From Deltaproteobacteria bacterium (lineage in GTDB: Bacteria; Desulfobacterota; Desulfobacteria; Desulfobacterales; Desulfatirhabdiaceae): a stretch of DNA of 64,000 nucleotides. Under the pieces are notes generated by a model. The model saw nothing but the letters and a program-made list of their open reading frames with translations. It was not told where the DNA came from and did not search any database. The stretch is from the NCBI GenBank assembly GCA_016219185.1, contig JACRBZ010000078.1:4810-68809 (forward strand), given 5' to 3'. The translations under genes were made by a program, and so were the position numbers. Below, piece by piece: positions 1-64,000 of this stretch (position 1 is the stretch's first letter; every line of letters starts with the position of its first letter).

Positions 1-673
1 ATCCTCCTAGCTCATCTTTTGTAATATCTTCTCCAATAATCATTTTTACCACCTGCGGACCAGTAATAAACATGTGGCTCTGCTTCTCGATCATGTAAAT
101 AAAGTCTGTCATTGCAGGTATGTAAACCGAAAGTCCGCTGCAAGTGCCCAAAATAGCGGAAATTTGAGGGACCATCCCGGAAGCAAGTGTACACGGATAA
201 AAAACAGAACCGCCATGCTTCTCGGAGAGATTTGAAAAAAGAGAACTTTTTGCCATGCTTAACACGTCCAGTTCGTCAGACGTCGGAAGTCTTGCGCCAG
301 GAGAATCATAGAGTCCGATGAAAGGGACTTTGCATTCCATCGCTCGCTCTACGGTCCGATACATTTTATTCCCATGTTCCAGACCTACTGCCCCGCCCTT
401 TATCGTTGGATCCTGTGAAAATACATATACCTGCCTTCCATCTATGGTTCCGCTTCCACAGATAATTCCATCTCCTGGAATACCCCGGGCGTGTCCGGCA
501 AGCATATTCATCTCCAACAGGCTGTTTTCATCCAGAAGTATGTCAAGTCTTTCCCTGGCTGTCAGTTTCCCCATGGCGTGCTGTTGGGTGTTCCTTTTTT
601 CACCGCCACCTAAGCGTACTCTTTGCCGAATTTCATCAAGCTCTTTTAATCGATTTTCCAACAACGGCTCCAT
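1..673 (-). CDS. Acyl-CoA carboxyltransferase (propionyl-CoA carboxylase beta / methylmalonyl-CoA or glutaconyl-CoA decarboxylase alpha family). N-terminal ~224 aa only; the gene runs off the left edge.
   Basis: Absent from the ORF track because there is no stop in the window. My own minus-strand translation from the ATG at 673-671 gives MEPLLENRLKELDEIRQRVRLGGGEKRNTQQHAMGKLTARERLDILLDENSLLEMNMLAGH...GSGTIDGRQVYVFSQDPTIKGGAVG, a typical carboxyltransferase N-domain. AAGGAGA lies just upstream. Confidence 0.8.
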   Translation of the reverse strand, partial: MEPLLENRLKELDEIRQRVRLGGGEKRNTQQHAMGKLTARERLDILLDENSLLEMNMLAGHARGIPGDGIICGSGTIDGRQVYVFSQDPTIKGGAVGLEHGNKMYRTVERAMECKVPFIGLYDSPGARLPTSDELDVLSMAKSSLFSNLSEKHGGSVFYPCTLASGMVPQISAILGTCSGLSVYIPAMTDFIYMIEKQSHMFITGPQVVKMIIGEDITKDELGG

Positions 674-697
674 ATTGATATTCTCCTTGCTTTAATT

Positions 698-1321
698 CTA
701 CAGGTTGTATTCACAATTCAAGGTTTTCGCTATTGTCTTTTGGGCTGTCTCTTCGGCTTCCTCAAGCGAAGAATACCCCAAACCCTTCACCATGTGGGCA
801 TAGATTTCTTCGGTCATATTCTTTGCTTGACTGCGGTTAACCATAATATCACGAAAGAGATGAGTCAGCGTCATCAGCGAGTATGTCTCAAGTTCGCAAC
901 AAAGATAAGTTTTAAAAGACGTGTCCAACTGCCGCCTCTCGTTGACCGTTGCTCCGAGAGGGCGTCCGCGTGACATTAACGCAGGATATTTTAAAAACAT
1001 TTCTTTCTGCCATTCCGTCTGGACCGCAACAATTTCATGAATCATATTAATAACCTGTGGATTTTCATGCAGGGAAGGCACGATATTTTCCATGCGGGCA
1101 TACTTCAATGTCATCAGGTTCCTGCTGTTGTCCACAGCGCATTTTAAATCAGACAGATAACTCTGCAATGTTTCCTCTGACCAGGCCGCAAACTGGGCCG
1201 AGCGCATGACGCGGAAGCCTTCCGGATCCTCCTGGCATGAAGCCGGATGACAAGAACGAACAGAGACAAACATATCAAATTCGATTGCGAGTATTTGTGA
1301 GATCAATCTTTCTTTTTCCAT
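698..1321 (-). CDS. DUF4125-like protein of unknown function
   Basis: 207-aa ORF with tight operon spacing and a 19-nt overlap with the upstream gene. Family assignment is from memory of the DUF4125 pattern and its usual pairing with DUF4037. Confidence 0.55.
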   Translation of the reverse strand: MEKERLISQILAIEFDMFVSVRSCHPASCQEDPEGFRVMRSAQFAAWSEETLQSYLSDLKCAVDNSRNLMTLKYARMENIVPSLHENPQVINMIHEIVAVQTEWQKEMFLKYPALMSRGRPLGATVNERRQLDTSFKTYLCCELETYSLMTLTHLFRDIMVNRSQAKNMTEEIYAHMVKGLGYSSLEEAEETAQKTIAKTLNCEYNL

Positions 1322-2259
1322 GGCAAATCCTCTTCATCCGATGCCTTTATATTATTGTCGTACCATTCATAGGATTCCCGCATTCCTTCGATAAGAGAAG
1401 TGTATTTAAAACCAAGTGTTTGTTGAATCAGCTCGCTGGAATAAATCAAGTGGCTATCTAAAGGAAAGGGCAGGGGAATCTTTTTTTTATCAATTTCAGC
1501 GGCACTCATGAATCTTTTCGATATAGGCCAGCCACTGATTACTTCAAGTATTTCAATCAACCGACCGTATGAAATGAGTTCCGGAGCACATAGATTAAAT
1601 GTCTTGTTATATGTGTCCGGATTTCCCATGCATAAAACAATAATCTGAGCCGCATCCCATACGGAAATAAATTGAAAAAGGGGCAGGTCGTTTTCAGGTA
1701 TCACGGTCGATTGCTTTTTACGAATCAAGTCAAAAAAATAGCTCTCACGGGGGGCATAATTGTATTTACCGTAAATGATGCCTGGCCGAAGACTGGTGAA
1801 AGGTATATGATTATACCTGCACTGTATTGTTATGGCTTTTTCGGCCAGCGATTTCTGGTATCCGTAATTTGCGGCTGGGCCGAGTTCGGGTTGAGGGCCG
1901 GTTAAAGTGGGAGAGCCCTCTTTGATGGGGAGGGATTTTGTTGGCGCATAAACAGAAACCGTACTGATAAAAATATAATGGTTAACCGTTTTACGGGGCA
2001 GAACAAGAAACAGGTTGTTTACATCCTGGGGCGTGTAAGCGCAAAAATCAATGACGGCATGCCACAATAATTTTGGAAGCAGCGCTTTTAAACCGGTGAT
2101 ATCGTTTCGATCGCATTTAAGTTCCACAACCCCTTGCATGTTTAATGGGCGGTTCCCCCGATTCACAATATATATCCGGTAGTTGTTATTTTGTGCCAGG
2201 CTCTCGACAAAAATTCTGCCGAGAAAATAGCTTCCGCCGATAATCAATAAATTTTTCAT
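1303..2259 (-). CDS. NAD(P)-dependent epimerase/dehydratase (extended SDR) family protein
   Basis: N-terminal Rossmann motif MKNLLIIGGSYFLGRIF, YGYQK (YxxxK) catalytic motif, 318 aa. Confidence 0.75.
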   Translation of the reverse strand: MKNLLIIGGSYFLGRIFVESLAQNNNYRIYIVNRGNRPLNMQGVVELKCDRNDITGLKALLPKLLWHAVIDFCAYTPQDVNNLFLVLPRKTVNHYIFISTVSVYAPTKSLPIKEGSPTLTGPQPELGPAANYGYQKSLAEKAITIQCRYNHIPFTSLRPGIIYGKYNYAPRESYFFDLIRKKQSTVIPENDLPLFQFISVWDAAQIIVLCMGNPDTYNKTFNLCAPELISYGRLIEILEVISGWPISKRFMSAAEIDKKKIPLPFPLDSHLIYSSELIQQTLGFKYTSLIEGMRESYEWYDNNIKASDEEDLPWKKKD

Positions 2260-2277
2260 GACGCTCTTTTGTTGTTT

Positions 2278-3204
2278 TTACCCGACCCAGACATTCAGGT
2301 CGCGCAATCTATCATCTTTTATTTTGTTATGTATTTCCGGACCATGATCAGCCATGAATGAACTATCTCTGTAGCTAAGCCCCTGCTTTTTCAGCTCGTT
2401 AATAACAGTGGCACACATTCCTTCGACCCGCTTAATTTTTTCTTCGGATTCGGGTTCCGATATCAACACAGTAACTTCTCTGTGTGTCCACTCGCCCAGA
2501 ATCGGGAGACCTTTCACCGCCCGGTTCATCCATTTGTAAAACGGAGCGTACTTTCTGTTTAAAAGAAATATGAGAGATATAAAATCAGCGCTGAATTTAG
2601 TTTCAGCGTATTGTGCGCAAAAAAAATCGCTTCGCTGAATGCACCTCGGCAAGTTGTATTGCCCGGCCTGACCGATAGTCATACATCGTGATGCAATTTT
2701 TTTAAGCCTCACATCCTCCGGATAGAAATCAAGCAGGGCCTTGCGCAAGCAGGTAAACTCTTTGAGCGGGTCAAAAAAAACCTTACCATTCGTACAGGCC
2801 GCCAGATTATTTTCAGGAATCATCAGCCATTCATTAAGGTCTGACGGCATATGGTCGAATCCGATAAATTTCTGATAAAACCGGTTGATCTCGAAAACAC
2901 CGATTCGTTCATCGCCCCATTGGCTGACTTGTCTTGGGCCAAAGCCGGCAAACGACCGCGGCAATGCGGCAAGAGCCGACTTTAACCTGCTGCTGATAAT
3001 TTCATAGTCTTTGGGTGTCAACCATAAACAGAATCCAGGCCCCCAGTCATGATCCCGGGACAAGCTGTCATCGAATCCGAAACATTCGGAACCGTCTCCA
3101 ACCAGACCGGCCGCCATACGATCGATATAATCGGCAAACTGCTTGCGGAGCATGGGGAAGCCGACTTCTTTAAAATATGTTTCTGATAATTCAAGCCCTA
3201 TCAT
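2278..3204 (-). CDS. DUF4037-like nucleotidyltransferase-fold protein
   Basis: Pol-beta-type NTase signature GDGSECFGFDDSLSRDHDWG (GS...D.S.D.D). The start is moved to M18 (ATG 3204) because GGGAAGG precedes it and this removes the overlap with the TPR gene. Confidence 0.6.
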   Translation of the reverse strand: MIGLELSETYFKEVGFPMLRKQFADYIDRMAAGLVGDGSECFGFDDSLSRDHDWGPGFCLWLTPKDYEIISSRLKSALAALPRSFAGFGPRQVSQWGDERIGVFEINRFYQKFIGFDHMPSDLNEWLMIPENNLAACTNGKVFFDPLKEFTCLRKALLDFYPEDVRLKKIASRCMTIGQAGQYNLPRCIQRSDFFCAQYAETKFSADFISLIFLLNRKYAPFYKWMNRAVKGLPILGEWTHREVTVLISEPESEEKIKRVEGMCATVINELKKQGLSYRDSSFMADHGPEIHNKIKDDRLRDLNVWVG

Positions 3205-3214
3205 GCCTTCCCGC

Positions 3215-3772
3215 TCACTTATCAGAATTGGATAAAACAGATATATTCTTTTCAACCAGCCCTGCTCTTTCCTCCATGTTCAACTCCTCGTAAAGTGCTT
3301 TCGCCTTATAAAACCATTCAAGAGCAGGTTTAAATTCCTTTTTCTGAACACAAATATATCCGATATCGCTGTATTGATCGGCAAGACCGGGCTTGTCGCC
3401 CTGTAATTTAAAGGCTGCCACCGACTTATCATAACTTTTTCGTGCGTTATCCCATTCGCCTTTGTCGCGATAAACGGACCCGACATTACCGAACTGTTGT
3501 CCGACGCCAAGCATATCATCAAGTACATGATACAGAGCGGCTGACTTACTAAAAGAATCGAGCGCGTTATCAAAATCACCGATCGCAACTTGTGCATGCC
3601 CAATATTATTAAGGAGTATCGCTTTAATTTCCTGTTCTTTCGAATATTCTGTTCCCGTTAGAAGGTACAGGGCTTCAGCATAGCTCTGCAACGCTCCGTT
3701 GTAATCACCTTGATCAGAAAGGTCTCTTGCTTTACGATTCAAATTCATGACTGAATCAATTTTTAAATCCAT
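3215..3772 (-). CDS. Tetratricopeptide-repeat protein
   Basis: Repeated A-x-x-x-Y / G-x-Y-x-x-A-L-x-x-Y TPR-like units (ALQSYAEALYL, ALDSFSKSAALY, ARKSYDKSVAAF, ALEWFYKAKALY). The start could be either 3772 or 3811. Confidence 0.65.
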   Translation of the reverse strand: MDLKIDSVMNLNRKARDLSDQGDYNGALQSYAEALYLLTGTEYSKEQEIKAILLNNIGHAQVAIGDFDNALDSFSKSAALYHVLDDMLGVGQQFGNVGSVYRDKGEWDNARKSYDKSVAAFKLQGDKPGLADQYSDIGYICVQKKEFKPALEWFYKAKALYEELNMEERAGLVEKNISVLSNSDK

Positions 3773-3776
3773 AACC

Positions 3777-4574
3777 TTAACATCCTTTGAAAACAGGTTT
3801 TCGTTTTTCAATGAATGCGAGTTGGCCTTCCTTTAAGTCTTCGCTGTCGAACCCTTGTGCAATGATCGCATCTGCTTCCTTTAAGTCTGTTTCCTTAAAT
3901 TCAACAGCCCGAGAAAGCATGCTCAATATCCTCTTACTCCCCTTGAGGGACAATGGTGCGTTTCCGGCAATCTCATTTGCAAGGGCATAGGTCGTAGCTG
4001 AAAGTTCTGACCGAGGTACCAGATAATCCACAATCCCCATTTCCTTGACTTCCCGGCCCCCGTATTTCCGGGCTGTGAAAAAAAGCTCTTTGGTCCGCGC
4101 CATTCCAATAACTTCCGCGAATTGTTTAAAGCCTTCCGGATGATATATGAGCCCAAGTTTTGCCGGGGGCATGCTAACGCTGATATCTTCAACACCGACA
4201 CGCATGTCGCAGCACAATGCGAGGTTCAGGCCAGCCCCAAATGCATAACCGTTCATCATTGCGATAGTCGGAAAGGGATAGTTTTTAACGCTGGACAAAG
4301 CCAATTTCAGCGGATTTTCTTTTTTCATTACTTCCGCCATCTCCGGCGTTAGATCAGTTGGAATGGATAGAATGTCATATCCGGAAGAAAAAGCTTTGTC
4401 TCCTGATCCTGTGAATACAACAGTCCGAATGGTTTCATCCTGTTCCCATTCTTTCAATGTCAGATGAAGTTTAATAAGCAGTTCCGGTGAAAAAGAATTC
4501 TTTCTTTCAGGCCGGTTAAAAATTATGGTGCCCACATTCCCGTTTATTTCTTTTATCAGCAATTCAATCCCCAT
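3777..4574 (-). CDS. Enoyl-CoA hydratase/isomerase (crotonase) family protein
   Basis: GNVGTIIFNRPERKNSF, FTGSGDKAFSSG and AMMNGYAFGAGLNLALCCD motifs. Start set at MGIELL (ATG 4574), which is preceded by GAGGTGG. Confidence 0.85.
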   Translation of the reverse strand: MGIELLIKEINGNVGTIIFNRPERKNSFSPELLIKLHLTLKEWEQDETIRTVVFTGSGDKAFSSGYDILSIPTDLTPEMAEVMKKENPLKLALSSVKNYPFPTIAMMNGYAFGAGLNLALCCDMRVGVEDISVSMPPAKLGLIYHPEGFKQFAEVIGMARTKELFFTARKYGGREVKEMGIVDYLVPRSELSATTYALANEIAGNAPLSLKGSKRILSMLSRAVEFKETDLKEADAIIAQGFDSEDLKEGQLAFIEKRKPVFKGC

Positions 4575-4675
4575 ATTTCCCACCTCAACAGCTATAGCGT
4601 ATTGTATAATAATGGAGCATTCCGTCTGCACGCCGATCCAGCAACCGGGATAATAATGTTTTCACCTGAGTAATT

Positions 4676-5110
4676 TCACCAAACAGTATTTACATCGACG
4701 ATATGGACTTTATAATTCAAATCAATTCCTGCATAGGGATGATTCCGGTCAAGATAGACCCAGTCTCCGATATACCCCTGCACTGTGAACAACTCATTTT
4801 CAGAAATTGTCTCATACCTTCTAATTCTGCCGCCGACCTTTATTTCGATGTCTGATGGGAGTTCGTGTCTGTTAACTCTTAAAATCAATTCCTTTTTCCG
4901 CTCCCCATAACCCTGTTCGGCAGGAACATAGACGTTTTTGCTTTGGCCAGGGCCAAGAGTCATGATCTGATTTTCCAAACCCAATGGGAAATCTCCGCAA
5001 CCCATTTGAAATTTAATCGGAGTATTGGCATAAGTATTGTCCAGCACATTTCCGGAAACATCTTCTACGATGTAACGCATAGTAATAATTGTATTATCAG
5101 TTATATACAT
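4676..5110 (-). CDS. FKBP-type peptidyl-prolyl cis-trans isomerase (SlyD-like)
   Basis: FQMGCGDFPLGLENQIMTLGPGQSKNVYVPAEQGYGER and NHPYAGIDLNYKVHIVDV are typical FKBP/SlyD segments. Start taken at M14. Confidence 0.7.
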   Translation of the reverse strand: MYITDNTIITMRYIVEDVSGNVLDNTYANTPIKFQMGCGDFPLGLENQIMTLGPGQSKNVYVPAEQGYGERKKELILRVNRHELPSDIEIKVGGRIRRYETISENELFTVQGYIGDWVYLDRNHPYAGIDLNYKVHIVDVNTVW

Positions 5111-5180
5111 TGTGTAAAGGCGAATGTGTAAGTCCGTATTGAACAACAATAAATTAGCAAATGCTATTTTATTAATTCAT

Positions 5181-5195
5181 TCAATATCCATGCCA
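5181..5195 (-). promoter_or_regulatory. Weak sigma-54-like -24/-12 element facing the FKBP operon
   Basis: The minus strand reads TGGCATGGATATTGA: correct GG-N10 spacing, but the -12 element is TTGA rather than TTGC. It lies about 70 nt upstream of ATG 5110. Confidence 0.25.
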
Positions 5196-5657
5196 ATAGA
5201 CTCATATCAACGATGCCTTCATTCATTATGATTTGATTGACTTGTAAACAGTCAGATCGAATTGGGGCTGGAGTTGGCTGTTCATTGCCTGAAAATGGGG
5301 TGTGCTCTCAATTATATCTGTGGAAAGAAAAACTATAATATTTCGTTGAAACAAAAACACGTGGCGATTTTAGCGATAGGGCTTAATGCAATATTTAACA
5401 TTCCCAGATTAAATCCACAACGCATTGCTATGGCATTGCAAAAACCGGCCAAAAAAACCGGCCAAATTGTCCTGAAGGTGGATAATCGATACCTGTATCT
5501 ATATTGTGGCCCCTTCGGGCATCCTTTAATCGACCCAGGCTCCAGGATTCCATTTTGCAGATTTATCAGAAATTCCCACACAAAATCTATACAGACTCGC
5601 AAAAAACGGACGACACCTGCAATCACCTGCTTAAATATCAGTCAGATGTGAGCAACA

Positions 5658-5672
5658 TGGCATGTTAATTGC
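5658..5672 (+). promoter_or_regulatory. Sigma-54 (RpoN) -24/-12 promoter
   Basis: TGGCATGTTAATTGC matches TGGCAC-N5-TTGC with exact GG-N10-GC spacing. It lies 100 nt upstream of ATG 5772, and rpoN is encoded in this window. Confidence 0.55.
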
Positions 5673-5771
5673 TTTTTATAAGCAATTAAAGAGGTATAGT
5701 CCCATTGCCAAGGACAGTATTCGAGGTTGTTGGACTGTTTCAAGGAGAATTAACAAACTGCTGGAGGAGTT

Positions 5772-6917
5772 ATGCTGGAAAAAGGGGCATTAACCGGAAT
5801 TACCGTACTGGATATCTCAAGACTTCTGCCAGGACCTTATGGTTCGATGATCTTGGCGGATCATGGCGCACGGGTGATTTCCATAGAAGACAAGCGCTTT
5901 ATCGCCGATGGTTTTATCACAACCGTAAACCGGAACAAAGAACACCTTTCACTGGATTTAAAAACCCCCGAGGGAAAGGAGATTTTCTTTCGCCTTGTGA
6001 AAACCGCGGATGTCGTGATGGAAGGATTCCGCCCGGGTGTCGTACAGCGTCTGGGTGTTGATTATGAAACGGTTTGCAAGGTCAATCCTGGCATCATTTA
6101 CTGTTCCATAACCGGCTATGGCCAGACAGGCCCTTACGTGAATCGGGTCGGCCATGATGTCAATTATCTGAGTGCTGCGGGAATCCTCGATTTAATCGGT
6201 GCGCCGGATTCTCCTCCCGCCATTCCCGGCGTTCAATTGGCGGACGTTGCAGGTGGCGGGATGAATGCTGTTATCGGCATTCTGCTTGCACTCATTGCCA
6301 GGAATCAGACCGGCATGGGCCAGTACATTGATATTTCCATGACCGACGGCCTGTTGGGGTTTCTTTCCATTCCGCTTTACTTTCATCAAATGACCCGCCA
6401 GCTCCCCACACGCTCGGATGCCGTGCTATCTCACAGATATGCCTGTTACAATACCTATGAAACCGCAGACGGCCGGTCTCTATCCATTGGCGCCGTTGAA
6501 CACCGCTTCTGGAAAAAACTTTGCGAGCATCTTGAACTAACGGAATTCAGCGACCTGCAGTATGACGACAGCAGACGACTGGAAATCATCGACATTCTGC
6601 GCTCTGTTTTTCGCCAGAAGACCCTCGAAAGGTGGGACAGCGAGCTCGGAGATCTGGATATCTGCTGGGGAAAGGTTCAGAACCTCGAAGAAGTGCTGAA
6701 GGACCCCTTATTCAGGGAAAGGGAAATGGTTGTTGACCTTGAGGGAAAGAACGGGAAAACAATGCCGGTTATTGGTATTCCTGTCAAGCTGAGCCGAACG
6801 CCGGGGAAGGTGCGCATACCGGCCGTCGGTTTTGGAGAAAGCACAGTTCCCATTTTACGGGAAATCGGATATCCAGAAGAAGATATTGCCGTGTTTCAGA
6901 AAAAAGGAATCGTATAA
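5772..6917 (+). CDS. Family III CoA-transferase fold protein, alpha-methylacyl-CoA racemase-like
   Basis: LTGITVLDISRLLPGPYGSMILADHGARVI N-terminus, and GYGQTGPYVNRVGHDVNYLSAAG, which resembles the AMACR/MCR GHDINYLALSG catalytic-His segment. Confidence 0.75.
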   Translation: MLEKGALTGITVLDISRLLPGPYGSMILADHGARVISIEDKRFIADGFITTVNRNKEHLSLDLKTPEGKEIFFRLVKTADVVMEGFRPGVVQRLGVDYETVCKVNPGIIYCSITGYGQTGPYVNRVGHDVNYLSAAGILDLIGAPDSPPAIPGVQLADVAGGGMNAVIGILLALIARNQTGMGQYIDISMTDGLLGFLSIPLYFHQMTRQLPTRSDAVLSHRYACYNTYETADGRSLSIGAVEHRFWKKLCEHLELTEFSDLQYDDSRRLEIIDILRSVFRQKTLERWDSELGDLDICWGKVQNLEEVLKDPLFREREMVVDLEGKNGKTMPVIGIPVKLSRTPGKVRIPAVGFGESTVPILREIGYPEEDIAVFQKKGIV

Positions 6918-6935
6918 AAACGGGAGATTTTTGAG

Positions 6936-7103
6936 ATGATGGGCGACACGTCGAGAGGGGACAGGCTGGAAATTCTGCAGGAAGGCATTACCCGGCTGAA
7001 GGTTGATGCAATTATCATTGCCGTCAACCTTCAGCCGGGCAGCCGTGGAATACAGCCAATCTCGGTAGATTTTTCTTTTATTTCAAGGAGAGATCATAAA
7101 TGA
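6936..7103 (+). pseudogene. Macro-domain (O-acetyl-ADP-ribose deacetylase-like) N-terminal fragment
   Basis: The 55-codon ORF MMGDTSRGDRLEILQEGITRLKVDAIIIAVNLQPGSRG resembles the macro-domain start I.vvqGDITkl.VDaIVNAAN, then the homology ends. Confidence 0.35.
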
Positions 7104-7258
7104 CTTCCCCGGTTACCATCCCAACACTGTATGAAATGAAGGAAAAAGGCGAAAATATTATTGCCCTGACTGCTTATGATTATCCCCTGACAAGGCTGGT
7201 GGATACATCGGGAACCCATATGATTCTGATGGGAGACTCACTGTTGCATTCAAGATGA
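7100..7258 (+). pseudogene. panB: panB (ketopantoate hydroxymethyltransferase) N-terminal fragment, 52 codons
   Basis: [48 protein letters not shown] matches the PanB N-terminus (ALTAYDY...ILVGDSLG). The ORF stops 4 codons later, and about 210 codons are missing. Confidence 0.6.
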
Positions 7259-7284
7259 TACCAAGGCGGCAAGGAGGCGGCGGT

Positions 7285-8160
7285 ATGAAACCTTCGGTTG
7301 GTATTGTCGGCTGCGGCCGGATGGGCACAGCCCTGGCAAAAACCCTTGGGGACAAGGGGCATGCGATTGTCGGGGTTTCCAGTCTTCACCGGACGTCTGC
7401 TCAGAGACTGGCGGGCATTTGCGATATTTCGGAGGCAACAGATCGGCCATGGGAGATCACCCGAAAGGCCGATGTGGTGTTTCTGACCATGCCTGACGGG
7501 GCGATTGAATACGTATGCGAGTCGATATCAAAGCAGGACGGGTTTTCCCCGGCCGCGGTCGTTCTTCACTGCTCCGGCGCTCATCCCTCGACCATTCTGG
7601 CTTCGGCCCGCAAGTCCGGCGCATCGATCGGTTCCATGCATCCCCTGCAGAGTTTTGCATCTATCGACCTCACTCAAAATCCGTTTAAAGGGATTCGGGT
7701 GGCGATCGAGGGGGATTCAAAAGCGGTGTCGTTGGCTGATCGGATGACAAGGGATCTGGAAGCGCTTCCGCTGCAGATTCTTACCGAAGGAAAGCCGCTG
7801 TACCACGCGGCCGCCGTGGTGGCATCCAATTTCCTGGTCACCCTCATGGGGGTGGCCTTCCGGCTCATTCAGCAAGCCGGTGTTCCCCCTGAAGAAGCAT
7901 TTGCCGTCCTGAAACCCCTCATCGAAGGCACCCTTGCCAATATCGACCGGGTGGGCGTTCATCAGGCCCTGACAGGACCTGTGGTGCGCGGCGATGTGCA
8001 AACGGTAGAAACCCATATCCAGGCCATCGGTCAAACCATGCCGGAGCTTCTTCCCTTCTATACCTGTCTGGTTCATTACACGGCGGTGCAGGCCGGTGAA
8101 GGGAACCGGATTTCAGAGGAGATGGTGAAAACCTTTCTGGAAAGGTGTAAATTTGGTTAG
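7285..8160 (+). CDS. Rossmann-fold plus DUF2520 protein (PanG-like putative ketopantoate reductase family)
   Basis: VGIVGCGRMGTALAKTL dinucleotide fold and a C-terminal HAAAVVASNF...LTGPVVRGD DUF2520-like segment. Start at M11, after AAGGAGG. Confidence 0.65.
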   Translation: MKPSVGIVGCGRMGTALAKTLGDKGHAIVGVSSLHRTSAQRLAGICDISEATDRPWEITRKADVVFLTMPDGAIEYVCESISKQDGFSPAAVVLHCSGAHPSTILASARKSGASIGSMHPLQSFASIDLTQNPFKGIRVAIEGDSKAVSLADRMTRDLEALPLQILTEGKPLYHAAAVVASNFLVTLMGVAFRLIQQAGVPPEEAFAVLKPLIEGTLANIDRVGVHQALTGPVVRGDVQTVETHIQAIGQTMPELLPFYTCLVHYTAVQAGEGNRISEEMVKTFLERCKFG

Positions 8161-8265
8161 CAGGAACCCGTAGCTGCCAGCCTTTCCGTCAGATTGTCAT
8201 CATAGCAACTCGCCTATTTTTTTACATATGAGCGCATATTATGATTTTGGAACAAGGGATGTTTC

Positions 8266-8925
8266 ATGGGAATTCAGGAAAGAAAAGAAAGAGATAAAGA
8301 GAGGCGGCGCCAGCGGATTCTCGTGGCTGCCAATCGGTTGTTCTCGAAAAAAGGGTTCAGCAAGTCAACGATGGAAGACATTGCCAGTGAAGCTGAATTG
8401 AGTACGGGAACCTTATACCTGTATTTCAAAAATAAAGAAGAGCTGCATGCATCGCTTTCTTTGAGGGTTTTGCAGTACCTTCATATTCGGGTCGAGCATG
8501 TCAACAAGGACAGCGATCTGACTCCCGAACGAAAAGTAGAGAAATTGATTGAGGCCATGTATGATGTCTATGATTTTGATCCGCTGAACATCATCAATTT
8601 GTTTCACCTTCAGTCCAGCGAAACGTTGAGAAATCTATCTCCCCGTCTCAAGATCCTGATCAAGGATTTATCCCGTAAATCCATCGGGGCAATTTCCGAT
8701 ATTTTTCAGGAGGGAATCGAAAAAGGCATTTATATTGAAAATCACCCGGTTGCTTTTTCGGATATCTTCTGGTCACTGTTTTCTGGAGTTGTCCTCCGGG
8801 AAGCTAGTAAAAAAACCATAAATGAAGACAAGGATTACTTGAAAAAAAAACTTGCTCTTTCCTTTGAAATATTCTCTCGAGGACTGAAAAAAGACAAGCC
8901 AACTGTCCAGCGATGGGGATCTTGA
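8266..8925 (+). CDS. TetR/AcrR family transcriptional regulator
   Basis: N-terminal HTH segment [43 protein letters not shown]. Confidence 0.85.
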
Positions 8926-9094
8926 CTTATCATGTACCGGAACAAACAAGATTCACAGGTCTGTGTTTTGTGTATTGAGGTATAAAAAGATGGTATGACG
9001 ACTCGAATTGGTATTATTACCCCTGTTTTTTTGTTATCAGGCTTGAAAACCATTAATAAATATTAATCTAACGGGCAGTTAGGGAGAATGATGA

Positions 9095-9916
9095 ATGAAA
9101 AGCAATAAAATAGCCGTTATGTTTTCCGGAGGCACAGATTCAACATATGCCGCCTGGTTACAACTACCCAAATATGATCAGATATATCTTATTACTTTCA
9201 TAAGATATGGCTTGAGACGAGCAGAAAATCTTCAGGAAGCCGTCAACAGACTGATGCAGAAAGTGCCTTCGAATGCAGAAATTCATCATAAAACAATCGA
9301 TATTGAAAACATTTATCAGTCAATTACGCCGCACCAGGAGAAACAGCAGGCCCAGCAGGAGGTCCTTAACCAAAAAATCGGTCCTTTGTGGGAAGATCCT
9401 CACGGGATTCGCAATGGCCGCGAAAAATATATGGAAAACATGCAAAAACTGTTCATGGCCAATGAATGCCTGCAATGCAAGATCGCCATGGATATTGCAG
9501 CGATAAAATTCTGTAAGGAAAACAATATCACAAACATTTGCGATGGCAGTAATACTGAACAGTTAGATGACGGCTCGCAGCTTGAAGACGTCAAGGTCAT
9601 TGCACGAGATATATTTAACCGCTATGGAATTAATTTTTTTTCACCAGCCTTCAATATCTCTGCTGAGGAAAGATGCCAAACGCTTTATAATGCAGGGATT
9701 ACGGATCATCCGGACCATAAAAAAATGGAGAAGACACATCAGATTCCGTCAAGACAGATACAGTGCACAATCCCGTCATCAGTTCTATGGACGAGCTGTA
9801 TTTTCCCATGGATGGTATATGATGGACAATCATGCAACGACTATATTGAGATGTGCCGCTTGTATTTTAAGAACGAAATTGAAAAAGGATTGGAGATTAT
9901 AGATATTAAACCATAA
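9095..9916 (+). CDS. PP-loop (SGGxDS) ATP pyrophosphatase superfamily protein, subfamily unassigned
   Basis: IAVMFSGGTDSTYAA PP-loop, an internal CLQC pair, and a CDGSNTEQLDDGS segment. Confidence 0.6.
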   Translation: MKSNKIAVMFSGGTDSTYAAWLQLPKYDQIYLITFIRYGLRRAENLQEAVNRLMQKVPSNAEIHHKTIDIENIYQSITPHQEKQQAQQEVLNQKIGPLWEDPHGIRNGREKYMENMQKLFMANECLQCKIAMDIAAIKFCKENNITNICDGSNTEQLDDGSQLEDVKVIARDIFNRYGINFFSPAFNISAEERCQTLYNAGITDHPDHKKMEKTHQIPSRQIQCTIPSSVLWTSCIFPWMVYDGQSCNDYIEMCRLYFKNEIEKGLEIIDIKP

Positions 9917-10010
9917 AATTAACCGGATATCACCGAAATGGATATTTATATGAATATGATCTATTTTCATCCTTCGATGTGCCCGCACCGAGCATGGCAG
10001 TTAGTCTTAA

Positions 10011-10050
10011 AATCGGACATTATTTTAATAAAATGCCATTTTGTCCGATT
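10011..10050. repeat. 9-bp perfect inverted repeat downstream of the PP-loop gene
   Basis: AATCGGACA (10011-10019) and TGTCCGATT (10042-10050), with a 22-nt AT-rich loop. Confidence 0.5.
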
Positions 10051-10455
10051 GTTCTGATTCAATTAATATCCGTAGAATGATCTGCGGTAATTTGTATGAA
10101 TAATTCTTATTTAATTTCCGCTCAGAACATCATGAAATATATCTATAAATTTAATCTTATAGATATACCCTTTATCATTTGTTCCCCTTAATTTCAATCT
10201 TGGCACAATATTTGTAATCTTTAACCAGGTAATTACCATGCTTCGTTGTGTTCGCAATCACGAGCAGTTCGGGATAGCCGTGCAAAATTAGTCTCAGAAA
10301 CAAAAGTAGCCGAAAGAAAGTAACTTTTTTCTACGGAAACGGTTTGAGATGCGGGTAAGGTGCCGGAGAGACTCGATGGTCGGTAATATAGCCTTCAACA
10401 GAAAAGTTTTTTAGACAACCTTTCTAATATCTTTAAATGACGAAAGGAGGTTTTT

Positions 10456-11493
10456 ATGAAGATCAACAATGGTTTTAAATTTTGGTGGCTGTCATTCTTA
10501 CTGACTTATAGTCTCTGCTTTTCATTGAACGTTTACCAGACAGATGCCGCGTCGCAGAGTGACAAGCCCGAATTCGTGTTCAGGTTTGCTGGGAATATGC
10601 CGGTTGGCCACTACATCACTAAAACACAGGAACTTTATGCCCGTCTTGTAGAAGAGAGAACCGGAGGAAAAGTGAAACTGGAAATATATCCGGCGGGTCA
10701 ATTGTTCAGCGACAAAGATCTGCCCAGAGCTTTGCCTTCCGGAGCGGTGGACATGGCCCAGGTAACAGCCGGGGTATGGACGGGCCTGATTCCCCCCTTG
10801 TCTATTATCGAGCTGCCTTATTTCTTTAAAGATCATGACCATCTGTATCGGGCGATAGATTCTTTGCAGTTCAGGCAGCTACTAGAAGCGGAATTTGAAA
10901 AGAAAGGGGTGAAACTGCTTTTTTGGATGGACTGGGGAACTGCAACATTTATTGGGAGAAAGCCGTTAAGGACCCTTGAGGATTTTAAGGGCAAGAGGCT
11001 CCGAGGACACGGAGAGACTCAAACAGAACTTATGGAGGCATTGGGAGCGGCTCCTGTGTTCATGGGTGCTGGAGAGCTTTATCTTGCATTGCAAAGAGGG
11101 ACCATTGACGGGCTACTCACAACAACCTGCTCGGTTTGGGACAGGAAGCTCTACGAGGTGGCTCGCTATTATACACATATCCCAATCGGGGATGTAACTT
11201 CACTGCCCGCAGTATTGGTAAATTTAGAAAAATGGAAGGATTTGCCCGCCGATTATCAAGGAGTCATGAGCGTTGCTGCCAAAGAGGCCCAGGAATGGGG
11301 ATATAACCAGGCGCGCGAGTCTTCGGAAGGATGTTTGCGGGGGCTCAAGGAGAAAGGGATGGAAATCTACTATCTGCCCGACAAGGAAAGGCAGAGATGG
11401 TCCGATTCTTGCCGGCCCATCCTGTTTCGATACATCGAACGAACCGGGGCAACGGGCAAAGCCTTGGTGGAGGAAGCGGAAAAGGCCCGCTAG
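10456..11493 (+). CDS. TRAP transporter substrate-binding protein (DctP family)
   Basis: Signal peptide followed by a DctP-like body (FRFAGNMPVGHYITK, LRGHGETQTELMEALGAAPV). AGGAGG RBS. The permease gene is adjacent. Confidence 0.85.
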   Translation: MKINNGFKFWWLSFLLTYSLCFSLNVYQTDAASQSDKPEFVFRFAGNMPVGHYITKTQELYARLVEERTGGKVKLEIYPAGQLFSDKDLPRALPSGAVDMAQVTAGVWTGLIPPLSIIELPYFFKDHDHLYRAIDSLQFRQLLEAEFEKKGVKLLFWMDWGTATFIGRKPLRTLEDFKGKRLRGHGETQTELMEALGAAPVFMGAGELYLALQRGTIDGLLTTTCSVWDRKLYEVARYYTHIPIGDVTSLPAVLVNLEKWKDLPADYQGVMSVAAKEAQEWGYNQARESSEGCLRGLKEKGMEIYYLPDKERQRWSDSCRPILFRYIERTGATGKALVEEAEKAR

Positions 11494-11511
11494 ATTTTAG
11501 GGAAACTATAG

Positions 11512-13419
11512 ATGAATAATTTGGATAGATCCGAGTCGCTCTTCGATCGAGTGATTTTCGGGAGCGCCCTGGGGGGCGGGATCCTGATCCTGCTCACCGC
11601 GCTCTTTGTCACCTATGAAGTGATTTTGCGATACTTTTTCAACTCGCCAACGACATGGGTGTTGGAAGTCAGTATTTATACGATTTTGGCTTCTACTTTT
11701 CTCTCCTTCGCTTACATTCTCAAGAATAATGGACATATAAGGGTTGATTTCGTCACCAATCATCTTTCCGGAAGGACTGCGCTTATCCTGGAGATATTTA
11801 CTTCCCTGTTAAGTATCCTCTACTGTCTGGTTATGACTTGGGAGGGGGGGAAGATGGCTTTTATATCCTACCAGAGCGGGGAGGTTTCTCCGACGGTTTT
11901 ACGGATTCCCTTGTTCATTCCCCTGTTCTTCGTTCCCTTGGGGGGGATTCTTCTTACCATTCAATTTATCCGGCTTGTAAAGAAGCTATTCAATAATTTA
12001 ACCTCTGCCGAATTTGCCGGAGAAGGAGAGAGGGTATTGAGGCAGCCTGCACAGGGGCCCCTCTTTTCCCAGATGCTGGTCACAGGCATCTTCGCTGTAT
12101 TGCTCGTCGTTAGTTTGATACTCCTTAAGGTATCTATGAATCTTGGACTTTTGACCCTCTTTTTTGTCCTTTTGCTGAGTGGCCTTCCGGTGGCCGTCGC
12201 CCTGGGCCTTTTTGGGGTTTTCGGGTTTTATTTCCTTTTTGGCGGCGCTTCCATGCTGGTGCAAATCCCGGTTGTTGCCTATTCCACTATGGACAATTTC
12301 GTCATTGTCGCCCTGCCCCTCTTCATCCTGACGGCCTCAGTTCTTCGAATCGGCGGGGTGGCTCCCAAGCTTTTTAAGTTTGCCTATGTCCTGGTGCGCC
12401 ATCTGCCTGGAGGGATGGGAATCGCCGCGGTGATCTTTTGCGGGTTATTTGCGGCCATGACCGGATCCAGCGTGGCGGTGGCAGCGGCCGCGAGCATGAT
12501 TGCCTTGCCGGAGTTGCTTTCCCGGGGATACGATCGCAAGCTGGCCATTGGTTTGCTGGCTGCAGGAGGAACACTGGGCATTCTCTTTCCGCCCAGTTTG
12601 GCCCTGATCCTTTATGGGGTCATGACCAACGAATCGGTTGGCTCTTTATTCCTGGCCAGCCTGATCCCCGGATTGCTTTTGTCCGTGATGTTCTGCCTCT
12701 ATGTAGCCGTGGTCGCCGGCTGGGATAATAATATCCAGCGCGAACCCAGAGCGAGTTGTCAAGAGATCCTGGGGGGGGCCAGGGGAGCTGCCGGCGGGTT
12801 GTTTACCATACTCATCATCATCGGAGGCATCTACTCGGGAATTTTTACTCCGACCGAGGCAGGGGGTGTGGCGGGTATTTACGGTCTCATCCTCTGCTGC
12901 TTCATCTCCCGCACCGTTTCCTGGGAAGGTCTGAAGAAAATCCTCCTGGATGCCACCATGCTCTCATCGATGATCCTTTTGATCATTATCGGAGCCAACA
13001 TCACCGGCCAGATGATTCTTATGGCTCAGATCACTCAGAACATTCTGGCCTTTGTCAAGGCTCTGGATGTTCCGCCCTGGGTAGTCATCCTGAGCATCAA
13101 CATCTTCTTGATCATAATGGGCATGCCCCTGGAAGCCGTTTCCATCATGGTCATAACCCTGCCCTTACTCTACCCCCTGGTTACTGAACTCGGGTTCAGC
13201 GGGTTATGGTTTGCGGTCGTCATGGTGATCAATATGGAGCTAGCCCTGATCTCTCCGCCTGAAGGTATAAATCTCTTTATCATACAGACCGTCGCAAAAT
13301 CCACGAGCAGCGAAGTCTCCCGGGGCGTGTTTCCCTTCCTGATCATCATGCTCCTTTTCCTGGTCTTGGTCTCGTTTGTGCCCGGCCTGACGAACTGGTT
13401 GCCGGCTTTGATGAAGTGA
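11512..13419 (+). CDS. TRAP transporter fused small/large permease (DctQ-DctM)
   Basis: 635 aa and polytopic. The N-terminal ~160 aa are DctQ-like, followed by a linker and a DctM-like domain (GLPVAVALGL, AAMTGSSVAVAAA). Confidence 0.85.
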   Translation: MNNLDRSESLFDRVIFGSALGGGILILLTALFVTYEVILRYFFNSPTTWVLEVSIYTILASTFLSFAYILKNNGHIRVDFVTNHLSGRTALILEIFTSLLSILYCLVMTWEGGKMAFISYQSGEVSPTVLRIPLFIPLFFVPLGGILLTIQFIRLVKKLFNNLTSAEFAGEGERVLRQPAQGPLFSQMLVTGIFAVLLVVSLILLKVSMNLGLLTLFFVLLLSGLPVAVALGLFGVFGFYFLFGGASMLVQIPVVAYSTMDNFVIVALPLFILTASVLRIGGVAPKLFKFAYVLVRHLPGGMGIAAVIFCGLFAAMTGSSVAVAAAASMIALPELLSRGYDRKLAIGLLAAGGTLGILFPPSLALILYGVMTNESVGSLFLASLIPGLLLSVMFCLYVAVVAGWDNNIQREPRASCQEILGGARGAAGGLFTILIIIGGIYSGIFTPTEAGGVAGIYGLILCCFISRTVSWEGLKKILLDATMLSSMILLIIIGANITGQMILMAQITQNILAFVKALDVPPWVVILSINIFLIIMGMPLEAVSIMVITLPLLYPLVTELGFSGLWFAVVMVINMELALISPPEGINLFIIQTVAKSTSSEVSRGVFPFLIIMLLFLVLVSFVPGLTNWLPALMK

Positions 13420-13551
13420 ATGGGTGGAAGTATCCATGGAGGACCGAAAGAAGGTCGGGATAAATCAAGGACGTGCCGTCCAGAACTTAAAAGAGATATC
13501 AAACCTTAAGATTAGATAAACACAAATAATTAACAAAAGAAGAGGAACCTT

Positions 13552-15099
13552 ATGAAATGGAATATCGGTAAAATTACATCAAAACGGGCGACCGCGACAC
13601 CCGACAAAACGGCATTTGTTTTTGAAGATATAAATATAACCTATGGGTATCTGAATGAGGAAACCAATCGTGTCGCCAATTATTTTCTTTCCAAGGGACT
13701 AAAAAAAGGCGATCGTATTTCAGTGCTTCTGGCCAATTGCCCCGAGTTTATGGCCATCTATCTGGCCGCTGCTAAAATCGGCCTTATTTTTGTGCCATTG
13801 AACGTTCGCATGGTATCCGGGGAGATCAAATATCAGCTCAATGACTGCGGTTCCCGTTTGCTTGTTTTTCATGATGCGTTTGCCGGTAATGTTGAGCCGC
13901 TCCGTTCTTCGGTACAAGTGGAAGAGGGTAAATATCTCTGGTTGAAAATCGGCGTCCCCGGTTTTCCGGACTGTCCGGAGTGGTCTGTTGATTATCATCA
14001 GGTAATTGATGAAAATTCAACAGACGAACCGACGGTGAATGAGTCCATCGATATGGATGATCCACTGGCTATCATTTACACATCAGGCGTTACAGGCAAC
14101 CCAAAAGGAGCTGTTCTTTCCCACGGCCAGACATATTTTAAGAATTTTCAGATGATAATGTATACGGACATGTCTGCAGACGATATTTTCTTGTCACAAC
14201 TGCCACTGTTTCATTCCGGTGGTCTGTTTATCATCGCCACGCCGGTTTTATGTCGAGGTGCGTCATTTATCATGAGACTCAAGTTTGAGCCGGAACAGTT
14301 TGCCAAAGATATCGAAAAATACAAACCCACGGTGATTTTTGCCCTGACCACCATGTGGCGCCTGATCCTGCAGTCAAAGGCGCTCGATAATATCGATGTC
14401 AGAAGTGTTAAATATATTTTGGGTGGAGGCGAACGGACACCTATCAGCCTGCTTAAGGAATTGGCCGAAAAAGGATTATACATGCAGCAGGGTTTTGGCC
14501 AAACAGAAAACTCAGCCATGATGATTCTGCCAAAAAAAGACATCATCAGAAAAGAAGGGTCCATCGGGTTACCGGGTTTTTTTACGGAAATCTGGATACA
14601 GGATATAGACGGAAACAGGACCCCGCCCGGTGAAATCGGAGAAATTGTGGCCACCGGGCCTACCGTGATGAGTGGTTATTGGAATTTACCCGATAAAACA
14701 AAAGAAACGATAGTCGATGGCGTCCTGCACACCGGCGATCTTGGCTACATGGATGGAGACGGTTATTTTTACATCGTCGACAGGGCCAAAGATATGTATC
14801 GTAGCGGTGGTGAGAATGTGTACCCGGCACAGATCGAAAAAATACTGATCGATCACCCGAAAATTGAAAATGTATCCATCATCGGGGTCCCAGATGACAA
14901 ATGGGGTGAAGTAGGGAAAGCCTTTATTGTATGTACTAAAGGTGAGAGCATAACCAAAGAAGAAGTTCATGAGTATCTCAGTGGAAAGATCGCCAAATAC
15001 AAGTTTCCGGCTCATATTGAAATGATCGATGACCTTCCAATGACTGCAACCGGAAAAATTAAAAAAGCAGAGTTGAAAAAGACAAACCGACTTGAATAG
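13552..15099 (+). CDS. AMP-dependent acyl-CoA synthetase/ligase
   Basis: AMP-binding motif IIYTSGVTGNPKGAVLSH, plus GYWN, TGDLGYMDGDGYFYIVDRAKD and a terminal GKIKK. Confidence 0.85.
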   Translation: MKWNIGKITSKRATATPDKTAFVFEDINITYGYLNEETNRVANYFLSKGLKKGDRISVLLANCPEFMAIYLAAAKIGLIFVPLNVRMVSGEIKYQLNDCGSRLLVFHDAFAGNVEPLRSSVQVEEGKYLWLKIGVPGFPDCPEWSVDYHQVIDENSTDEPTVNESIDMDDPLAIIYTSGVTGNPKGAVLSHGQTYFKNFQMIMYTDMSADDIFLSQLPLFHSGGLFIIATPVLCRGASFIMRLKFEPEQFAKDIEKYKPTVIFALTTMWRLILQSKALDNIDVRSVKYILGGGERTPISLLKELAEKGLYMQQGFGQTENSAMMILPKKDIIRKEGSIGLPGFFTEIWIQDIDGNRTPPGEIGEIVATGPTVMSGYWNLPDKTKETIVDGVLHTGDLGYMDGDGYFYIVDRAKDMYRSGGENVYPAQIEKILIDHPKIENVSIIGVPDDKWGEVGKAFIVCTKGESITKEEVHEYLSGKIAKYKFPAHIEMIDDLPMTATGKIKKAELKKTNRLE

Positions 15100-15176
15100 T
15101 CTGCATTTGGCACTCCGGCTCGGATCGGACAACACTCTGCGCAGCATTGGCATCAATATACATTAGCGCAAAAATA

Positions 15177-15232
15177 ATTCGTTCATAATATTGTAATGTT
15201 TCATAAACGAATGAAGGGCTTTCTCGTTTATG
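15177..15232 (+). promoter_or_regulatory. Two mutually exclusive hairpins in the leader of the mutase large-subunit gene
   Basis: ATTCGTT (15177-83) pairs with AACGAAT (15206-12). The overlapping CATAAACGA (15202-10) pairs with TCGTTTATG (15224-32). Confidence 0.3.
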
Positions 15233-15311
15233 CACAGTAGGTTATTGCTTCATGTATAGTAGAGACTAAAAAGCAGACCGGCTTTTTGACAAGCATTGGA
15301 GGTATCACGGT

Positions 15312-17057
15312 ATGGATGAGAATAACGACAAAATAGGACTGGCCAGTCAACAGTGGCAGGAAAAAGTGGTTTCACCGCATCTTAATAAATTTGGCCTTAC
15401 AAAAAGTCCAACACGGTTTTATACACCTGCAGATATTAACGGTTACGACTTTCTCGAAAAAGTAGGTTTTCCCGGCCTATATCCATTTACCGCAGGCAAC
15501 GATCCGGTGCCCAAGTGGCAGGCGTTTGCAGAGAAGCTGGCAAAGGCGGAAACCCGGTTCGAGTGGGGTTCAAGCGGAGCAGGTAAATACGCTGGTTTCG
15601 GAACGGCCGAAGATTATCGGGATTATCTGATCCGAATGCATTCAATGGGACGAAAGGGCGCTCCGAACATGGCAATGGATCTTCCGACACAATGCGGTTA
15701 TGATTCTGACGATTCATGGGCGGAGGGTGAAGTCGGCCGGGTTGGCGTGGCGGTAGATTCCTTAAAGGATTTTGAAATTATTTATGAGCCTTACACCGGC
15801 GACCTGGACCTGGATAAAATTGCATCGAACTTTACTATTAACGCGCCATCGGCGGTTATTATCGCCATGTACGCGGCGTTGGCAGAACAGCGCAGTATTC
15901 CGCTCGCCAAACTAAGAGGTACGCCCCAAAACGACATCTTAAAAGAGTACGTGGGCCGGGGCACCTATATATACCCTCCCAAACAATCTTTGAGGCTTTT
16001 TCGTGACATCCTCTCCTTTTGTACCGAACACATGCCAAAATTTAACATTACCAGTATTGGTGGGTATCATATGCGTGAAGCCGGCGCAACCAGGGTTCAG
16101 GATCTTGCTTTCAGCATGGCGATCGGGGCCACCTATCTTCAGGCCGGAATTGATGCGGGTTTTGACATTGATAGGTTTGCGCCCCGTTTTACTTTTAACG
16201 CGTTTGGAGGAAGCATGGAATTCTATAAGGAAATCGCCTTCCAGCGTGCTGCCCGGAGAATGTGGGCGCGCATGCTGAAAGAACGCTTTAAAGCAAAAAA
16301 TCCAAAAAGCATGCTGATCAGGCAGATTTCCACAGCACATATAGGATGCATCAGCACAACCTTGCAGCGCCCGTTGACCAATTTGATTCGCGCAGTTGTT
16401 GGAGGGATGGCGGCTGGCATGTCCGGAGGTATTCCCGGCATATATCCCCCGTTCGATGAACCAATGGGACTGGGCCATAGCCTTGAGGCCCAGCAGTTAT
16501 CTCATGATGGAACACGAGTTTTAATATATGAAGCCAAGGTGGGTGAAACATTAGACCCTTGGGCCGGTTCCTATTTTATGGAATCGCTGACGGATGAAAT
16601 CGAATCCGAGGCACAGGCGGAATTAAACAAAATAGAGCAGATGGGGGGGGCGATCGGCGCCATTGAAAACGGTTATATGCAGAGAGCCGTTGCCAAAAGC
16701 GCCTATGAAAGACAGAAGAAGATTGAAAATAAGGAAGAATTTGTAGTTGGCGTAAATTGTTTCACAGGGCCCGATGAGATAGATGTTAAGATCAATCGTA
16801 GTGTTGAAGAAGTTTATTCGGCAGATATGATGGCAAGCGCGGAGCAGCGTCAAAAAGAGAACCTGATACGTCTTAAAAGTGATCGAGATAACCGTCTGGT
16901 TGCCCAGAATCTCAAAAAGTTGAAACAGAACGCTGCAGATGAATCGGTCAATTTGATGCCTGACATTCTCTCATGCGTCAAGAGTTATGCAACATTGCAG
17001 GAAATTTGTGATGTGCTCAGAGTTGTTTTTGGTGAAGCGAAGCCCTCATTGAATTGA
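15312..17057 (+). CDS. Coenzyme-B12-dependent acyl-CoA mutase, large (substrate-binding TIM-barrel) subunit, divergent
   Basis: YAGFGTAED, DLPTQCGYDSD, GTPQNDILKEYVGRGTYIYPP and GGYHMREAGAT are methylmalonyl-CoA-mutase-family motifs. There is no C-terminal B12 domain. Confidence 0.85.
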   Translation: MDENNDKIGLASQQWQEKVVSPHLNKFGLTKSPTRFYTPADINGYDFLEKVGFPGLYPFTAGNDPVPKWQAFAEKLAKAETRFEWGSSGAGKYAGFGTAEDYRDYLIRMHSMGRKGAPNMAMDLPTQCGYDSDDSWAEGEVGRVGVAVDSLKDFEIIYEPYTGDLDLDKIASNFTINAPSAVIIAMYAALAEQRSIPLAKLRGTPQNDILKEYVGRGTYIYPPKQSLRLFRDILSFCTEHMPKFNITSIGGYHMREAGATRVQDLAFSMAIGATYLQAGIDAGFDIDRFAPRFTFNAFGGSMEFYKEIAFQRAARRMWARMLKERFKAKNPKSMLIRQISTAHIGCISTTLQRPLTNLIRAVVGGMAAGMSGGIPGIYPPFDEPMGLGHSLEAQQLSHDGTRVLIYEAKVGETLDPWAGSYFMESLTDEIESEAQAELNKIEQMGGAIGAIENGYMQRAVAKSAYERQKKIENKEEFVVGVNCFTGPDEIDVKINRSVEEVYSADMMASAEQRQKENLIRLKSDRDNRLVAQNLKKLKQNAADESVNLMPDILSCVKSYATLQEICDVLRVVFGEAKPSLN

Positions 17058-17236
17058 ACTTTACAAATGAAATTCAACATAGATTATCTTCGTTTTTGAC
17101 TTTCAATGTTGTTAACTGGCGGAGAGATATCAGCTAATTTAATAAATAGACTAATATGATTATTTTTCATGGCAATTTGCCCTGAAAAATGGAAAGCCTA
17201 TTACCAAAATAGTCATATGATGAGGAGACACCAAGA

Positions 17237-18586
17237 ATGGAATTAAAACCTATCGAATTGACCAAAATATTAGCCCGTTTTATTGCCGGAACAGGGAAAT
17301 CTGATATCCCTCTTCATGTTTTTGATCATGCCAAGGTCGCATTTAAGGATTGGCTTGGCGTGACCTTTGCCGGAAAAGAAGATCCGTTGGTAAAGAAATT
17401 GATTAAATATGCAGATATGATGGGTGGAAATAAACAGTCGACCCTGTTGGGATATGGCATGAGAAAATCAGCATGCCAGGCAGCTTTAATCAATGGATCA
17501 GCATCTCATGTCCTTGACTATGATGATACACTTGAGCATTTTCTGGGGCACCCATCCGTAACTATATTCCCGTCTATTCTTGCACTTTCTGAATGGATGG
17601 GTAAATCCGGTACCGATTTTCTTCTTTCTTACCTTATCGGCCTTAAAGTGGGGGCTGTTATCGGGGCGTGCGCTGGACTAGACCACTACATGACAGGCTG
17701 TCATCCTACCTCCACCATCGGGCATTTTGCTTCTGCCGCTTCCTCTGCGAAATTACTGGGATTAGATGAGAAACAGACGCTTAACGCCTTGGGAGTTGCC
17801 GGAACTCAGGCTTCAGGGCTGAAAAGTTCTTTCGGCACAATGAGCAAAGCATTTCATGCCGGCAAAGCTTCCCAGGCCGGACTTATTGCCGCACTGCTTG
17901 CCGGAGATGGTTTCACAGGCGCCGAAGACATAATTGAAGGCGCGCATGGTTTTTTCAAGGTGTTCAAAGGAACCGTGAATGAAGATGTTGTAAATACGAT
18001 AGGCAAAACATGGGAGATTGAAAATTTGGCTCAGAAATACCACGCCTCCTGCCATGCCACCCATTCTCCCATCGAAGCAGCCCGGTCCATCATTCTGAAA
18101 GAAGGAATAAAACCAAATGCTGTCAAGTCAATCCGGGTTTTCTCCTCCGAACTGGCGCTTTCAGCCGCAAGCAAGATGGAAGCAAGTACAGGCTTGGAAG
18201 GGAAATTCTGCATATCTTATTGTGTGGCCAATGCAATTCTCAGGGAAAACACCGGGATGCAGGCATTTACCGATGAAAAGATCAATGACCCGGAAGTAAA
18301 GGCTTTTATGAAAAAAATAACGGCCAATCCCACACAGGATTTCAAGACCCTGGAAGCAAGAGTTGAAATCGAAACGGATTCAGGAAAAACCTATACCGCT
18401 GTTTCAGATATTTTAAAGCTCATACCGGAACTTACAGAAAAAAAGGCTAAAATCTCAGCTAAATTTGTAGACCTGTGCACACCCGTACTTGGTAGTCAGG
18501 CAACAGCGGCACTTGAAGCATCTGTTGATTCCTTAGAAAATATTGACAACATGCAAACATCCTTTGTGCTGCCACAAAACCAATAG
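17237..18586 (+). CDS. MmgE/PrpD family protein (2-methylcitrate dehydratase-like fold)
   Basis: 449 aa. FKDWLGVTFAG, GSASHVLDYDDT, TIGHFASAA and KAFHAGKASQAG are typical MmgE/PrpD segments. Confidence 0.8.
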   Translation: MELKPIELTKILARFIAGTGKSDIPLHVFDHAKVAFKDWLGVTFAGKEDPLVKKLIKYADMMGGNKQSTLLGYGMRKSACQAALINGSASHVLDYDDTLEHFLGHPSVTIFPSILALSEWMGKSGTDFLLSYLIGLKVGAVIGACAGLDHYMTGCHPTSTIGHFASAASSAKLLGLDEKQTLNALGVAGTQASGLKSSFGTMSKAFHAGKASQAGLIAALLAGDGFTGAEDIIEGAHGFFKVFKGTVNEDVVNTIGKTWEIENLAQKYHASCHATHSPIEAARSIILKEGIKPNAVKSIRVFSSELALSAASKMEASTGLEGKFCISYCVANAILRENTGMQAFTDEKINDPEVKAFMKKITANPTQDFKTLEARVEIETDSGKTYTAVSDILKLIPELTEKKAKISAKFVDLCTPVLGSQATAALEASVDSLENIDNMQTSFVLPQNQ

Positions 18587-18629
18587 CGCCTGATGAGCCA
18601 CTTTTATTTATGACAATATGCCATGGATG

Positions 18630-18658
18630 ATCAATCTGATTCTCAAAAACAGATTGAT
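18630..18658. repeat. Intercistronic 9-bp perfect inverted repeat
   Basis: ATCAATCTG (18630-38) and CAGATTGAT (18650-58), with an 11-nt loop, between the prpD-like and thiolase genes. Confidence 0.5.
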
Positions 18659-18695
18659 GAGAGTTGAATAATAAACAATTAGGAGGAAGAAAAGA

Positions 18696-19889
18696 ATGTC
18701 AGAAAAATATGTCATTGTCAGCGCCAAAAGATCCCCTTTTGGCAAATACCTCGGTTCACTTTCAGAAATGGAGCCTATTGATGTGGCTGTTCATGTTGCA
18801 AACGCCACAATTGAGGCTGCAGGAAATAATATTAAAAAGGAAATCGATCAGATTTTTGTGGGAAACTGCATGCCGGGTTCCTTTGAGATCGGTTCGGTGA
18901 CGGGCCGGCAGATTTGTCTAAAACTTGGTCTTGATGTATTTACAACTACGATAGATACGGCCTGCTGCTCGCCCCTTACTGCGCTTCGTATGGCTCTCTG
19001 GGGCCTTCGTCTGGGCGAAATTGAGTCTGCGCTTGTAATCGGTATCGAGGCCATGAGCAGGGTGCCCCATCAGTCGCGTCAAATTAGGAATGGTGTCAGA
19101 ATAGGTGAACTGAAGATGCCCGACCCGATATTTCCCATCATGTATCCTGGCTACCATTCAGTGGCTGTTGATGCTTCCGATGGAGCTGCAAAATATAATA
19201 TTTCTAAAAGAATGCTGGATAACTTTGCAATGGGCTCCCATTTGAAATGGGCAGAAGCAATGAAAGCCGGAAAATTTGAGGATGAAATCGTTCCCATACC
19301 TGTTAAAAAAGGAAGAGAAAAATATCTTTTTACAACGGATGAAATGCCGCGTCCCGGTGGAAGTGTCGGGGCTCTCGAAATGCTTCCGCCGGTATTTGGG
19401 GCTAAGACCACTACGGCCGGGAATGCTCCCGGGTTAAATGACGGAGCGTCCGCCATGGTGGTTATGACCGAAAAAAAAGCAAAGGCACTTGGCCTTACTA
19501 TTCTTGGTAATATCGTTGATCAGGTTGGGCGAACTGACATGCCTTACGGAATATCATGGATTCCCGCATTCGCCATTAACAAATTGTTGGAAAGAACAAA
19601 AATGGGCATCGATGATATAAGTCTGATCGAAATCAATGAGGCCTTTGCCGCAATGCCCTTGGTCAGCACCAAAGTACTGGCTGAAAATAATGAAAAAAAG
19701 TGGCATGAATTGATAGAGAAAACCAATGTGAATGGTGGCGCAATCGCTATCGGACATCCGGTAGGGGCTTCCGGCCTTAGAATCACCATGGCGATGATGT
19801 ACGAACTTCGGCGAAGAGGCGGCGGTTTCGCCGTGGCCGCCATATGCGGAGGTTTAACTCAGGGCGAAGCGATCATGGTTCAAGTGTGA
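18696..19889 (+). CDS. Thiolase (acetyl-CoA C-acyltransferase family)
   Basis: Active-site Cys region IDTACCSPLTAL, plus NVNGGAIAIGHPVGASGLRI and AAICGGLTQGEA near the C-terminus. Confidence 0.9.
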   Translation: MSEKYVIVSAKRSPFGKYLGSLSEMEPIDVAVHVANATIEAAGNNIKKEIDQIFVGNCMPGSFEIGSVTGRQICLKLGLDVFTTTIDTACCSPLTALRMALWGLRLGEIESALVIGIEAMSRVPHQSRQIRNGVRIGELKMPDPIFPIMYPGYHSVAVDASDGAAKYNISKRMLDNFAMGSHLKWAEAMKAGKFEDEIVPIPVKKGREKYLFTTDEMPRPGGSVGALEMLPPVFGAKTTTAGNAPGLNDGASAMVVMTEKKAKALGLTILGNIVDQVGRTDMPYGISWIPAFAINKLLERTKMGIDDISLIEINEAFAAMPLVSTKVLAENNEKKWHELIEKTNVNGGAIAIGHPVGASGLRITMAMMYELRRRGGGFAVAAICGGLTQGEAIMVQV

Positions 19890-19937
19890 AGTCTTTTGTG
19901 AACAGAATAATCCATTTAGATTTTAGGAGGTAAAAAA

Positions 19938-22031
19938 ATGTCCGAAGTTATATACCGGCTTGATCCCAAAAAGAATATAGCAGCATTTCTAATAGATACT
20001 GCAGGACCAGTCAACACCATTGGTGATCAGTTCATCAAAGACTTTGCGGTTGCCACTGAAAGGGCAAACCGTGATAATGTCCGAGGCGTTATTTTAGCGT
20101 CTCTTAAAAAAAAGAGTTTTTTAGATGGCGCCAACCTCATGGAAATTCTGAAAGATGCGTCATCTCTGAACTTGAAATATACCGTATTGAAGCTTCAGGA
20201 AGTGCTTGCATCCCTTGCCAGGAGCCCATTCCCTGTTGTTGCGGTTCTTACCGGCCAGACCGCCTTGGGAGGTGGTTTTGAGACGCTTTTGTGGACCTGT
20301 GATCATATCTTTGCCTCTCCGGGCACAAAAATGGGATTGCCGGAAGTCAACATCGGCCTTTTTCCCGCAGCCGGCGGCCCTGAAACCTTAAGAAGAGTAA
20401 TCGGACTTGAAAAAGCCATCGAGGTTGTCATGCGTGGGCAGGTACTTCCGGCCGAAGCATACGCAGATTCTGGTTTAGTTACAATTACCACTGGAAAAGA
20501 CATTCAAAACAAAGCTGAACAATGGATAGAATCCCACCTGGATATAGTCAATAGGAACTATGATCCCAAGTGGAAGGAACCCTTAAAACCGACTGGGAAG
20601 GTTCAGGAATCGTTAATTAAAAAAGCTCGGGACCGGTTTACCGTGTGTCTGGAAAAACCCTATTTTAAGGCGGCTATTGACGCCATTGAAGAAGGGCTTG
20701 ATTTACCTTTTGAAGAAGCTGCTAAAAACGAAGTAAAGCATTTTGCATGGCTTATTGAGCATCCCAATGTAAAAAATAAGATTGATTTGTTTTTTCTAAC
20801 GACAAGCATAGCTTCGAAATTGTCCGGTGTTAATGTTCAAAAGGCTATTCCCGTACCTAACTTGGCAATCATCGGCGCCGGTCTGATGGGGCAAGGTATT
20901 GCCCAGGTTTGTGCAGATAAAGGTATAAAAGTTCTTCTTATTGACATCGACATAAAAACCGCTGAAGCCGCAAAAGTGAATATCGGTAAAGGTCTGGACC
21001 CTCTGGTAAAAAAGGGGAGCTGGACACTGGAACGAAAAAACATGGTTATGGATAATATATGTTTATCCGATAATTATAGTGGTTTGAAAACGGTTCCATT
21101 AGTTATCGAGGCTGTTTTTGAAGATCTTGATTTGAAAAGGAAAATTCTCAAGCAGGTTCAGGAAATCAATCCGGATATCGTCTTTGCGTCCAATACGTCT
21201 ACCATACCCATGCAGGAAATCGCCGGCGAATCTCTTCGTCCGGAAATGGTTGTGGGAATGCATTACTTTTCCCCGGTTCCTTTAATGCCTCTTTTGGAGA
21301 TTATTCAAGGGCCGCAAACTTCTGAGAGTTCTCTCGCAACCGCTGTTGTCTCCGGCAGGCAACAGGGGAAAACCTGTGTCATTGTTGGAGATGGCCCCGG
21401 TTTTTATACCAGCAGAACATTCGGTGTCTATGTTATGACCGGTTTTTACCTCGCGGAAATGGGGGTTGACCCCTGGGAAATTGACAAGTTGGCCCTTGAG
21501 GCCGGTTTCCCCCAGGGCCCATTGAATGTTTACGGGACAGCAGGCGGGAATGTCATTTATCATGCTGGTTTGTATATGCAATCGAATAAGCCGGGGCTGA
21601 TAACAGTGCCGAAAACACTGATTAAAATGTATGAGGCCGGTTATGTGGGCGCCGGAAAGCCCTGTTTTTACGGCCCCGACATGAAACCGGACCAATCAGC
21701 AATAAAATTTGTTATTCGCAATGAATCCCTGCCGACTCCAACCCGTGAAGAAGTTAAAGAAATGCTTCTGCTCGCAATGGTCAATCAGGCGTTTCACTGC
21801 CTGGATGAGGGGGTTGTTAAAAACTATTACAGCATGGACATGGCTTCTGTATTAGGCATTGGTTTTCCTGACTGCTGGCATGGTCCCGGTCGCTACGTCA
21901 GCCAGAAAGGGGTTAAATTTACCCTTGGGCGTTTACAGGAATTCCATGACAAATACGGACTGGAATTCTTCAGGCCTGCCAGAGAGTTTAACAGGTTGAT
22001 TGCCTGCGGAGTTGATAGCGGTCTCGTATAG
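19938..22031 (+). CDS. Bifunctional enoyl-CoA hydratase / 3-hydroxyacyl-CoA dehydrogenase (FadB/FadJ-like)
   Basis: N-terminal crotonase fold (LTGQTALGGGFETLLWCD-like), central NAD fold LAIIGAGLMGQGIAQV, HFFSPVPLMPLLEI motif, 697 aa. Confidence 0.85.
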   Translation: MSEVIYRLDPKKNIAAFLIDTAGPVNTIGDQFIKDFAVATERANRDNVRGVILASLKKKSFLDGANLMEILKDASSLNLKYTVLKLQEVLASLARSPFPVVAVLTGQTALGGGFETLLWTCDHIFASPGTKMGLPEVNIGLFPAAGGPETLRRVIGLEKAIEVVMRGQVLPAEAYADSGLVTITTGKDIQNKAEQWIESHLDIVNRNYDPKWKEPLKPTGKVQESLIKKARDRFTVCLEKPYFKAAIDAIEEGLDLPFEEAAKNEVKHFAWLIEHPNVKNKIDLFFLTTSIASKLSGVNVQKAIPVPNLAIIGAGLMGQGIAQVCADKGIKVLLIDIDIKTAEAAKVNIGKGLDPLVKKGSWTLERKNMVMDNICLSDNYSGLKTVPLVIEAVFEDLDLKRKILKQVQEINPDIVFASNTSTIPMQEIAGESLRPEMVVGMHYFSPVPLMPLLEIIQGPQTSESSLATAVVSGRQQGKTCVIVGDGPGFYTSRTFGVYVMTGFYLAEMGVDPWEIDKLALEAGFPQGPLNVYGTAGGNVIYHAGLYMQSNKPGLITVPKTLIKMYEAGYVGAGKPCFYGPDMKPDQSAIKFVIRNESLPTPTREEVKEMLLLAMVNQAFHCLDEGVVKNYYSMDMASVLGIGFPDCWHGPGRYVSQKGVKFTLGRLQEFHDKYGLEFFRPAREFNRLIACGVDSGLV

Positions 22032-22156
22032 ATGAAAAAATGCCAGATTCTGATGAGCTGTAATTGTAACTGCTCAGGTATATAGATTGAAGTTGGGAGG
22101 GCTTTTAGGGTCAAATCATGCGCAGTGAATAACAGCCTTAAACTGGAGCCTAACCA

Positions 22157-22169
22157 ACCTGAGTAGTTA
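22157..22169 (+). repeat. Copy 1 of the exact 13-mer ACCTGAGTAGTTA
   Basis: Lies 50 nt upstream of the B12 small-subunit ATG and is identical to 24489-24501. Confidence 0.8.
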
Positions 22170-22218
22170 CGAGGCTCATTGGAAATGAGAAAAGTAGTGG
22201 GATAGGGAGGTATTTAGA

Positions 22219-22617
22219 ATGAATACGGGAAAAAAAATTAGAGTGTTGATTGCAAAGCCGGGTCTGGATGGCCATGAGCGTGGCGCTAGAGTTATTGCCT
22301 ATGGTCTGAGGGATCTGGGGTTTGAGGTTATTTATACAGGTCTGAGACAGAAACCGGAAGAAATTGCGAGCGCTGCCGTTCAGGAAGATGTTAATGTGGT
22401 GGGCCTTTCTATTTTATCAGGGGCACATCTGTCTCTGACGCGCAAGGTCATCGAAAAACTAAGAGAACAAAACGCAACTGATATCCTGGTCATTGTCGGG
22501 GGAGTTATCCCTGATCAGGATGTTCCTGAATTAAAAAAAATGGGTGTCAGCGGAGTGTTTACTTCAGGCTCTTCCATAAAAGAGATAGGGGCATTTATCA
22601 ATTCCAGTTTGCCGTAA
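22219..22617 (+). CDS. Acyl-CoA mutase small subunit (cobalamin-binding domain)
   Basis: DxHxxG motif (LDGHERGA), LSILSGAH and VIVGGVIP, typical of the B12-binding Rossmann domain. 132 aa. GGGAGG RBS. Confidence 0.85.
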   Translation: MNTGKKIRVLIAKPGLDGHERGARVIAYGLRDLGFEVIYTGLRQKPEEIASAAVQEDVNVVGLSILSGAHLSLTRKVIEKLREQNATDILVIVGGVIPDQDVPELKKMGVSGVFTSGSSIKEIGAFINSSLP

Positions 22618-22650
22618 AGATTATTTTAGCCAGGCTTTTAGGTGATAAAT

Positions 22651-23598
22651 ATGGTAAAAAGTCGAATAGTAGAGATTACCGGGACCAGATATCCATTTAT
22701 TTTAGGTCCCATGCGACTGATCACGCTTGGTGAAATGGCGGCAGCCGTATCAAACAGCGGCGGATTCGGCCAGATTGCCGCCTCCGGCCTCTCATCTGAC
22801 CGGTTACTCCTGGAAATAAAAAAAGCCAGGGATCTGACCGATCAACCATTCGGAATCAATATTCTCATCTATCGTCCAAACGCCTTCGAAGCCCTCGAAA
22901 TAGCAATTGACGCAGGGATTAAAACCATTACAACATCTGCGGGAAATCCGGCGAAGTTAATTGGGCGTATCAAGGATGCAGGTTTAAAAGTACTGCATAA
23001 AGTTTCCTCCGTAGAAATGGCGCTGAAGTCTCAATCCTGTGGCGTTGATGGTGTTATTGCCACTGGATTTGAGGCTGCTGGTCATGTAGGCCGTCATGGA
23101 ACGACGACCATGTGCCTGGTGCCCCAGTTGGCGGACGCCTTAAAGGTGCCGGTGGTAGCGGCAGGAGGGATTGCAGACGCCAGAGGGCTTGTTGCCGCAT
23201 TTGCGTTGGGCGCTGAAGGAGTTGAACTGGGAACGCGGTTTATTGCCACCCATGAATGCCCGACCCCTGATTTTTACAAGCAGCTTATCGTGCGTGCTGA
23301 TAGTGATGCCACAATCCTTCTTGGAAAAGATGCCATGCCTATACGAGTGTTAAAAAACCTTGCAGTAGAGATGATTCAGAATCCGGACAAGACAATTGAG
23401 GATAAGCACCTTAACAGTAAAAATGCAGAAGCTGTATATATACACTTCGGAGGCGATGCGGATACCGCGATTATGCCGTCCGGGCAAATCGCCGGCCTGA
23501 TAAAACAGATTGAAAGTATTGGAAAAGTTTTCCCGGAACTAATGAAGGGCGCTATTTTATTAGCGCAACAACTGGAATCGACATTTGGGGGTGAATGA
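22651..23598 (+). CDS. FMN-dependent NPD-family oxidoreductase (nitronate monooxygenase / FabK-like enoyl reductase family)
   Basis: YPFILGPM, GFGQIAA, ATGFEAGHVG and VVAAGGIADARG motifs. Start moved to ATG 22651, after AGGTGA. Confidence 0.7.
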   Translation: MVKSRIVEITGTRYPFILGPMRLITLGEMAAAVSNSGGFGQIAASGLSSDRLLLEIKKARDLTDQPFGINILIYRPNAFEALEIAIDAGIKTITTSAGNPAKLIGRIKDAGLKVLHKVSSVEMALKSQSCGVDGVIATGFEAAGHVGRHGTTTMCLVPQLADALKVPVVAAGGIADARGLVAAFALGAEGVELGTRFIATHECPTPDFYKQLIVRADSDATILLGKDAMPIRVLKNLAVEMIQNPDKTIEDKHLNSKNAEAVYIHFGGDADTAIMPSGQIAGLIKQIESIGKVFPELMKGAILLAQQLESTFGGE

Positions 23599-24389
23599 TG
23601 CAGTGGGAGCATGTACTTTTGGACAAGAAAGATATGATCGCCTGGGTCACTCTGAATCGGCCGGAGAAATTGAACGCTTTCGGCGGCCGGATGCGCCAGG
23701 AACTCGTTGAAGTAATTGATGATGTTTGCGCTGATCCGGAAGTCAGGGTTATAGTCATCACCGGCTCCGGGAAGGCCTTTTGCGTCGGGGGTGATGTCAC
23801 GGAGTTCGTTTCCGGCCAAACCAAGGCCCTCACGGAAACTTCTCCCAGTGAACGTCCAGCCATGGCAAAAATTGTTTTGGCCTTGAACCAGGTTGAAAAA
23901 CCGGTGATCGCTGCGGTAAATGGTGTGGCGGCAGGTGGCGGCGTCAACCTGGCCCTGGCTTGTGATATTCGAATCGCCAGTGAAAAAGCCCGGTTTGGAC
24001 AGGTGTTCACACGGCGCGGCGTTCACCCGGATTGGGGCGGTATTTATTTTTTACCCCGACTTGTGGGTTATGCCAAGGCCTGTGAACTGATTTTTTCAGG
24101 TGACGTCATCGACGCCCAAGAAGCCTATAAACTCGGCATGGTGAACACTCTCGTACCCCACGAAAAACTTATGGAAGCCACCACTGAAATGGCCAGAAGA
24201 ATCGCAGACAATGCTCCCATACCGATTGCATATGCCAAAAGAGGCTTGCAGAATTTTTATAAGTGGGATTTGGCCCAGGCCCTGGATTATGAATCCTATG
24301 TGCTGAGCGTTACCATGAAAAGCGAAGACTTCAAAGAAGGATTCACGGCGTTTCTGGAGAAAAGAGAACCTGCTTTCAAGGGCAGGTAA
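23595..24389 (+). CDS. Enoyl-CoA hydratase/isomerase family protein
   Basis: IAWVTLNRPEKLNAF, ITGSGKAFCVGGD and AAVNGVAAGGGVNLALACD motifs. ATGA start/stop overlap with the upstream gene. Confidence 0.85.
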   Translation: MMQWEHVLLDKKDMIAWVTLNRPEKLNAFGGRMRQELVEVIDDVCADPEVRVIVITGSGKAFCVGGDVTEFVSGQTKALTETSPSERPAMAKIVLALNQVEKPVIAAVNGVAAGGGVNLALACDIRIASEKARFGQVFTRRGVHPDWGGIYFLPRLVGYAKACELIFSGDVIDAQEAYKLGMVNTLVPHEKLMEATTEMARRIADNAPIPIAYAKRGLQNFYKWDLAQALDYESYVLSVTMKSEDFKEGFTAFLEKREPAFKGR

Positions 24390-24488
24390 GGTTATCTTGT
24401 CGGTTAGGTATACTGAAGGTTAAAGGCGTTGGGTTATGGGTTCTTTCTTTTTACCAGGAACCTGAGTGTTTATCCCTTCGGTTTAAAC

Positions 24489-24501
24489 ACCTGAGTAGTT
24501 A
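24489..24501 (+). repeat. Copy 2 of the exact 13-mer ACCTGAGTAGTTA
   Basis: Lies 26 nt upstream of the meaB-like ATG. A degenerate copy, ACCTGAGTGTTTA, is at 24460-24472. Confidence 0.8.
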
Positions 24502-24526
24502 AAATCACAGCCGGAGATAAAATACA

Positions 24527-25489
24527 ATGCTGGAAGATTGGGAAAGTCTGATAGCCGAAATGAGAAAAGGATCGGTTCGGGCCCTGGCACGACTGATTAC
24601 CCGGATTGAGAATCGGGAATCGGGATGGATGGATGCAATGCAAATGATTTATTCTATGACCGGCAAGGCGCGCGTTATCGGAATCACAGGCGCGCCTGGC
24701 TCAGGGAAAAGCACCCTTACGGACCGATTGGCACGCGAGCTGTTTAACAGGGGCTTTAAAATCGGGATCATTGCCGTGGATCCGTCAAGCCCGTTTTCCG
24801 GAGGCGCTCTGTTGGGGGACCGCTTGCGTATGAAAGAAGTAAGCACCCTTCACGATGTATTCATCCGTTCCATGGCCACCCGAGGAGCTTTAGGCGGGTT
24901 GAACCTGTCAGCCCGGGATGTAGTTAAAATTCTGGACGCCTTCGGCAAGGACGTTATTCTTATTGAAACCGTCGGAGTTGGACAGGACGAGATTGAGGTA
25001 GTGAAGACGGCCGACATGGTGCTGGTGGTCTGCGTTCCTGGGATGGGTGACGGTATTCAGGCGATTAAGGCCGGGATAATGGAAATTGCCGACATTTTTA
25101 TCGTTAATAAGGCTGATCTCGACGGGACAGATCAAGTTGTCGCAGATATACGCGCCATGCTGGACCTCTCGGCAGATGAAATTTCATCGCAAACCCCGGT
25201 ACTTAAAACGATCGCCTCAACCGGCGAAGGTGTTGTAGATCTGGTCACCATGATGCTTGTAAATTTTGAAGCGGGGCGGATAAGAGTCTCCTGGAGTGAG
25301 GAACGTGCGAAAGAAGAAATCTTGTCACTTTTAGAGAAAGAGATCTCTCGTAATCTACAAGGCAGATGGGCTCGAAACGGCAATCTGACTGAAGCAGTAA
25401 AACAGGTGATAGCCCATGAACGAGATCCCTATTCTATTGTACAGGAGATGATGATGCCACTATTGCAGTTTAATTACTCAGACAGATAA
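24527..25489 (+). CDS. meaB: MeaB/ArgK-type G-protein chaperone of B12 mutases
   Basis: P-loop GITGAPGSGKSTL, SGGALLGDR, ETVGVGQDE and NKADL motifs. 320 aa. Confidence 0.85.
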   Translation: MLEDWESLIAEMRKGSVRALARLITRIENRESGWMDAMQMIYSMTGKARVIGITGAPGSGKSTLTDRLARELFNRGFKIGIIAVDPSSPFSGGALLGDRLRMKEVSTLHDVFIRSMATRGALGGLNLSARDVVKILDAFGKDVILIETVGVGQDEIEVVKTADMVLVVCVPGMGDGIQAIKAGIMEIADIFIVNKADLDGTDQVVADIRAMLDLSADEISSQTPVLKTIASTGEGVVDLVTMMLVNFEAGRIRVSWSEERAKEEILSLLEKEISRNLQGRWARNGNLTEAVKQVIAHERDPYSIVQEMMMPLLQFNYSDR

Positions 25490-25548
25490 GCTGTCCAGAG
25501 CTTGGGGACCACCGCAGTCTTTGGCCTTCACAGCTTATCTGTCTGAGT
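25476..25548. repeat. 19-bp perfect inverted repeat (large stem-loop) overlapping the meaB stop codon
   Basis: ACTCAGACAGATAAGCTGT (25476-94) and ACAGCTTATCTGTCTGAGT (25530-48), with a 35-nt loop. Confidence 0.7.
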
Positions 25549-25610
25549 TTAAACTGCAGTTACGGTAATTTATTTTGCGTCGGCATCACTGTAAAATCAG
25601 GAGATGTTTT

Positions 25611-25910
25611 ATGATACGTTTGCTTAAGGCTTTTTTTTCAGCCATGCTTTTGTTCAATGCAATACCTCACATAGTTCAGGGAATATGTGGTGAATCGCAC
25701 ATGACCCCATTTGGGGCCAGTTCAGCTCCGGCGGTTAATGTGATCTGGGCGTGGGTTAACCTGCTTATCGGTGGATGGTTATTAAAATTGTCGCAGCCGA
25801 AAGAGTGGACCCCACATTTCTGGCTTGCCTTTTGTCTGGGGGGGTTTATTATATCCCTTTCTCTGGCCATTTTTTGGAGTAACCCCCATGCCAGACTGCC
25901 TTGGCAGTAA
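25611..25910 (+). CDS. Small integral membrane protein (about 3 TM), function unknown
   Basis: Hydrophobic 99-aa ORF. Start chosen at MIRLL, after AGGAGA. Confidence 0.5.
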   Translation: MIRLLKAFFSAMLLFNAIPHIVQGICGESHMTPFGASSAPAVNVIWAWVNLLIGGWLLKLSQPKEWTPHFWLAFCLGGFIISLSLAIFWSNPHARLPWQ

Positions 25911-26145
25911 AAAAGGGGACAAAACACATAATGGTGAGTGGAGCGGGAATAATATAGAAACAGTAAACAATCTGTCATCTGCTCTCGTTCAGCGCAAACG
26001 GCATTAATAACCGGACAACCAGTCATTCCAGCACTGCAGCGGAAGTAATGATCAAGGCCGATTATTACATGTCCTCATCGGGGCCAGAAGTTTACCTTCA
26101 CTGGCATTCGGCTGTTTGTTTGAAAAAGAGTAACCAATTAATATT

Positions 26146-26932
26146 ATGAATAATATTTCTATAGTTGGTATAGGGGGGGGGTGGAACTTACGCAGCATGT
26201 TTCTGTGCAGTCTTGGCGGTGAGCTTGATGCTGCCAGGCTATCCCGTTATATCTGTGATGCGCTGGGAGCAAAGACTGGCCGATACGTCAATTCGAAAGA
26301 ACTTGAAGATGTTTATGTGCTGGGAAGTCATGGACCAGACATGATTCCGGTTTTTTCCCATGGAAAATACGAGGGGAAGCACAAAAGATATACTCGACGC
26401 CGATACAATGAAAAAAAAATTGCAAAAAAACTCGACGTCCGAAGGGGCCACGATAACAAAAATGAAAGGCAAATGAGCCGTTATGGGTCCGGGCGCATCA
26501 ATAGCAAGAATGATAGAAAAGGGAAGCAATGGAGAATGTTTAGTTGCGCACATATATGTTAATTCAGGCGGCCTTAAAAGACTAAGTTTGGATTGCAATT
26601 ATGATTGCAATGCTTTTTTAGGCATGCCTTTTAAAGTTTCAAGCGAAAGAGGAAGGCGGATCGTGTCTGTTGATTTGTCGGACGAAGAAAAAGCCGCTTT
26701 GATAAAGTTTATAAACGGCCAAAAGACAAGAAACGAAGAAGTTGAGTCTATATTGTCAAAAACGGACGAGAGGCTTCCGGCAAAGGAAAAAATCCATAAT
26801 TTTATTTCGTTCATGGCGCAGAAGGGAGTCATAATCAAGCCTGTTTCAGGTGATGACGGAGGTTATGAGATATACTCGGAGGGAGAAGACCCGAAAAGCG
26901 CCGTTTTGTTGAATATATTGAGATACATTTGA
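26146..26932 (+). pseudogene. Degraded malate/lactate dehydrogenase-family gene
   Basis: Frame 1: ISIVGIGGG...LDAARLSRYICDALG...DVYVLGSHGPDMIPVFSH (LDH/MDH LDxARFR...VLGxHGDxMVP). Frame 2, after an in-frame TGA: GPGASIARMIE...VDLSDEEKAAL. About 120 codons of the Rossmann domain are missing, and there is a frameshift/stop near 26474. Confidence 0.5.
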
Positions 26933-27182
26933 CGCGTTTAGCAGCGGTTTTCGCATGCTGAACCAGTGCACACGATGTTGAGGCATTGCTCTATTGATGC
27001 GCAAATGAAAGCTCGCTTGGTGTCGAAGTGAGGATGATTGCTGAAATGAATGGGAGAAGTTTGTCTCATGCTTTTTTTGAACTGCAATGGTTGTAAAACA
27101 GAGGACCGTTGGGACCCTGTCGAATTCAGATAATGACTTGAGAAGAAGTTCTTTTGATATAAACAATGGCAGGAGAGAAATT

Positions 27183-27386
27183 ATGGAACATGGCAAGATA
27201 ACAACATCTATGGCGGATTTTTGTAAGAATACATGCCCTGTTTGTACACGAGCAAGAGCAAAGGGTGAAGGGCTTTTTTACAATTTTGTCAAGCTGGAGG
27301 AAGGGCTCTGCCCGGCCTGCAGGTCTTATAAAAAAGTATACGGCCTGCAGGCGCATGAAAAACCGTCGCGTAAGGAACCTGATTAG
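27183..27386 (+). CDS. Small Cys-rich (CxxxCPxC...CPxC) protein, hypothetical
   Basis: 67-aa ORF after GGAGAG. Contains two Cys pairs, CKNTCPVC and CPAC. Confidence 0.35.
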   Translation: MEHGKITTSMADFCKNTCPVCTRARAKGEGLFYNFVKLEEGLCPACRSYKKVYGLQAHEKPSRKEPD

Positions 27387-27816
27387 ATTCCCACGGGGTA
27401 TCTGTTGCTGAGTGATGTCCCAGATGATTTCGGGCTCATCGCCAATTCCAGGATGGTCGGTACGATCTTCTTGTCCCGCTCGATCTCGATATACCAATGC
27501 TTTTGAAACGGCCCTTCGATATCTTGCATGCCGCACTGGCCACGGCGACTTGTTCATCATAGCGGATGATTTCCGTTTATGTAAAGACCAAATGAACGCC
27601 GTACTGAGTGGGATCGTCGTTATCTTGCTTTGTTCCGACAACCAACAATGCACCGTCCGGAAATTGAAGCCGTGTTTTCGGTTCAGCATCGTCCAGAGCC
27701 ATTCGTCTTGCATTTTCCATCATCATTTTTTCTCCGGCCAACAAGAAGTAATATTGTTCCTGGATACCTTTCCAAAATGGGATATTATCATCTTCACAGG
27801 CGAGTGATTTACCGTT

Positions 27817-28773
27817 TTAGAATCTATCACTGTTTTCACTGGAATGAGGCCTGCTCAACGGAATATCGGGAAAGCCGGTAAGCTGTATCATATCATTTCT
27901 ATTGCTGGTGTATGCTTCAATAATGTATTCATTCCAGTAGTGCCGGTTTAAACCGTATTTCATGAGGAATTCATATGATCGTTTTTTATCCTCAATTTTG
28001 GTTTTTTCCCGGCTCCTTTCAAAAAAGGCTTCCCATTTTTCCTCGCTTGGAAATACAAGGGAGTTATTTTGGATTTCTGTAATGATGTATGGGGTTATAA
28101 AAACAACCGAGTATCCATAATTCAATTGGGGGAATGGCTCTGGCACCAGCCTTGCGAACCAGATTTCTCCCGGCTCACCCAAGTACCCGCTTGGTACGAT
28201 GGCCTGTATTTTTTCCTGTGTGATAATTTCTCGCAGATTGACAAACTTTCCGGAAACGCCCTCATGAACATAGAACCCCATTCTTGATTTCTGCATATGC
28301 TCGAAAATCGTTATCAAATCGGGATCTGCCTTTAAGAATCTGCAAACGTCAATAGCAATTGTTCCGAAAGACTCTTTTTTGAGCCCAATGCAAAGATCGA
28401 AAAAACCCCAGCATGTAAAATAAGATTTGGTTAGCGGACTCATCGGCGGACCTGAAGGCATATAAACATCTTCAGCGTTTGTATAAACGTCAGTAAGTTT
28501 CGACAGAGCCGGCAAATCAGAAAGCTGTTCTATGATAACGGAAAGCTTGTTTTGTGCATAGATATAAACCCCATGCAGGGGATCTAATCGTGAAAGCTGT
28601 TTCCCCGTAATTACGGTTTTGTCTATATTTTCTGCATTTATTTTAGCATCCCGCAGTTCAGAAATATATATAACCTTCCTGCCGGTGGTTTTTCGAAGAT
28701 CAGCAATGATCTTTGATGATATAGGATGCGTAACGGATTTTGTAGGAGTTATATTTTTCACATTCATCCTCAA
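27817..28773 (-). CDS. Hypothetical protein, 318 aa, no family recognised
   Basis: Long clean ORF with ordinary composition. No motif that I can name. Confidence 0.55.
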   Translation of the reverse strand: MRMNVKNITPTKSVTHPISSKIIADLRKTTGRKVIYISELRDAKINAENIDKTVITGKQLSRLDPLHGVYIYAQNKLSVIIEQLSDLPALSKLTDVYTNAEDVYMPSGPPMSPLTKSYFTCWGFFDLCIGLKKESFGTIAIDVCRFLKADPDLITIFEHMQKSRMGFYVHEGVSGKFVNLREIITQEKIQAIVPSGYLGEPGEIWFARLVPEPFPQLNYGYSVVFITPYIITEIQNNSLVFPSEEKWEAFFERSREKTKIEDKKRSYEFLMKYGLNRHYWNEYIIEAYTSNRNDMIQLTGFPDIPLSRPHSSENSDRF

Positions 28774-28776
28774 TGG

Positions 28777-28992
28777 TTATTTCAATTTCTTACATCCCTC
28801 ACAATTTTTATAGCCAGCAAGATCGTAGGTATTAAATGATAAAACATATCGAAAATATCTATCGGTTTGGTCAGTAGCAGGATTCCCCCCTCGCCTTGCA
28901 TTTTTCTGTTTCACACAGAACTTGCCAAAGCCGGATACCAAAAGGGAATCGTCAGTGCCATTTTTGGAGCCCGATCTATTTGATCCAAGCAA
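28777..28992 (-). pseudogene. HU/IHF-family DNA-binding protein fragment (C-terminal half only)
   Basis: LLVSGFGKFCVKQKNARRGGNPATDQ resembles the HU/IHF arm GFGxFxVxxRxARxGRNPxTG. The N-terminal ~35 aa are missing, and the ORF overlaps the neighbouring gene's 3' end. Confidence 0.4.
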
Positions 28993-29350
28993 GAATCGCG
29001 GTGCCGAAAATTATTGATATGATTCCAAACATTCTTTGCGTCTGGTCAGAGAGATCAAAGTACCAGTCCAGCAACCGGCTATAGAGATTATATGGATTGG
29101 TGAAAATCACAACCGCCTCAACAAATGCCAACATGCCGATTACCCGGAAAAACCAGGGAAAAGTGGTGGCCAACGCAGCAATAAAAAATAGGATTCCGAA
29201 GACTGCGGGGAAGGACGACAAAACCTTGAGCGGAATTTCCTGGATTAATTTCTTGAGTGCATCGACATAGTCTCTGGTATAGAGAATACAGATAGAGCCG
29301 ATGGCGATGTACACAAAGCCAAGGAAATAAACGATAACTTTCATGGTCAT
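28976..29350 (-). CDS. Small membrane protein, 4 predicted TM
   Basis: Hydrophobic ORF. Start placed at MTMKV (ATG 29350), after AAGGAG. Confidence 0.55.
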   Translation of the reverse strand: MTMKVIVYFLGFVYIAIGSICILYTRDYVDALKKLIQEIPLKVLSSFPAVFGILFFIAALATTFPWFFRVIGMLAFVEAVVIFTNPYNLYSRLLDWYFDLSDQTQRMFGIISIIFGTAILAWIK

Positions 29351-30303
29351 TGACTCCTTTGCAGATTGTAAAGGTCTAACTGGGAGGGATTTGAAACAAA
29401 TCTCATTAATTGTCTGCTGTGTCAAGGACTTGATTCTTTCTTTTATTTTCGGTTCCTTTGTCCTGATACTTTATTGATTTCCAGTTTCCCAGATGATAGG
29501 TTTTATTCATCTCTTTAAAAAGGAATCTTTCGAATTTTAAGGCACACAAACACCAAAAGCCCAATCATTACGGACAGGCTTTTCGATGTCATTACAGGTG
29601 TATTTCAGGCTATTTCATGCGACAGATGCCGTATTGGATGCACGCATAATGGCTTTCAAAGCGTAATTTCTATTATATTGTAATGATTAATAAATACACT
29701 TTGCGTTGAATTTATCATACTTTTGCGTTACATTTGAAATTATACTGTCAAGGGTGCCTGTCACGCACGCTTTCGCTGTTGTAATGATTGACGCTGGCCG
29801 GCACGTTTTTTTCAGTGGCATTGATAATGTTCAACACTTCCGTTTTGGGACGTTCAGCAGTTGGAGTTTGTGGCTATGCCCGAGGATTGAAAACGTTGAC
29901 AATCTCATCTGCTTTTCCACCGGGGGGAGAAATGGTTCAGATTGGAAGATCATTGAGCGGGTGGGATGTTAAATGGCACATAGGGCAGGTCTGGTTGGAT
30001 TCGGCTTGGCCAGGTGGGTTGAACGGCAACGGGTCTTTGTCAAAATTCGGCTGCTTTCTGGGGGTACGGAAAAAAGTGGAAAATGGTTGCGGATAGGTTG
30101 CGAATCGCTGTCAATTGCCCACAACCATCGCCCACTCCATATCAATGAATTCAAATGGTTATATGCAACAGAGCAATTTGCCCTTCGGCACATCCTGAAA
30201 TTGATAACCCGCATCTGTTTGCAGTTTTTTTACTGTGATAGAGAGCGGGTTTTTTTATTTCAGGCAGTCATCTCTTTTTTGATCGTCAAAAGGAAGAATA
30301 TTT

Positions 30304-30948
30304 GTGGTTGCGGCGGAACGGTTTCATAACCTACCGGAAGAAAAGAAGGAGCGCATTCTTTCCGTTGCTTCGGAAGAATTCAGCCAAAAGGGGTATGCCG
30401 GCGCCAGCATCAACAGCATCGTGGGCCGCCTGGGGATTGCCAAGGGTTCCCTGTTTCAGTATTTTGGAACCAAGGACGGGCTGTTCCGGTTTGTATTTTC
30501 CCGGGCACTTGAAAGGGTCAAGGACAATCTGCGGGACGTGCGGGACAATGCCAGCCGGAAAGATCTGTCTTCGCATCTCCAGGATACCCTCCTGGCGGGC
30601 GCATGGTTCATTCGAAAGCATCCGCTGCTCTACCGGCTTTACCTTCAGCTTTTGACGGACGACACCATTCCTTTTCGAAATGACATGCTGCTGGCCTTGC
30701 GTCAGTACAGCCTCGAATATATTCGTTCCCTGCTTGAAGAAGCCAGGGAAAGGGGAGAGCTTGCGGATCACATTGACCTGAACAGGGCCGCCTTCATGCT
30801 GGATGCCGTGATGGACCGGTTCCTTCAGGCCCAGGCGGTTCCTTACATGGATGCCGGGCTCGGGCTTTTTGACGCCGATATGGCAGGTATTCAGGCGTGG
30901 ATTAACGATCTGGTGCAAATGATTCAAAAAGGGGTTGAAAAGGTCTGA
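30304..30948 (+). CDS. TetR/AcrR family transcriptional regulator (GTG start)
   Basis: ILSVASEEFSQKGYAGASINSIVGRLGIAKGSLFQYFGTKDGLF HTH segment. Confidence 0.8.
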   Translation: MVAAERFHNLPEEKKERILSVASEEFSQKGYAGASINSIVGRLGIAKGSLFQYFGTKDGLFRFVFSRALERVKDNLRDVRDNASRKDLSSHLQDTLLAGAWFIRKHPLLYRLYLQLLTDDTIPFRNDMLLALRQYSLEYIRSLLEEARERGELADHIDLNRAAFMLDAVMDRFLQAQAVPYMDAGLGLFDADMAGIQAWINDLVQMIQKGVEKV

Positions 30949-31740
30949 ATGGCGGCTGATCATATTCTGGTTCTTGCTGCCGTGGAACCCGAGATACAGG
31001 GGGTTCTGGACCGCATCACGCACCCTTCCGCTCGCATGATCGGCGGACGATCTGTTCGGTGCGGCCGGATAAGCGGAATGCCGCTAAGGGTTGTCGTAAC
31101 CGGTCCGGGAATTCTCAACACGGTTCAGGCCATCACCGCGTGCGTGGAGAATGCAAGGCCCCTTCTGATATTTCAGGCGGGCTGCGGCGGCGGTTTCAGG
31201 CAGCTTGGCATGGTTAACGGAGATATTGCCGTGGCAACGGCCGAGGTAGATGTCCACCTCGGCATTGAAACCGGCGAGCATCACGCGCCCCTTCAGGAGA
31301 TGCCTTTTCCCGTTCTTGAATCAGATGGCAAGGCGTTTAAAGAAAATTATCCCCTGGACCTGAATCTGGCGGAGGCCGCATTTCTGAGGCTGAAGGCGGT
31401 TTTCGGCCCCAAAGGCATCGAGGTATTCAAGGGGCCTTTTATCACCGGATCGACGGTTACGGGCTCGGAGAAGCGGGCGGCTTTCCTGTTCAGGGCATAT
31501 TCACCCTGCATGGAGTCCATGGAAGGCGCGGGAGCCGCTTTTTTATCCCATTATTATCAATTGCCGCTTCTGGAAATCCGCTGTGTCAGCAACATGGTGG
31601 GCAAAAGGGATTTGTCCCAGTGGGATCTTTCCCTTGCCTGCAGGCGAGCGGGGCAGGCGGCGGCGGATATTATTGAATTTTTCATTAAGGAGCAACATGA
31701 CAACCCGGTTATCCCTGGCCTATTCCACCTGCCCCAATGA
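30949..31740 (+). CDS. mqnB: Futalosine hydrolase (nucleoside phosphorylase/MTAN fold)
   Basis: ILVLAAVEPE N-terminus and MESMEGAGAAF motif of the PNP/MTAN family. Context within the mqn cluster. Confidence 0.65.
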   Translation: MAADHILVLAAVEPEIQGVLDRITHPSARMIGGRSVRCGRISGMPLRVVVTGPGILNTVQAITACVENARPLLIFQAGCGGGFRQLGMVNGDIAVATAEVDVHLGIETGEHHAPLQEMPFPVLESDGKAFKENYPLDLNLAEAAFLRLKAVFGPKGIEVFKGPFITGSTVTGSEKRAAFLFRAYSPCMESMEGAGAAFLSHYYQLPLLEIRCVSNMVGKRDLSQWDLSLACRRAGQAAADIIEFFIKEQHDNPVIPGLFHLPQ

Positions 31741-32533
31741 TACATTTGCTTTTTTCGGGCTGACCAGGGGCCATGTGATGTGTCCGGATATATCCTTTCA
31801 GATATCCCTTGCGGACGTGGAGACCCTGAATCAGGCTGCCCGCAGCCGCACTTATGATATCACAAAACTCTCCTTTGCGGCCATGGGGCATCTGAGATCA
31901 AATTACTGGCTCCTGAAAAGCGGGGCCGCCCTGGGCCGGGGTTGCGGGCCGCTGATTGTGGCAAAGCCAGGAAAGAGCATCACCTCGCTTTCTGATTCCG
32001 CCATCGCGGTGCCGGGAATGGACACCACCGCCTGTCTGCTGACGGGTCTCTATCTGGGTAAACCGCCCAAGGCATCTGCCATGACATTTGACCGAATCAT
32101 GCCGGAGGTGTCCAGGGGAAACTTTGATTACGGCGTGATCATTCATGAAGGCAGGTTTACCTATCAGGAATATGGACTGGTCAGCATTTTGGATTTGGGG
32201 TTGTGGTGGGAGCGGCAGACCGGACTTCCGGTTCCGCTGGGATGTATTGCCGCAGCCAAAAACCTGGATTTGAACAGGGTCAAAAGCGTGGAGAAGGCGA
32301 TTCGGGACAGCGTCGCCTTTGCCTTTGCCCATCCGGATCAGACAGTGCCTTATGTCAGGGAGCATGCCCAGGAAATGGCGCCCGCCGTCATTCAGCAACA
32401 TATCGATCTTTATGTGAATGAATTTTCTCTGGATATCGGAACGGAAGGCGTTCGCGCGGTTGAAACGCTATTTTCCATGGCACAAGACAGCGGGATCATC
32501 CCGCCGGACAGCAGCCCGCTGTTTCCAGGCTGA
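31697..32533 (+). CDS. mqnD: 1,4-dihydroxy-6-naphthoate synthase
   Basis: MTTRLSLAYSTCPNDTFAFFGL matches the MqnD start (LSLGFSPCPNDTF). Start set at ATG 31697, after AAGGAG. Confidence 0.7.
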   Translation: MTTRLSLAYSTCPNDTFAFFGLTRGHVMCPDISFQISLADVETLNQAARSRTYDITKLSFAAMGHLRSNYWLLKSGAALGRGCGPLIVAKPGKSITSLSDSAIAVPGMDTTACLLTGLYLGKPPKASAMTFDRIMPEVSRGNFDYGVIIHEGRFTYQEYGLVSILDLGLWWERQTGLPVPLGCIAAAKNLDLNRVKSVEKAIRDSVAFAFAHPDQTVPYVREHAQEMAPAVIQQHIDLYVNEFSLDIGTEGVRAVETLFSMAQDSGIIPPDSSPLFPG

Positions 32534-33473
32534 TGCCGCGACTCTGGGGATCCGCGTAAGAAAGCGGGGTTTTCCGGATGTCATTCTCAAAGAAGCAAAG
32601 AGACGCCGCATCCTTCGTGATCCCTGCCTGATGCAAGCCTTTATAGAACAGCTCAAGACCTTCTTTTTCACGATCACTCAGGTGGTATACCAGGGATTCG
32701 TAGTATAACCGAGCGGTTGAAACATCGATTCCCAGTCTGGCGCAGGCTTTTTCAACAATTAATTCCATGTGTTCATTGCCGAGTTCCCGGGATGTTTTCA
32801 GCAGGGCCAGGACAGTCTCCACCCTTTCCGGGTATTTGCGGGCAAACTCTTTTCGGACCGCCCAGACGGCAAACACGAAGGGAAGGCCTGTCATTTGCCA
32901 CCACAGGGTTCCCAGATCATGGATATGCGGAAAAACCCGTCCCCATTGCTGCGACAGGGCCGAATCCCCGATAACCAGGGCCGCATCGATCTCTTTTGGC
33001 AACTGCGACGGGTTCTTGACCCTGCCCACGACAAACTCCGGATTGAGGCTTTTAAGGCTGAAGATCAGCCTGCACAGGTCCCTGGCGCTGGCGGATTCAT
33101 CCGTGATCAGAATGCGTCTTCCGGTCAATGCCTCCAGGCTGTAACGGCTCACGAGAAGGACGCTGAGAACCCGTTCGTGACAGGCAATGGCCAGATCCGG
33201 CAGGATCATCCACTCACGGGCGTTTCTGGCATAGGCTGCCGATGAGACCGGACTGATATCCAGACGGCCGTCGATCATCATTTGATTCAGGGTGCTCGGC
33301 GGGCCGCTGATCAGTCTGATCTTTTGGCTGATCTTTTGGCTGATCTTTTGACTGACCCCTTGACTGATCCCTGACGCGGCAAGCCCGTTGTCGATTCCGT
33401 AATAGATTGGCGCCACATTCATGTAATCGATTCGGCCAAGGGCCACGGAGCGCTGAAATGTCGGAGTGTTCAT
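32496..33473 (-). CDS. mqnA: Chorismate dehydratase (MqnA), carrying an internal tandem-repeat insertion
   Basis: VALGRIDYMNVAPIYYGI N-terminus, typical of MqnA (periplasmic-binding-protein-like fold). The C-terminal ~40 aa overlap mqnD convergently. Confidence 0.7.
   Translation of the reverse strand: MNTPTFQRSVALGRIDYMNVAPIYYGIDNGLAASGISQGVSQKISQKISQKIRLISGPPSTLNQMMIDGRLDISPVSSAAYARNAREWMILPDLAIACHERVLSVLLVSRYSLEALTGRRILITDESASARDLCRLIFSLKSLNPEFVVGRVKNPSQLPKEIDAALVIGDSALSQQWGRVFPHIHDLGTLWWQMTGLPFVFAVWAVRKEFARKYPERVETVLALLKTSRELGNEHMELIVEKACARLGIDVSTARLYYESLVYHLSDREKEGLELFYKGLHQAGITKDAASLCFFENDIRKTPLSYADPQSRGISLETAGCCPAG
33317..33376. repeat. Five tandem 12-nt units inside mqnA
   Basis: TGATCTTTTGGC x2, then TGATCTTTTGAC, TGACCCCTTGAC and TGATCCCTGACG. 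The repeat is in frame and encodes ...SQGVSQKISQKISQKI... Confidence 0.85.
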
Positions 33474-34735
33474 TGTGTAATCGTCTCTATGTTTGACTGA
33501 AACGGCAGGGTCCGGGATGTTTCAGCCGGTTCGCTGAAATTGACCAGTGTCTCCATGACCCGGGATGCCTTTGATGCCTGAATGTCAAGGTAGGCCAGTC
33601 TGGCCTGTTTACCCGGAACCAGCGTTCCCATCCGGTTGTCCAGTCCGAGCGCTGCCGCGCCGCCAAGGGTCGCCATCTGAAAAATCCGCTCCGGACCCGC
33701 CATGGGAAAGTTTTTGGCGGTAAATGCCATTTCATCGAGCATGCTGAGGCTGCTCACGCTGGCCAGGCTGTCTGTCCCCAGACAGAGATGGATTCCCGTC
33801 TTTATCATGCCGTTCAGATCCGGAAGTTTTCCATGAAGCGCAAAGTTGCTCCTCGGGCAGAGGCAGACATGTGCCCCGGATTCATGGATCATATTCATAT
33901 CTGTTTGATCCGCATGTAGCACATGCACCAGGATCGTCCGGTTATCCAGAATGCCGATGGCGTGAAGGTGCCTGACGGCGCTTTCCACGGGAAGCCCCCA
34001 GGATTTCGTGTCGATTCCCCGGGAAAGCAGAAATTCCTTCCAGGGACCTTGCGTTGTTGTCAAAAACGACATTTCTTCGTCTGATTCAGCCAGGTGAATG
34101 GAAAACGGCGCGTTCCGCTCGCGGGTCCGGTTTTTGATTTCCACCAGGGCTTCCGGCGATGTGGTATGGGGGGCATGGCCGGCCAGGGATGTTTGCAGGT
34201 CGCCGGATCGACCTTCCAGGTTTTCCGTGTTTGAAAAATGATCGCCCAGAAATTCCCGGAACCACACCCCTGCAAGACCCGATTTTCGGACAGGCTCCAG
34301 GGTCAGCCCCAGGCTCGATATCTCTCCCACGGCGCCACATCCGGATGCAATGATTTCTTGAATCCCGATTTCCGAAGCTTCCAGCAGGTCGTTATCGTCC
34401 AGAAGCGCCCGCTTTTCAATCAGGTCCTTCACCCAGAAACCAAATCCCTTATGGGTTGCGATGCGGCCCTTGAGCGCGCAAAGCTCAATATGGGTATGGG
34501 CGTTGACCAGGGCCGGAAAAATAACGCCGTTCCCGTGATCCCTGATCTCATCGCTGCCTGCGGGGGTTCCTTGCCCGATTTCCTGAATGCTGCCATTTGC
34601 AACCCGAACATACCCGTTCGGATAAATCGTCCACGGATCGATGATCACCCAGCCGGCCCTGTGGATCACGGACCCCTGGCAGCCATCCTGAAGGTTGCTC
34701 GCAGTCATCTGCATTATGCCATCTGTCTCTGACAT
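33470..34735 (-). CDS. Amidohydrolase-family deaminase (candidate aminodeoxyfutalosine deaminase)
   Basis: LVNAHTHIE metal-binding HxH motif and chlorohydrolase/MtaD-like length. Start chosen at the ATG overlapping the mqnC stop (TGATG). Confidence 0.65.
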   Translation of the reverse strand: MSETDGIMQMTASNLQDGCQGSVIHRAGWVIIDPWTIYPNGYVRVANGSIQEIGQGTPAGSDEIRDHGNGVIFPALVNAHTHIELCALKGRIATHKGFGFWVKDLIEKRALLDDNDLLEASEIGIQEIIASGCGAVGEISSLGLTLEPVRKSGLAGVWFREFLGDHFSNTENLEGRSGDLQTSLAGHAPHTTSPEALVEIKNRTRERNAPFSIHLAESDEEMSFLTTTQGPWKEFLLSRGIDTKSWGLPVESAVRHLHAIGILDNRTILVHVLHADQTDMNMIHESGAHVCLCPRSNFALHGKLPDLNGMIKTGIHLCLGTDSLASVSSLSMLDEMAFTAKNFPMAGPERIFQMATLGGAAALGLDNRMGTLVPGKQARLAYLDIQASKASRVMETLVNFSEPAETSRTLPFQSNIETITQ

Positions 34736-35817
34736 CAGTTTTCCGTCATCCGGTGTTCTGCCAGAAAATTGTAATAACAATCCCGCTGAATTGCCCGGCA
34801 TCCGGCGCCCGCGATCATTCTGACCATATCCGCAAGGGACAGTTTGAAATCCACGCCCGCGGCAGCCACCACATTTTCTTCAATCATCGTGCTTCCCAGA
34901 TCATTGGCGCCGAAAGCCAGGGATAGCTGAGCGATTTTTTCCCCCTGGGTGACCCAGGAGGCCTGAATATTTGGGACGTTATCCAGCACCAGCCTGGAGA
35001 CGGCCAGCACCCTCAGATAGTGGACGGGTGTTGCGGCGACCATGGGAAGGTTCGTGTTGCCGGGCTGAAATGTCCAGGGAATGAAGGCGGTAAACCCTTG
35101 GGTTCGGTCCTGTAAATCACGTATCTTCATCAAGTGCAGGATAATGTGTTCAGGGGTTTCGACATGACCGAACATCATGGTGGCCGTGGTTTTGACGCCA
35201 AGTTGGTGCGCCTGCTCCATGACGTTCAGCCAGGTATCCGCATTGCATTTGTTCGGGGATATCCGCTGCCGGATATCATCCGCCAGAATCTCGGCGCCCC
35301 CGCCGGGAATGGTATCGAGTCCGGCCTTTATCAGGGAGCGCAAGGTCTCTTCAACGGATAATCCGCTGTTTTGTGCGATAAAGGCGATTTCCGGCGGGGA
35401 AAATCCGTGGATGTGGATATCAAAATTAGATTTGATAAAACGCAAAAGATCCAGATAATAATCCAGGCCGAGAAGCGGATTGAGTCCGCCCTGAAGCAGG
35501 ATCTGAGTTCCCCCCAAGTCAAGGGTTTCCCGGATTTTATGGCAAAGCGCCTCTTTTGTGATGACATCGGCTTCGGGGTGTTCCGGCGGGCGAAAATAGG
35601 CGCAGAATTTACAGCCGCAGATACATCCATTGGTGTAATTGATGTTTCGATCCACCACAAAGGTGACCACGGGTTCGGGATGCAGCCGTTTTCTGACTTC
35701 ATGAGCCAGAAATGCCAGGTCAAGCAGATCCGCCCTGTCCAGCAGCAGCAACGCCTCTGTTGAATCAATGCGCCGATGATTCAAAATTTTATCCCGGATA
35801 GGGGAAAGTACGGTCAT
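34735..35817 (-). CDS. mqnC: Radical SAM cyclic dehypoxanthinyl futalosine synthase
   Basis: VTFVVDRNINYTNGCICGCKFCAYFRPPEHPE (CxxxCxxC). The MqnC versus MqnE assignment is from remembered family patterns only. Start at MTVLSP (ATG 35817); the longer ORF-track N-terminus lies in intron DNA. Confidence 0.65.
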   Translation of the reverse strand: MTVLSPIRDKILNHRRIDSTEALLLLDRADLLDLAFLAHEVRKRLHPEPVVTFVVDRNINYTNGCICGCKFCAYFRPPEHPEADVITKEALCHKIRETLDLGGTQILLQGGLNPLLGLDYYLDLLRFIKSNFDIHIHGFSPPEIAFIAQNSGLSVEETLRSLIKAGLDTIPGGGAEILADDIRQRISPNKCNADTWLNVMEQAHQLGVKTTATMMFGHVETPEHIILHLMKIRDLQDRTQGFTAFIPWTFQPGNTNLPMVAATPVHYLRVLAVSRLVLDNVPNIQASWVTQGEKIAQLSLAFGANDLGSTMIEENVVAAAGVDFKLSLADMVRMIAGAGCRAIQRDCYYNFLAEHRMTEN

Positions 35818-35869
35818 TTTCGAAATCTCAGTTTTTATTGAGGAGTCAGGACTCAATGTCATTGACTTA

Positions 35870-37810
35870 GTGCGGCCGGGCAAGGTCGTGTGTTTAAGCG
35901 GGTGCGAATCCCGCCCCGGAAGGAATAGCCAGCCACCGGGTAGCGAGTTCCTGGACAAAATGGGGTAACCCATGAGTTAAGCGTAGAACAGCGAGACGGC
36001 AGGCCGTAAGCCGCAAGGCTGAAGTGATAGAGCCTCGAAATTGACAAACAAGGGAAAGATGACGCTTTTAAGTTAGCGGAAATCCACACGAAACCGGCGT
36101 AAATGGCGAGTCGATGTAGTTTCCCCGGGGTCTGAGAGCATGGCATGTCGGATATTGTGAACACACGGGAACCCGGGAGGCCCTGGAACCCCTTGCATGG
36201 AAGCGAGTATGCCTGACAACTGATAATAAAGGGAGAATGGCAAACGGGACTCAGGGAGTCGGATGGCGCCGTAGTACCGGTGAAGGCGGGTAATGCCGCT
36301 GGAGGAAAGGGCGCCACATCAGTAAAACCGTTGATAAGGAGACATGAACTGTGCTCAGCAACAGTGAGAGCGTGGAAACGAAATTGCAGCGGATAGCCGA
36401 GAAGGCCCGTAAAGATCCGGATTGTCAGTTCACCAGCTTGTTTCATCTGATGGACATAGATCTTTTGCGGGGGTGCTTTGAGGGGCTGAGGAAGGAAGCC
36501 GCTTCGGGTATCGACAGAGTCACCAAAGAAGAGTACGGAAAGGATCTGGAAGGCAATCTGTCCAGGTTGGTTGAGCGGTTGCACAGGATGTCGTACATTC
36601 CGCAGCCGGTTCTCAGGGTGTACATCCCAAAGCCGGGAAGCACGAAGCAGAGGCCGCTGGGGATTCCTTCCCTGGAAGACAAGCTGGTGCAGTCGGGGCT
36701 TGTTCGGATACTGGAGGCGATCTATGAGGGGGATTTCATAGAAGACTCCTATGGATTCCGGCCGGGACGCGGTTGTCACGATGCACTGCGGACGCTGAGC
36801 CTGGAGGTTGAAGGTGGCAGTGTTCATATCATCGTAGAGGCTGACATCAAAGGGTTCTTTGATAATGTTCAGCACGACTGGATGATGGAGTTTTTGGGCC
36901 ACCGGATAGCCGATAAGCGGGTGCTGCGCTATGTGAAGCGATTTCTGATAGCCGGGATACTGGAAGATGGGGTGTTCAGAGCAACGGAAGAAGGCTCTCC
37001 GCAAGGGGGGAATATTTCGCCAATGCTTTCCAACGTCTATCTTCATTATGCTCTTGATCTGTGGTTTACACGGCTGTTCGTCAAGAGTTGTGAAGGTCGG
37101 GCGCGTCTGATCCGCTACTGTGACGACTTTGTGGTCTGTTTTCAACGAAAGAGCGACGCGGTGCGGTTTCGGGCGGAACTGGACGGACGGCTTGGCAAGT
37201 TCGGCCTTGAAGTTGCGGCCGAGAAAACCAAGATCCTGGAGTTCGGTCCACTGGCTGAACTGAAAGCAAAGGTCAGAGGTGAGAAGCCCCAGACGTTCGA
37301 CTTTTTGGGGCTGACTCACTTTTGCAGCCGGACGCGGAACGGTAGGCGTTTCCGAATGAAGCGCAAAACCTCGCGGAAGAAGTTCAAGGCCAAACTGCTT
37401 GCATTCAAGGAATGGCTGAAGAAGAGCCGCACACTGCCTACCCCGGAATTGATGAAAACGGCTGCCGCGAAGCTGAGGGGGCATTTTGCCTACTACGGGG
37501 TGACGGACAACTCGCAGGGAATCGCTCGATTCGACCACGAGATCAGGAAGCTGCTCTTCAAATGGCTGAACCGCCGAGGGAAAAGGGGATGCATGTCCTG
37601 GGAGAAGTTTGCGAAGCTCTTGGGGAAATACCCCCTGCCGAAGCCGCGGATCACGGTGAATCTGTTCGCTACAAGGTGAATGTACTGATGAGGAGCCGTG
37701 TGCGTAAATAGCGCCAGCACGGTTCTGAGAGGGGCCGGGGACAATGGCGGAAATAGGATGATATGTCGATGACACGTAGTAGCCGCGTGCGGCAAGGCGT
37801 ATGTAAAAGT
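35870..37810 (+). mobile_element. Bacterial group II intron (ribozyme plus RT/maturase); 3' boundary approximate
   Basis: 5' GTGCG at 35870. RT ORF in the domain IV position. Domain V-like GAGCCGTGTGCGTAAATAGCGCCAGCACGGTTC at 37693-37725. I could not fold domain VI or locate the exact 3' splice site. Confidence 0.8.
36351..37679 (+). CDS. Group II intron reverse transcriptase/maturase (no endonuclease domain evident)
   Basis: RT blocks RVYIPKPGSTKQRPLGIPSLEDKLVQ, SYGFRPGRGCHDAL, PQGGNISPMLSNVYL and LIRYCDDFVVCF (YxDD). Maturase X domain FLGLTH...HFAYYG. Confidence 0.9.
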   Translation: MLSNSESVETKLQRIAEKARKDPDCQFTSLFHLMDIDLLRGCFEGLRKEAASGIDRVTKEEYGKDLEGNLSRLVERLHRMSYIPQPVLRVYIPKPGSTKQRPLGIPSLEDKLVQSGLVRILEAIYEGDFIEDSYGFRPGRGCHDALRTLSLEVEGGSVHIIVEADIKGFFDNVQHDWMMEFLGHRIADKRVLRYVKRFLIAGILEDGVFRATEEGSPQGGNISPMLSNVYLHYALDLWFTRLFVKSCEGRARLIRYCDDFVVCFQRKSDAVRFRAELDGRLGKFGLEVAAEKTKILEFGPLAELKAKVRGEKPQTFDFLGLTHFCSRTRNGRRFRMKRKTSRKKFKAKLLAFKEWLKKSRTLPTPELMKTAAAKLRGHFAYYGVTDNSQGIARFDHEIRKLLFKWLNRRGKRGCMSWEKFAKLLGKYPLPKPRITVNLFATR

Positions 37811-38992
37811 TCATCTATTGTCGTATCCCCTATTTTCTAAATTGACCCGGTCTACTCGACATGCACAAATTCCCTCCTTTGGAAAAGGGGGGTTAGGGGG
37901 GATTTCTGCAACCGGCCGATAAAATGCGTCTCTTTCCACGGGCGCGTAGCCGGCGGAAGTGACAAGGTATTTCAACTGATCCCGGGTCAGTCCCTTGGGA
38001 GAAGTTGCTCCGGCCTCATGGGATATTCTTTCCTCGATAATGGTTCCGTCCAGATCATCGGCGCCGAATGAAAGCGCCAGTTGCGCCAGTTTTTCTCCGA
38101 TCATCACCCAGTAGGCCTTGATGTGGGGAAAGTTATCCAGCATTAGCCGGGATATGGCAATGGTCTTCAAGTCATCAAAAGCGGTTGTGGCCGGAAGATG
38201 GGAAAGGCCGGTATTGGCCGAATGAAAGGCCAGGGGAATAAACGCGCAAAACCCCGAGGTTCTGTCCTGTAAGTCTCTTAATGCCATCAGATGATTGAGC
38301 CGCTCCGCATGGGTTTCGATGTGTCCGTACAGCAGGGTGGCATTGGTCATCAGCCCGGCTTTGTGAGCCGTTTCCATGATGTCCAGCCATCTTTTCCCGT
38401 TGATCTTGCCGGGAAACAGACTGTCGTGAATTCGGCTGCTTAAGACCTCGGCCCCGCCGCCGGGGAGCATGGCAAGGCCTGACTTTTTAAGTTTTTTGAT
38501 CACATCTTCAACGGAAAGCGCGGCATTTTTGGCAATAAAATCCAGCTCAACCGCCGTAAACGCCTTAAGGGTGGCTCCGGGTCTGGCTTCCCTGGCCGTT
38601 TCAAGGAGTTTTGTGTAGTATTCAAACGGCAGATCCGGATTAAGCCCCCCGACGATGTGCAGCTCTGTTATGGGCTCATCAATTCTTGAAAGAATGCGCT
38701 GCCGGATATCCGACGCGGTCCAGGCATAGGCGCCGGAGTCCCCTAAGTTTTTGGCATAGGCGCAGAATCGGCAGTGGCTGACGCAGACATTCGTATAATT
38801 GATGTGCTGATTGTACACGTAATAGGCGCGATTCCCATTGAGCCGTTTTCTTACGATATCGGCCAGTTGGCCAATTCTTGCAATATCGTTGCTCTCAAAG
38901 AGAAACAGGCCGTCCTCAAACTCCAGCCGTTCCTGCGAGAGCACCTTGTCCCGGATAATACTGAAGCGATCCGTCATAGTGGATGTCCGCAT
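37811..38992 (-). CDS. mqnE: Radical SAM aminofutalosine synthase
   Basis: AYYVYNQHINYTNVCVSHCRFCAYA (CxxxCxxC). Paralogous to the 34735-35817 gene. The E versus C assignment is tentative. Confidence 0.65.
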   Translation of the reverse strand: MRTSTMTDRFSIIRDKVLSQERLEFEDGLFLFESNDIARIGQLADIVRKRLNGNRAYYVYNQHINYTNVCVSHCRFCAYAKNLGDSGAYAWTASDIRQRILSRIDEPITELHIVGGLNPDLPFEYYTKLLETAREARPGATLKAFTAVELDFIAKNAALSVEDVIKKLKKSGLAMLPGGGAEVLSSRIHDSLFPGKINGKRWLDIMETAHKAGLMTNATLLYGHIETHAERLNHLMALRDLQDRTSGFCAFIPLAFHSANTGLSHLPATTAFDDLKTIAISRLMLDNFPHIKAYWVMIGEKLAQLALSFGADDLDGTIIEERISHEAGATSPKGLTRDQLKYLVTSAGYAPVERDAFYRPVAEIPPNPPFPKEGICACRVDRVNLENRGYDNR

Positions 38993-39150
38993 GATGAATA
39001 ATATTTAATATCTTGAAAGTTATAAAAAATGTCCGTAAACAGCGATGAGTTTATGACAAGTGACCACTTGGTCACTATTTATAAATTAATCAAAAACCGC
39101 TATTATTGCAAGAAATTTTTATGATAAAAACCGCTGGGGGGCACATCGCA

Positions 39151-40083
39151 TTATGCTTGACGTAACGAATAAGTATCCCTATCGGATGATCGTAGGCTTT
39201 CGAGACAAGCGGACACGCGATTTTGCTGAAGGAAAACGGGTAAGGGCTTTAGCGAATTCTGTACACAAAGCAGAGGCAAGGCTGGACCAGCAAGAGGTGC
39301 ATTATGGGACGCAGTGCCATACATCCTGGCGAACATATTGTTGAGCGCACGCAGCTCGTCTTTATCGAGATAGTTTTTCGCGATGAAGACATCGGTCTTG
39401 CGAACCTTTGTACCCCGCCAGTTGGTGAGGCCCATACGGGGCTTCTCGCTGTCCGCGCGCTCGTGAATGATCTCGGCGGCGGTCTTTCCCGTGATGGCCC
39501 AGTGCAGCTTGTTTTGGACGGTTTTAAAGAAATCGATGCTGATGGGCAGGGTGGGGTCGTAGTCCACGCTGGTGGCGTAGATATCGGTGATCTTCTGATA
39601 AAACCGCTTTTCGGACGTGCGGATGTCCTGAATGCGGCGCAGGAGCTCATCAAAATAATCAAAGGGCTGATCGGGATTTTTCAGTCGTTCGTCATCCAGC
39701 ACAAACCCTTTGACGATGTATTCCCTGAGTCGCTGTGTGGCCCATTGGCGAAAGCGGGTGGCGATACGGCTCTTGACGCGGTATCCAACGGAGATAATCA
39801 TGTCGAGATTGTAAAAATCCACCATGCGGCCGATGGTGCGTTGCCCCTCTTTTTGAACTATTCGGAATTTCCGAATGGTTGCCTCCGGCATGAGCTCCGC
39901 TTCGTTGTTGATGTTTTTGATATGCTCATTGATGGTGGGGACGGATACCTGAAACAATTCCGCCATCATTTTTTGAGTCAGCCAGACGGTTTCCTGCTCC
40001 AGCCTTACTTCAAGACGTGTATTGCCGTCTTCGGCTTGATAGATGATGATCTGTGAGCTTCCGGATTCAGGTGTATCACTCAT
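39151..40083 (-). pseudogene. rhuM: RhuM-family protein, C-terminal part replaced (homology ends near 39334)
   Basis: IIIYQAEDGNTRLEVRLEQETVWLTQKMMAELFQVSVPTINEHIKNI and ISVGYRVKSRIATRFRQWAT are typical RhuM segments. After ...DELRALNNM the ORF reads antisense through toxin-antitoxin scraps. Confidence 0.55.
39186..39344 (+). pseudogene. HigB-like toxin N-terminal remnant plus about 10 codons of a HigA-like start
   Basis: MIVGFRDKRTRDFAEGKRVRALANSVHKAEARLDQ resembles the HigB/killer-protein N-terminus (I.sFkhK.le.ff..G...). The overlapping frame gives SAIHPGEH (HigA HPGE motif). Both are cut at the rhuM junction. Confidence 0.3.
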
Positions 40084-42164
40084 CCGTTGAGCACCTCCTG
40101 GATCATCCCCTCCGTTTCCTCTTCCAGGGCCAAAATATCGGCACGAATTTCGGCCAGGGAGCGTAGCGGCTTGTATTTGTAAAAGTACCGGGTGAAGCTG
40201 ATTTCATACCCCTTCACGGTCTTGCTTTCATCGATCCACGCATCGGGGACATGGGGGCGGACTTCACGTTCAAAGTATTCTGAGATGTCCTCCTTCAAGG
40301 GAATGTTTTCATAATCCCTCAAACCGGTATCCGACTCTGGATTGCCTTTGCCGTCCATGCAGATATCGGCCGTTTCATCCCGTTCGGACAGGGCCTTCAT
40401 AATCGCATTTTTCAGCGGCGCGGAAATCTTGAGCCCGCTCCCCCTGATGGCGGCCTTGAGATCGGCATCGAAGACATCGCGATTTGTGTAGCACTTTCCG
40501 CTCTCCAGGGTTCGCAGCATGGCTCTGATGCCGGCTTGAAGCTGTCGGCCGGCTTCTATTTCCTCTTGACCGGCAGCACCTTTTCTTTTGGATTGGGCAA
40601 GGTTGGCAAAGGCGGTTTCGTCGTCAAGCCGGTCGATGCGTTCCTCGTTTGCCTGAAAGTTAAGTCTCAACGGTCGTTCAACCGTAATTCGCCAATACCC
40701 GAAATCGTCGTTGGCGAATATCTTGCTGACAATGACATCTTCCGCTTTGCCGTTTGTGGCAACTTTTCGGGTATCGTTGTGCCTGAAGTCGCCATATATT
40801 TGCGTGATCTCTCCGATCTGATCCGGTTTACCGTCTTCCCCGTCACCGATTTCATTGCGCTTGTTGCCAAGGCTGCGGCTCATCTTCTGGTAAAAGCGTT
40901 CGGACGCAGCATTGATCAACTGTACCTTGCCTTTGCGCACCGTCGTTTTTCGATTCGTAAGAACCCAGACGTAGGTAAAGATGCCGGTATTATAGAATAG
41001 CTGGTCAGGCATGGCGATGATGGCTTCGAGCATGTCGTTTTCGATGATCCACTTGCGGATATTGCTCTCGCCGCTGCCCGCCCCTCCGGAAAAGAGAGGC
41101 GAGCCGTTGAAGACGATGCCAATGCGCGAGCCGCCGTTCACCTCCTGCATTTTGGAGATCATATGTTGAAGAAACAAGAAGGACCCGTCCGAAATGCGCG
41201 GAAGCCCGGCGCCGAAACGGCCCGCATAGCCTTTAACCTCATGTTCCTTTTGAATGTGGGATTGAACCTTTTTCCACTCAACGCCAAAAGGGGGATTGGA
41301 GAGCATGTAGTCGAATTGTTCTCCTTCCAAGCCGTCAACGGTAAACGAATTGCCGAATTTGATATTGCTGACGTCCTGTCCCTTGATGAGCATGTCGGAT
41401 TTGCAGATGGCATAGGATTCCGGATTGATCTCCTGACCGAAGACGACGGGTTTGGCATCCGGGTTGAGCTCCTTGATGTATTCTTCGGCTACCGACAACA
41501 TGCCCCCGGTCCCGCAAGCCGGGTCGTAGATGGTTTTGACAATGCCTTTTCTTGTGAGCATGTCCCTGTCGTTTAGAAACAGAACATTGACCATGAGTTT
41601 GATGACTTCGCGGGGCGTGAAGTGCTCTCCGGCAGTTTCATTGGAAAGCTCCGAGAATTTGCGGATCAATTCCTCGAACACATAGCCCATTTCCATGGGG
41701 GACACGGTCTGCGGGTGCAAATCCATTGCTGAGAAACGATTGACCACCATAAAAAGCAGATTGGCCTCATCCAGGCGGGTAATATGGTCTCCAAAATTGA
41801 AGTATTCAATGATTTCCCGGCCATTGGCGGAAAAACCGTTGATAAAGTTTTTCAGGTTGACGGCAATATTGTTGGGCTCTTCCTTCAGTTTTTGAAAGGT
41901 GTACTTGCTGGTATTGTGGAACGATAGTCCTGCGATTCTATTCAAAACTGGTTCAAGGTTTTTCAGCTTCATTGCCTTTGCCTCGTTTTCAATAAAATCG
42001 AGTACTTTTTGTTTGGTCGGCTCCAGCACGCAATCCAGCCGGCGTAATATCGTAAACGGCAAAATCACCTTGCCATAATCCGCCTGCTTGTAATCGCCGC
42101 GAAGCAAATCCGCCACGCTCCATATGAAACTGGCAAGCTCCTTTGTCTTTTCACTTCGTGCCAT
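40080..42164 (-). CDS. hsdM: Type I restriction-modification system methyltransferase subunit (HsdM), long form. No hsdS or hsdR in the window.
   Basis: HsdM N-domain FIWSVADLLRGDYKQADYGKVILPFTILRRLD, SAM motif DPACGTGGML, and catalytic NPPF (MLSNPPFGVEW). Confidence 0.85.
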   Translation of the reverse strand: MARSEKTKELASFIWSVADLLRGDYKQADYGKVILPFTILRRLDCVLEPTKQKVLDFIENEAKAMKLKNLEPVLNRIAGLSFHNTSKYTFQKLKEEPNNIAVNLKNFINGFSANGREIIEYFNFGDHITRLDEANLLFMVVNRFSAMDLHPQTVSPMEMGYVFEELIRKFSELSNETAGEHFTPREVIKLMVNVLFLNDRDMLTRKGIVKTIYDPACGTGGMLSVAEEYIKELNPDAKPVVFGQEINPESYAICKSDMLIKGQDVSNIKFGNSFTVDGLEGEQFDYMLSNPPFGVEWKKVQSHIQKEHEVKGYAGRFGAGLPRISDGSFLFLQHMISKMQEVNGGSRIGIVFNGSPLFSGGAGSGESNIRKWIIENDMLEAIIAMPDQLFYNTGIFTYVWVLTNRKTTVRKGKVQLINAASERFYQKMSRSLGNKRNEIGDGEDGKPDQIGEITQIYGDFRHNDTRKVATNGKAEDVIVSKIFANDDFGYWRITVERPLRLNFQANEERIDRLDDETAFANLAQSKRKGAAGQEEIEAGRQLQAGIRAMLRTLESGKCYTNRDVFDADLKAAIRGSGLKISAPLKNAIMKALSERDETADICMDGKGNPESDTGLRDYENIPLKEDISEYFEREVRPHVPDAWIDESKTVKGYEISFTRYFYKYKPLRSLAEIRADILALEEETEGMIQEVLNG

Positions 42165-42354
42165 TAAATACTCCAGTGATTATTCCCAAATTAGTCTGGT
42201 GTTGAGATTGTACCTATCGCTAATCGCCCTCGAAAAACAAGGAGATTCTTTTTGCTGAATTGAATCATCAAATGCTGAATTTAATTTATTTGGAGACTGA
42301 TGCTGTATGATATTTCAGAATCACTTGCCAATTTTATTTACTGAAATTAATCCT

Positions 42355-42536
42355 GCCCGTGAACGGATTCGTTTTCCATGATTTGCGGCGCTCGTTTGTA
42401 ATGGGGTTGAGACAGGCAGAGATTTATGAAGACGGGATATTACAGATCGCACCGGTCACAGTACCGGGAAATGTTTGACCGATACAATGGCGTTGACTTT
42501 GATGACATGAAAGAAGCGGTAAGCAAAATTGGGTAA
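42355..42536 (+). pseudogene. Tyrosine recombinase (phage integrase) C-terminal remnant, frameshifted
   Basis: Frame A gives IRFHDLRRSFVMGLRQAEI (HDLRR box II). Frame B gives ...SHRSQYREMFDRYNGVDFDDMKEAVSKIG (GH...M..RYn.vd.edl.eAv tail with the catalytic Tyr). The rest of the gene is absent. Confidence 0.5.
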
Positions 42537-42552
42537 AATTAGCCATGAACAA

Positions 42553-42592
42553 AATAAGCCCTTACGAAGGATGATTTTCGTAAGGGCTTATT
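42553..42592 (-). terminator. Rho-independent terminator downstream of tRNA-Leu (bidirectional shape)
   Basis: AATAAGCCCTTACGAA / TTCGTAAGGGCTTATT 16-bp stem with an 8-nt loop and T-runs on both strands. Confidence 0.65.
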
Positions 42593-42598
42593 TTATTA

Positions 42599-42684
42599 TG
42601 GTGCCGAAGGCCGGATTTGAACCGGCACGCCCGTAGAGCGCTACCCCCTCAAGATAGTGTGTCTACCAATTCCACCACTTCGGC
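42599..42684 (-). tRNA. leuU: tRNA-Leu (anticodon GAG)
   Basis: 86-nt cloverleaf read on the minus strand: acceptor GCCGAAG/CTTCGGC, anticodon stem CTATC/GGTAG, loop TTGAGGG, long variable arm, T-arm GCCGG-TTCAAAT-CCGGC, encoded CCA. The secG-tRNA-Leu synteny is the same as in E. coli. Confidence 0.9.
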
Positions 42685-42746
42685 ATGGGATAAGGCTGTT
42701 TTCGCGACGATAAAATCTCGGCGGCGAAAAACAGCCTTGAGGCAAT

Positions 42747-43118
42747 CTATTTTTTTGGAGCACTTTCCGGCTGCGGCTGGGAAGGTGCTGCTGGTTGGGG
42801 TGCGTCCTGCGCTGCGTCTGTCTTGCTTTCCGAAGTTGCGGGCGCAGATACCGGAGCCGGCGTGTTCGTCATGATGGATTTACCGGTTCGGTTACTGGAC
42901 ATATAGGCCAATGCGAGCGAGGTAAGCATGAAAACGATTGCGGCCACGGTTGTCGCTTTGCTCAGAAACGTTGAAGCTCCGGTGCTGCCGAAAAGGGACT
43001 GGCTGGATCCGCCGCCGAAAGCCGCTCCCATATCGGCGCCCTTGCCGGTCTGGAGCAGAACGATCATAATAAGCGCAACACACACAATAACATGAATAAA
43101 AATCAATAAAACGGACAT
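42747..43118 (-). CDS. secG: Preprotein translocase subunit SecG with an Ala/Pro-rich C-terminal tail
   Basis: VALIMIVLLQTGKGADMGAAFGGGSSQSLFGSTGASTFLSK is the conserved SecG core. Confidence 0.85.
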   Translation of the reverse strand: MSVLLIFIHVIVCVALIMIVLLQTGKGADMGAAFGGGSSQSLFGSTGASTFLSKATTVAAIVFMLTSLALAYMSSNRTGKSIMTNTPAPVSAPATSESKTDAAQDAPQPAAPSQPQPESAPKK

Positions 43119-43138
43119 GAGCTACCGTATTTTTCGGG

Positions 43139-43906
43139 TTAATGGTGAAAATGGATGATGCTGTTGAATACTTTTGCCGAAAGACTGGCACCGCCGACCA
43201 GCGCGCCGTCTACATCCGGCATATTCATGATTTCCGTAGCATTATCAGGTTTAACGCTGCCACCATACAGAATTCTAACTGATTTGGCAAGCAGATTATC
43301 AAAGCGTTTTTCAACGAGCGATCGCAGAAACGCATGAACTTCCTGAACCTGATCAATGGTTGCGGTTTTGCCCGTGCCAATCGCCCAAACCGGCTCATAG
43401 GCAATGACAAGTATGCCCGATAACGCTTCGGACGAAAAGCCTTCTAAACCCTTTGTAACCTGTTTGTCAAGTACGGAAAACGTTTCCCCGGCTTCCCGCT
43501 GTGTTTCTGTTTCTCCCACGCAAAAGACGGGGATCAATTGATGATCGAGCGCCGCCCGGATTTTGGAATTCACCGATTCATCGGTATCCCCGAAAAACTG
43601 CCGACGTTCGGAATGTCCGACGATCACATATCGGCAGCCGATGTCGGAAAGCATTACCGGCGATATTTCACCGGTAAAAGCGCCTTCTTTTTTCGAGAAA
43701 AGGTTCTGCGCGCCCAGGGAAACGTTCGTTCCCCTGACGACTTCGGCAACCGGTGCCAGGGCTGTGAAGGGAGGTGCGATCATCACATCGACATCCACCG
43801 TGGCAGTGTACTGAACCAGTTCCCTTGCAGTTTCGACAGCCTCGCGAACGGTTTTGTACATTTTCCAGTTTCCGGCAATAAGCGGTTTTCGAAGGGTCGG
43901 GTTCAT
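43139..43906 (-). CDS. tpiA: Triose-phosphate isomerase
   Basis: LIAGNWKM, VGHSERR and AYEPVWAIGTGKTA motifs. Confidence 0.92.
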   Translation of the reverse strand: MNPTLRKPLIAGNWKMYKTVREAVETARELVQYTATVDVDVMIAPPFTALAPVAEVVRGTNVSLGAQNLFSKKEGAFTGEISPVMLSDIGCRYVIVGHSERRQFFGDTDESVNSKIRAALDHQLIPVFCVGETETQREAGETFSVLDKQVTKGLEGFSSEALSGILVIAYEPVWAIGTGKTATIDQVQEVHAFLRSLVEKRFDNLLAKSVRILYGGSVKPDNATEIMNMPDVDGALVGGASLSAKVFNSIIHFHH

Positions 43907-44910
43907 CAGAGCTGTTCTCCTATCATGGCGGCAAGGTCAACCATTCGGGTGGAATATCCGGTTTCATTATCGTACCAGGACATGACTTTGACCATGTCTT
44001 GAACGACAAATGTCGAGATTGCGTCCACTGTGGATGAATAGGCCGATCCGTTGAAATCGGAGGATACCAGCGGCAGATCGCAATAGGACAGAATTCCGGA
44101 AAGAGATCCTTCAGCCGCTTCTTTAAGGGCGCCATTGACGTCCGCCACGGTTACGCCGGATTTTTCGATGGTTGCGACAAAATCCACGATGGAAACGTTG
44201 GGAGTCGGAACCCGAATGGCAAGGCCGTTCAATTTGCCGGCCAGTTCCGGAAGCACCAGCGAAACAGCCTTTGCAGCGCCTGTCGTGGTCGGAATCATTG
44301 ACAGGGCCGCGGCTCTGGCCCTTCGCAGATCCTTGTGGGGAAAGTCGAGCAGACGCTGATCCCCGGTATAAGAATGAATGGTTGTCATCAAGCCGCAGCG
44401 AATGCCGAAGCTTTCCAGCAGTACTTTGGCTACCGGAGCCAGGCAGTTGGTCGTACAGGAGGCATTTGAGATAATGTGGTGTTTGCGGGGATCGTAGCTG
44501 TTGCCGTTAACCCCGAGAACAATGGTGATGTCCGGATTTTTCGCGGGTGCGGAAATGATGACTTTTTTTGCGCCTGCGGCAAGATGCTTGGACGTGTTTT
44601 CCTTATCCGTGAAAAGTCCCGTGCACTCGGCGACGATATCAACGCCCAGGTCCTTCCATTCCAGTTTGGCGGGATCTTTGATACTGGTAACGGCAACGGT
44701 CTTTCCGCCGACTTCAATCGCTCCATCCTTTCCGGTAACAACCTCGGACAGCTTGCCATGAACCGAGTCATAAGCCAGAAGATGTGCCATTGTCGTGGCA
44801 TCTGTAAGATCATTGATGGCCACCACTTCAACATCCGAACGGTTCATGGCCGCTCTGAAAACCAGTCTTCCAATTCTACCAAAACCATTTATCCCTAACT
44901 TGATACTCAT
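43906..44910 (-). CDS. gap: Type I glyceraldehyde-3-phosphate dehydrogenase
   Basis: GINGFGRIGRLVFR, SNASCTTNCLAP and WYDNETGYS motifs. Confidence 0.93.
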   Translation of the reverse strand: MSIKLGINGFGRIGRLVFRAAMNRSDVEVVAINDLTDATTMAHLLAYDSVHGKLSEVVTGKDGAIEVGGKTVAVTSIKDPAKLEWKDLGVDIVAECTGLFTDKENTSKHLAAGAKKVIISAPAKNPDITIVLGVNGNSYDPRKHHIISNASCTTNCLAPVAKVLLESFGIRCGLMTTIHSYTGDQRLLDFPHKDLRRARAAALSMIPTTTGAAKAVSLVLPELAGKLNGLAIRVPTPNVSIVDFVATIEKSGVTVADVNGALKEAAEGSLSGILSYCDLPLVSSDFNGSAYSSTVDAISTFVVQDMVKVMSWYDNETGYSTRMVDLAAMIGEQL

Positions 44911-44957
44911 ATAAAATCCTCCTTCAAAAGATTAGCTGACAGTTCCGCTCTTTGTCT

Positions 44958-45380
44958 TTACGATGATTCTCCCCGTTTGTTTCCTTTTAATATCCCGCTT
45001 GCCAGTGAAATACTCTTTTTCCCGGAGGTTTCCAGGATAACTGACAATTTGCTGAGTTCAGTATCTTTTCGGAGGTGAAGAGCCTTGATCAGAACAGGAA
45101 GATTCACCCCGGAAAGGACTTCGATGCGTCCTTCTGCCAGAAAGGAATAGCTTATATTCGATGGTGTTCCGCCAAACATGTCCGTAAGAATCAGAACGCC
45201 GTCTTTCTGGTCCACTTTTTTGATGCCGGCGGCAATTTTTGCGCGAAGTTTTTCAGCCTCTTCGTTTAAATTAATGGAAATGGACTCCAGTTGCTCCGGT
45301 CGGCTGCCAAGGATGAATACCGCGGCTTCGATCAAGGCATCGCCAAGGCAGCAATGGGTGACAATAACAATCCCTATCAT
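44958..45380 (-). CDS. PTS EIIA component, mannose/fructose family
   Basis: MIGIVIVTHCCLGDALIEAA with the phosphorylatable His, and LILTDMFGGTPSN. Start at ATG 45380, after AGGA. Confidence 0.8.
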   Translation of the reverse strand: MIGIVIVTHCCLGDALIEAAVFILGSRPEQLESISINLNEEAEKLRAKIAAGIKKVDQKDGVLILTDMFGGTPSNISYSFLAEGRIEVLSGVNLPVLIKALHLRKDTELSKLSVILETSGKKSISLASGILKGNKRGESS

Positions 45381-45512
45381 GAACACTCCTGTTTAAAGGC
45401 CATGATGGACCCGATAAACCGGAAATTCCTTGGATCGGGGTCCAGTGAACGTATGATGAATAATGTTCCGTTGAAAACGTCCGCGGAACAGATGGCAATA
45501 ATTATTTTCCAT

Positions 45513-46385
45513 TTATGTCAGCAAGATATCCCGGTGATGAACCTCGATGTGTTTTGATGGAAACTGATTTTCCAGATGTCCGCCGATGGCTTCGGCAACG
45601 GCAACGGATCGATGTTTTCCTCCCGTGCATCCCACCGCCAGGGTCAGGTAGGCTTTGCCTTCTTTTTCGTACAAGGGGATGAGATATGTTAAGAGATCGA
45701 GATAGCGTCTCAAAAATTCCTGACATTCAACCGTGTTCAGGACATGGGATTTAACACTGTGTGAAGTGCCATCCAGAGGTTTCAGCTCCGGTATATAAAA
45801 AGGGTTTGAAATAAAGCGCACATCCATGACCAGGTCCGCATCTTTGGGTATGCCAAATTTAAAGCCAAAAGACAACACCGTAATATGGATGGAAGACAAC
45901 GCGCCGCTTTTCTGGGCAATGTTCTGAATCATGGATTTGAGTTCGTGAACATTGCTGTGAGAGGTGTTGATAATCAGATCCGCGGCGGTTCGCAGATCCT
46001 TGAGTTGTTCTTTCTCCATTCTGATGCTGTCTGTCAGGTTTTTATTCCGTGAAAGCGGATGATGCCTCCTTGTCTGGCTGTATCGATGAATCAGGACATC
46101 TTCTTCGGCCTCGAGAAAAAGGATCTTGAACGCATAGCCCTGGATCCTCAGCGATTCAAAAATCGCGGCATGACTGATCAGAAAGCCTTTTTCACGAACA
46201 TCCATGACAAAGGCAAGGCCGGCCATCTTGAAATCACGTTCGATGGGAAGTTCCAGAAATTTCGGCAGGAGGGCAACCGGCATGTTGTCAACACAGTAGT
46301 ATCCGGCGTCTTCGAGTGCCGCGATGGCAGTGCTTTTCCCGGAACCGGAATACCCGGTGATGATGATGATATTATGCGTTTTCAC
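45513..46385 (-). CDS. rapZ: RNase adapter / nucleotide-binding protein RapZ
   Basis: P-loop ITGYSGSGKSTA, VMDVR, and GCTGGKHRSVA near the C-terminus. Confidence 0.88.
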   Translation of the reverse strand: MKTHNIIIITGYSGSGKSTAIAALEDAGYYCVDNMPVALLPKFLELPIERDFKMAGLAFVMDVREKGFLISHAAIFESLRIQGYAFKILFLEAEEDVLIHRYSQTRRHHPLSRNKNLTDSIRMEKEQLKDLRTAADLIINTSHSNVHELKSMIQNIAQKSGALSSIHITVLSFGFKFGIPKDADLVMDVRFISNPFYIPELKPLDGTSHSVKSHVLNTVECQEFLRRYLDLLTYLIPLYEKEGKAYLTLAVGCTGGKHRSVAVAEAIGGHLENQFPSKHIEVHHRDILLT

Positions 46386-46396
46386 GAATCGCTTTG

Positions 46397-46855
46397 TCAG
46401 AAATCTTCATCTTCCGCCTGAATAATGGAAATAATGTCATCCGGGGTCTGGGCCCGAAGAAGCTTTTCTTTGAACGGTTCATTTTTTAACATCCTGGCTA
46501 TTCTTGCCAGCGCCTTCAGGTGAAGACCCGTGGAATTTTCAGGTGTTATCAGCATGAAAAATAAATGCGCGGGCCGTCCGTCCAGTGTGTCATAGTCAAC
46601 GCCTTTTCTGCTTAGCCCAAAGCCCATTGCCAGGCTGTCCAGGGACTTTAGTTTCCCGTGAGGGATACCGATTCCCATTCCGATGCCGGTGCTTCCCAGA
46701 CGTTCGCGCTCCATCAGAACGTGAACCAGTTCCGGACAGCTCACGCCGATAATCCGGGCAACCGGGGCGGCCATCTCTTCAATAAGCCCTTTTTTATCCC
46801 GAGAGCTTAAATCGGTGAGAATTGCATCGCGATGTAATGCTTCTAGAATTTTCAT
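46397..46855 (-). CDS. ptsN: PTS IIA-Ntr nitrogen regulatory protein
   Basis: ERERLGSTGIGMGIGIPHGK active-site His region. Start at MKILEAL. Position downstream of hpf. Confidence 0.8.
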   Translation of the reverse strand: MKILEALHRDAILTDLSSRDKKGLIEEMAAPVARIIGVSCPELVHVLMERERLGSTGIGMGIGIPHGKLKSLDSLAMGFGLSRKGVDYDTLDGRPAHLFFMLITPENSTGLHLKALARIARMLKNEPFKEKLLRAQTPDDIISIIQAEDEDF

Positions 46856-46932
46856 GGCCCTGGTGTTCTTTGAAAAACGGCCGGCTGCGATCGAAAAATC
46901 GCTCGAAAACAGAGAGCCGGCCGGCAACTGGA

Positions 46933-47469
46933 TTAATTGCTGGGTTGGATTAATCCGTAGTCCCCGTCCTTGCGCCGATACAGGACATTGACGCGTTCGG
47001 ATCTGGAATTCGTGAAGACAAAAAAATGATCTTCCAGAAGATCCATCTGCATAATGGCTTCTTCCACGTCCATGGGTTTATAGTCGATATGCTCCACAAC
47101 CACCTGGCCGCGTTCTTCGGTGTCAACGCCGAGCATGGTATCCTCGGCAGAAGAAGGTTTCACCCTGGCCTTGGAGCCCGTTCTTCTTTCCCGGGTCTTA
47201 TCCTTATTCTTTTTGATCTGTTTTTCCAGTTTGTCCAGGACCATGTCAATGGCGGAATACATGTCAACGGTTTCTTCCTTGCCATAGATATTGAGTCTGT
47301 CGCCAACGATATTGATTTCCGCGATGTGTCTGAATTTTTCAACAGACAACACAACATTGGCTTCAGCGGGATTGTCCAGAAACTTGTCAAACCGATCCAG
47401 TTTATGGCTGACATATTGCGACAAGTTGTCCGAAGAATCTATATTTTTAAAAGTTACAGATGTTTGCAT
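46933..47469 (-). CDS. hpf: Ribosome hibernation-promoting factor, long form
   Basis: MQTSVTFKNIDSSDNLSQYVSHKLDRFDKF N-domain plus a C-terminal dimerisation domain (KPMDVEEAIMQMDLLEDHFFVFTN). Confidence 0.88.
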   Translation of the reverse strand: MQTSVTFKNIDSSDNLSQYVSHKLDRFDKFLDNPAEANVVLSVEKFRHIAEINIVGDRLNIYGKEETVDMYSAIDMVLDKLEKQIKKNKDKTRERRTGSKARVKPSSAEDTMLGVDTEERGQVVVEHIDYKPMDVEEAIMQMDLLEDHFFVFTNSRSERVNVLYRRKDGDYGLIQPSN

Positions 47470-47512
47470 GTAAAAATCTCCTTTTTCTGTTCGCTATTTG
47501 ACGAAGATTGGA

Positions 47513-48946
47513 TCAAAACTGCCTGCGTCTGCTGGAAGGCAAAACTTTCAGCATTTCCCGATATTTGGCTACAGTCCTTCGCGCTACTTTGATGTTGGCG
47601 GCTTCCAGCATTTCCGAAAGCTGCTGATCACTGTATGGTTTTTTTTGGTCTTCACCGTCAATGATATGCTTGATCTGATTCAGCACACTGGCGGAGGCAA
47701 TCGCTTCACCGTGCATTCGGTTAATAGAGCTGTTAAAGAAAAATTTCAATTCAAAAATACCCTGCGGGGTGTGTGCATATTTATTGGTGGTGACCCGACT
47801 GATGGTGGATTCATGCATGCCGATATCATCGGCGATGTCCCTGAGCACCATCGGCTTGAGGTGTAAAATACCTTTTTCAAAAAATTCCCGCTGATACCGC
47901 AAAATGCTTTCCATGACTTTATAAATCGTCTTTTGACGCTGGTGAATGCTGCGAATGAGCCATGTGGCGGATCGCATCTTTTCCTGAACATAATCCCGGG
48001 TCTGGTCGGACACGTTTTTTTTCTGCTGTATGGCATCTTTATAAAACGAATTCACCTTGAGTTTGGGCATGCCGTCATCGTTAAGGACAACCACAAAATC
48101 ATCGTCAACTTTGTAAACATAAATATCCGGGGTGATGTATTGAGGGGATTCGGAGCTGAACTGACGTCCCGGCCTGGGCTCCAGACCCTTGATGATGTCA
48201 ACGGCCGAGATGATGTCTTCAATAGAGAGCTTCAGTGCCTTGCTGATGGCTTTATAGTTTTTTCTCTCAAGATGGTGAAGATGATTTGTAATAATATCAA
48301 CAACCGGGGTTCCTTCCAGGTTAAGATGTCTGGCCTGAATCAGCAGGCATTCCCTGAGATCCCGGGAACACACGCCGATGGGATCAAATGTCTGCAGCAT
48401 CTTTAGGACCTCGATGGCTTTTTCGGAAGAGGATTGACTTGTCCGGACAAGTTCATCGAGGCTCAGTTCAAGATAGCCGTCAGCGTTGAGATTGCCGATG
48501 ATCAGGCTGCCGAGATTTTCCACTTCCGGATCCGGAAATGTCATCAGCAATTGCCAGACGAGGTGGTCCTGCAGTGATTCTTTCTGGGCAATAAAGGATT
48601 CGTAATTGGGGGCATCCTTTTTCTCGGTTTCGGAGGTTACTCTTCCCGATGAGCTGTATTCATTGATCAGACTGCTCCAATCCGTATCTTCAACGGTTTT
48701 GGGATCTGAAATCTCACCGGGAATTGAGCCGATGTCCGCGGGGATGATTTCAGGAGCTTCTTCTGTCTGATCAGCCGCAGTGTCTTCCAGCGTCTCTTCA
48801 AGAGCAGGGTTTTCCTGAAGCTCCTGGTGAATGGTGTCCAAAAGCTCCAGCCGTGACAGTTGCAGGAGCTTAATGGCCAGTTGCAGCTGGGGGGTCATGA
48901 TCAGCTGCTGGGACAATTTCAGTTGTTGGCGTAATTCAAGGGCCAT
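47513..48946 (-). CDS. rpoN: RNA polymerase sigma-54 factor
   Basis: MALELRQQLKLSQQLIMTPQLQLAIKLLQLSRLEL region I. RpoN box ARRTVAKYRE. Confidence 0.95.
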   Translation of the reverse strand: MALELRQQLKLSQQLIMTPQLQLAIKLLQLSRLELLDTIHQELQENPALEETLEDTAADQTEEAPEIIPADIGSIPGEISDPKTVEDTDWSSLINEYSSSGRVTSETEKKDAPNYESFIAQKESLQDHLVWQLLMTFPDPEVENLGSLIIGNLNADGYLELSLDELVRTSQSSSEKAIEVLKMLQTFDPIGVCSRDLRECLLIQARHLNLEGTPVVDIITNHLHHLERKNYKAISKALKLSIEDIISAVDIIKGLEPRPGRQFSSESPQYITPDIYVYKVDDDFVVVLNDDGMPKLKVNSFYKDAIQQKKNVSDQTRDYVQEKMRSATWLIRSIHQRQKTIYKVMESILRYQREFFEKGILHLKPMVLRDIADDIGMHESTISRVTTNKYAHTPQGIFELKFFFNSSINRMHGEAIASASVLNQIKHIIDGEDQKKPYSDQQLSEMLEAANIKVARRTVAKYREMLKVLPSSRRRQF

Positions 48947-48971
48947 CTTGTATCTGATATCTGGTTATGGG

Positions 48972-49694
48972 TTAAAGCGTAAATTCGTTCCCCAGGTAAA
49001 TGCGGCGACAGACTTCGCTGGATGCAATCTGCTGGGGAGTACCGGTTTCAATAATTTCTCCGCAGCTTAAAATGAACGCTTCATCACAGACGCCTAGCGT
49101 CTCGCGGACATTGTGATCAGAGATCAGAACGCCGATTCCGAGTTCTTTTAAATGTTCGATTATGGCCTTAATGTCGATGACTGCAAGCGGATCAATGCCT
49201 GCAAAAGGTTCGTCCAATAAAATAAAAGACGGATTGGTTGAAAGCGCCCGGGAGATTTCAAGCCGCCGTTTTTCTCCTCCGGAAAGCAGTACGGCTTTTT
49301 GCTGCGACAGATGCTTGATCCCCAATTCATCTAAAAGTTTTTCAGCCCGGCTTTCTTGTTCCGAACGGGAAAGCGACTGATGTTCCAGGATCGCCATCAG
49401 ATTTTCCCGTACCGTAAGCTTTCGGAATATGGATGTTTCCTGAGGAAGGTACCCAATCCCTTTTCGGGCGCGAACATGAATGGGAAAACCCGTTACATCT
49501 TCTTCATTGAGAAATATTCGACCGGAATCGGGTTTAAGCATTCCCACAGCCATATAGAATGTCGTTGTTTTACCGGCCCCGTTCGGACCGAGCAATCCCA
49601 CCACCTGACTGCTGGCGATATTCATGCTGACGGAATTGACAACCCGTTTTCCATCAAAGCTCTTAATCAGATTTTTCAGTGACAATACGGCCAT
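48972..49694 (-). CDS. lptB: LPS export ABC transporter ATP-binding protein
   Basis: Walker A GPNGAGKTT, signature LSGGEKRRLEI, Walker B ILLDEPFAGID. Context lptA-lptB-rpoN. Confidence 0.9.
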   Translation of the reverse strand: MAVLSLKNLIKSFDGKRVVNSVSMNIASSQVVGLLGPNGAGKTTTFYMAVGMLKPDSGRIFLNEEDVTGFPIHVRARKGIGYLPQETSIFRKLTVRENLMAILEHQSLSRSEQESRAEKLLDELGIKHLSQQKAVLLSGGEKRRLEISRALSTNPSFILLDEPFAGIDPLAVIDIKAIIEHLKELGIGVLISDHNVRETLGVCDEAFILSCGEIIETGTPQQIASSEVCRRIYLGNEFTL

Positions 49695-49817
49695 AATCCG
49701 GATGACTTCACGTGAAAGTAGTCAGGGGCCATAAAGTCAGCAGGTCGGGCTATCGGCCCGATCCATTATCCTTAAACTTTCAGCTTTATTGCGTTGGATA
49801 TCAAAAACGTTATGCAT

Positions 49818-50408
49818 TCAGGGTTTTTTTTCAAGCTCGCCGGAATAAAAAACCGCCTCAACCTGCTTTTCCTTGCTGCGCTCGACGATAACGCGATCCT
49901 CATTTACATAAAAAGTAATTTTCTCGCCGGATACATAGTTATTGCCGCTGGTTACTTTGGAACCGGGCCCGCTGAGGACGATCACCTTCGAAGCCGGGGT
50001 ATATTCTGCCATGCTGGTATAGGCTGTACGATTTTCAGATCGAATCACCACATTTCCGGAAGCGACCACTTTTTTGATGGATTCTTCGCCGCTATCTTTC
50101 TTCCCCTTCTCCTTATTCTCAAGCGCTTTACTGTAATAAATTTTGAGTTTGTCCGATGTGATCAGGGTTGTTCCCTGTACGGCGCTGACATTGCCGGTAA
50201 ATTCAGCATAGCTGGCTTCATTATAAGCCACGAGATTGTCTGCTTTAATCTGAATGTTACTGTTTTCATTGCCTTTATCAAGTGCGGATATATTCCGGGC
50301 CGGTATCGACATAACTAAAAACAACATCAGAACTTTCAGTAAAATCGACTGCCATTGGCGGCGATTTTTTAGACTAAATGGGATTTTCACGCAACAATAC
50401 CTCAACAT
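49818..50408 (-). CDS. lptA: LptA/OstA-family periplasmic LPS transport protein
   Basis: Signal peptide then beta-jellyroll-like repeats (IQIKADNLVAYNE...VSAVQGTTLITSDKLKIYY). Synteny. Confidence 0.7.
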   Translation of the reverse strand: MLRYCCVKIPFSLKNRRQWQSILLKVLMLFLVMSIPARNISALDKGNENSNIQIKADNLVAYNEASYAEFTGNVSAVQGTTLITSDKLKIYYSKALENKEKGKKDSGEESIKKVVASGNVVIRSENRTAYTSMAEYTPASKVIVLSGPGSKVTSGNNYVSGEKITFYVNEDRVIVERSKEKQVEAVFYSGELEKKP

Positions 50409-50985
50409 TTCGTTGAAACCAGGTCTGGTTGGCGGTTAAGTCATATTTCATGGAATCCGCTGTTAAATTGACGGCGTCTCCAATGATTTTTACGGGTGTT
50501 GCTGAAAAGAGAACCCGATGTCCGTGATCATAATTCATTTGTTCGGTTTCAAGTGTGAAATTTGAATAGGTTAAAACAACCTGGCCGATGGCTTCAATGT
50601 CCTTGGTTTCGGTTTTCAGAATTCCCCGGTTTGCAGTCAACCGAACTTCGTTGCCGTTCTTTAAAAAATAAACGACCGTAACGTCTTCTAACATCAATTG
50701 TTTGCTTTCGTCAACAACATGGGCGGATCTGGCGTCCAAAATCCATTCCTTGATCCCTTCCCGCGTGGAGACCTGATGAACATTGCCGATAGCCAGGGTG
50801 GCATTCTGATGGATGGAAGTAATCAATTTGACGGGATCTTGACTCAGATAGCGATTTTTTATGAAAACCCCGGCAATGATTCCAGTTGTAATCAGGCTGA
50901 AAGCGGTCAGGACAATCGTGACCTTTTTTCGTGAGCGAATCGTGCGATGGAATGCGATCATTATAGAAGCGCCGTAATGCGTCAT
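50374..50985 (-). CDS. lptC: LPS export system protein LptC
   Basis: N-terminal membrane anchor followed by an LptC-like fold. Synteny between kdsC and lptA. The start is uncertain (50985 or 50961). Confidence 0.65.
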   Translation of the reverse strand: MTHYGASIMIAFHRTIRSRKKVTIVLTAFSLITTGIIAGVFIKNRYLSQDPVKLITSIHQNATLAIGNVHQVSTREGIKEWILDARSAHVVDESKQLMLEDVTVVYFLKNGNEVRLTANRGILKTETKDIEAIGQVVLTYSNFTLETEQMNYDHGHRVLFSATPVKIIGDAVNLTADSMKYDLTANQTWFQRNVEVLLRENPI

Positions 50986-50987
50986 CC

Positions 50988-51530
50988 TTACATAAACCGA
51001 TTGATAACATTGTCCCACTGGTTTTTTGCCTTTAAAACCATCTCGCAGATCTCTCTTACCGCTCCTTTTCCGCCGGGTGCTCGGGTAACCATATCGGCAC
51101 GCGAGCGGATCAGTTCGTGGGCATCGGCAACTGCGACGGAGACGCCGGATTTTTCCATTAACGGCAGATCCATGAGATCATCACCGACAAAAGCAATTTC
51201 ATCCGCCAAAATACCGGTCTGCTGATAAATAACATTCAGAGCGTCCGTTTTTGTTGAAAGTCCATCCAGAATCAACGAAATCCCCAGGTTTTCGCATCGA
51301 TGAAGCAGGGCCTTGGAACGCCTTCCCGTGGCAATTCCCACCTGAACGCCGGTAAGCATCAGCAGGCGGATACCCAGGCCGTCCTTGACGTCGAACACCT
51401 TGATCTGTGAACCCGCATCATCATAAATGATGCTGCCATCTGTCAGAACACCATCGACATCCAGTAATAATAGTTTTATTTTACTAAATTTATCTAACAA
51501 AAGTTGATGTTTCATCAGTATTCTATTCAC
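50988..51530 (-). CDS. kdsC: KDO 8-phosphate phosphatase (HAD family)
   Basis: LLLLDVDGVLTDGSIIYDDAGSQIKVFDVKDGLGIRLL and FVGDDLMDLP motifs. Confidence 0.88.
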   Translation of the reverse strand: MNRILMKHQLLLDKFSKIKLLLLDVDGVLTDGSIIYDDAGSQIKVFDVKDGLGIRLLMLTGVQVGIATGRRSKALLHRCENLGISLILDGLSTKTDALNVIYQQTGILADEIAFVGDDLMDLPLMEKSGVSVAVADAHELIRSRADMVTRAPGGKGAVREICEMVLKAKNQWDNVINRFM

Positions 51531-52362
51531 TCGGGGAGCTATCTTCTGATACCAGTCTGTGAATCGCTTTAAGCCTGGAAATCAGGTCATGGAGAATCGT
51601 CAGGGGTAAGGAATTGGGACCATCGCATCTGGCGTGATCAGGATCCGGATGAACTTCGATAAAAATGCCGTCGGCGCCCGCGGCAACGGCTGCTTTTGCC
51701 AGAAGGGGCGCAAATTCTCTCTGACCACCGGAGCTTTTGCCGGCGCCGCCCGGAAGCTGAACGCTGTGCGTGGCGTCGAATATGACCGGAAAGCCGGTTT
51801 CCTGCATGATTTTAATGCTTCGAAAATCCACGACAAGATTTGAATATCCGAACATACTGCCGCGTTCCGTCAATAATATCTGCCGATTTCCGGTAGATGT
51901 GATTTTTTCAGCCACCTGAAACATATCCCAGGGTGACAGAAACTGGCCTTTCTTGATGTTAATCGGCTTTCCGGTTCGAGCAACTTCCAGAATCAGATCG
52001 GTTTGTCTGCATAAAAAGGCCGGGATCTGGATGATATCCAGAACCCGGGCCGCGGATTCCACTTCAGATCGCGTATGAACATCCGACAGGATGGGAATGG
52101 ATAATTCATTTTTGATGCTGGACAGGATTCGAAGGCCTTCAAGCATCCCCGGGCCCCGGTAGGATTCCAGTGATGTCCGGTTGGCCTTGTCGTAAGAGGC
52201 TTTAAAAACAAACGGTATTCCCAATTCGCTGGTCATCTCTTTCAGAAAACGGGCAATGGATAGCGTGGTTTTGTGGTCTTCGATGACACATGGGCCGGCA
52301 AATAAGACCAGCTCAGCGCCTTTGCCCATGGATATTTCGTTAAACGTTGTTCTGAAATTCAT
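51523..52362 (-). CDS. kdsA: 2-dehydro-3-deoxyphosphooctonate aldolase (KDO 8-P synthase)
   Basis: LFAGPCVIE, FKASYDKANRTS, FDATHSVQLPGG and HPDPDHARCDGPN motifs. Confidence 0.92.
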   Translation of the reverse strand: MNFRTTFNEISMGKGAELVLFAGPCVIEDHKTTLSIARFLKEMTSELGIPFVFKASYDKANRTSLESYRGPGMLEGLRILSSIKNELSIPILSDVHTRSEVESAARVLDIIQIPAFLCRQTDLILEVARTGKPINIKKGQFLSPWDMFQVAEKITSTGNRQILLTERGSMFGYSNLVVDFRSIKIMQETGFPVIFDATHSVQLPGGAGKSSGGQREFAPLLAKAAVAAGADGIFIEVHPDPDHARCDGPNSLPLTILHDLISRLKAIHRLVSEDSSPSE

Positions 52363-52544
52363 GATGATTCACTGCTCTTTAATATGAAGGGGGTTTGTCT
52401 GCCCGATATCCCAACTTTCCAATAATTTCATGATGTTCTTATTTATAGCTCGAACAGGTAAAAGTCAAGAAATGATGATGGTTCTGAAATCATGTGGCGG
52501 AAAAAAACAAACCTTGATAAGCACCGGGTTAATTGATAATAATT

Positions 52545-52667
52545 GATGGCTTCGTAGAAAGTCCAATATCTGCGTTGAGCTTCATCCTTCGTCGTTGCGG
52601 CGTACTCGTCGTACGCCTCACGGACAGGACTCGCTCGCCTTGATCTTGAACTTTCTACTTTGCCATC
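52545..52667. repeat. About 123-nt imperfect long hairpin element flanked by similar direct repeats (MITE-like or small structured RNA)
   Basis: GATGGC-ttc-GTAGAAAGT-cCAA (52545-66) pairs with TTGa-ACTTTCTAC-ttt-GCCATC (52646-67). Inner hairpin GGCGTAC-tcgtc-GTACGCC. Flanks are TCATGTGGCGGAAAAAAACAAA (52490-) and TCATGCGGAAAAAACAAA (52673-). Confidence 0.5.
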
Positions 52668-52829
52668 CCGTTTCATGCGGAAAAAACAAAGCATAGGAGT
52701 CGGAAGCCAGGACAACAAGGAACTTCCGGTGACCACCCTCCCTTGAAAAAAAGGAGGGGAGTTGCGCCGTCTGGGTTTGTTGCGCTGATAACACATTGTG
52801 GTTTATAGAAAAAGGTGGATTGAAACGCA

Positions 52830-54212
52830 GTGGAAAGTAAACTTAATCCTGTAAAATTCTTCTTTCGCCTGCTGGTAGCGGCGCTGGTGTGTCTTGTATT
52901 GGTATCGGTATGGTTCCTGTGGGGCCGGCTGGAAGGGGAAAAGCCTGTTATCGCCACGGAAATCCCTTCCTTTCTAAACCCTTCGCAGGAATTTATTCTG
53001 AATCTGTCAGATGCCAAAAGCGGCATTCGAAAAGTATGGGTTGCCATCGAGCAGAACGGTAAGGAAACGGTCCTCAGGGATGATCTTTATCCGCTGAAGG
53101 GATCACCCGATTCAGCGCCTGTTCATTCGCTGTCTGTTTCCGTCAAGGTGGATGCCAAAAAGCTGGGAATTACCGATGGCAAGGCCATATTCCGGGTGAT
53201 GGTCCGGGATAATTCCTGGCGCGGCTGGTTTCACGGCAATAAAACCGCGATCGAAAAAGAAATAGTGATTGATACACGGCCTCCGGAAATCGTGGTTATG
53301 AACCGAGTTCACAACCTGAATCAGGGCGGGGCTGGCCTGGTCATCTACCGGCTCTCTGAACCCTGTCCGGTTAACGGAGTGATGGTCGGGGATATATTTT
53401 ATCCGGGTCAGGCCGGGTATTTCAGCGATCCGGGAATCTATCTTGCCTTTATCGCGCTGAATCATCAACAGGGACCGGGAACCGATCTCTTCATAAAAGC
53501 GGTTGATCAGGCCGGGAATGCGACGCGGGCGGGTTTTCCCCATCATATCAAGCGAAAGGTTTTTAAAAAAGACACAATTAACTTAAGCGACAGTTTTTTG
53601 AACCAGAAAATGCCTGAATTTGATGTAGAGATTCCGCCTGATAGTCAGAAGCCCATGCTGGCCAAATTCATCATGGTGAATAAAGAACTTCGCGAATCCA
53701 ATTATCAGAAGATTTCATCCGCTGTTGCGGCAAGTGACAGTAAATTGTACTGGGGAGGAATTTTTACCCGGCTTCCCAATTCCGCTCCCAGGGCCGGTTT
53801 TGCGGATCACCGGACTTATATGTACGAGGGAAAAGAGGTGGATCAGCAGGATCATCTTGGCGTGGATCTGGCATCCCTCCAGCATTCCCCGGTTCCCGCA
53901 GCCAACAGCGGCAGGGTGGTGTTCGTCGATTTCGTCGGTATTTATGGCAAGACGGTTCTGCTGGATCACGGATTCGGTTTGTTCAGTATGTATTCTCATC
54001 TCAGCAGCTTTAATGTCAAGGCCGGCCAGATGGTTTCCAAAAACGACATTCTCGGATATACGGGGAGCACCGGCATGGCCGCCGGAGACCACTTGCACTT
54101 TTCCACGCTGGTTCGAAATACCTTTGTCAATCCGATCGAATGGTGGGATGAAGGGTGGATAAAAAACAATATTTCCGATAAAATTAAAGAAGTGCAATCC
54201 ACCATCAAGTAA
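52830..54212 (+). CDS. M23 family metallopeptidase (LytM domain), membrane-anchored, GTG start
   Basis: N-terminal TM segment. C-terminal HLGVDL...GYTGSTGMAAGDHLHFS (HxxxD ... HxH) M23 motifs. Confidence 0.85.
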   Translation: MESKLNPVKFFFRLLVAALVCLVLVSVWFLWGRLEGEKPVIATEIPSFLNPSQEFILNLSDAKSGIRKVWVAIEQNGKETVLRDDLYPLKGSPDSAPVHSLSVSVKVDAKKLGITDGKAIFRVMVRDNSWRGWFHGNKTAIEKEIVIDTRPPEIVVMNRVHNLNQGGAGLVIYRLSEPCPVNGVMVGDIFYPGQAGYFSDPGIYLAFIALNHQQGPGTDLFIKAVDQAGNATRAGFPHHIKRKVFKKDTINLSDSFLNQKMPEFDVEIPPDSQKPMLAKFIMVNKELRESNYQKISSAVAASDSKLYWGGIFTRLPNSAPRAGFADHRTYMYEGKEVDQQDHLGVDLASLQHSPVPAANSGRVVFVDFVGIYGKTVLLDHGFGLFSMYSHLSSFNVKAGQMVSKNDILGYTGSTGMAAGDHLHFSTLVRNTFVNPIEWWDEGWIKNNISDKIKEVQSTIK

Positions 54213-54229
54213 TGACAGGCTCGGATGAT

Positions 54230-54282
54230 CGGGCTGAAGCCCTCAATAAAAAGCCTTCAGCCCGTCCCTTCAGCCTGTTTTT
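54230..54282 (+). terminator. Intrinsic terminator after the M23 gene, with two alternative 3' arms
   Basis: CGGGCTGAAG (54230-39) pairs with CTTCAGCCCG (54255-64) or with CTTCAGCC (54268-75). The latter is followed by TGTTTTT. Confidence 0.5.
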
Positions 54283-54302
54283 CTATTGGAGATTTTTCGT
54301 TC

Positions 54303-55469
54303 ATGAAAAAATATAAAATTACCAAGACGTATAAAGAAATCAATGATAAAATCAAATCCGGCGAAGTGGTCGTGGTCACTGCCGAAGAAATGACGGATAT
54401 CGTCAAACAGCAGGGGCCGGTTGAGGCGGCCCGGTATGTGGATGTGGTGACGACCGGGACTTTTGCACCCATGTGCTCATCCGGGGCATTTATCAATTTC
54501 GGCCACTCGACGCCGGGCATCAAGGCGTCCAGGGTCTGGATGAATAATGTTCCGGCTTATGGCGGCATTGCCGCGGTGGATTGTTATATCGGCGCCACGG
54601 AACCCTGCGAGGATGATCCGCTGAACAAGGTTTATCCCGGCGAGTTCAATTACGGGGGCGGGCATGTGATTCAGGATCTGGTCGCCGGAAAGCGGGTGTT
54701 TCTGAAAGCCACGGCTTACGGTACGGACTGTTATCCCAACCGTTATGTTGAAAAAGAAATCACCCTTCAAACCCTTCCCAATGCCGTGCTTTGCAATCCG
54801 AGAAATGGGTATCAGAATTATAACTGCGCCGTGAATCTGACCAAAAAAACCGTTTATACGTACATGGGGACCCTGAAGCCCCGTGCCGGGAACGCCAACT
54901 ACAGTACGTCGGGTTCGCTGAGCCCGCTGTTCAACGATCCCTATTATCAAACCATCGGACTGGGAACCCGGATATTTCTGGGCGGCGCGGAAGGCTATGT
55001 GACCTGGCACGGCACCCAGCACAAACCCTCTGCCAAGCGTACCGACAACGGGGTTCCGGTAACGCCTGCAGGAACCCTGTGGGTCATGGGAGATCTGAAA
55101 AAAATGAGTCCCCGATGGCTGGTGGGCGTGAGTATTCTGGGATATGGATGTTCGCTGGCGGTCGGACTGGGAATCCCGATTCCGGTTTTGAACGAGGAAA
55201 TCGCCGGATACACCGGGGTTTCGGATGAAGAGATCTTTACCCAGATTCTGGACTATGGCCATGATTATCCCAACGGCATCTCCCGAAGCCTGGGCCAGGT
55301 CAGTTACGCGGAACTGAAAAGTGGAACGATTCAGTTGAACGGTGTGGATGTTCAAACCGTTCCACTCTCCAGTACGGTCAGGGCCAGGGAAATCGCGGGG
55401 ACTCTGAAGAAATGGATTTCCCGCGGCGAATTCATGCTGGGTGAACCGCAGTTTACCCTGCCGGTTTAA
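54303..55469 (+). CDS. COG1900/DUF39 homocysteine-biosynthesis-type protein
   Basis: KTYKEINDKIKSGEVVVVTAEEMTDIV...VDVVTTGTFAPMCSSGAFINFGH is the DUF39 N-terminal pattern. Start at MKKYK (ATG 54303). Confidence 0.7.
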   Translation: MKKYKITKTYKEINDKIKSGEVVVVTAEEMTDIVKQQGPVEAARYVDVVTTGTFAPMCSSGAFINFGHSTPGIKASRVWMNNVPAYGGIAAVDCYIGATEPCEDDPLNKVYPGEFNYGGGHVIQDLVAGKRVFLKATAYGTDCYPNRYVEKEITLQTLPNAVLCNPRNGYQNYNCAVNLTKKTVYTYMGTLKPRAGNANYSTSGSLSPLFNDPYYQTIGLGTRIFLGGAEGYVTWHGTQHKPSAKRTDNGVPVTPAGTLWVMGDLKKMSPRWLVGVSILGYGCSLAVGLGIPIPVLNEEIAGYTGVSDEEIFTQILDYGHDYPNGISRSLGQVSYAELKSGTIQLNGVDVQTVPLSSTVRAREIAGTLKKWISRGEFMLGEPQFTLPV

Positions 55470-55481
55470 CGGGACCCCGTC

Positions 55482-56102
55482 ATGCCGGATCTCATCAGAA
55501 CCTTTATCGCCGTGACGCTTCCCGAGTCCCTGACGGATCTCGTGTCCGAGATTCAAAAAACGCTTAAGACTCAGGGCTTGCGTATTGCCTGGGTAGTTCC
55601 CGGGAATGTTCATTTGACATTGAAATTCCTTGGCGATATTGAACCTGCCGATGTTGATCCGATTGCCGCGGTCATGTCCGAATGCGCGCAGCCGATTGCG
55701 CCACTGACCCTTTCCGCCAGAGGGCTTGGCGTTTTTCCGGATCTTCGGCATCCGAGGGTGCTGTGGCTGGGGATAACGGGCGATATGCCGCAGTTGATCG
55801 CGTTTCAGAAGGACCTGGATGCCCGGCTGGATGCTCTTGGACAGGGCCGGTTCAAGCCTGAACAAAGGCCGTTCAAAGGGCATCTGACGCTGGGCAGGAT
55901 CAAGACCAGGCTGGATTCCGGTATTCTGCTCAAAGCACTCAGGGAAACCGCGCGGGATGCGCATACGTTTGTGGTCGATGCCGTTCATTTGATTCAAAGC
56001 CGGTTGACGCCGACCGGTTCAATTTACACGCCGCTCAGACGCGTGGTGCTGGGCAGTTCAGTATGCGATCTTTGTCAGAGGAATGCACTTGCTCACAAAT
56101 AA
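55482..56102 (+). CDS. thpR: RNA 2',3'-cyclic phosphodiesterase (2H family, ThpR/LigT)
   Basis: Two HxTx motifs: [10 protein letters not shown] and KGHLTLGRI. Confidence 0.85.
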
Positions 56103-56115
56103 AAAAGGAGGGCAC

Positions 56116-57147
56116 ATGATTACCATGCCGGAAAAGGAAAAAGCCGTTGATGCGGCGATGAGTCAGATAGAGCGCCAGTTCGGTAAAGGTTCTATCATGA
56201 AGCTGGGAAGCCGGGTCGTGCAGGACATCCCCACGATTCCCACCGGGTCCCTGGCCCTGGACAAGGCACTTGGTATCGGCGGCCTTCCCAGGGGAAGGGT
56301 GGTTGAAATATTCGGTCCGGAATCATCGGGAAAAACCACGCTGGCCCTTCATGCGCTTGCCAGTGCCCAAAAACAAGGCGGCATCGCTGCGTTCATCGAT
56401 GCCGAACATGCCCTGGACCCGATTTATGCACGCAAGCTCGGGGTCAATTGTGATGAGATGCTGATCTCTCAGCCCGATACCGGGGAACAGGCCCTTGAAA
56501 TTGCAGATATGCTGGTGCGAAGCGGTGCCATCGATATCGTGGTCATCGACTCCGTGGCAGCGCTGGTGCCCCGGGCGGAAATCGAAGGAGAAATGGGGGA
56601 TTCCCACATGGGGCTTCAGGCCAGGCTCATGTCCCAGGCCCTTCGCAAACTGACCGGAACCATCAGCAAGACCATGACCTGCGTGATTTTCATCAACCAG
56701 ATCCGCTCCAAAATCGGCGTGGTTTTCGGAAATCCCGAGACGACGACAGGCGGCAATGCATTGAAATTTTACGCATCCGTCCGGCTTGATATCCGGCGCA
56801 CCAGCCCCATCAAGGACGCTCAGGAACAGACGGGGTACCGCACCAAGGTCCGGGTCGTGAAAAACAAGCTGGCCCCGCCGTTCCGGGAAGCGGAATTCGA
56901 TATTCTCTACGGCGAAGGGATTTCCGCGGCAGGAGATCTCCTGGATGTCGGTGTCGAGGTGGGCATCATTGAAAAAAGCGGTTCCTGGTATGCTTATCAG
57001 GGGGAGCGGATCGGACAGGGCCGGCAAAACGTCAAGGCCTATTTTGCTGAGAATCCGGAGACCTATCAATCCATTTTGACACGGGTCAGAGAAAGCATGG
57101 GGATTGTTGTCAAGAAGGAAGAGGCGTCTAAACAAACAACAGCGTAA
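56116..57147 (+). CDS. recA: Recombinase RecA
   Basis: [27 protein letters not shown] and [39 protein letters not shown]. Start at ATG 56116, after AGGAGGG. Confidence 0.95.
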
Positions 57148-57196
57148 CGACACAAGTATATCGGCTGTTATTATATTTCAATCAATGGAGCGATCT

Positions 57197-59836
57197 ATGA
57201 CGGGTAACGAGATACGCCGGCAATTCCTGGAATATTTCAAAAAACATTCACACCAGCAGGTCAGAAGTTCATCCCTGGTTCCCCAGGATGATCCCACGCT
57301 GTTATTCACCAATGCGGGCATGGTTCAGTTCAAGCGTACGTTTCTGGGGGAGGAAAAACGCGGGTATAACCGCGCCGTGACTTCCCAGAAATGCGTCCGT
57401 GCGGGCGGCAAGCACAATGACCTGGAAAATGTCGGCTATACGGCCAGGCACCACACGTTTTTTGAAATGCTGGGAAATTTTTCCTTCGGAGATTATTTCA
57501 AGGAAAAAGCCATTGAATTTGCCTGGGATCTCCTGGTCAACGGCTATGGCCTGCCTGCGGATAAGCTGTATGCCTCCGTTTATCTGGATGATGACGAGGC
57601 TTACGGCTTGTGGCACAAAAACATCGGCGTTCCGGAAGATCGGATTGTCCGGTTCGGCGAAAAGGATAATTTCTGGGCCATGGGAGATACCGGCCCCTGC
57701 GGCCCGTGTTCGGAAATCCTGATCGACCGGGGCGAACGCTATGGATGCGGACAGCCGGAGTGTCGGGTGGGATGCGACTGCGACCGGTATCTGGAGATCT
57801 GGAATCTGGTGTTCATGCAGTTCAACCGGGATGAAACCGGCAAAATGACGCCTCTTCCCAAACCCAGCATCGATACGGGCATGGGCCTTGAGCGGATCGT
57901 CTCCGTTGTGCAGAATGCGGCCACCAATTATGACACCGATCTGATCATGCCCATCATGAAAGAGGCCGAGGCCCTCTGCGGGAAACGTCTGGGGGATTCC
58001 CATGAAAGCGATGTGGCCATGAAGGTCATTGCCGATCACAGCCGGGCAGCCGCTTTTCTGATCGGAGACGGAGTTCTGCCGTCCAATGAGGGCAGGGGAT
58101 ATGTGCTTCGCCGGATCATGCGACGGGCCATCCGGTACGGCCGAAACATCGGTCTGACCCGGCCGTTTCTTCACAAGACCGCAGGGGCTGTCTGCGATCT
58201 CATGAAGCCAGCCTACCCGGAGCTTTCCGATGCCTTTGCCTTCATCACCAATGTGATCCAGAACGAAGAACGCCGGTTTTCCGAAACCCTGGACAATGGT
58301 CTCAAGCTGTTGAACGATACGCTTCAGGACATGAAGGCCAAAGGCCGGACAGAGGTTCCCGGAAATGTGGTGTTCAAGCTCTACGATACATTCGGGTTTC
58401 CCGTGGACATCGTTCGGGATGTGATTCGCGATGAACGCATGAGTGTGGACATGACCGGTTTTGAATCGGCCATGGAAGCCCAGCGGGTCCAGTCCCGGTC
58501 CGTTACGAAATTCGCCAGCGCAGGCGATGCGTTTGTGCAGCTTTCAGCAGGCGGCATCCGTCCGGAGTTTGTGGGCTATGGCCAGCGGTCCTGCATTGCG
58601 ACCGTGCTGGTTCTGGCAACGGACGGCCGGGAAATTCCGGAAGCTTCGGCAGGTGAACCCGTTGATATCGTTACCGCCGTCACCCCGTTTTACGGCGAAT
58701 CCGGCGGACAGGTCGGGGATGTCGGAACCATTACCGGCGGCGATGCCAACCCCGGACTTGAGATCCGGGTGACCGGAACCACAAAGGATCCCGCCGGAAT
58801 CATCATTCATCACGGAACGGTCCTTTCCGGATGCATTCGAAAAGGAGATGCCGTCTCTCTTTCGGTGGATGCGGTTCAGCGCGAAGCCACGGCATGCAAC
58901 CACACGGCCACCCATATTCTTCATGCAGCTCTTCGCAGGGTGCTCGGAGACCATGTCAAGCAGGCGGGATCACTGGTCAGCCCCGAAAGGCTTCGCTTTG
59001 ACTTTACGCATTTTTCCCAGGTGGATTCCGATTCCCTGGATCAGATCGAAAGAATGGTGAATGGGCGGATTCGGGAAAACGTTCCGGTTCATATCGAAGA
59101 AATGGATGCCGAGGCTGCCTTTAAGTCCGGCGCCACCGCCTTGTTCGAGGAAAAATACGGGGACCGGGTCCGCGTCATTTCGCTCGAGACTTTCAGCAAG
59201 GAGCTCTGCGGCGGAACGCATACGCAGCGCACCGGCAATATCGGGGTGTTTAAAATCATTTCAGAAGCCAGTGTGGCTTCCGGGGTCCGGCGCATCGAAG
59301 CCTTAACCGGAGATGCGGCCATGGACCATATTCTGAAATCGTTTCGCATGATACAGGATAGCGCCTCCCTGCTGAGAATAAAGCCCGAAGATATTCCCCT
59401 TCGCATTGAAAAAATGCTGTCCACTCAAAAAACCCTTGAAAAAGAAGTGGAAAGGCTCAAATCGCAACTGACGGCAGGCTCCATGCACGCGGCGATGGAT
59501 GACATGCAGACGATTCAGGGCATTTCGGTTCTGGTGAAAAGAGTTGCGGCCGATTCGCCGACAGCGCTTCGGGATATGGGGGATCAGTTCAAGGACAAAA
59601 TTCAATCCGGAGTCGTTGTCCTGGGAAGCGAGGCGGCCGGAAAAGTCCTTTTGATTGCCCTGGTAACCAAAGACCTGGTCAAGCGGTTTCATGCCGGAAA
59701 CATCGTCAAAGAGATATCCGCTGTTGTCGGCGGCAGCGGCGGCGGCAGGCCGGACATGGCTCAGGCCGGAGGCATGCTGCCGGATAAGCTGGATGATGCG
59801 CTTAAAAAAGCCCTCGAGGTGATTGGCAGAGGGTAG
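57197..59836 (+). CDS. alaS: Alanine--tRNA ligase
   Basis: [47 protein letters not shown], and the HxxxH...CGGTH editing-domain motifs. Confidence 0.95.
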
Positions 59837-59864
59837 GTCCTGTCATATCCGCCCTCTTTTATCC

Positions 59865-59905
59865 AAGGCCCCGATGGGATATCCCTCCGGGGCTTTGTGT
59901 TTATA
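59865..59905 (+). terminator. Rho-independent terminator after alaS
   Basis: AAGGCCCCG...CGGGGCTTT stem with an inner GGG-ATAT-CCC, followed by TTTGTGTTT. Confidence 0.6.
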
Positions 59906-59920
59906 TGATTGGAATTATAG

Positions 59921-62749
59921 ATGGCATCGGATCGCATTGCCGTGCGCGGCGCAAGGCAGCACAACCTGAAGAATATTGATGTGGATATTCCCAGAAACAA
60001 GCTGGTTGTGATCACCGGCCTGTCGGGGTCCGGGAAATCCTCTCTGGCCTTTGATACCTTGTACGCCGAAGGCCAGCGCCGGTATGTGGAATCCCTGTCC
60101 ACTTATGCGCGCCAGTTTCTGGAGCGCATGGAAAAGCCGGATGTGGATTTTATCGAAGGGCTTTCCCCGGCCATTGCCATTGAGCAAAAAACCGCAAGCC
60201 ATAATCCCCGGTCAACCGTTGGAACGGTAACGGAAATCTACGACTATTTAAGGCTGCTGTTTGCCAGGGTCGGAATCCCTCACTGTCATCAGTGCGGAAA
60301 ACCGATTGTCAGCCAGAGCCTGGATCAGATGGTGGACCAGGTGATGTCTCTTGATCCGGGCACGCGAATCATGCTCCTGTCGCCTCTGGTGGCGGGTGAG
60401 GCCGGCGGTCACGAAAAACTTTTCAAGCAGCTCGTCCGTCAGGGGTTTTCAAAGGTTCGGGTGGACGGAACGCTCCGGGATATCGAAGAGATCGGAGCCC
60501 TGAACAAAAAGGCCAGACACACGATCGATGTGGTGGTGGACCGCCTGATCGTCAAGCAAGGACTTCAGAACCGTCTTGCAGACTCGCTGGAGCTGGCCCT
60601 TTCCCGGTCCGGCGGTCAGGTAGTGATTGATATCGCGGGCCAGGAACCCGTTCTATTCAGCGAAAAAGCCGCATGTGTTGCCTGCGGCGTCAGTTATCCG
60701 CCGTTTTCACCTGCCAGTTTTTCCTTTAATTCGCCGCATGGAGCCTGTCCCCGGTGCGACGGGCTGGGTTCGACAACCGCCGTGGATCCGGATCTGGTCA
60801 TTCCCAATCCGGAACTGTCCCTGAGGGAAGGCGCGGTAACGCTCTGGGCAAAACGCGACTCCCTTCATTTCATCGAGTTTCTGGATGCCCTGACAGCCGC
60901 TTACGGCACGGACATCTATACCCCTTACAAGCTGCTTCCCGAGCAGTTCAGGCATGCCCTGCTCTACGGCTCCAAAGACATTCCCATCAAATTTTATATC
61001 GAACGCAACGATCGCCGCATTTTTTATGAAAGGCCGTTTGAAGGCATCATTCCCAAACTGGAGCGCCGCTACAAGGAGACGGATTCTGCCGGCGCCAGGG
61101 AGGAAATCCGGCAGTATATGAGTTATCGGCCCTGCTCCGAATGTCAGGGGGCAAGGCTGAATGCGGCGGCCCGTTCGGTTCGAATTCAGGGGCATAACCT
61201 GAGCGAACTGGTAGCGCTTTCTGTTGGCAGTGCACTGGGATATTTCAGAGAACTGACGCTTTCGGGACGTCAGCATGCGATTTCTGAGCGTATCCTCAAG
61301 GAAGTGATCGAGCGCCTGGGGTTTTTGAACCACGTCGGGCTTTCGTACCTGACCCTGGACCGGTCCGCCAGCACCCTTTCCGGCGGAGAAAGCCAGCGCA
61401 TACGTCTGGCCACGCAGATCGGCTCCAAACTGACCGGAGTTCTTTATGTTCTGGATGAACCCAGCGTCGGCCTTCACCAGCGGGACAATCAGCGGCTGCT
61501 CTCGGCCCTGAAGCAGATGCGGGATCTGGGCAACACCGTGCTGGTTGTGGAGCATGATGAAGAGACCATTCGGGCAGCCGATCATGTCGTGGATATGGGG
61601 CCGGGAGCCGGCATTCTCGGCGGAGAAGTCATGTTTTCGGGAACGCCGCAAAGCCTGGTCCAGGACAGCCGGTCTCTGACCGGACAATATCTTTCGGGTG
61701 AAAAGAGAATCGAGATTCCTTTAACGCGCCGGCCGGGAAACGGCAGCCGGATTGTGATTGATGGTGCCTCCGGGAACAATCTCAAGCATGTCAGCGCTGA
61801 GATCCCCCTGGGATGCCTGGTCTGTGTCACGGGGGTGTCGGGCTCCGGAAAGTCCACGCTGGTACTGGAAACCCTGTACAGCGCGCTGGTTCAGCGATTG
61901 TATCATTCCAGAATATCCGCCGGTCCCTACAGCCGGCTGGAGGGGCTGGAGGCGATCGATAAGGTGGTCAATATCGATCAATCGCCCATCGGCCGAACGC
62001 CCCGGTCCAATCCCGCCACCTATACCGGCATATTCACGCACATCCGCGATCTGTTTTCAAGAACTCAGGATGCCCGGCTCAGGGGGTTTAAAGCGGGCCG
62101 TTTCAGTTTCAATGTCAAGGGCGGACGGTGCGAGGCCTGCTCCGGGGACGGGGTCGTCAAAATCGAAATGCATTTTCTGCCGGATGTTTATGTCACCTGT
62201 GATGTGTGCCGGGGAAAGCGCTATAACCGGGAGACCCTGGAGATCCGCTACAGGGGAAAACACATTGCCGAAGTTCTGGACATGTCGGTCCATCAGTCCC
62301 TGGGATTCTTTGAAAAGATTCCGGCCATCCACTCCCGGCTTCAGACCCTGTCGGATGTCGGGCTTGACTACATTCGCCTGGGACAGGCCGCAACCACTCT
62401 GTCCGGCGGCGAGGCCCAGCGCGTAAAGCTGAGCAGCGAGCTTTCCAAAAGAGGGACCGGAAAAACCCTGTACATTCTGGATGAACCCACCACGGGCCTT
62501 CATGTCGCGGATATCCAGAACCTTCTGAATATCCTGAACCGGCTGGTGGATGCCGGAAACACCGTGCTGGTCATCGAACATCAACTGGATGTGATCAAAT
62601 CCGCGGATTACCTGATCGACCTGGGTCCTGAAGGCGGGGACGGCGGCGGGGAGGTGGTCGGCTTCGGAACCCCGGAAGCGCTGATCCGGATTCCCGGATC
62701 CCACACCGGGCAGTATTTAAAAAACCACATTTACGCCTCTCCAATGTAA
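59921..62749 (+). CDS. uvrA: Excinuclease ABC subunit A
   Basis: [37 protein letters not shown], two ABC modules ([24 protein letters not shown]), zinc-finger Cys clusters. 942 aa. Confidence 0.95.
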
Positions 62750-62873
62750 AACAAATGTAATGCCGGACAAATGGCTTTGCTTTTCCAATGCGTTATTTCA
62801 GAATAACAAATTTTTAAACAACCGATCGCAACACAATCCTGAAAAACAACCCATTGAAGGAGTATTCTCAGCC

Positions 62874-63509
62874 ATGCATTATACCATATTCGATACGCCG
62901 GTCATCCGAACGCTGATGCGCTGGATTTCTCTGTTCGTCTTTAAAATGAGAGGATGGCGTATTGAAGGCCGGTTTCCGGCAATTTCCAGGTACGTCTTGA
63001 TTGCAGCCCCGCACACGTCCAATTGGGATTTCCCGATTACATTGTGTGTGACCTTTGCGCTTAAGGGTAAAATTTACTGGATGGGAAAAGACGCCCTGTT
63101 CAGTTGGCCGTTTCAAGGGATGTTCAAATGGCTGGGCGGAATTCCCGTTGATCGATCCAAATCCAATAATATGGTCGCTCAAATGATTCAACAATTTTCA
63201 GTCCATGAAAGCCTGGTTTTGACCATTCCTCCTGCGGGAACGCGCAGCAAAGTCATGAAATGGAAAACGGGCTTTTATTATATTGCCCGGGGTGCCAATG
63301 TTCCAGTGGTGCTCGGATTTTTGAACTATCGGACAAAGGTCGGCGGTATCGGACCTGTATTTCTTCCCACCGGCGATATCCATGCGGATATGCAGAGCAT
63401 CAGAGCCTTCTATTCAGGCATTCACGGAAAGCATCCGGTGCAGGATATATATGTCATGACGCCTTCCAACCCCTTAATAAATGCAGTTGAACTGCAGGAA
63501 GCCGGGTAA
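62874..63509 (+). CDS. Lysophospholipid (1-acyl-glycerol-3-phosphate-type) acyltransferase family protein
   Basis: HX4D motif APHTSNWDF, and a PAGTRS motif. Start at MHYTIF, after GAAGGAG. Confidence 0.7.
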   Translation: MHYTIFDTPVIRTLMRWISLFVFKMRGWRIEGRFPAISRYVLIAAPHTSNWDFPITLCVTFALKGKIYWMGKDALFSWPFQGMFKWLGGIPVDRSKSNNMVAQMIQQFSVHESLVLTIPPAGTRSKVMKWKTGFYYIARGANVPVVLGFLNYRTKVGGIGPVFLPTGDIHADMQSIRAFYSGIHGKHPVQDIYVMTPSNPLINAVELQEAG

Positions 63510-63569
63510 TAAGGCAGAAGGTAAGAAACCCGGGAAGCGCTAAGTCTTTTAGGATTCGACATTTCTGCC

Positions 63570-64000
63570 TCATTCAAGGGACATCATAAAACCTGTTCTC
63601 GGATGTTCCTGCGCTGATTCATTCGGGTAATCGATGGGGTTGACGCCTCCTTTTAAGAACGTGGTAGTTACGTTCTGTCCCCCTCTTGCCGCGCGAACAT
63701 ATCCATGGAAGTACTTATGGTTGTAGCTGTCGTACCCGTGGCGAAACCCTACGCCCCATGCCAGATGGGTATAGTTCGCGCTGGTGGAAGACGACCAATA
63801 CCAGGAAGCGGCTGTATCGGGAAAGAATTTTGTATTGATGGATGGATTACTGTTGGCCGAATCTACTAAATTGGCCAGTTCCTTGATGGAGGGAAGGCGC
63901 CAGTCCGAATAGCCGCCAAAGTGAGTCTTGTTCATTGCTTTGATAAAAGCTTCGGTGTTTGCGCCGTTGCCCGGAGTGCCGGCATAACCGCCGTTGGTGT
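63570..64000 (-). CDS. DUF1566 (Lcl C-terminal domain)-containing protein; the gene continues past the right edge
   Basis: [18 protein letters not shown] and WYWSSST are DUF1566 hallmarks. The frame stays open upstream of the listed Met all the way to position 64000 (...[24 protein letters not shown]). Confidence 0.65.

Follow-up and report, generated by a model that had tools for sequence, protein, structure and literature searches.

Gene content and order

The first-pass annotation of the window (the whole 64-kb stretch of DNA analyzed) had described 13 co-directional genes at positions 8266 to 25489, and Pfam and NCBIfam searches recovered all of them, in the same orientation and order and at matching coordinates (Table 1). 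The three mutase components were indeed dispersed among other genes, spanning ~10 kb. The reported lack of an acyl-CoA dehydrogenase (ACAD) and of ETF was also confirmed, in that neither was detectable in the 64 kb and two tblastn queries taken from related loci, one ACAD and one ETF-alpha, yielded E values above 0.1. However, the missing ACAD is specific to the window locus and is not a general trait, as the related loci L040 and L041 carry an ACAD gene adjoining the FadB gene.

Table 1. Features of the window discussed in the text
Position	Strand	Feature	Basis or remark
1..673	-	carboxyltransferase, N-terminal part	PF01039; gene runs off window; 524 aa in L039
698..1321	-	DUF4125 protein	PF13526; orthologues 48-49%, directly upstream of MutS, Smithella L016/L020
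1303..2259	-	NAD-dependent epimerase/dehydratase-type SDR	PF01370; orthologues 51-53%, Smithella L016/L020
2278..3255	-	DUF4037 protein	PF13228; orthologues 56-57%, Smithella L016/L020
3215..3811	-	TPR-repeat protein	TPR families
3777..4631	-	crotonase-fold protein, no hydratase glutamates	PF00378
5772..6917	+	family III CoA-transferase-fold protein, alpha-methylacyl-CoA racemase type	PF02515
8266..8925	+	TetR-family regulator	PF00440
9095..9916	+	PP-loop ATPase (SGGTDS motif)	weak QueC/ThiI matches, N-terminus
10138..10216	+	candidate control region	11-nt inverted repeat, then sigma-54-like -24/-12 element
10456..11493	+	TRAP solute-binding protein DctP	PF03480, 231 bits
11512..13419	+	fused TRAP membrane subunits DctQ-DctM	PF04290 + PF06808
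13552..15099	+	AMP-forming acyl-CoA ligase (AssK-like)	PF00501/PF13193
15312..17057	+	B12-dependent acyl-CoA mutase, large (substrate-binding) subunit	PF01642, 464 bits
17237..18586	+	MmgE/PrpD-family protein	best solved relative iminodisuccinate (IDS) epimerase, 191 bits
18696..19889	+	thiolase	PF00108/PF02803; catalytic Cys, His, Cys motifs present
19938..22031	+	FadJ/FadB-like enoyl-CoA hydratase/3-hydroxyacyl-CoA dehydrogenase	profile matches
22219..22617	+	mutase small subunit, B12-binding	PF02310; DGHERG = DxHxxG
22642..23598	+	FMN-dependent FabK/NMO-type oxidoreductase	PF03060
23595..24389	+	crotonase-fold protein, no hydratase glutamates	PF00378; 4-nt overlap with FabK-like gene end
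24527..25489	+	MeaB G-protein chaperone of mutase	TIGR00750, 295 bits, cutoff 241
25611..25910	+	conserved small membrane protein, ~99 aa	no Pfam match

The cluster is shared with alkylsuccinate synthase-linked loci

The full 17-kb order recurred in L037 and L038; the proteins there were 91 to 96% identical, TetR only 74%. Six Desulfobacterales-type MAGs had the same order minus the TRAP genes, at 72 to 91% identity, and no TetR homologue was detected in these six shorter loci. The cluster is a conserved operon, and its order is no chance arrangement.

A parallel with the processing of (1-methylalkyl)succinates had been drawn from gene content and is strongly supported by gene context. In 12 alkylsuccinate synthase-linked loci, which include Desulfothermus naphthae and Smithella, orthologues of both mutase subunits, MeaB, the PrpD-like protein, the ligase and the FabK-like/crotonase pair lie beside MasD/AssA-type genes, as do orthologues of the PP-loop ATPase, the 99-aa membrane protein and the upstream minus-strand genes. 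In D. naphthae (L035), a glycyl-radical enzyme that scored 1,488 bits against MasD (PDB 9o8u) and a BssC-like small subunit lie ~3.5 kb from a set of ten genes whose products are 59 to 74% identical to those of the window (carboxyltransferase, MutS, ligase, FabK-like protein, crotonase, MutL, MeaB, 99-aa protein, PrpD-like protein and PP-loop ATPase). The arrangement MutS-MutL-MeaB-PrpD-AssC/AssA was found in 11 loci beyond D. naphthae, three of them in Smithella genomes. In the literature, the ass clusters of Desulfoglaeba already list a mutase, an "LAO/AO ATPase" (by our reading, of the MeaB type of the window cluster) and MmgE/PrpD among their ancillary genes.

Across the ass/mas accessory genes of D. 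naphthae, Smithella spp. and Desulfoglaeba alkanexedens, the window orthologues were 48 to 74% identical. Unlike those clusters, the window has no glycyl-radical synthase, small subunits or activase; in their stead it has a TetR regulator and a TRAP transporter, along with a dedicated thiolase and a FadB. Its gene order is reshuffled, which is why its three mutase genes are dispersed. The interpretation that we favor, and consider fairly probable, is that the genes of the window serve to catabolize a 2-alkyl-substituted succinate after its import, with the enzyme set that in alkane-degrading anaerobes adjoins the alkylsuccinate synthase genes.

Orthologues of the AMP-ligase in ass-linked loci are 69% (D. 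naphthae) and 54 to 60% (L015, L017 and L030) identical, and we predict that it is an alkylsuccinate-CoA ligase. The PP-loop ATPase is 64% identical to a D. naphthae protein whose gene lies between those of PrpD and AssC, and homologues of the 99-aa protein (57 to 65%) adjoin the PrpD-like gene in D. naphthae, L002 to L004, L012, L023, L025, L032, L040 and L041.

A divergent operon belongs to the same system

A carboxyltransferase had been noted earlier at positions 1 to 673; its family assignment stands (Table 1), but the gene lies on the minus strand, where it closes a second operon that runs divergently from the first. The protein shares 68% identity with the carboxyltransferase encoded at the start of the D. 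naphthae ass-linked cluster, and in L094 its orthologue occurs together with OAD_beta and a biotin carrier; it is a candidate alpha subunit for a decarboxylase or transcarboxylase of (alkyl)malonyl-CoA. Homologues of the TPR protein (38 to 40%) adjoin MutS in the Smithella/Syntrophaceae loci L016, L018, L020 and L030. The minus-strand genes (positions 1 to 4631) are part of the same system as the plus-strand cluster.

The minus-strand crotonase probably starts ~57 nt downstream of the tabulated start, because the gene called in L039 encodes 265 aa. Its orthologues (54 to 62%) occur in 11 mutase/PrpD loci, ass-linked ones included, and it scored 170 bits against the NCBIfam methylmalonyl-CoA decarboxylase model, below the cutoff of 257. 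Relative to the hydratase 5ZAI, it has GAGLN for GGGLE and MPP for LPE, and the plus-strand crotonase has GGGVN and QVF. Both are without the hydratase glutamates, and neither stand-alone crotonase can act as an ordinary hydratase; the minus-strand protein is a candidate (alkyl)malonyl-CoA decarboxylase. The N-terminal domain of the FadB-like protein, which is 54% identical to the FadB encoded beside the L041 cluster, retains both glutamates (GGGFE and LPE).

The FabK-like gene was paired with the downstream crotonase gene throughout (L035, L040 to L042 and L094). Its product had FabK enoyl reductases as its best solved relatives (214 bits) and scored 257 bits against the FabK equivalog model, for which the cutoff is 453. 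The racemase-like gene at 5772 had been correctly recognized: the protein adopts the fold of family III CoA-transferases and, among solved structures, is closest to the alpha-methylacyl-CoA racemases MCR/AMACR (196 bits), with GHDVNY and ADVAGGG located where MCR has its catalytic His and Asp.

The mutase belongs to a clade distinct from methylmalonyl-CoA mutase

If the mutase were a methylmalonyl-CoA mutase (MCM), the module would serve propionate/succinate metabolism, with succinate or a different C4-dicarboxylate taken up by the TRAP system. The flow could run from succinate to propionate, as in the E. coli succinate-to-propionate operon sbm-ygfD-ygfG-ygfH (scpA-argK-scpB-scpC), or from propionyl-CoA to regenerated fumarate in alkane degraders, and published accounts give ass-adjacent mutases either role. 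The large subunit keeps the carboxylate-binding Tyr/Arg and the Tyr-His pair of MCM (equivalents of Tyr89, Arg207 and Tyr243-His244), and the small subunit matched TIGR00640 above the cutoff (171 bits). Furthermore, the window and the E. coli operon both combine a B12 mutase, a MeaB-type GTPase, a crotonase-fold decarboxylase and a CoA-activating enzyme, and minimal "group B" loci (mutase, MeaB, glutamate-less crotonase and CoA-transferase) have just the content of that operon.

However, the large subunit scored 398 bits against the MCM equivalog model, below the cutoff of 876, is ~40% identical to solved MCMs, has TAHIGC in place of HCQTSGW (the H328/Q330 segment) and carries a clade-specific insertion, whereas it is 66 to 73% identical to the ass-linked mutases. 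These sequence features place it in a distinct, ass-associated clade apart from MCM, and one contig, L006, holds a canonical-type mutase besides one of this clade. The window also differs from the E. coli operon in its epimerase, beta-oxidation genes, FabK-like enzyme and transporter, and its substrate is probably a substituted succinate. Conversion of succinate to propionate needs no dedicated thiolase and FadB, and the constant partner of the mutase is an epimerase-type MmgE/PrpD protein, whereas succinate has no stereocenter. We consider the MCM interpretation improbable, although the sequence leaves room for some succinyl-CoA/methylmalonyl-CoA activity of the enzyme.

Another parallel comes from the ethylmalonyl-CoA pathway, in which the reaction of ethylmalonyl-CoA mutase resembles the predicted interconversion of 2-alkylsuccinyl-CoA and alkyl-CH2-malonyl-CoA, with the free carboxylate bound by Tyr/Arg. 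The window protein differs in being split into large and small subunits, in apparently belonging to a separate clade and in its proposed catabolic direction.

The MmgE/PrpD-family protein is a predicted epimerase

The PrpD-fold enzyme had been regarded as an oddity of this cluster; it is instead the most constant partner of its mutase clade. Methylcitrate dehydratase was rejected as an assignment, with true PrpD models scoring 29 to 42 bits against cutoffs of 458 to 575. The seven IDS epimerase residues H85, D88, H99, Y145, H150, K198 and K266 were kept in all 43 homologues compared, and the window protein has the second base, Tyr145, where cis-aconitate decarboxylase has Ile. The (S)-(R)-methylsuccinate isomerase encoded in the itaconate-methylsuccinate cluster of Pseudomonas/Cupriavidus belongs to the same family and has the same catalytic and binding residues, including the second-base tyrosine; this MmgE/PrpD protein, described in 2025, racemizes methylsuccinate, a 2-alkylsuccinate, in its free form and not as the CoA ester, and a CoA-activating enzyme that is stereoselective acts after it (Gonner et al. 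2025, PMC12290011). The window protein is only ~33 to 35% identical to proteobacterial plasmid-borne MmgE/PrpD proteins. From the conserved residues and this precedent we predict that it is a two-base epimerase of a free 2-alkylsuccinate. In the aerobic methylsuccinate pathway an ACAD converts methylsuccinyl-CoA to mesaconyl-CoA, whereas in the window the B12 mutase follows and there is no ACAD.

All MmgE/PrpD substrates known so far have a C4-dicarboxylate core in common and vary in their C2/C3 substituents. Another 2-substituted succinate or a tricarboxylate might be degraded here, such as tricarballylate (carboxymethylsuccinate), a benzylsuccinate-type acid or an N-substituted succinate, the likeness to alkane pathways reflecting shared chemistry only. 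The several mutase and PrpD paralogues in L005/L006 suggest a family of substrates, and TRAP binding proteins unrelated between lineages suggest different ligands. We nevertheless think this improbable, given the identity to the D. naphthae ass-linked cluster over ten genes, a level at which substrates are usually closely related, and a FadB and thiolase that fit an aliphatic acyl-CoA product. The benzylsuccinate beta-oxidation (bbs) operon is similar in that a fumarate addition product is processed as its CoA ester. In that route, a dehydrogenase, hydratase, SDR and thiolase act directly on the succinyl-CoA derivative and there is no mutase; the window is without BbsEF and BbsG equivalents.

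The transporter and the origin of the substrate

Upstream of the TRAP genes, a perfect 11-nt inverted repeat (arms 10138-10148 and 10157-10167) precedes a sigma-54-like element at 10201-10216, TGGCACAATATTTGTA. Such matches were not enriched across the window, and the stretch can be put forward only tentatively as a control region.

Matches of the window DctP to solved structures did not exceed 115 bits, so that none is close, and its nearest homologues (52 to 57%) lie in carboxyltransferase/CoA-transferase loci without a mutase. The window lineage, L042, L094 and L095 all have TRAP systems embedded with the module, and these are distant from one another, the DctPs being mutually 23 to 31% identical; unrelated TRAP transporters have been recruited to the module at least four times. 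In L095 the PrpD-like gene sits within the TRAP operon, which is wrapped around that gene alone.

These data bear on whether the window is instead the downstream arm of the organism's own fumarate addition pathway for alkanes, with the synthase encoded elsewhere and the TRAP system importing fumarate, succinate or something unrelated. Every non-transport gene is orthologous to ass-linked genes, DctP-family transporters are classically C4-dicarboxylate carriers, and in L040 and L041 radical-SAM genes resembling glycyl-radical activases come after the module. The next-closest relatives (the L002 group) have the same operon without a transporter, so the TRAP genes were added recently, and what they carry is not necessarily the substrate of the pathway. 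On the other hand, no glycyl-radical enzyme was found in the 64 kb of the window, nor within 10 kb in L037 and L038, and the DctP scored no better against solved C4-dicarboxylate DctPs (85 to 103 bits) than against sialic acid binders. The repeated insertion of TRAP genes is easier to understand if what is transported is also the substrate of the enzyme. We consider a resident alkane pathway unlikely.

A proposed pathway for imported alkylsuccinates

The sequence proposed earlier (import, CoA activation, B12-dependent skeleton rearrangement and chain shortening) is supported by comparative genomics and, under the favored interpretation of alkylsuccinate catabolism, would run as follows. The TRAP system (DctP and DctQM) would import the free dicarboxylate, and the MmgE/PrpD protein would interconvert its C-2 epimers by a His/Tyr two-base mechanism, making both stereoisomers usable, a step that we infer from the conserved catalytic residues and the characterized methylsuccinate isomerase. 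The AMP-ligase would form the CoA thioester, and the split mutase, loaded by MeaB, would shift the thioester carbonyl to give a substituted malonyl-CoA, in analogy to the interconversion of methylsuccinyl-CoA and ethylmalonyl-CoA; here the enzyme class is established and the substrate is predicted. The free carboxyl group may be lost through the candidate glutamate-less crotonase(s), the candidate biotin-type carboxyltransferase of the divergent operon or both, after which FadB and thiolase would shorten the acyl-CoA, with 2-methyl stereocenters handled by the racemase-like protein. The steps beyond "B12 acyl-CoA mutase" are proposed from homology and context. The conserved partners of these enzymes also include the FabK-like flavoenzyme, the PP-loop ATPase, the small membrane protein and the DUF4037, DUF4125, SDR and TPR proteins.

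The substrate could be methylsuccinate, another short alkylsuccinate or an alkane-derived (1-methylalkyl)succinate; the ligands of TRAP binding proteins are usually small hydrophilic acids, a poor fit to long-chain alkylsuccinates. The module itself was already known from genomes, and what is new is its uptake-linked variant, in which an uptake system replaces the synthase, such that the bacterium probably imports and consumes alkyl-substituted succinates instead of making them.

Gene content and conservation of the operon

The 13 genes reported in the first-pass annotation, all of them on the plus strand, were borne out by the ORF list and by Pfam and NCBIfam scans (see the table below). The same annotation had grouped a carboxyltransferase at the left edge of the window with these genes; the gene is real, but it is encoded on the minus strand and forms the end of a second operon (4631 down to 1; crotonase, TPR protein, DUF4037, SDR, DUF4125, and carboxyltransferase) rather than belonging to the plus-strand cluster. 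An acyl-CoA dehydrogenase (ACAD) and an ETF had been described as missing, and tblastn searches with one ACAD and one ETF-alpha sequence from related loci indeed gave no matches in the 64 kb.

Genes of the plus-strand cluster, with window coordinates
Gene product	Position	Strand	Evidence
TetR	8266-8925	+	ORF list, Pfam/NCBIfam scans
PP-loop ATPase, N-terminus weakly QueC/ThiI-like	9095-9916	+	ORF list, Pfam/NCBIfam scans
DctP	10456-11493	+	PF03480
Fused DctQ-DctM	11512-13419	+	PF04290 and PF06808
AMP-forming ligase	13552-15099	+	ORF list, Pfam/NCBIfam scans
Acyl-CoA mutase large subunit (MutL)	15312-17057	+	PF01642
MmgE/PrpD protein (PrpD-like)	17237-18586	+	PF03972, PF19305
Thiolase	18696-19889	+	ORF list, Pfam/NCBIfam scans
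FadJ/FadB-like bifunctional enzyme	19938-22031	+	ORF list, Pfam/NCBIfam scans
B12-binding small subunit (MutS)	22219-22617	+	TIGR00640
NMO/FabK-like flavoenzyme	22642-23598	+	ORF list, Pfam/NCBIfam scans
Crotonase	23595-24389	+	ORF list, Pfam/NCBIfam scans
MeaB	24527-25489	+	TIGR00750

The window proteins match, with full identity, those of a MAG labeled "Deltaproteobacteria bacterium" (MBI5592952-53). The full 17-kb gene order, including the TRAP genes, is kept in two metagenome contigs from the closest relatives (L037 and L038), where the proteins are 91 to 96% identical to those of the window, with the exception of TetR (74%). Six Desulfobacterales/Desulfosalsimonadaceae metagenome-assembled genomes (MAGs), at 72 to 91% identity, keep the PP-loop ATPase, ligase, MutL, PrpD-like, thiolase, FadB, MutS, FabK-like, crotonase, and MeaB genes and are missing the TRAP genes; L002, where the region farther upstream is available, has a PAS kinase and a sigma-54 regulator there instead. 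What is conserved as a unit is therefore the beta-oxidation-containing operon, and the transporter was inserted recently, in the spacer between the PP-loop and ligase genes.

TetR diverges in L037 and L038 even though the spacer upstream of DctP is ~95 to 98% identical there, so that TetR has either evolved faster or been exchanged. In both contigs, the crotonase and MeaB genes are separated by one for a CobA/CobO-type cob(I)alamin adenosyltransferase (L037, 19123-19662; L038, 16270-16809); the same place in the window (24390-24526) is just a 138-bp gap, the adenosyltransferase gene being missing. Downstream of MeaB, at 25611-25910 (plus strand), lies a gene for a conserved membrane protein of ~99 amino acids that has an FNAIPH..QGICG..HMTPF motif and no family match, and that accompanies the PrpD-like gene across many loci, including that of Desulfothermus naphthae. 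On the other side of the cluster, GC content is 0.53 in the segment 6001-8000, to which the DUF2520/Rossmann gene (7255-8160) belongs, compared with 0.41 to 0.45 in neighboring segments; a PanB gene stands upstream of the DUF2520 gene in L037 and is missing from the window.

Farther downstream, positions 30949-38992 carry futalosine-type menaquinone genes (two PF02621 genes, two CofH/MqnC-like radical-SAM genes, an amidohydrolase gene, and a nucleoside phosphorylase gene). A group II intron at 35905-37700 (plus strand) is flanked on either side by an MqnC/MqnE-like radical-SAM gene of the opposite strand; Rfam domains D1 to D4 were found at 35905-36140 (127 bits), and a reverse-transcriptase/maturase ORF comes after them, at 36351-37679. 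A 651-amino-acid ORF on the minus strand (35859-37814), with no family match, is probably spurious. A type I restriction-modification HsdM gene lies at 40080-42164.

Orthologues in alkylsuccinate synthase clusters

We scanned species-representative genomes with the PrpD-like protein and then mapped all of the window proteins onto the retrieved loci, whose shared core consists of MutS, MutL, MeaB, and PrpD. In 38 loci the PrpD-like protein reached 50% identity or more; 32 of these also had the mutase and 29 had MeaB. AssC- and AssA-like genes, for the small and the glycyl-radical subunits of alkylsuccinate synthase, directly follow the PrpD-like gene in 12 loci, including those of Smithella sp. 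SCADC, M82, and SDB. The accessory genes of these ass/mas clusters (mutase, MeaB, MmgE/PrpD, ligase, and carboxyltransferase) are 48 to 74% identical orthologues of window genes and are syntenic with AssC/AssA in 12 loci.

D. naphthae is a thermophilic, alkane-degrading sulfate reducer. Its locus has the order carboxyltransferase, MutS, ligase, FabK-like enzyme, crotonase, MutL, MeaB, 99-amino-acid protein, and PrpD, followed by a VWA protein, the PP-loop ATPase, a BssC-like protein, and a glycyl-radical enzyme that scored 1488 bits against the solved (1-methylalkyl)succinate synthase subunit MasD; its MutL and PP-loop ATPase are 73% and 64% identical to those of the window. In the Smithella loci, DUF4037, SDR, DUF4125, and TPR genes lie immediately 5' of MutS, and a crotonase of the window's minus-strand type lies 3' of AssA. 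Through D. naphthae and Smithella together, nearly every gene of both window operons thus has an ass-linked orthologue, the ones without being those for TetR, the TRAP system, the thiolase, and the DUF2520 protein. This orthology and synteny with MasD-containing clusters strongly supported the parallel to (1-methylalkyl)succinate processing drawn in the first-pass annotation.

Both ass clusters of Desulfoglaeba alkanexedens have been described as including the mutase subunits, an "LAO/AO ATPase" (by our reading, MeaB of the type found in the window cluster), and an MmgE/PrpD protein, listed as ancillary with no functions given, and the mutase on Smithella scaffold 201 has been ascribed in the literature to skeleton rearrangement. 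The association of the mutase and PrpD-like genes with ass clusters is thus already on record, without functional interpretation. New, as far as we could determine, are the synthase-less, TRAP-linked, beta-oxidation-containing arrangement, the residue-level prediction of an epimerase, and the non-hydratase nature of the crotonases.

Searches of both strands of the 64-kb window, tblastn among them, found no AssA/MasD glycyl-radical subunit, small subunits, or activase. The large ORFs downstream of the cluster encode AlaRS, UvrA, HsdM, sigma-54, and futalosine-pathway proteins. Downstream of the TRAP-less clusters of L002 (19.9 to 21.3 kb) and L003 (14.1 to 15.4 kb) there is a glycyl-radical enzyme, which we rejected as a member of the system because its nearest relative is B12-independent glycerol dehydratase (214 bits), not the X-succinate synthases, and because a GGDEF gene parts it from the cluster.

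The mutase keeps the residues for a dicarboxyl substrate

MutL matched PF01642 (464 bits) and passed the TIGR00641 cutoff (483 versus 304 bits), MutS passed that of TIGR00640 (171 versus 57 bits) and has the DxHxxG motif in the form LDGHERG, and the MeaB-type G-protein chaperone passed that of TIGR00750 (295 versus 241 bits). Against the methylmalonyl-CoA mutase (MCM) equivalog model NF006944, MutL scored 398 bits, below the cutoff of 876.

In MCM, a Tyr, an Arg, and a Tyr-His pair serve free-carboxylate binding and catalysis, His328/Gln330 belong to an active-site segment, and the Tyr and Arg are replaced in isobutyryl- and hydroxyisobutyryl-CoA mutases. We aligned MutL to human MCM and 2-hydroxyisobutyryl-CoA mutase and found that Tyr89 (GKYAGF), Arg207 (VGRGTYIYPP), and the Tyr243-His244 pair (GGYHMREAG) of MCM are all kept and are conserved across the clade, which points to a succinyl-type dicarboxyl-CoA as the substrate. 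In the alignment to human MCM, the His328/Gln330 segment HCQTSGW is changed to STAHIGC, with a 2-residue insertion. MutL is ~40% identical to MCMs and has a clade-specific insertion ahead of the Tyr, and it shares this insertion and the altered HCQTSGW segment with the ass-linked orthologues. Judged by these sequences, the window mutase is not an ordinary MCM. A role as such an enzyme in propionate or succinate metabolism would fit the kept Tyr, Arg, and Tyr-His residues; given the NF006944 score and the altered segment, we consider it very unlikely. One groundwater contig (L006) combines a canonical-type mutase (RQYAGFGT) with one of the window clade, which argues for differing substrates. 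On 2-alkylsuccinyl-CoA, established knowledge and inference lead us to expect a reaction homologous to the interconversion of methylsuccinyl-CoA and ethylmalonyl-CoA.

The groundwater Desulfobacterales/Deltaproteobacteria contigs L005 and L006 carry two or three mutase subunit pairs and two PrpD paralogues side by side, the latter 34 to 35% and 62 to 63% identical to the window PrpD-like protein. These multiple paralogues suggest a family of related substrates.

The MmgE/PrpD-type protein as a predicted epimerase

Both MmgE/PrpD domains are present in the PrpD-like protein (PF03972, 222 bits; PF19305, 99 bits), which scored far below the cutoffs of the true PrpD models (TIGR02330, 29 versus 458 bits; NF006943, 42 versus 575 bits) and had no PrpD structure among its solved-structure matches. 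The top solved relative was iminodisuccinate (IDS) epimerase (191 bits), followed by an uncharacterized Bacillus homologue and cis-aconitate decarboxylases.

The (S)-(R)-methylsuccinate isomerase of an itaconate cluster has been identified by experiment as an MmgE/PrpD protein that acts only on the free acid and precedes a stereoselective CoA-transferase in the route (Gonner et al. 2025, PMC12290011). The same study listed the shared residues H85, D88, H99, H150, K198, and K266 (IDS numbering) and an epimerase-specific second base, Tyr145 (PMC12290011). In an alignment of IDS epimerase with 43 PrpD-like sequences taken from the loci, all seven of these residues are invariant in the 43 homologues and present in the window protein, with Tyr145 contained in an HY motif in every one; the cis-aconitate decarboxylase 7BR9 aligns an Ile there. 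On the model scores and the Tyr145 position, we rejected a reading as methylcitrate dehydratase or cis-aconitate decarboxylase. With the IDS epimerase residues all kept and the methylsuccinate enzyme as a precedent, we predict that the PrpD-like protein is a C-2 epimerase of free 2-alkylsuccinate.

The epimerase postulated for alkane degradation was hitherto taken for an alpha-methylacyl-CoA racemase, an enzyme reported missing in all of the alkane-degrading Smithella genomes. In those genomes the PrpD-like gene lies directly upstream of assC/assA, so that the predicted epimerase would fit this known gap. We found no published precedent for the assignment in the literature covered, which was incomplete, and a search of a plasmid collection with the PrpD-like protein returned just uncharacterized homologues, ~33 to 35% identical.

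A racemase-like gene had also been annotated at 5772. Its product has a family III CoA-transferase fold, and alpha-methylacyl-CoA racemases (MCR/AMACR) are its best solved relatives, as the label implied, with formyl-CoA transferase close behind (196 versus 178 bits). It contains GHDVNY and ADVAGGG motifs at what we take to be the places of the racemase catalytic His126/Asp156 pair.

Recurrent linkage to TRAP transporters and candidate regulatory sites

The TRAP system is complete, with DctP and the DctQ and DctM membrane domains (PF03480, PF04290, and PF06808). Comparison of DctP with solved structures was uninformative (best score, 115 bits). Its nearest homologues, 52 to 57% identical (67% for DctQM) and found on peat or wetland contigs, sit between an MmdA-like carboxyltransferase and a succinate/glutarate-type CoA-transferase, without a mutase, which supports a dicarboxylate that is CoA activated as the DctP ligand and nothing more specific.

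TRAP systems recur in other versions of the module, and their binding proteins are only 23 to 31% identical to one another. The TRAP system lies between MutL and PrpD in L042, and the Desulfobacula MAG L094 has TRAP genes around PrpD plus an MFS transporter. In a Spirochaetota MAG from a tar biofilm (L095, 6269-13466), a TRAP operon that has three DctP paralogues encloses a PrpD-like gene (63% identical), with no mutase within 10 kb. Such repeated, independent coupling of TRAP systems to a free-acid enzyme is best explained if the imported molecule is the substrate of the PrpD-like enzyme. It weighs against the idea that the operon serves an alkane pathway of the organism itself, in which ass would be encoded at another place and the TRAP system would import fumarate; that idea would account for the orthology with synthase clusters and for a dicarboxylate ligand, and we regard it as unlikely. 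The L094 locus (1-21111) is the largest version of the module, with two TRAP systems, the MFS transporter, three crotonases, an OAD_beta subunit, and a biotin carrier.

The 540-bp spacer that precedes DctP contains, at 10138-10216, a perfect 11-nt inverted repeat (TATATCTATAA / TTATAGATATA, 8-nt spacer) 34 nt upstream of a sigma-54-like TGGCAC-N5-TTGT element; another sigma-54-like site (5658-5673) is found ~100 nt ahead of the racemase-like gene. We treat these as weak leads to operator and promoter sites: with 18 sigma-54 matches against 33 expected, the window shows no enrichment, and conservation in L037 and L038 is uninformative because the whole intergenic region is ~95 to 98% identical. 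No cobalamin riboswitch or other RNA element was found near the cluster at Rfam gathering thresholds, and the count of intrinsic terminators equaled chance expectation.

Crotonases without catalytic glutamates and the proposed decarboxylation step

In both stand-alone crotonases (3777-4631 on the minus strand and the plus-strand gene preceding MeaB), Asn and Pro or Phe replace the two catalytic glutamates seen in hydratase 5ZAI; the FadB N-terminal domain keeps both hydratase glutamates (GGGxE and PE motifs). Going by these substitutions, the two "hydratase" genes cannot encode hydratases. The minus-strand crotonase resembles methylmalonyl-CoA decarboxylase, below the model cutoff, and its type is a consistent partner in a set of minimal loci, group B, made up of GntR, MutL, a radical-SAM/PDZ protein, MutS, crotonase, PrpD, a CoA-transferase, and MeaB. 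It is our first candidate for the decarboxylation step. In L094, the OAD_beta subunit and biotin carrier accompany the carboxyltransferase, a gene set pointing to another possible route, through a sodium-pumping biotin decarboxylase.

The FabK-like enzyme scored 257 bits against TIGR03151, below the cutoff of 453, with FabK still its best solved relative (214 bits). Its gene always precedes the second glutamate-less crotonase gene (L035 [D. naphthae], L040 to L042, and L094), and the two overlap by 4 nt in the window. The pair may convert alkylmalonyl-CoA directly to 2-enoyl-CoA by oxidative decarboxylation; such a reaction would run crotonyl-CoA carboxylase/reductase chemistry backward on another protein scaffold. 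If so, the operon would need no ACAD. The missing ACAD is specific to the window locus; in L040 and L041, an ACAD gene lies beside FadB.

A proposed pathway and its substrate

Drawing on what we observed directly (gene families, conserved catalytic residues, orthology and synteny with MasD clusters, a window free of the synthase, and recurrent TRAP linkage), we propose that 2-alkylsuccinate would be taken up by the TRAP system, epimerized as the free acid by the PrpD-like protein, ligated to CoA, rearranged by the mutase to alkylmalonyl-CoA, and decarboxylated. FadB and the thiolase would then carry out beta-oxidation, with the racemase-like protein acting on 2-methyl-branched intermediates.

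Methylsuccinate or another short alkylsuccinate would fit the TRAP ligand and, weakly, the acetoacetyl-CoA-thiolase-like model scores of the thiolase. An alkane-derived substrate would fit the 59 to 74% identity to D. naphthae proteins. A non-alkyl 2-substituted succinate would fit the C4-dicarboxylate core common to known MmgE/PrpD substrates; set against the degree of identity to the ass-linked D. naphthae proteins, it seems to us very unlikely. Our fullest reading is that the PrpD-type clade is the alkane-pathway epimerase, acting on free (1-methylalkyl)succinate and not on the CoA ester, that the TRAP-linked, synthase-less modules mark an alkylsuccinate-scavenging guild, and that the FabK-like/crotonase pair may decarboxylate oxidatively; we offer it tentatively, as a possibility that is rather unlikely as a whole.

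Significance

Epimerization, skeleton rearrangement, and decarboxylation after fumarate addition have stood in pathway schemes for two decades, and we know of no characterized enzyme for any of them; none of the enzymes of the window module is characterized. The comparison defines a coherent, widely conserved gene module for these steps, provides a specific residue-level prediction of the missing epimerase, backed by the 2025 methylsuccinate experiment, and reveals recurrent variants in which an uptake system takes the place of the radical enzyme. These uptake variants offer an easy experimental entry, since their soluble proteins can be assayed without glycyl-radical chemistry, and a long-standing gap in anaerobic alkane biochemistry thereby becomes directly testable.

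Alkylsuccinates released by hydrocarbon degraders are used in the field as in situ biomarkers of anaerobic oil degradation. Should the substrates taken up be alkane derived, such organisms would consume the indicator metabolites, affecting how these indicators are read. If the substrate is instead methylsuccinate, the operon would be, to our knowledge, the first candidate for an ACAD-free route of its degradation, via a B12-dependent mutase.

Follow-up and report, generated by a model that had tools for sequence, protein, structure and literature searches.

The gene at positions 15312–17057 of the 64-kb stretch of DNA analyzed here (the window) encodes, as judged from its sequence, the large subunit of an acyl-CoA mutase with predicted AdoCbl-dependent activity, and this protein and its relatives form a discrete clade, separate from other acyl-CoA mutases. 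Together with the small B12-binding subunit and the MeaB chaperone encoded downstream (Table 1), it probably constitutes an AdoCbl-dependent mutase of alkyl-substituted succinyl-CoA esters. The gene is a strong candidate for the alkylsuccinate-rearranging enzyme because its clade relatives adjoin genes for anaerobic alkane attack.

Table 1. Positions of the mutase gene, its altered and conserved elements, and neighboring genes in the window.
Feature	Position	Strand	Basis or remark
Carboxyltransferase, N-terminal part, cut by window edge	2..691	-	Ends minus-strand gene row
Family III CoA-transferase/alpha-methylacyl-CoA racemase-like	5772..6917	+	PF02515
TetR-family regulator, upstream of operon	8266..8925	+	
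TRAP transporter	10456..13419	+	DctP 10456–11493 (PF03480), fused DctQM 11512–13419 (PF04290, PF06808)
AMP-forming acyl-CoA ligase, AssK-like	13552..15099	+	PF00501, PF13193
Acyl-CoA mutase large subunit (substrate-binding, TIM-barrel)	15312..17057	+	PF01642, TIGR00641; 581 aa, ATG start
Rebuilt N-terminal segment A61–K92	15492..15587	+	Alignments, clade conservation, AF2
Tyr93 (MCM Tyr89)	15588..15590	+	1req/5req alignment; invariant in clade
Arg216 (MCM Arg207, carboxylate-binding Arg)	15957..15959	+	Alignment; invariant in clade
Tyr252-His253 (MCM Tyr243-His244)	16065..16070	+	Alignment, clade conservation
Second rebuilt loop, IRQISTAHIGC, residues 336–346	16317..16349	+	Replaces (L)RFHTQTSG, +2 residues
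Third and fourth rebuilt loops	16422..16484	+	Alignments; clade conservation
MmgE/PrpD-family protein	17237..18586	+	Pfam; steady mutase neighbor
Thiolase (18696–19889); fused enoyl-CoA hydratase/3-hydroxyacyl-CoA dehydrogenase, FadJ-like (19938–22031)	18696..22031	+	
Small B12-binding subunit, 132 aa	22219..22617	+	PF02310, TIGR00640; DxHxxG motif D17-G-H19-E-R-G22
FabK/NMO-like FMN protein (22642–23598); enoyl-CoA hydratase (23595–24389)	22642..24389	+	Stop/start overlap
MeaB G-protein chaperone	24527..25489	+	PF03308; TIGR00750, 295 bits vs cut-off 240.75
Small hydrophobic protein downstream of MeaB	25575..25910	+	Conserved

Family assignment and fold of the large subunit

The reading frame is exactly the one given in a preliminary description of this DNA, and the three strings quoted there, YPFTAGNDPVPKWQAFAEKLAKAETRFEWGSSGAGKYAGFGTAEDY, NDILKEYVGRGTYIYPP and GYHMREAG, are all present in its translation. 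The protein matched PF01642 (MM_CoA_mutase) with an E-value of 1e-138 (463.6 bits, threshold 22.1) and passed TIGR00641 (483 bits, cut-off 303.8). It failed the methylmalonyl-CoA mutase (MCM) equivalog NF006944, scoring 397.8 bits (cut-off 876). The public annotation of the gene is methylmalonyl-CoA mutase. The AF2 model had a pLDDT of 83 and a pTM of 0.88, and its closest structural match in Foldseek was HCM (4r3u; TM 0.77/0.80), with TM values of 0.75–0.80 across HCM, MCM and IcmF (E about 1e-18 or lower) and about 0.75 to MCMs. In a sequence search of the PDB, MCM was the best match (320 bits). MCM (P. shermanii MutB, human MMUT; 1req, 4req, 2xiq) has the same fold and belongs to the same superfamily, at 29–34% identity, but HMMER alignments between the two begin only at residue 91, after the rebuilt segment described below.

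In a 50%-identity representative library, scores fell from 756 to 533, 451 and 387 bits, and canonical mutases began at about 41% identity to the query. A tblastn search of 72,556 plasmids returned nothing above about 41% identity to the clade mutase, so these plasmids carry no annotated close relative. Relatives on genome contigs were collected by a search with a 115-aa clade alignment, which used patterns common to all mutases (GEVG[RK]VGVA, TQCGYDSD) and gave three clade loci and ~70 canonical loci among the matches listed; the canonical loci of this search served as the control set. A metagenome-contig search with the segment alone gave at least 36 relatives, with about seven clade members among the matches listed. 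No description of this clade was found in the literature searched on alkylsuccinate, MmgE/PrpD and assK mutase contexts.

A rebuilt N-terminal segment and further barrel loops

The canonical 18-residue stretch RGxYxTMYxxxxWTxRQ is replaced in this protein by 33 unrelated residues, in a segment running from A61 to K92 (AGNDPVPKWQAFAEKLAKAETRFEWGSSGAGK). The preliminary description had reported Ala in place of the Arg of 'RG' and about 15 extra residues. Ala61 indeed occupies that position, and the spacer from 'PF[T]' to the Tyr of 'YAGF' spans 32–36 residues in 120 clade members compared with 17 in 54 of 58 canonical mutases, in agreement with the gain of 15. The segment contains a short amphipathic helix (W69-A79), followed by a Gly/Ser-rich stretch that runs into strand beta-1; AF2 predicted helices at residues 68–71 and 73–78 with a pLDDT of about 87, and residues 81–90 had a pLDDT of about 61. 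In the alignment, Gly/Ser89 and Gly91 stand where MCM has Thr85 and Arg87, and the new helix is inserted. The segment was found in all of the at least 120 nearest clusters (90%-identity clusters of Desulfobacterota, at least 67% identity), and P58, G62, W69, G86, Y93 and G95 were invariant in 78/78 aligned homologues from independent assemblies. Since it recurs with invariant residues in independent assemblies, the segment is neither a chance feature nor an assembly artefact, and frameshift or misassembly was ruled out as its source.

The replaced stretch covers the start of the strand beta-1 that bears Tyr89, so the insertion does not lie outside the active-site barrel, and no homologue with the same segment was found that is already a demonstrated MCM. 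We take Tyr75, Thr77, Met78, Arg82, Thr85 and Arg87 of MCM, all within the replaced stretch, to be contacts to CoA or the substrate channel, as in the structural literature on the P. shermanii enzyme. The new segment may contact the acyl substituent.

The catalytic end of the barrel has three to four more rebuilt loops. In addition to the second loop (Table 1), a third loop reads SGGIPGIYPPFDEP in place of GGTQSLHTNxxDEA, and a fourth reads GLGHSLE in place of ALP-TE (+1 residue), with G386, L387, G388, H389 and S390 invariant in the clade. The rebuilt loops are where AF2 was least confident, with pLDDT values of 51–62 at the third and fourth. Clade-specific conserved substitutions and indels occur in four barrel regions.

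Conserved active-site residues

Residue equivalences were taken from an alignment with P. shermanii MCM. At the position of query Tyr93, wild-type 1req reads Y and 5req, listed as the Y89F mutant, reads F, which identifies MCM Tyr89 as the Y of 'RQYAGF', aligned with Y93 of 'GKYAGF'. The specificity tyrosine had been placed in the altered pocket strand by the preliminary description; it does adjoin the replaced stretch, but it was not lost with the segment and is kept as Tyr93. The retention of the carboxylate-binding Arg207 and of His244, also proposed there, was confirmed, as Arg216 aligns with Arg207 and Tyr252/His253 with Tyr243/His244, and His253 is invariant in the clade. Further matches by alignment were T204/Q206 to Thr195/Gln197 and R292 to Arg283, so that MCM and the query have Tyr89, Arg207, Tyr243, His244, Thr195, Gln197 and Arg283 in common. 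The carboxylate-type Tyr89/Arg207/His244 triad of MCM is intact in the alignment, and the substrate is predicted to carry a free carboxylate.

The combination of Phe or Ile at Tyr89 with Gln at Arg207, typical of ICM, HCM and PCM, is absent. HcmAB (4r3u) and ICM/IcmF have the same split into large and small subunits and the same separate MeaB as the window; however, they act on non-carboxylated substrates, and HCM 4r3u and the ICM-like P0125 read I/F and Q where the query has Tyr and Arg. Moreover, HCM keeps the canonical RGPYPTMY...WTMRQ stretch that the query lacks. A mutase of the acetone/2-hydroxyisobutyrate type, as in Desulfococcus biacutus, was ruled out, given that Arg207 and Tyr89 are kept.

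Gene neighborhood in the window

The two partner genes named in the preliminary description proved to be real. The B12 subunit is of the His-on type by its DGHERG motif and is 66–75% identical to the small subunits beside clade mutases in loci linked to alkylsuccinate synthase-type (ass) genes, and the MeaB assignment passed its family cut-off (Table 1). MCM and the window system have in common a His-on B12 domain and MeaB and, as predicted for the window system, AdoCbl use and a CoA ester with a free carboxylate. In the window, unlike in MCM, the B12 domain has a polypeptide of its own.

The operon begins with the genes of a TRAP dicarboxylate transporter, whose DctP has TRAP dicarboxylate-binding proteins as nearest solved relatives (about 1e-32). 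The ligase is 59–70% identical to those of loci L002, L005, L087, L088, L126 and L127. The best solved relative of the PrpD-like protein is iminodisuccinate epimerase (E 2.5e-55), and it fails the 2-methylcitrate dehydratase equivalog with 42 bits against 575; we regard it as a candidate alkylsuccinate epimerase. The pair of FabK/NMO-like protein and hydratase is conserved in L002, L005, L087, L089 and L126 (55–67% and 68–75% identity, respectively), and the small hydrophobic protein is 58–65% identical to the 99–101-aa ORF that follows MeaB in L002, L005 and L126; no Pfam family was recorded for its 99-aa homologue in L002. Outside the operon, the racemase-like protein has alpha-methylacyl-CoA racemases as best solved relatives (E 6e-57), and the TetR regulator occurs likewise in the 93%-identical locus L004.

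The carboxyltransferase belongs to a row of minus-strand genes (FKBP, enoyl-CoA hydratase, TPR, DUF4037, NAD-epimerase, DUF4125) that is separate from and divergent to the mutase operon. It has 63% identity over 224 aa to its counterpart in the ass-linked locus of D. naphthae, and the FKBP/DUF4037/hydratase set was seen again in L087. The window co-encodes other enzymes postulated for later steps of the alkane pathway, namely the ligase, the carboxyltransferase, the alpha-methylacyl-CoA racemase-like and PrpD-like proteins, and the thiolase with the FadJ-like protein. The operon contains no acyl-CoA dehydrogenase gene. In an Rfam scan, neither a cobalamin riboswitch nor any other regulatory RNA turned up around the operon. 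Between 8 and 27 kb, promoter-like sites were in modest excess (44 vs 30.8 expected from shuffles) and terminator-like sites were at expectation (21 vs 19.6), and the scan indicated no specific regulatory site.

Linkage of orthologues to ass/mas genes

Among the matches listed, 15 clade loci had at least 9 kb of context each and were counted. In nine of these 15, a glycyl-radical enzyme of the MasD/AssA type (1-methylalkylsuccinate synthase), its activase or both lay within 10 kb of the mutase, often as part of one operon with it: L002 (Desulfothermus naphthae), L005, L008 (Desulfatibacillaceae), L087, L088, L092, L094, L126 and L127. A PrpD-like gene was present in 14/15. In comparison, AssA, activase and PrpD were each found in 0/71 canonical MCM loci among the matches listed. 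In L008, L087, L088, L092 and L127 the gene order was B12 subunit, mutase, (MeaB), PrpD, activase, small subunit, AssA. With the glycyl-radical enzyme of L087, the solved MasD (9o8u) gave a score of 1463 bits and benzylsuccinate synthase one of 502 bits; by such similarity the partner enzymes of the orthologues are MasD-type and not benzylsuccinate-synthase-type. These linkage counts, together with the intact triad, support the earlier proposal of a carboxylate-retaining CoA ester with a bulkier substituent as substrate. Alkylsuccinyl-CoA was already among the assay substrates suggested in that description.

An ordinary MCM of the propionate/succinate pathway, its N terminus carrying neutral, lineage-specific variation, would also conserve Tyr89, Arg207 and His244; many canonical MCM loci likewise have MeaB and a carboxyltransferase nearby, and the alkane pathway itself requires an MCM for regenerating fumarate from propionyl-CoA. 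We nevertheless consider this very improbable, since the protein fell below the MCM equivalog cut-off, PrpD and AssA separate the clade loci from the canonical ones as counted above, and an operon with transporter, CoA ligase and beta-oxidation genes does not fit central metabolism. Furthermore, the strong conservation of the segment and the other rebuilt loops implies selection for a different pocket.

The remaining clade loci differed in their partners. L006, L090 and L093 showed no glycyl-radical enzyme and no TRAP system, and the TRAP systems beside the clade mutases of the window, L089 and L128 come from two or more unrelated lineages (25–28% identity). Mutases of a sister clade were also TRAP-linked (L098, L107, L108). 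In the window itself, blastp against labelled reference proteins detected no ass/mas genes or glycyl-radical enzymes in the 64 kb. This arrangement could suit a mutase for imported short or otherwise substituted C4/C5 dicarboxyl-CoA esters, such as methylsuccinyl-/ethylmalonyl-type esters or compounds that arise in the metabolism of itaconate, mesaconate or citramalate, with TRAP-linked copies unrelated to hydrocarbon-derived alkylsuccinates. The recurrence of unrelated TRAP lineages beside the mutase agrees with such a role, as do the TRAP genes of the window operon, which lacks ass genes, and the use of small di- and tricarboxylates, e.g. iminodisuccinate and cis-aconitate, by PrpD-family enzymes. 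Yet the entire module is orthologous to ass-linked loci: the ligase, PrpD-like protein, FabK/NMO-like protein, hydratase, MeaB, B12 subunit, 99-aa protein and carboxyltransferase of the window are all 55–75% identical to their counterparts there. In addition, the NJ tree interleaves TRAP-linked and ass-linked loci within the window's subclade, and so does not resolve them into separate functional lineages. A role confined to short esters is therefore unlikely in our view, and it overlaps with the alkylsuccinate reading because products of short-chain alkanes, such as (1-methylethyl)- and (1-methylpropyl)succinates, would also count as 'short' substrates of this reaction.

A mutase for imported aromatic or alicyclic succinates, acting on aryl- or cycloalkyl-succinyl-CoA, has a precedent in IaaGH of Aromatoleum aromaticum, the proposed phenylsuccinyl-CoA/benzylmalonyl-CoA mutase of anaerobic indoleacetate degradation, which handles a bulky substituted succinyl-CoA after binding-protein-dependent uptake (PMC8360864). 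In the sister-clade locus L015, genes for a family III CoA-transferase and an acyl-CoA dehydrogenase accompany the mutase gene, a combination that resembles iaaL, iaaGH and iaaF. However, neither a hydantoinase-like nor an acyl-CoA dehydrogenase gene was among the scanned window ORFs, and the MasD-type partners of the orthologues also argue against this substrate class, which we judge very improbable. The likeness to IaaGH consists in a B12 mutase for bulky substituted succinyl-CoA in an anaerobic catabolic operon with an uptake binding protein. Compared by description only, the pathways differ in that the partners of IaaGH are a CoA-transferase and an acyl-CoA dehydrogenase of the decarboxylating type, and those in the window an AMP-ligase and a carboxyltransferase.

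Proposed reaction

For an alkylsuccinyl-CoA mutase, the predicted reaction would be the interconversion of 2-(1-methylalkyl)succinyl-CoA and (2-methylalkyl)malonyl-CoA, the carbon-skeleton rearrangement in the fumarate-addition pathway of anaerobic alkane degradation. Its chemistry would be a long-chain version of the ethylmalonyl-CoA/methylsuccinyl-CoA mutase reaction. Ecm of Rhodobacter sphaeroides (Erb et al, 2008, as cited in PMC8360864) formally catalyzes the same interconversion of alkylmalonyl-CoA and 2-alkylsuccinyl-CoA with the carboxylate retained, and in both reactions the thioester group leaves or joins the carbon that bears the substituent. Compared by reaction only, the substituent is methyl in Ecm and would here be a branched alkyl group of C3 to about C16. 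Both the substituent class, predicted to be alkyl, and its chain length are putative. The new loops and the loss of side chains that point inward might jointly make space for the alkyl chain.

In the window, the substrate could stem from imported alkylsuccinates that enter through the TRAP system and are activated by the ligase encoded next to the mutase. Epimerization would perhaps fall to the PrpD-like protein and/or the racemase-like protein. The carboxyltransferase at the edge of the window might then decarboxylate or transcarboxylate the mutase product, and the rearranged acyl-CoA would finally enter beta-oxidation through the thiolase and the fused hydratase/dehydrogenase.

The rearrangement of (1-methylalkyl)succinyl-CoA was postulated from metabolites (Wilkes et al, 2002, as cited in PMC4402382). 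The published alkane-pathway reconstructions that we found assign this step, the same as is proposed here for the clade, to any MCM homologue ('Mcm/mcmLS/mcmA') and call the genes unclear (PMC8163825, PMC6776118, PMC9576796, PMC5606693, PMC7701123). None of them contains a dedicated clade, the signature or the PrpD-like partner. The genomic partners of the clade are ass/mas, PrpD-like and ligase genes, as opposed to the propionate-pathway set of MCM. The enzyme itself differs from MCM in the replaced RG...TMY...WTxRQ stretch and in the other rebuilt loops.

Implications for anaerobic alkane degradation

Postulated since 2002, the rearrangement appears in all schemes of anaerobic alkane degradation, and genome papers give it to a generic 'methylmalonyl-CoA mutase', some of them calling the genes unclear. 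The clade signature, PFTAGN...W...WG..G.GKY(A/G)GFGT.EDYRDYL; IRQ..TAH.GC; PP(F/Y)DEPLGLGHS, makes this step directly testable. Because of its association with ass operons, the clade is a better marker than generic mcm for metagenomes of oil reservoirs, seeps and contaminated aquifers. If the assignment is true, alkylsuccinyl-CoA would be a sixth substrate class for acyl-CoA mutases. The MCM barrel would then have become wide enough to admit a long alkyl group and yet have kept the triad that handles the carboxylate. Such a barrel could be of use for engineering the chemistry of branched-chain dicarboxylates and fatty acids.

With the TRAP-linked form, cross-feeding on alkylsuccinates becomes conceivable. 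Tentatively, and with clearly less confidence than for the mutase assignment, the window may be read as a self-contained alkylsuccinate-scavenging operon that covers TRAP uptake, ligation, epimerization, rearrangement and beta-oxidation. The organism that carries it would feed on (1-methylalkyl)succinates from alkane-activating neighbors without activating alkanes itself, with the mutase being the long-sought one of the pathway and the PrpD-like protein its missing epimerase. If this scavenging reading is true, the second half of the anaerobic alkane pathway would gain sequence markers, and alkylsuccinates would be a cross-fed public good and not dead-end 'signature metabolites'.

Sequence and predicted structure of the mutase large subunit

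The mutase large subunit (581 aa) matched PF01642 over its full length (E 1e-138) and passed the superfamily model TIGR00641; it failed the methylmalonyl-CoA mutase (MCM) equivalog NF006944, scoring 398 bits where the cut-off is 876. Among solved structures, it was about equidistant from human MCM (320 bits) and 2-hydroxyisobutyryl-CoA mutase (HCM, 312 bits). The MCM alignments started only at residue 91, directly after the rebuilt N-terminal segment, and the HCM alignment spanned this segment with three gaps. The spacer from 'PFT' to the Tyr of 'YAGF' was 32–36 residues long in the clade, comprising the query and its homologues with the segment, versus 17 in canonical mutases. The strings quoted in the preliminary description were present in the translated ORF, and the spacer comparison bears out its account of 15 additional residues, an Arg-to-Ala exchange and the loss of 'TMY...WTxRQ'.

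Tyr89 of MCM was located by aligning the query with two chains, wild-type 1req and 5req, the latter described as a Y89F mutant. Since 'RQ[Y/F]AGF' reads Y in 1req and F in 5req, Tyr89 is the Tyr of 'RQYAGF', whose aligned counterpart in the query is Y93 ('GKYAGF'). These alignments also equate R216 with Arg207, Y252/H253 with Tyr243/His244, T204/Q206 with Thr195/Gln197, and R292 with Arg283. All of these residues were invariant or almost so in 78 aligned homologues, and the query has therefore kept the complete MCM catalytic set of the carboxylate type, specificity Tyr included. Retention of the Arg207 and His244 positions, claimed earlier, thus holds by alignment. In contrast to the Tyr and Arg of the query, isobutyryl-CoA mutase and HCM carry Phe/Ile and Gln at the Tyr89 and Arg207 positions. 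In the alignment, query residues G86, G89 and G91 occupy the positions of MCM Arg82, Thr85 and Arg87. In the P. shermanii structures (those of Mancia et al. from 1996 and 1999), Tyr75, Thr77, Met78, Arg82, Thr85 and Arg87 are said to touch the CoA ester along the barrel channel. Gly and Ser in place of inward-pointing Thr and Arg would widen this channel.

Comparison of the clade with canonical mutases indicates that the segment is one among several coordinated and conserved changes. IRQISTAHIGC stands in place of canonical (L)RFHTQTSG (+2 residues), SGGIPGIYPPFDEP in place of GGTQSLHTN..DEA, GLGHSLE in place of ALP-TE (+1 residue), and PRFTFNAF in place of PRLSFFF (+1 residue). The AF2 model of the query had a mutase fold (pLDDT 83, pTM 0.88), with a helix predicted at good confidence at 68–78 within the insert and low confidence for the remaining rebuilt loops. 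Foldseek aligned the model to HCM with TM 0.77/0.80 and to MCMs with ~0.75.

Extent of the clade and sister lineages

The segment was found in all of the best 120 clusters at 90% identity (at least 67% identity to the query), and the named clusters among them are Desulfobacterota (Desulfosarcina, Desulfatiglans, Desulfomonile, Syntrophobacterales, Desulfothermus naphthae). In a library of 50%-identity representatives, scores fell steeply (756, 533 and 451 bits), with canonical enzymes following at 387. Sister lineages (46–62% identity) lack RG, TMY and WTxRQ, retain the Tyr, and carry long inserts of variable length. In one sister superclade (homologue loci L011, L012, L015, L021 and L098–L116; 49–62% identity) the inserts end in ...RAxxYSGYGTxEDTRDYY, and frequent neighbours are a family III CoA-transferase, a PrpD-like protein and TRAP transport genes; L110 adjoins an AssA-like enzyme of divergent sequence (50% identity). 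The mutases of this superclade may act on other substituted succinates. Locus L128 (4735–10213) has tandem large-subunit genes that are 47% identical, one belonging to the clade and the other to the sister lineage, whose insert differs; the two genes flank a B12 subunit and a PrpD-like gene, and MeaB and a TRAP system follow.

Gene neighbourhood in the window

The window operon comprises, in order, TetR, TRAP DctP (10456–11493), DctQM, AMP-ligase (13552–15099), mutase large subunit, PrpD-like protein, thiolase, hydratase/dehydrogenase, B12 small subunit (DGHERG), FabK/nitronate-monooxygenase-like protein, hydratase, MeaB and a small membrane protein. The region upstream contains an alpha-methylacyl-CoA-racemase-like gene as well as a divergent row of genes, ended by a carboxyltransferase truncated by the window edge. 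The FKBP/DUF4037/hydratase set of this row is found again next to the ass operon of L087 (and FKBP in L127 too), and the row may therefore be part of the same catabolic island.

Features of the window
Feature	Position	Strand	Remarks
FKBP-type isomerase, enoyl-CoA hydratase, TPR protein, DUF4037, NAD-epimerase/dehydratase, DUF4125, carboxyltransferase	698-5149	-	
Mutase large subunit	15312-17057	+	
PrpD-like gene	17237-18586	+	MmgE/PrpD family; also beside clade mutases in L002, L005, L006, L008, L087-L089, L092, L093, L126-L128
B12 small subunit	22219-22617		
FabK/nitronate-monooxygenase-like FMN protein, enoyl-CoA hydratase	22642-24389	+	stop/start overlap
MeaB	24527-25489		
Small hydrophobic protein	25575-25910	+	58-65% identical to same-position ORF in L002, L005, L126
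Futalosine-route (menaquinone)-like genes: VitK2_biosynth/MqnA-like, amidohydrolase, two CofH/MqnC-type radical SAM	32496-38992	-	GC ~0.54 vs ~0.45 in mutase operon
Group II intron	35905-37679	+	Rfam D1-D4 domain, 127 bits
Reverse transcriptase/maturase of intron	36351-37679	+	
RhuM-family gene, type I restriction-modification methylase (HsdM)	39151-42684	-	
tRNA gene	42602-42684		adjoins RhuM/HsdM genes

The FabK-like and hydratase pair is conserved in the module (L002, L005, L087, L089, L126), and we know of no step in the published alkane pathway that explains an FMN enoyl-reductase-like enzyme. The 99-aa L002 homologue of the small hydrophobic protein has no Pfam family on record. In L004, a close relative with a 93%-identical operon, a CobA/CobO-type cob(I)alamin adenosyltransferase (19123–19662) lies between hydratase and MeaB, where the corresponding gap in the window measures only 137 bp. 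Farther downstream, the group II intron sits amid the menaquinone-biosynthesis genes; a 651-aa ORF on the opposite strand (35859–37814) matched no Pfam family and is likely to be spurious. The RhuM/HsdM region may represent a small island of mobile or defence genes.

Linkage to alkylsuccinate synthase, PrpD and TRAP genes

Clade homologues elsewhere carry the same module, and a glycyl-radical enzyme system adjoins it in 9 of the 15 loci listed, either a few kb downstream (L002 from D. naphthae, L005, L126) or in a single gene row with the mutase (L008, L087, L088, L092, L094, L127). Single-row loci have the order B12 subunit, mutase, (MeaB), PrpD, activase, BssC-like, AssA. The L087 glycyl-radical enzyme is of the MasD type, scoring 1463 bits to the solved 1-methylalkylsuccinate synthase versus 502 to benzylsuccinate synthase. 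An MmgE/PrpD-family gene was present in 14 of the 15 clade loci listed; as a control, PrpD, AssA and activase were each found in 0 of 71 canonical MCM loci among the matches listed of the same scan, many of which had MeaB and a carboxyltransferase. The equivalog failure, the conservation of the remodelled regions and this context make it very unlikely that the query is an ordinary MCM.

The best solved relative of the PrpD-like protein was iminodisuccinate epimerase (E 2.5e-55), whose substrate is a substituted succinate. We infer that the PrpD-like protein could be a candidate for the (1-methylalkyl)succinate epimerase that stereochemical work demands of the alkane pathway.

No ass genes were found within the 64-kb window, where the operon starts, after TetR, with a TRAP dicarboxylate transporter. 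Window proteins shared 55–75% identity with the corresponding proteins of ass-linked loci, and in a neighbour-joining tree the window's subclade interleaves TRAP-linked (window, L004, L089, L128) and ass-linked (L002, L005, L126) loci. At least two unrelated TRAP lineages (25–28% identity) are linked to clade mutases (window, L089, L128), and in L128 a TRAP system occurs together with a fragment of a glycyl-radical enzyme, the latter at the contig edge. On the simplest reading, the TRAP system of the window would take up a substituted succinate. That the TRAP-linked copies are mutases for short imported dicarboxylates, a proposal overlapping with alkylsuccinyl-CoA rearrangement, seems rather unlikely.

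Proposed function of the clade

B12 acyl-CoA mutases are a known kind of enzyme, and the pathway step is likewise known. Rearrangement of alkylsuccinyl-CoA has been postulated from metabolites, and published reconstructions assign a generic 'Mcm' or call the genes unclear. A dedicated clade, its signature and the PrpD partnership were undescribed in the literature searched; outside it, earlier work on AK-01, HxN1 and BuS5 may already mention ass-linked mutase genes. IaaGH, the proposed phenylsuccinyl-CoA mutase (PMC8360864), compared here through its published description, offers a precedent more than a true match, and an IaaGH-like arylsuccinyl-CoA mutase is highly improbable. Judged from sequence and gene context, the clade is best explained as mutases that would rearrange the carbon skeleton of alkylsuccinyl-CoA in the fumarate-addition pathway. 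The rebuilt segment is real, and the earlier proposal of a carboxylated CoA ester with a bulkier substituent is supported. The reaction would formally be that of ethylmalonyl-CoA mutase but with a larger substituent, which would account for both the retained Tyr89, Arg207 and His244 and the remodelled channel and pocket.
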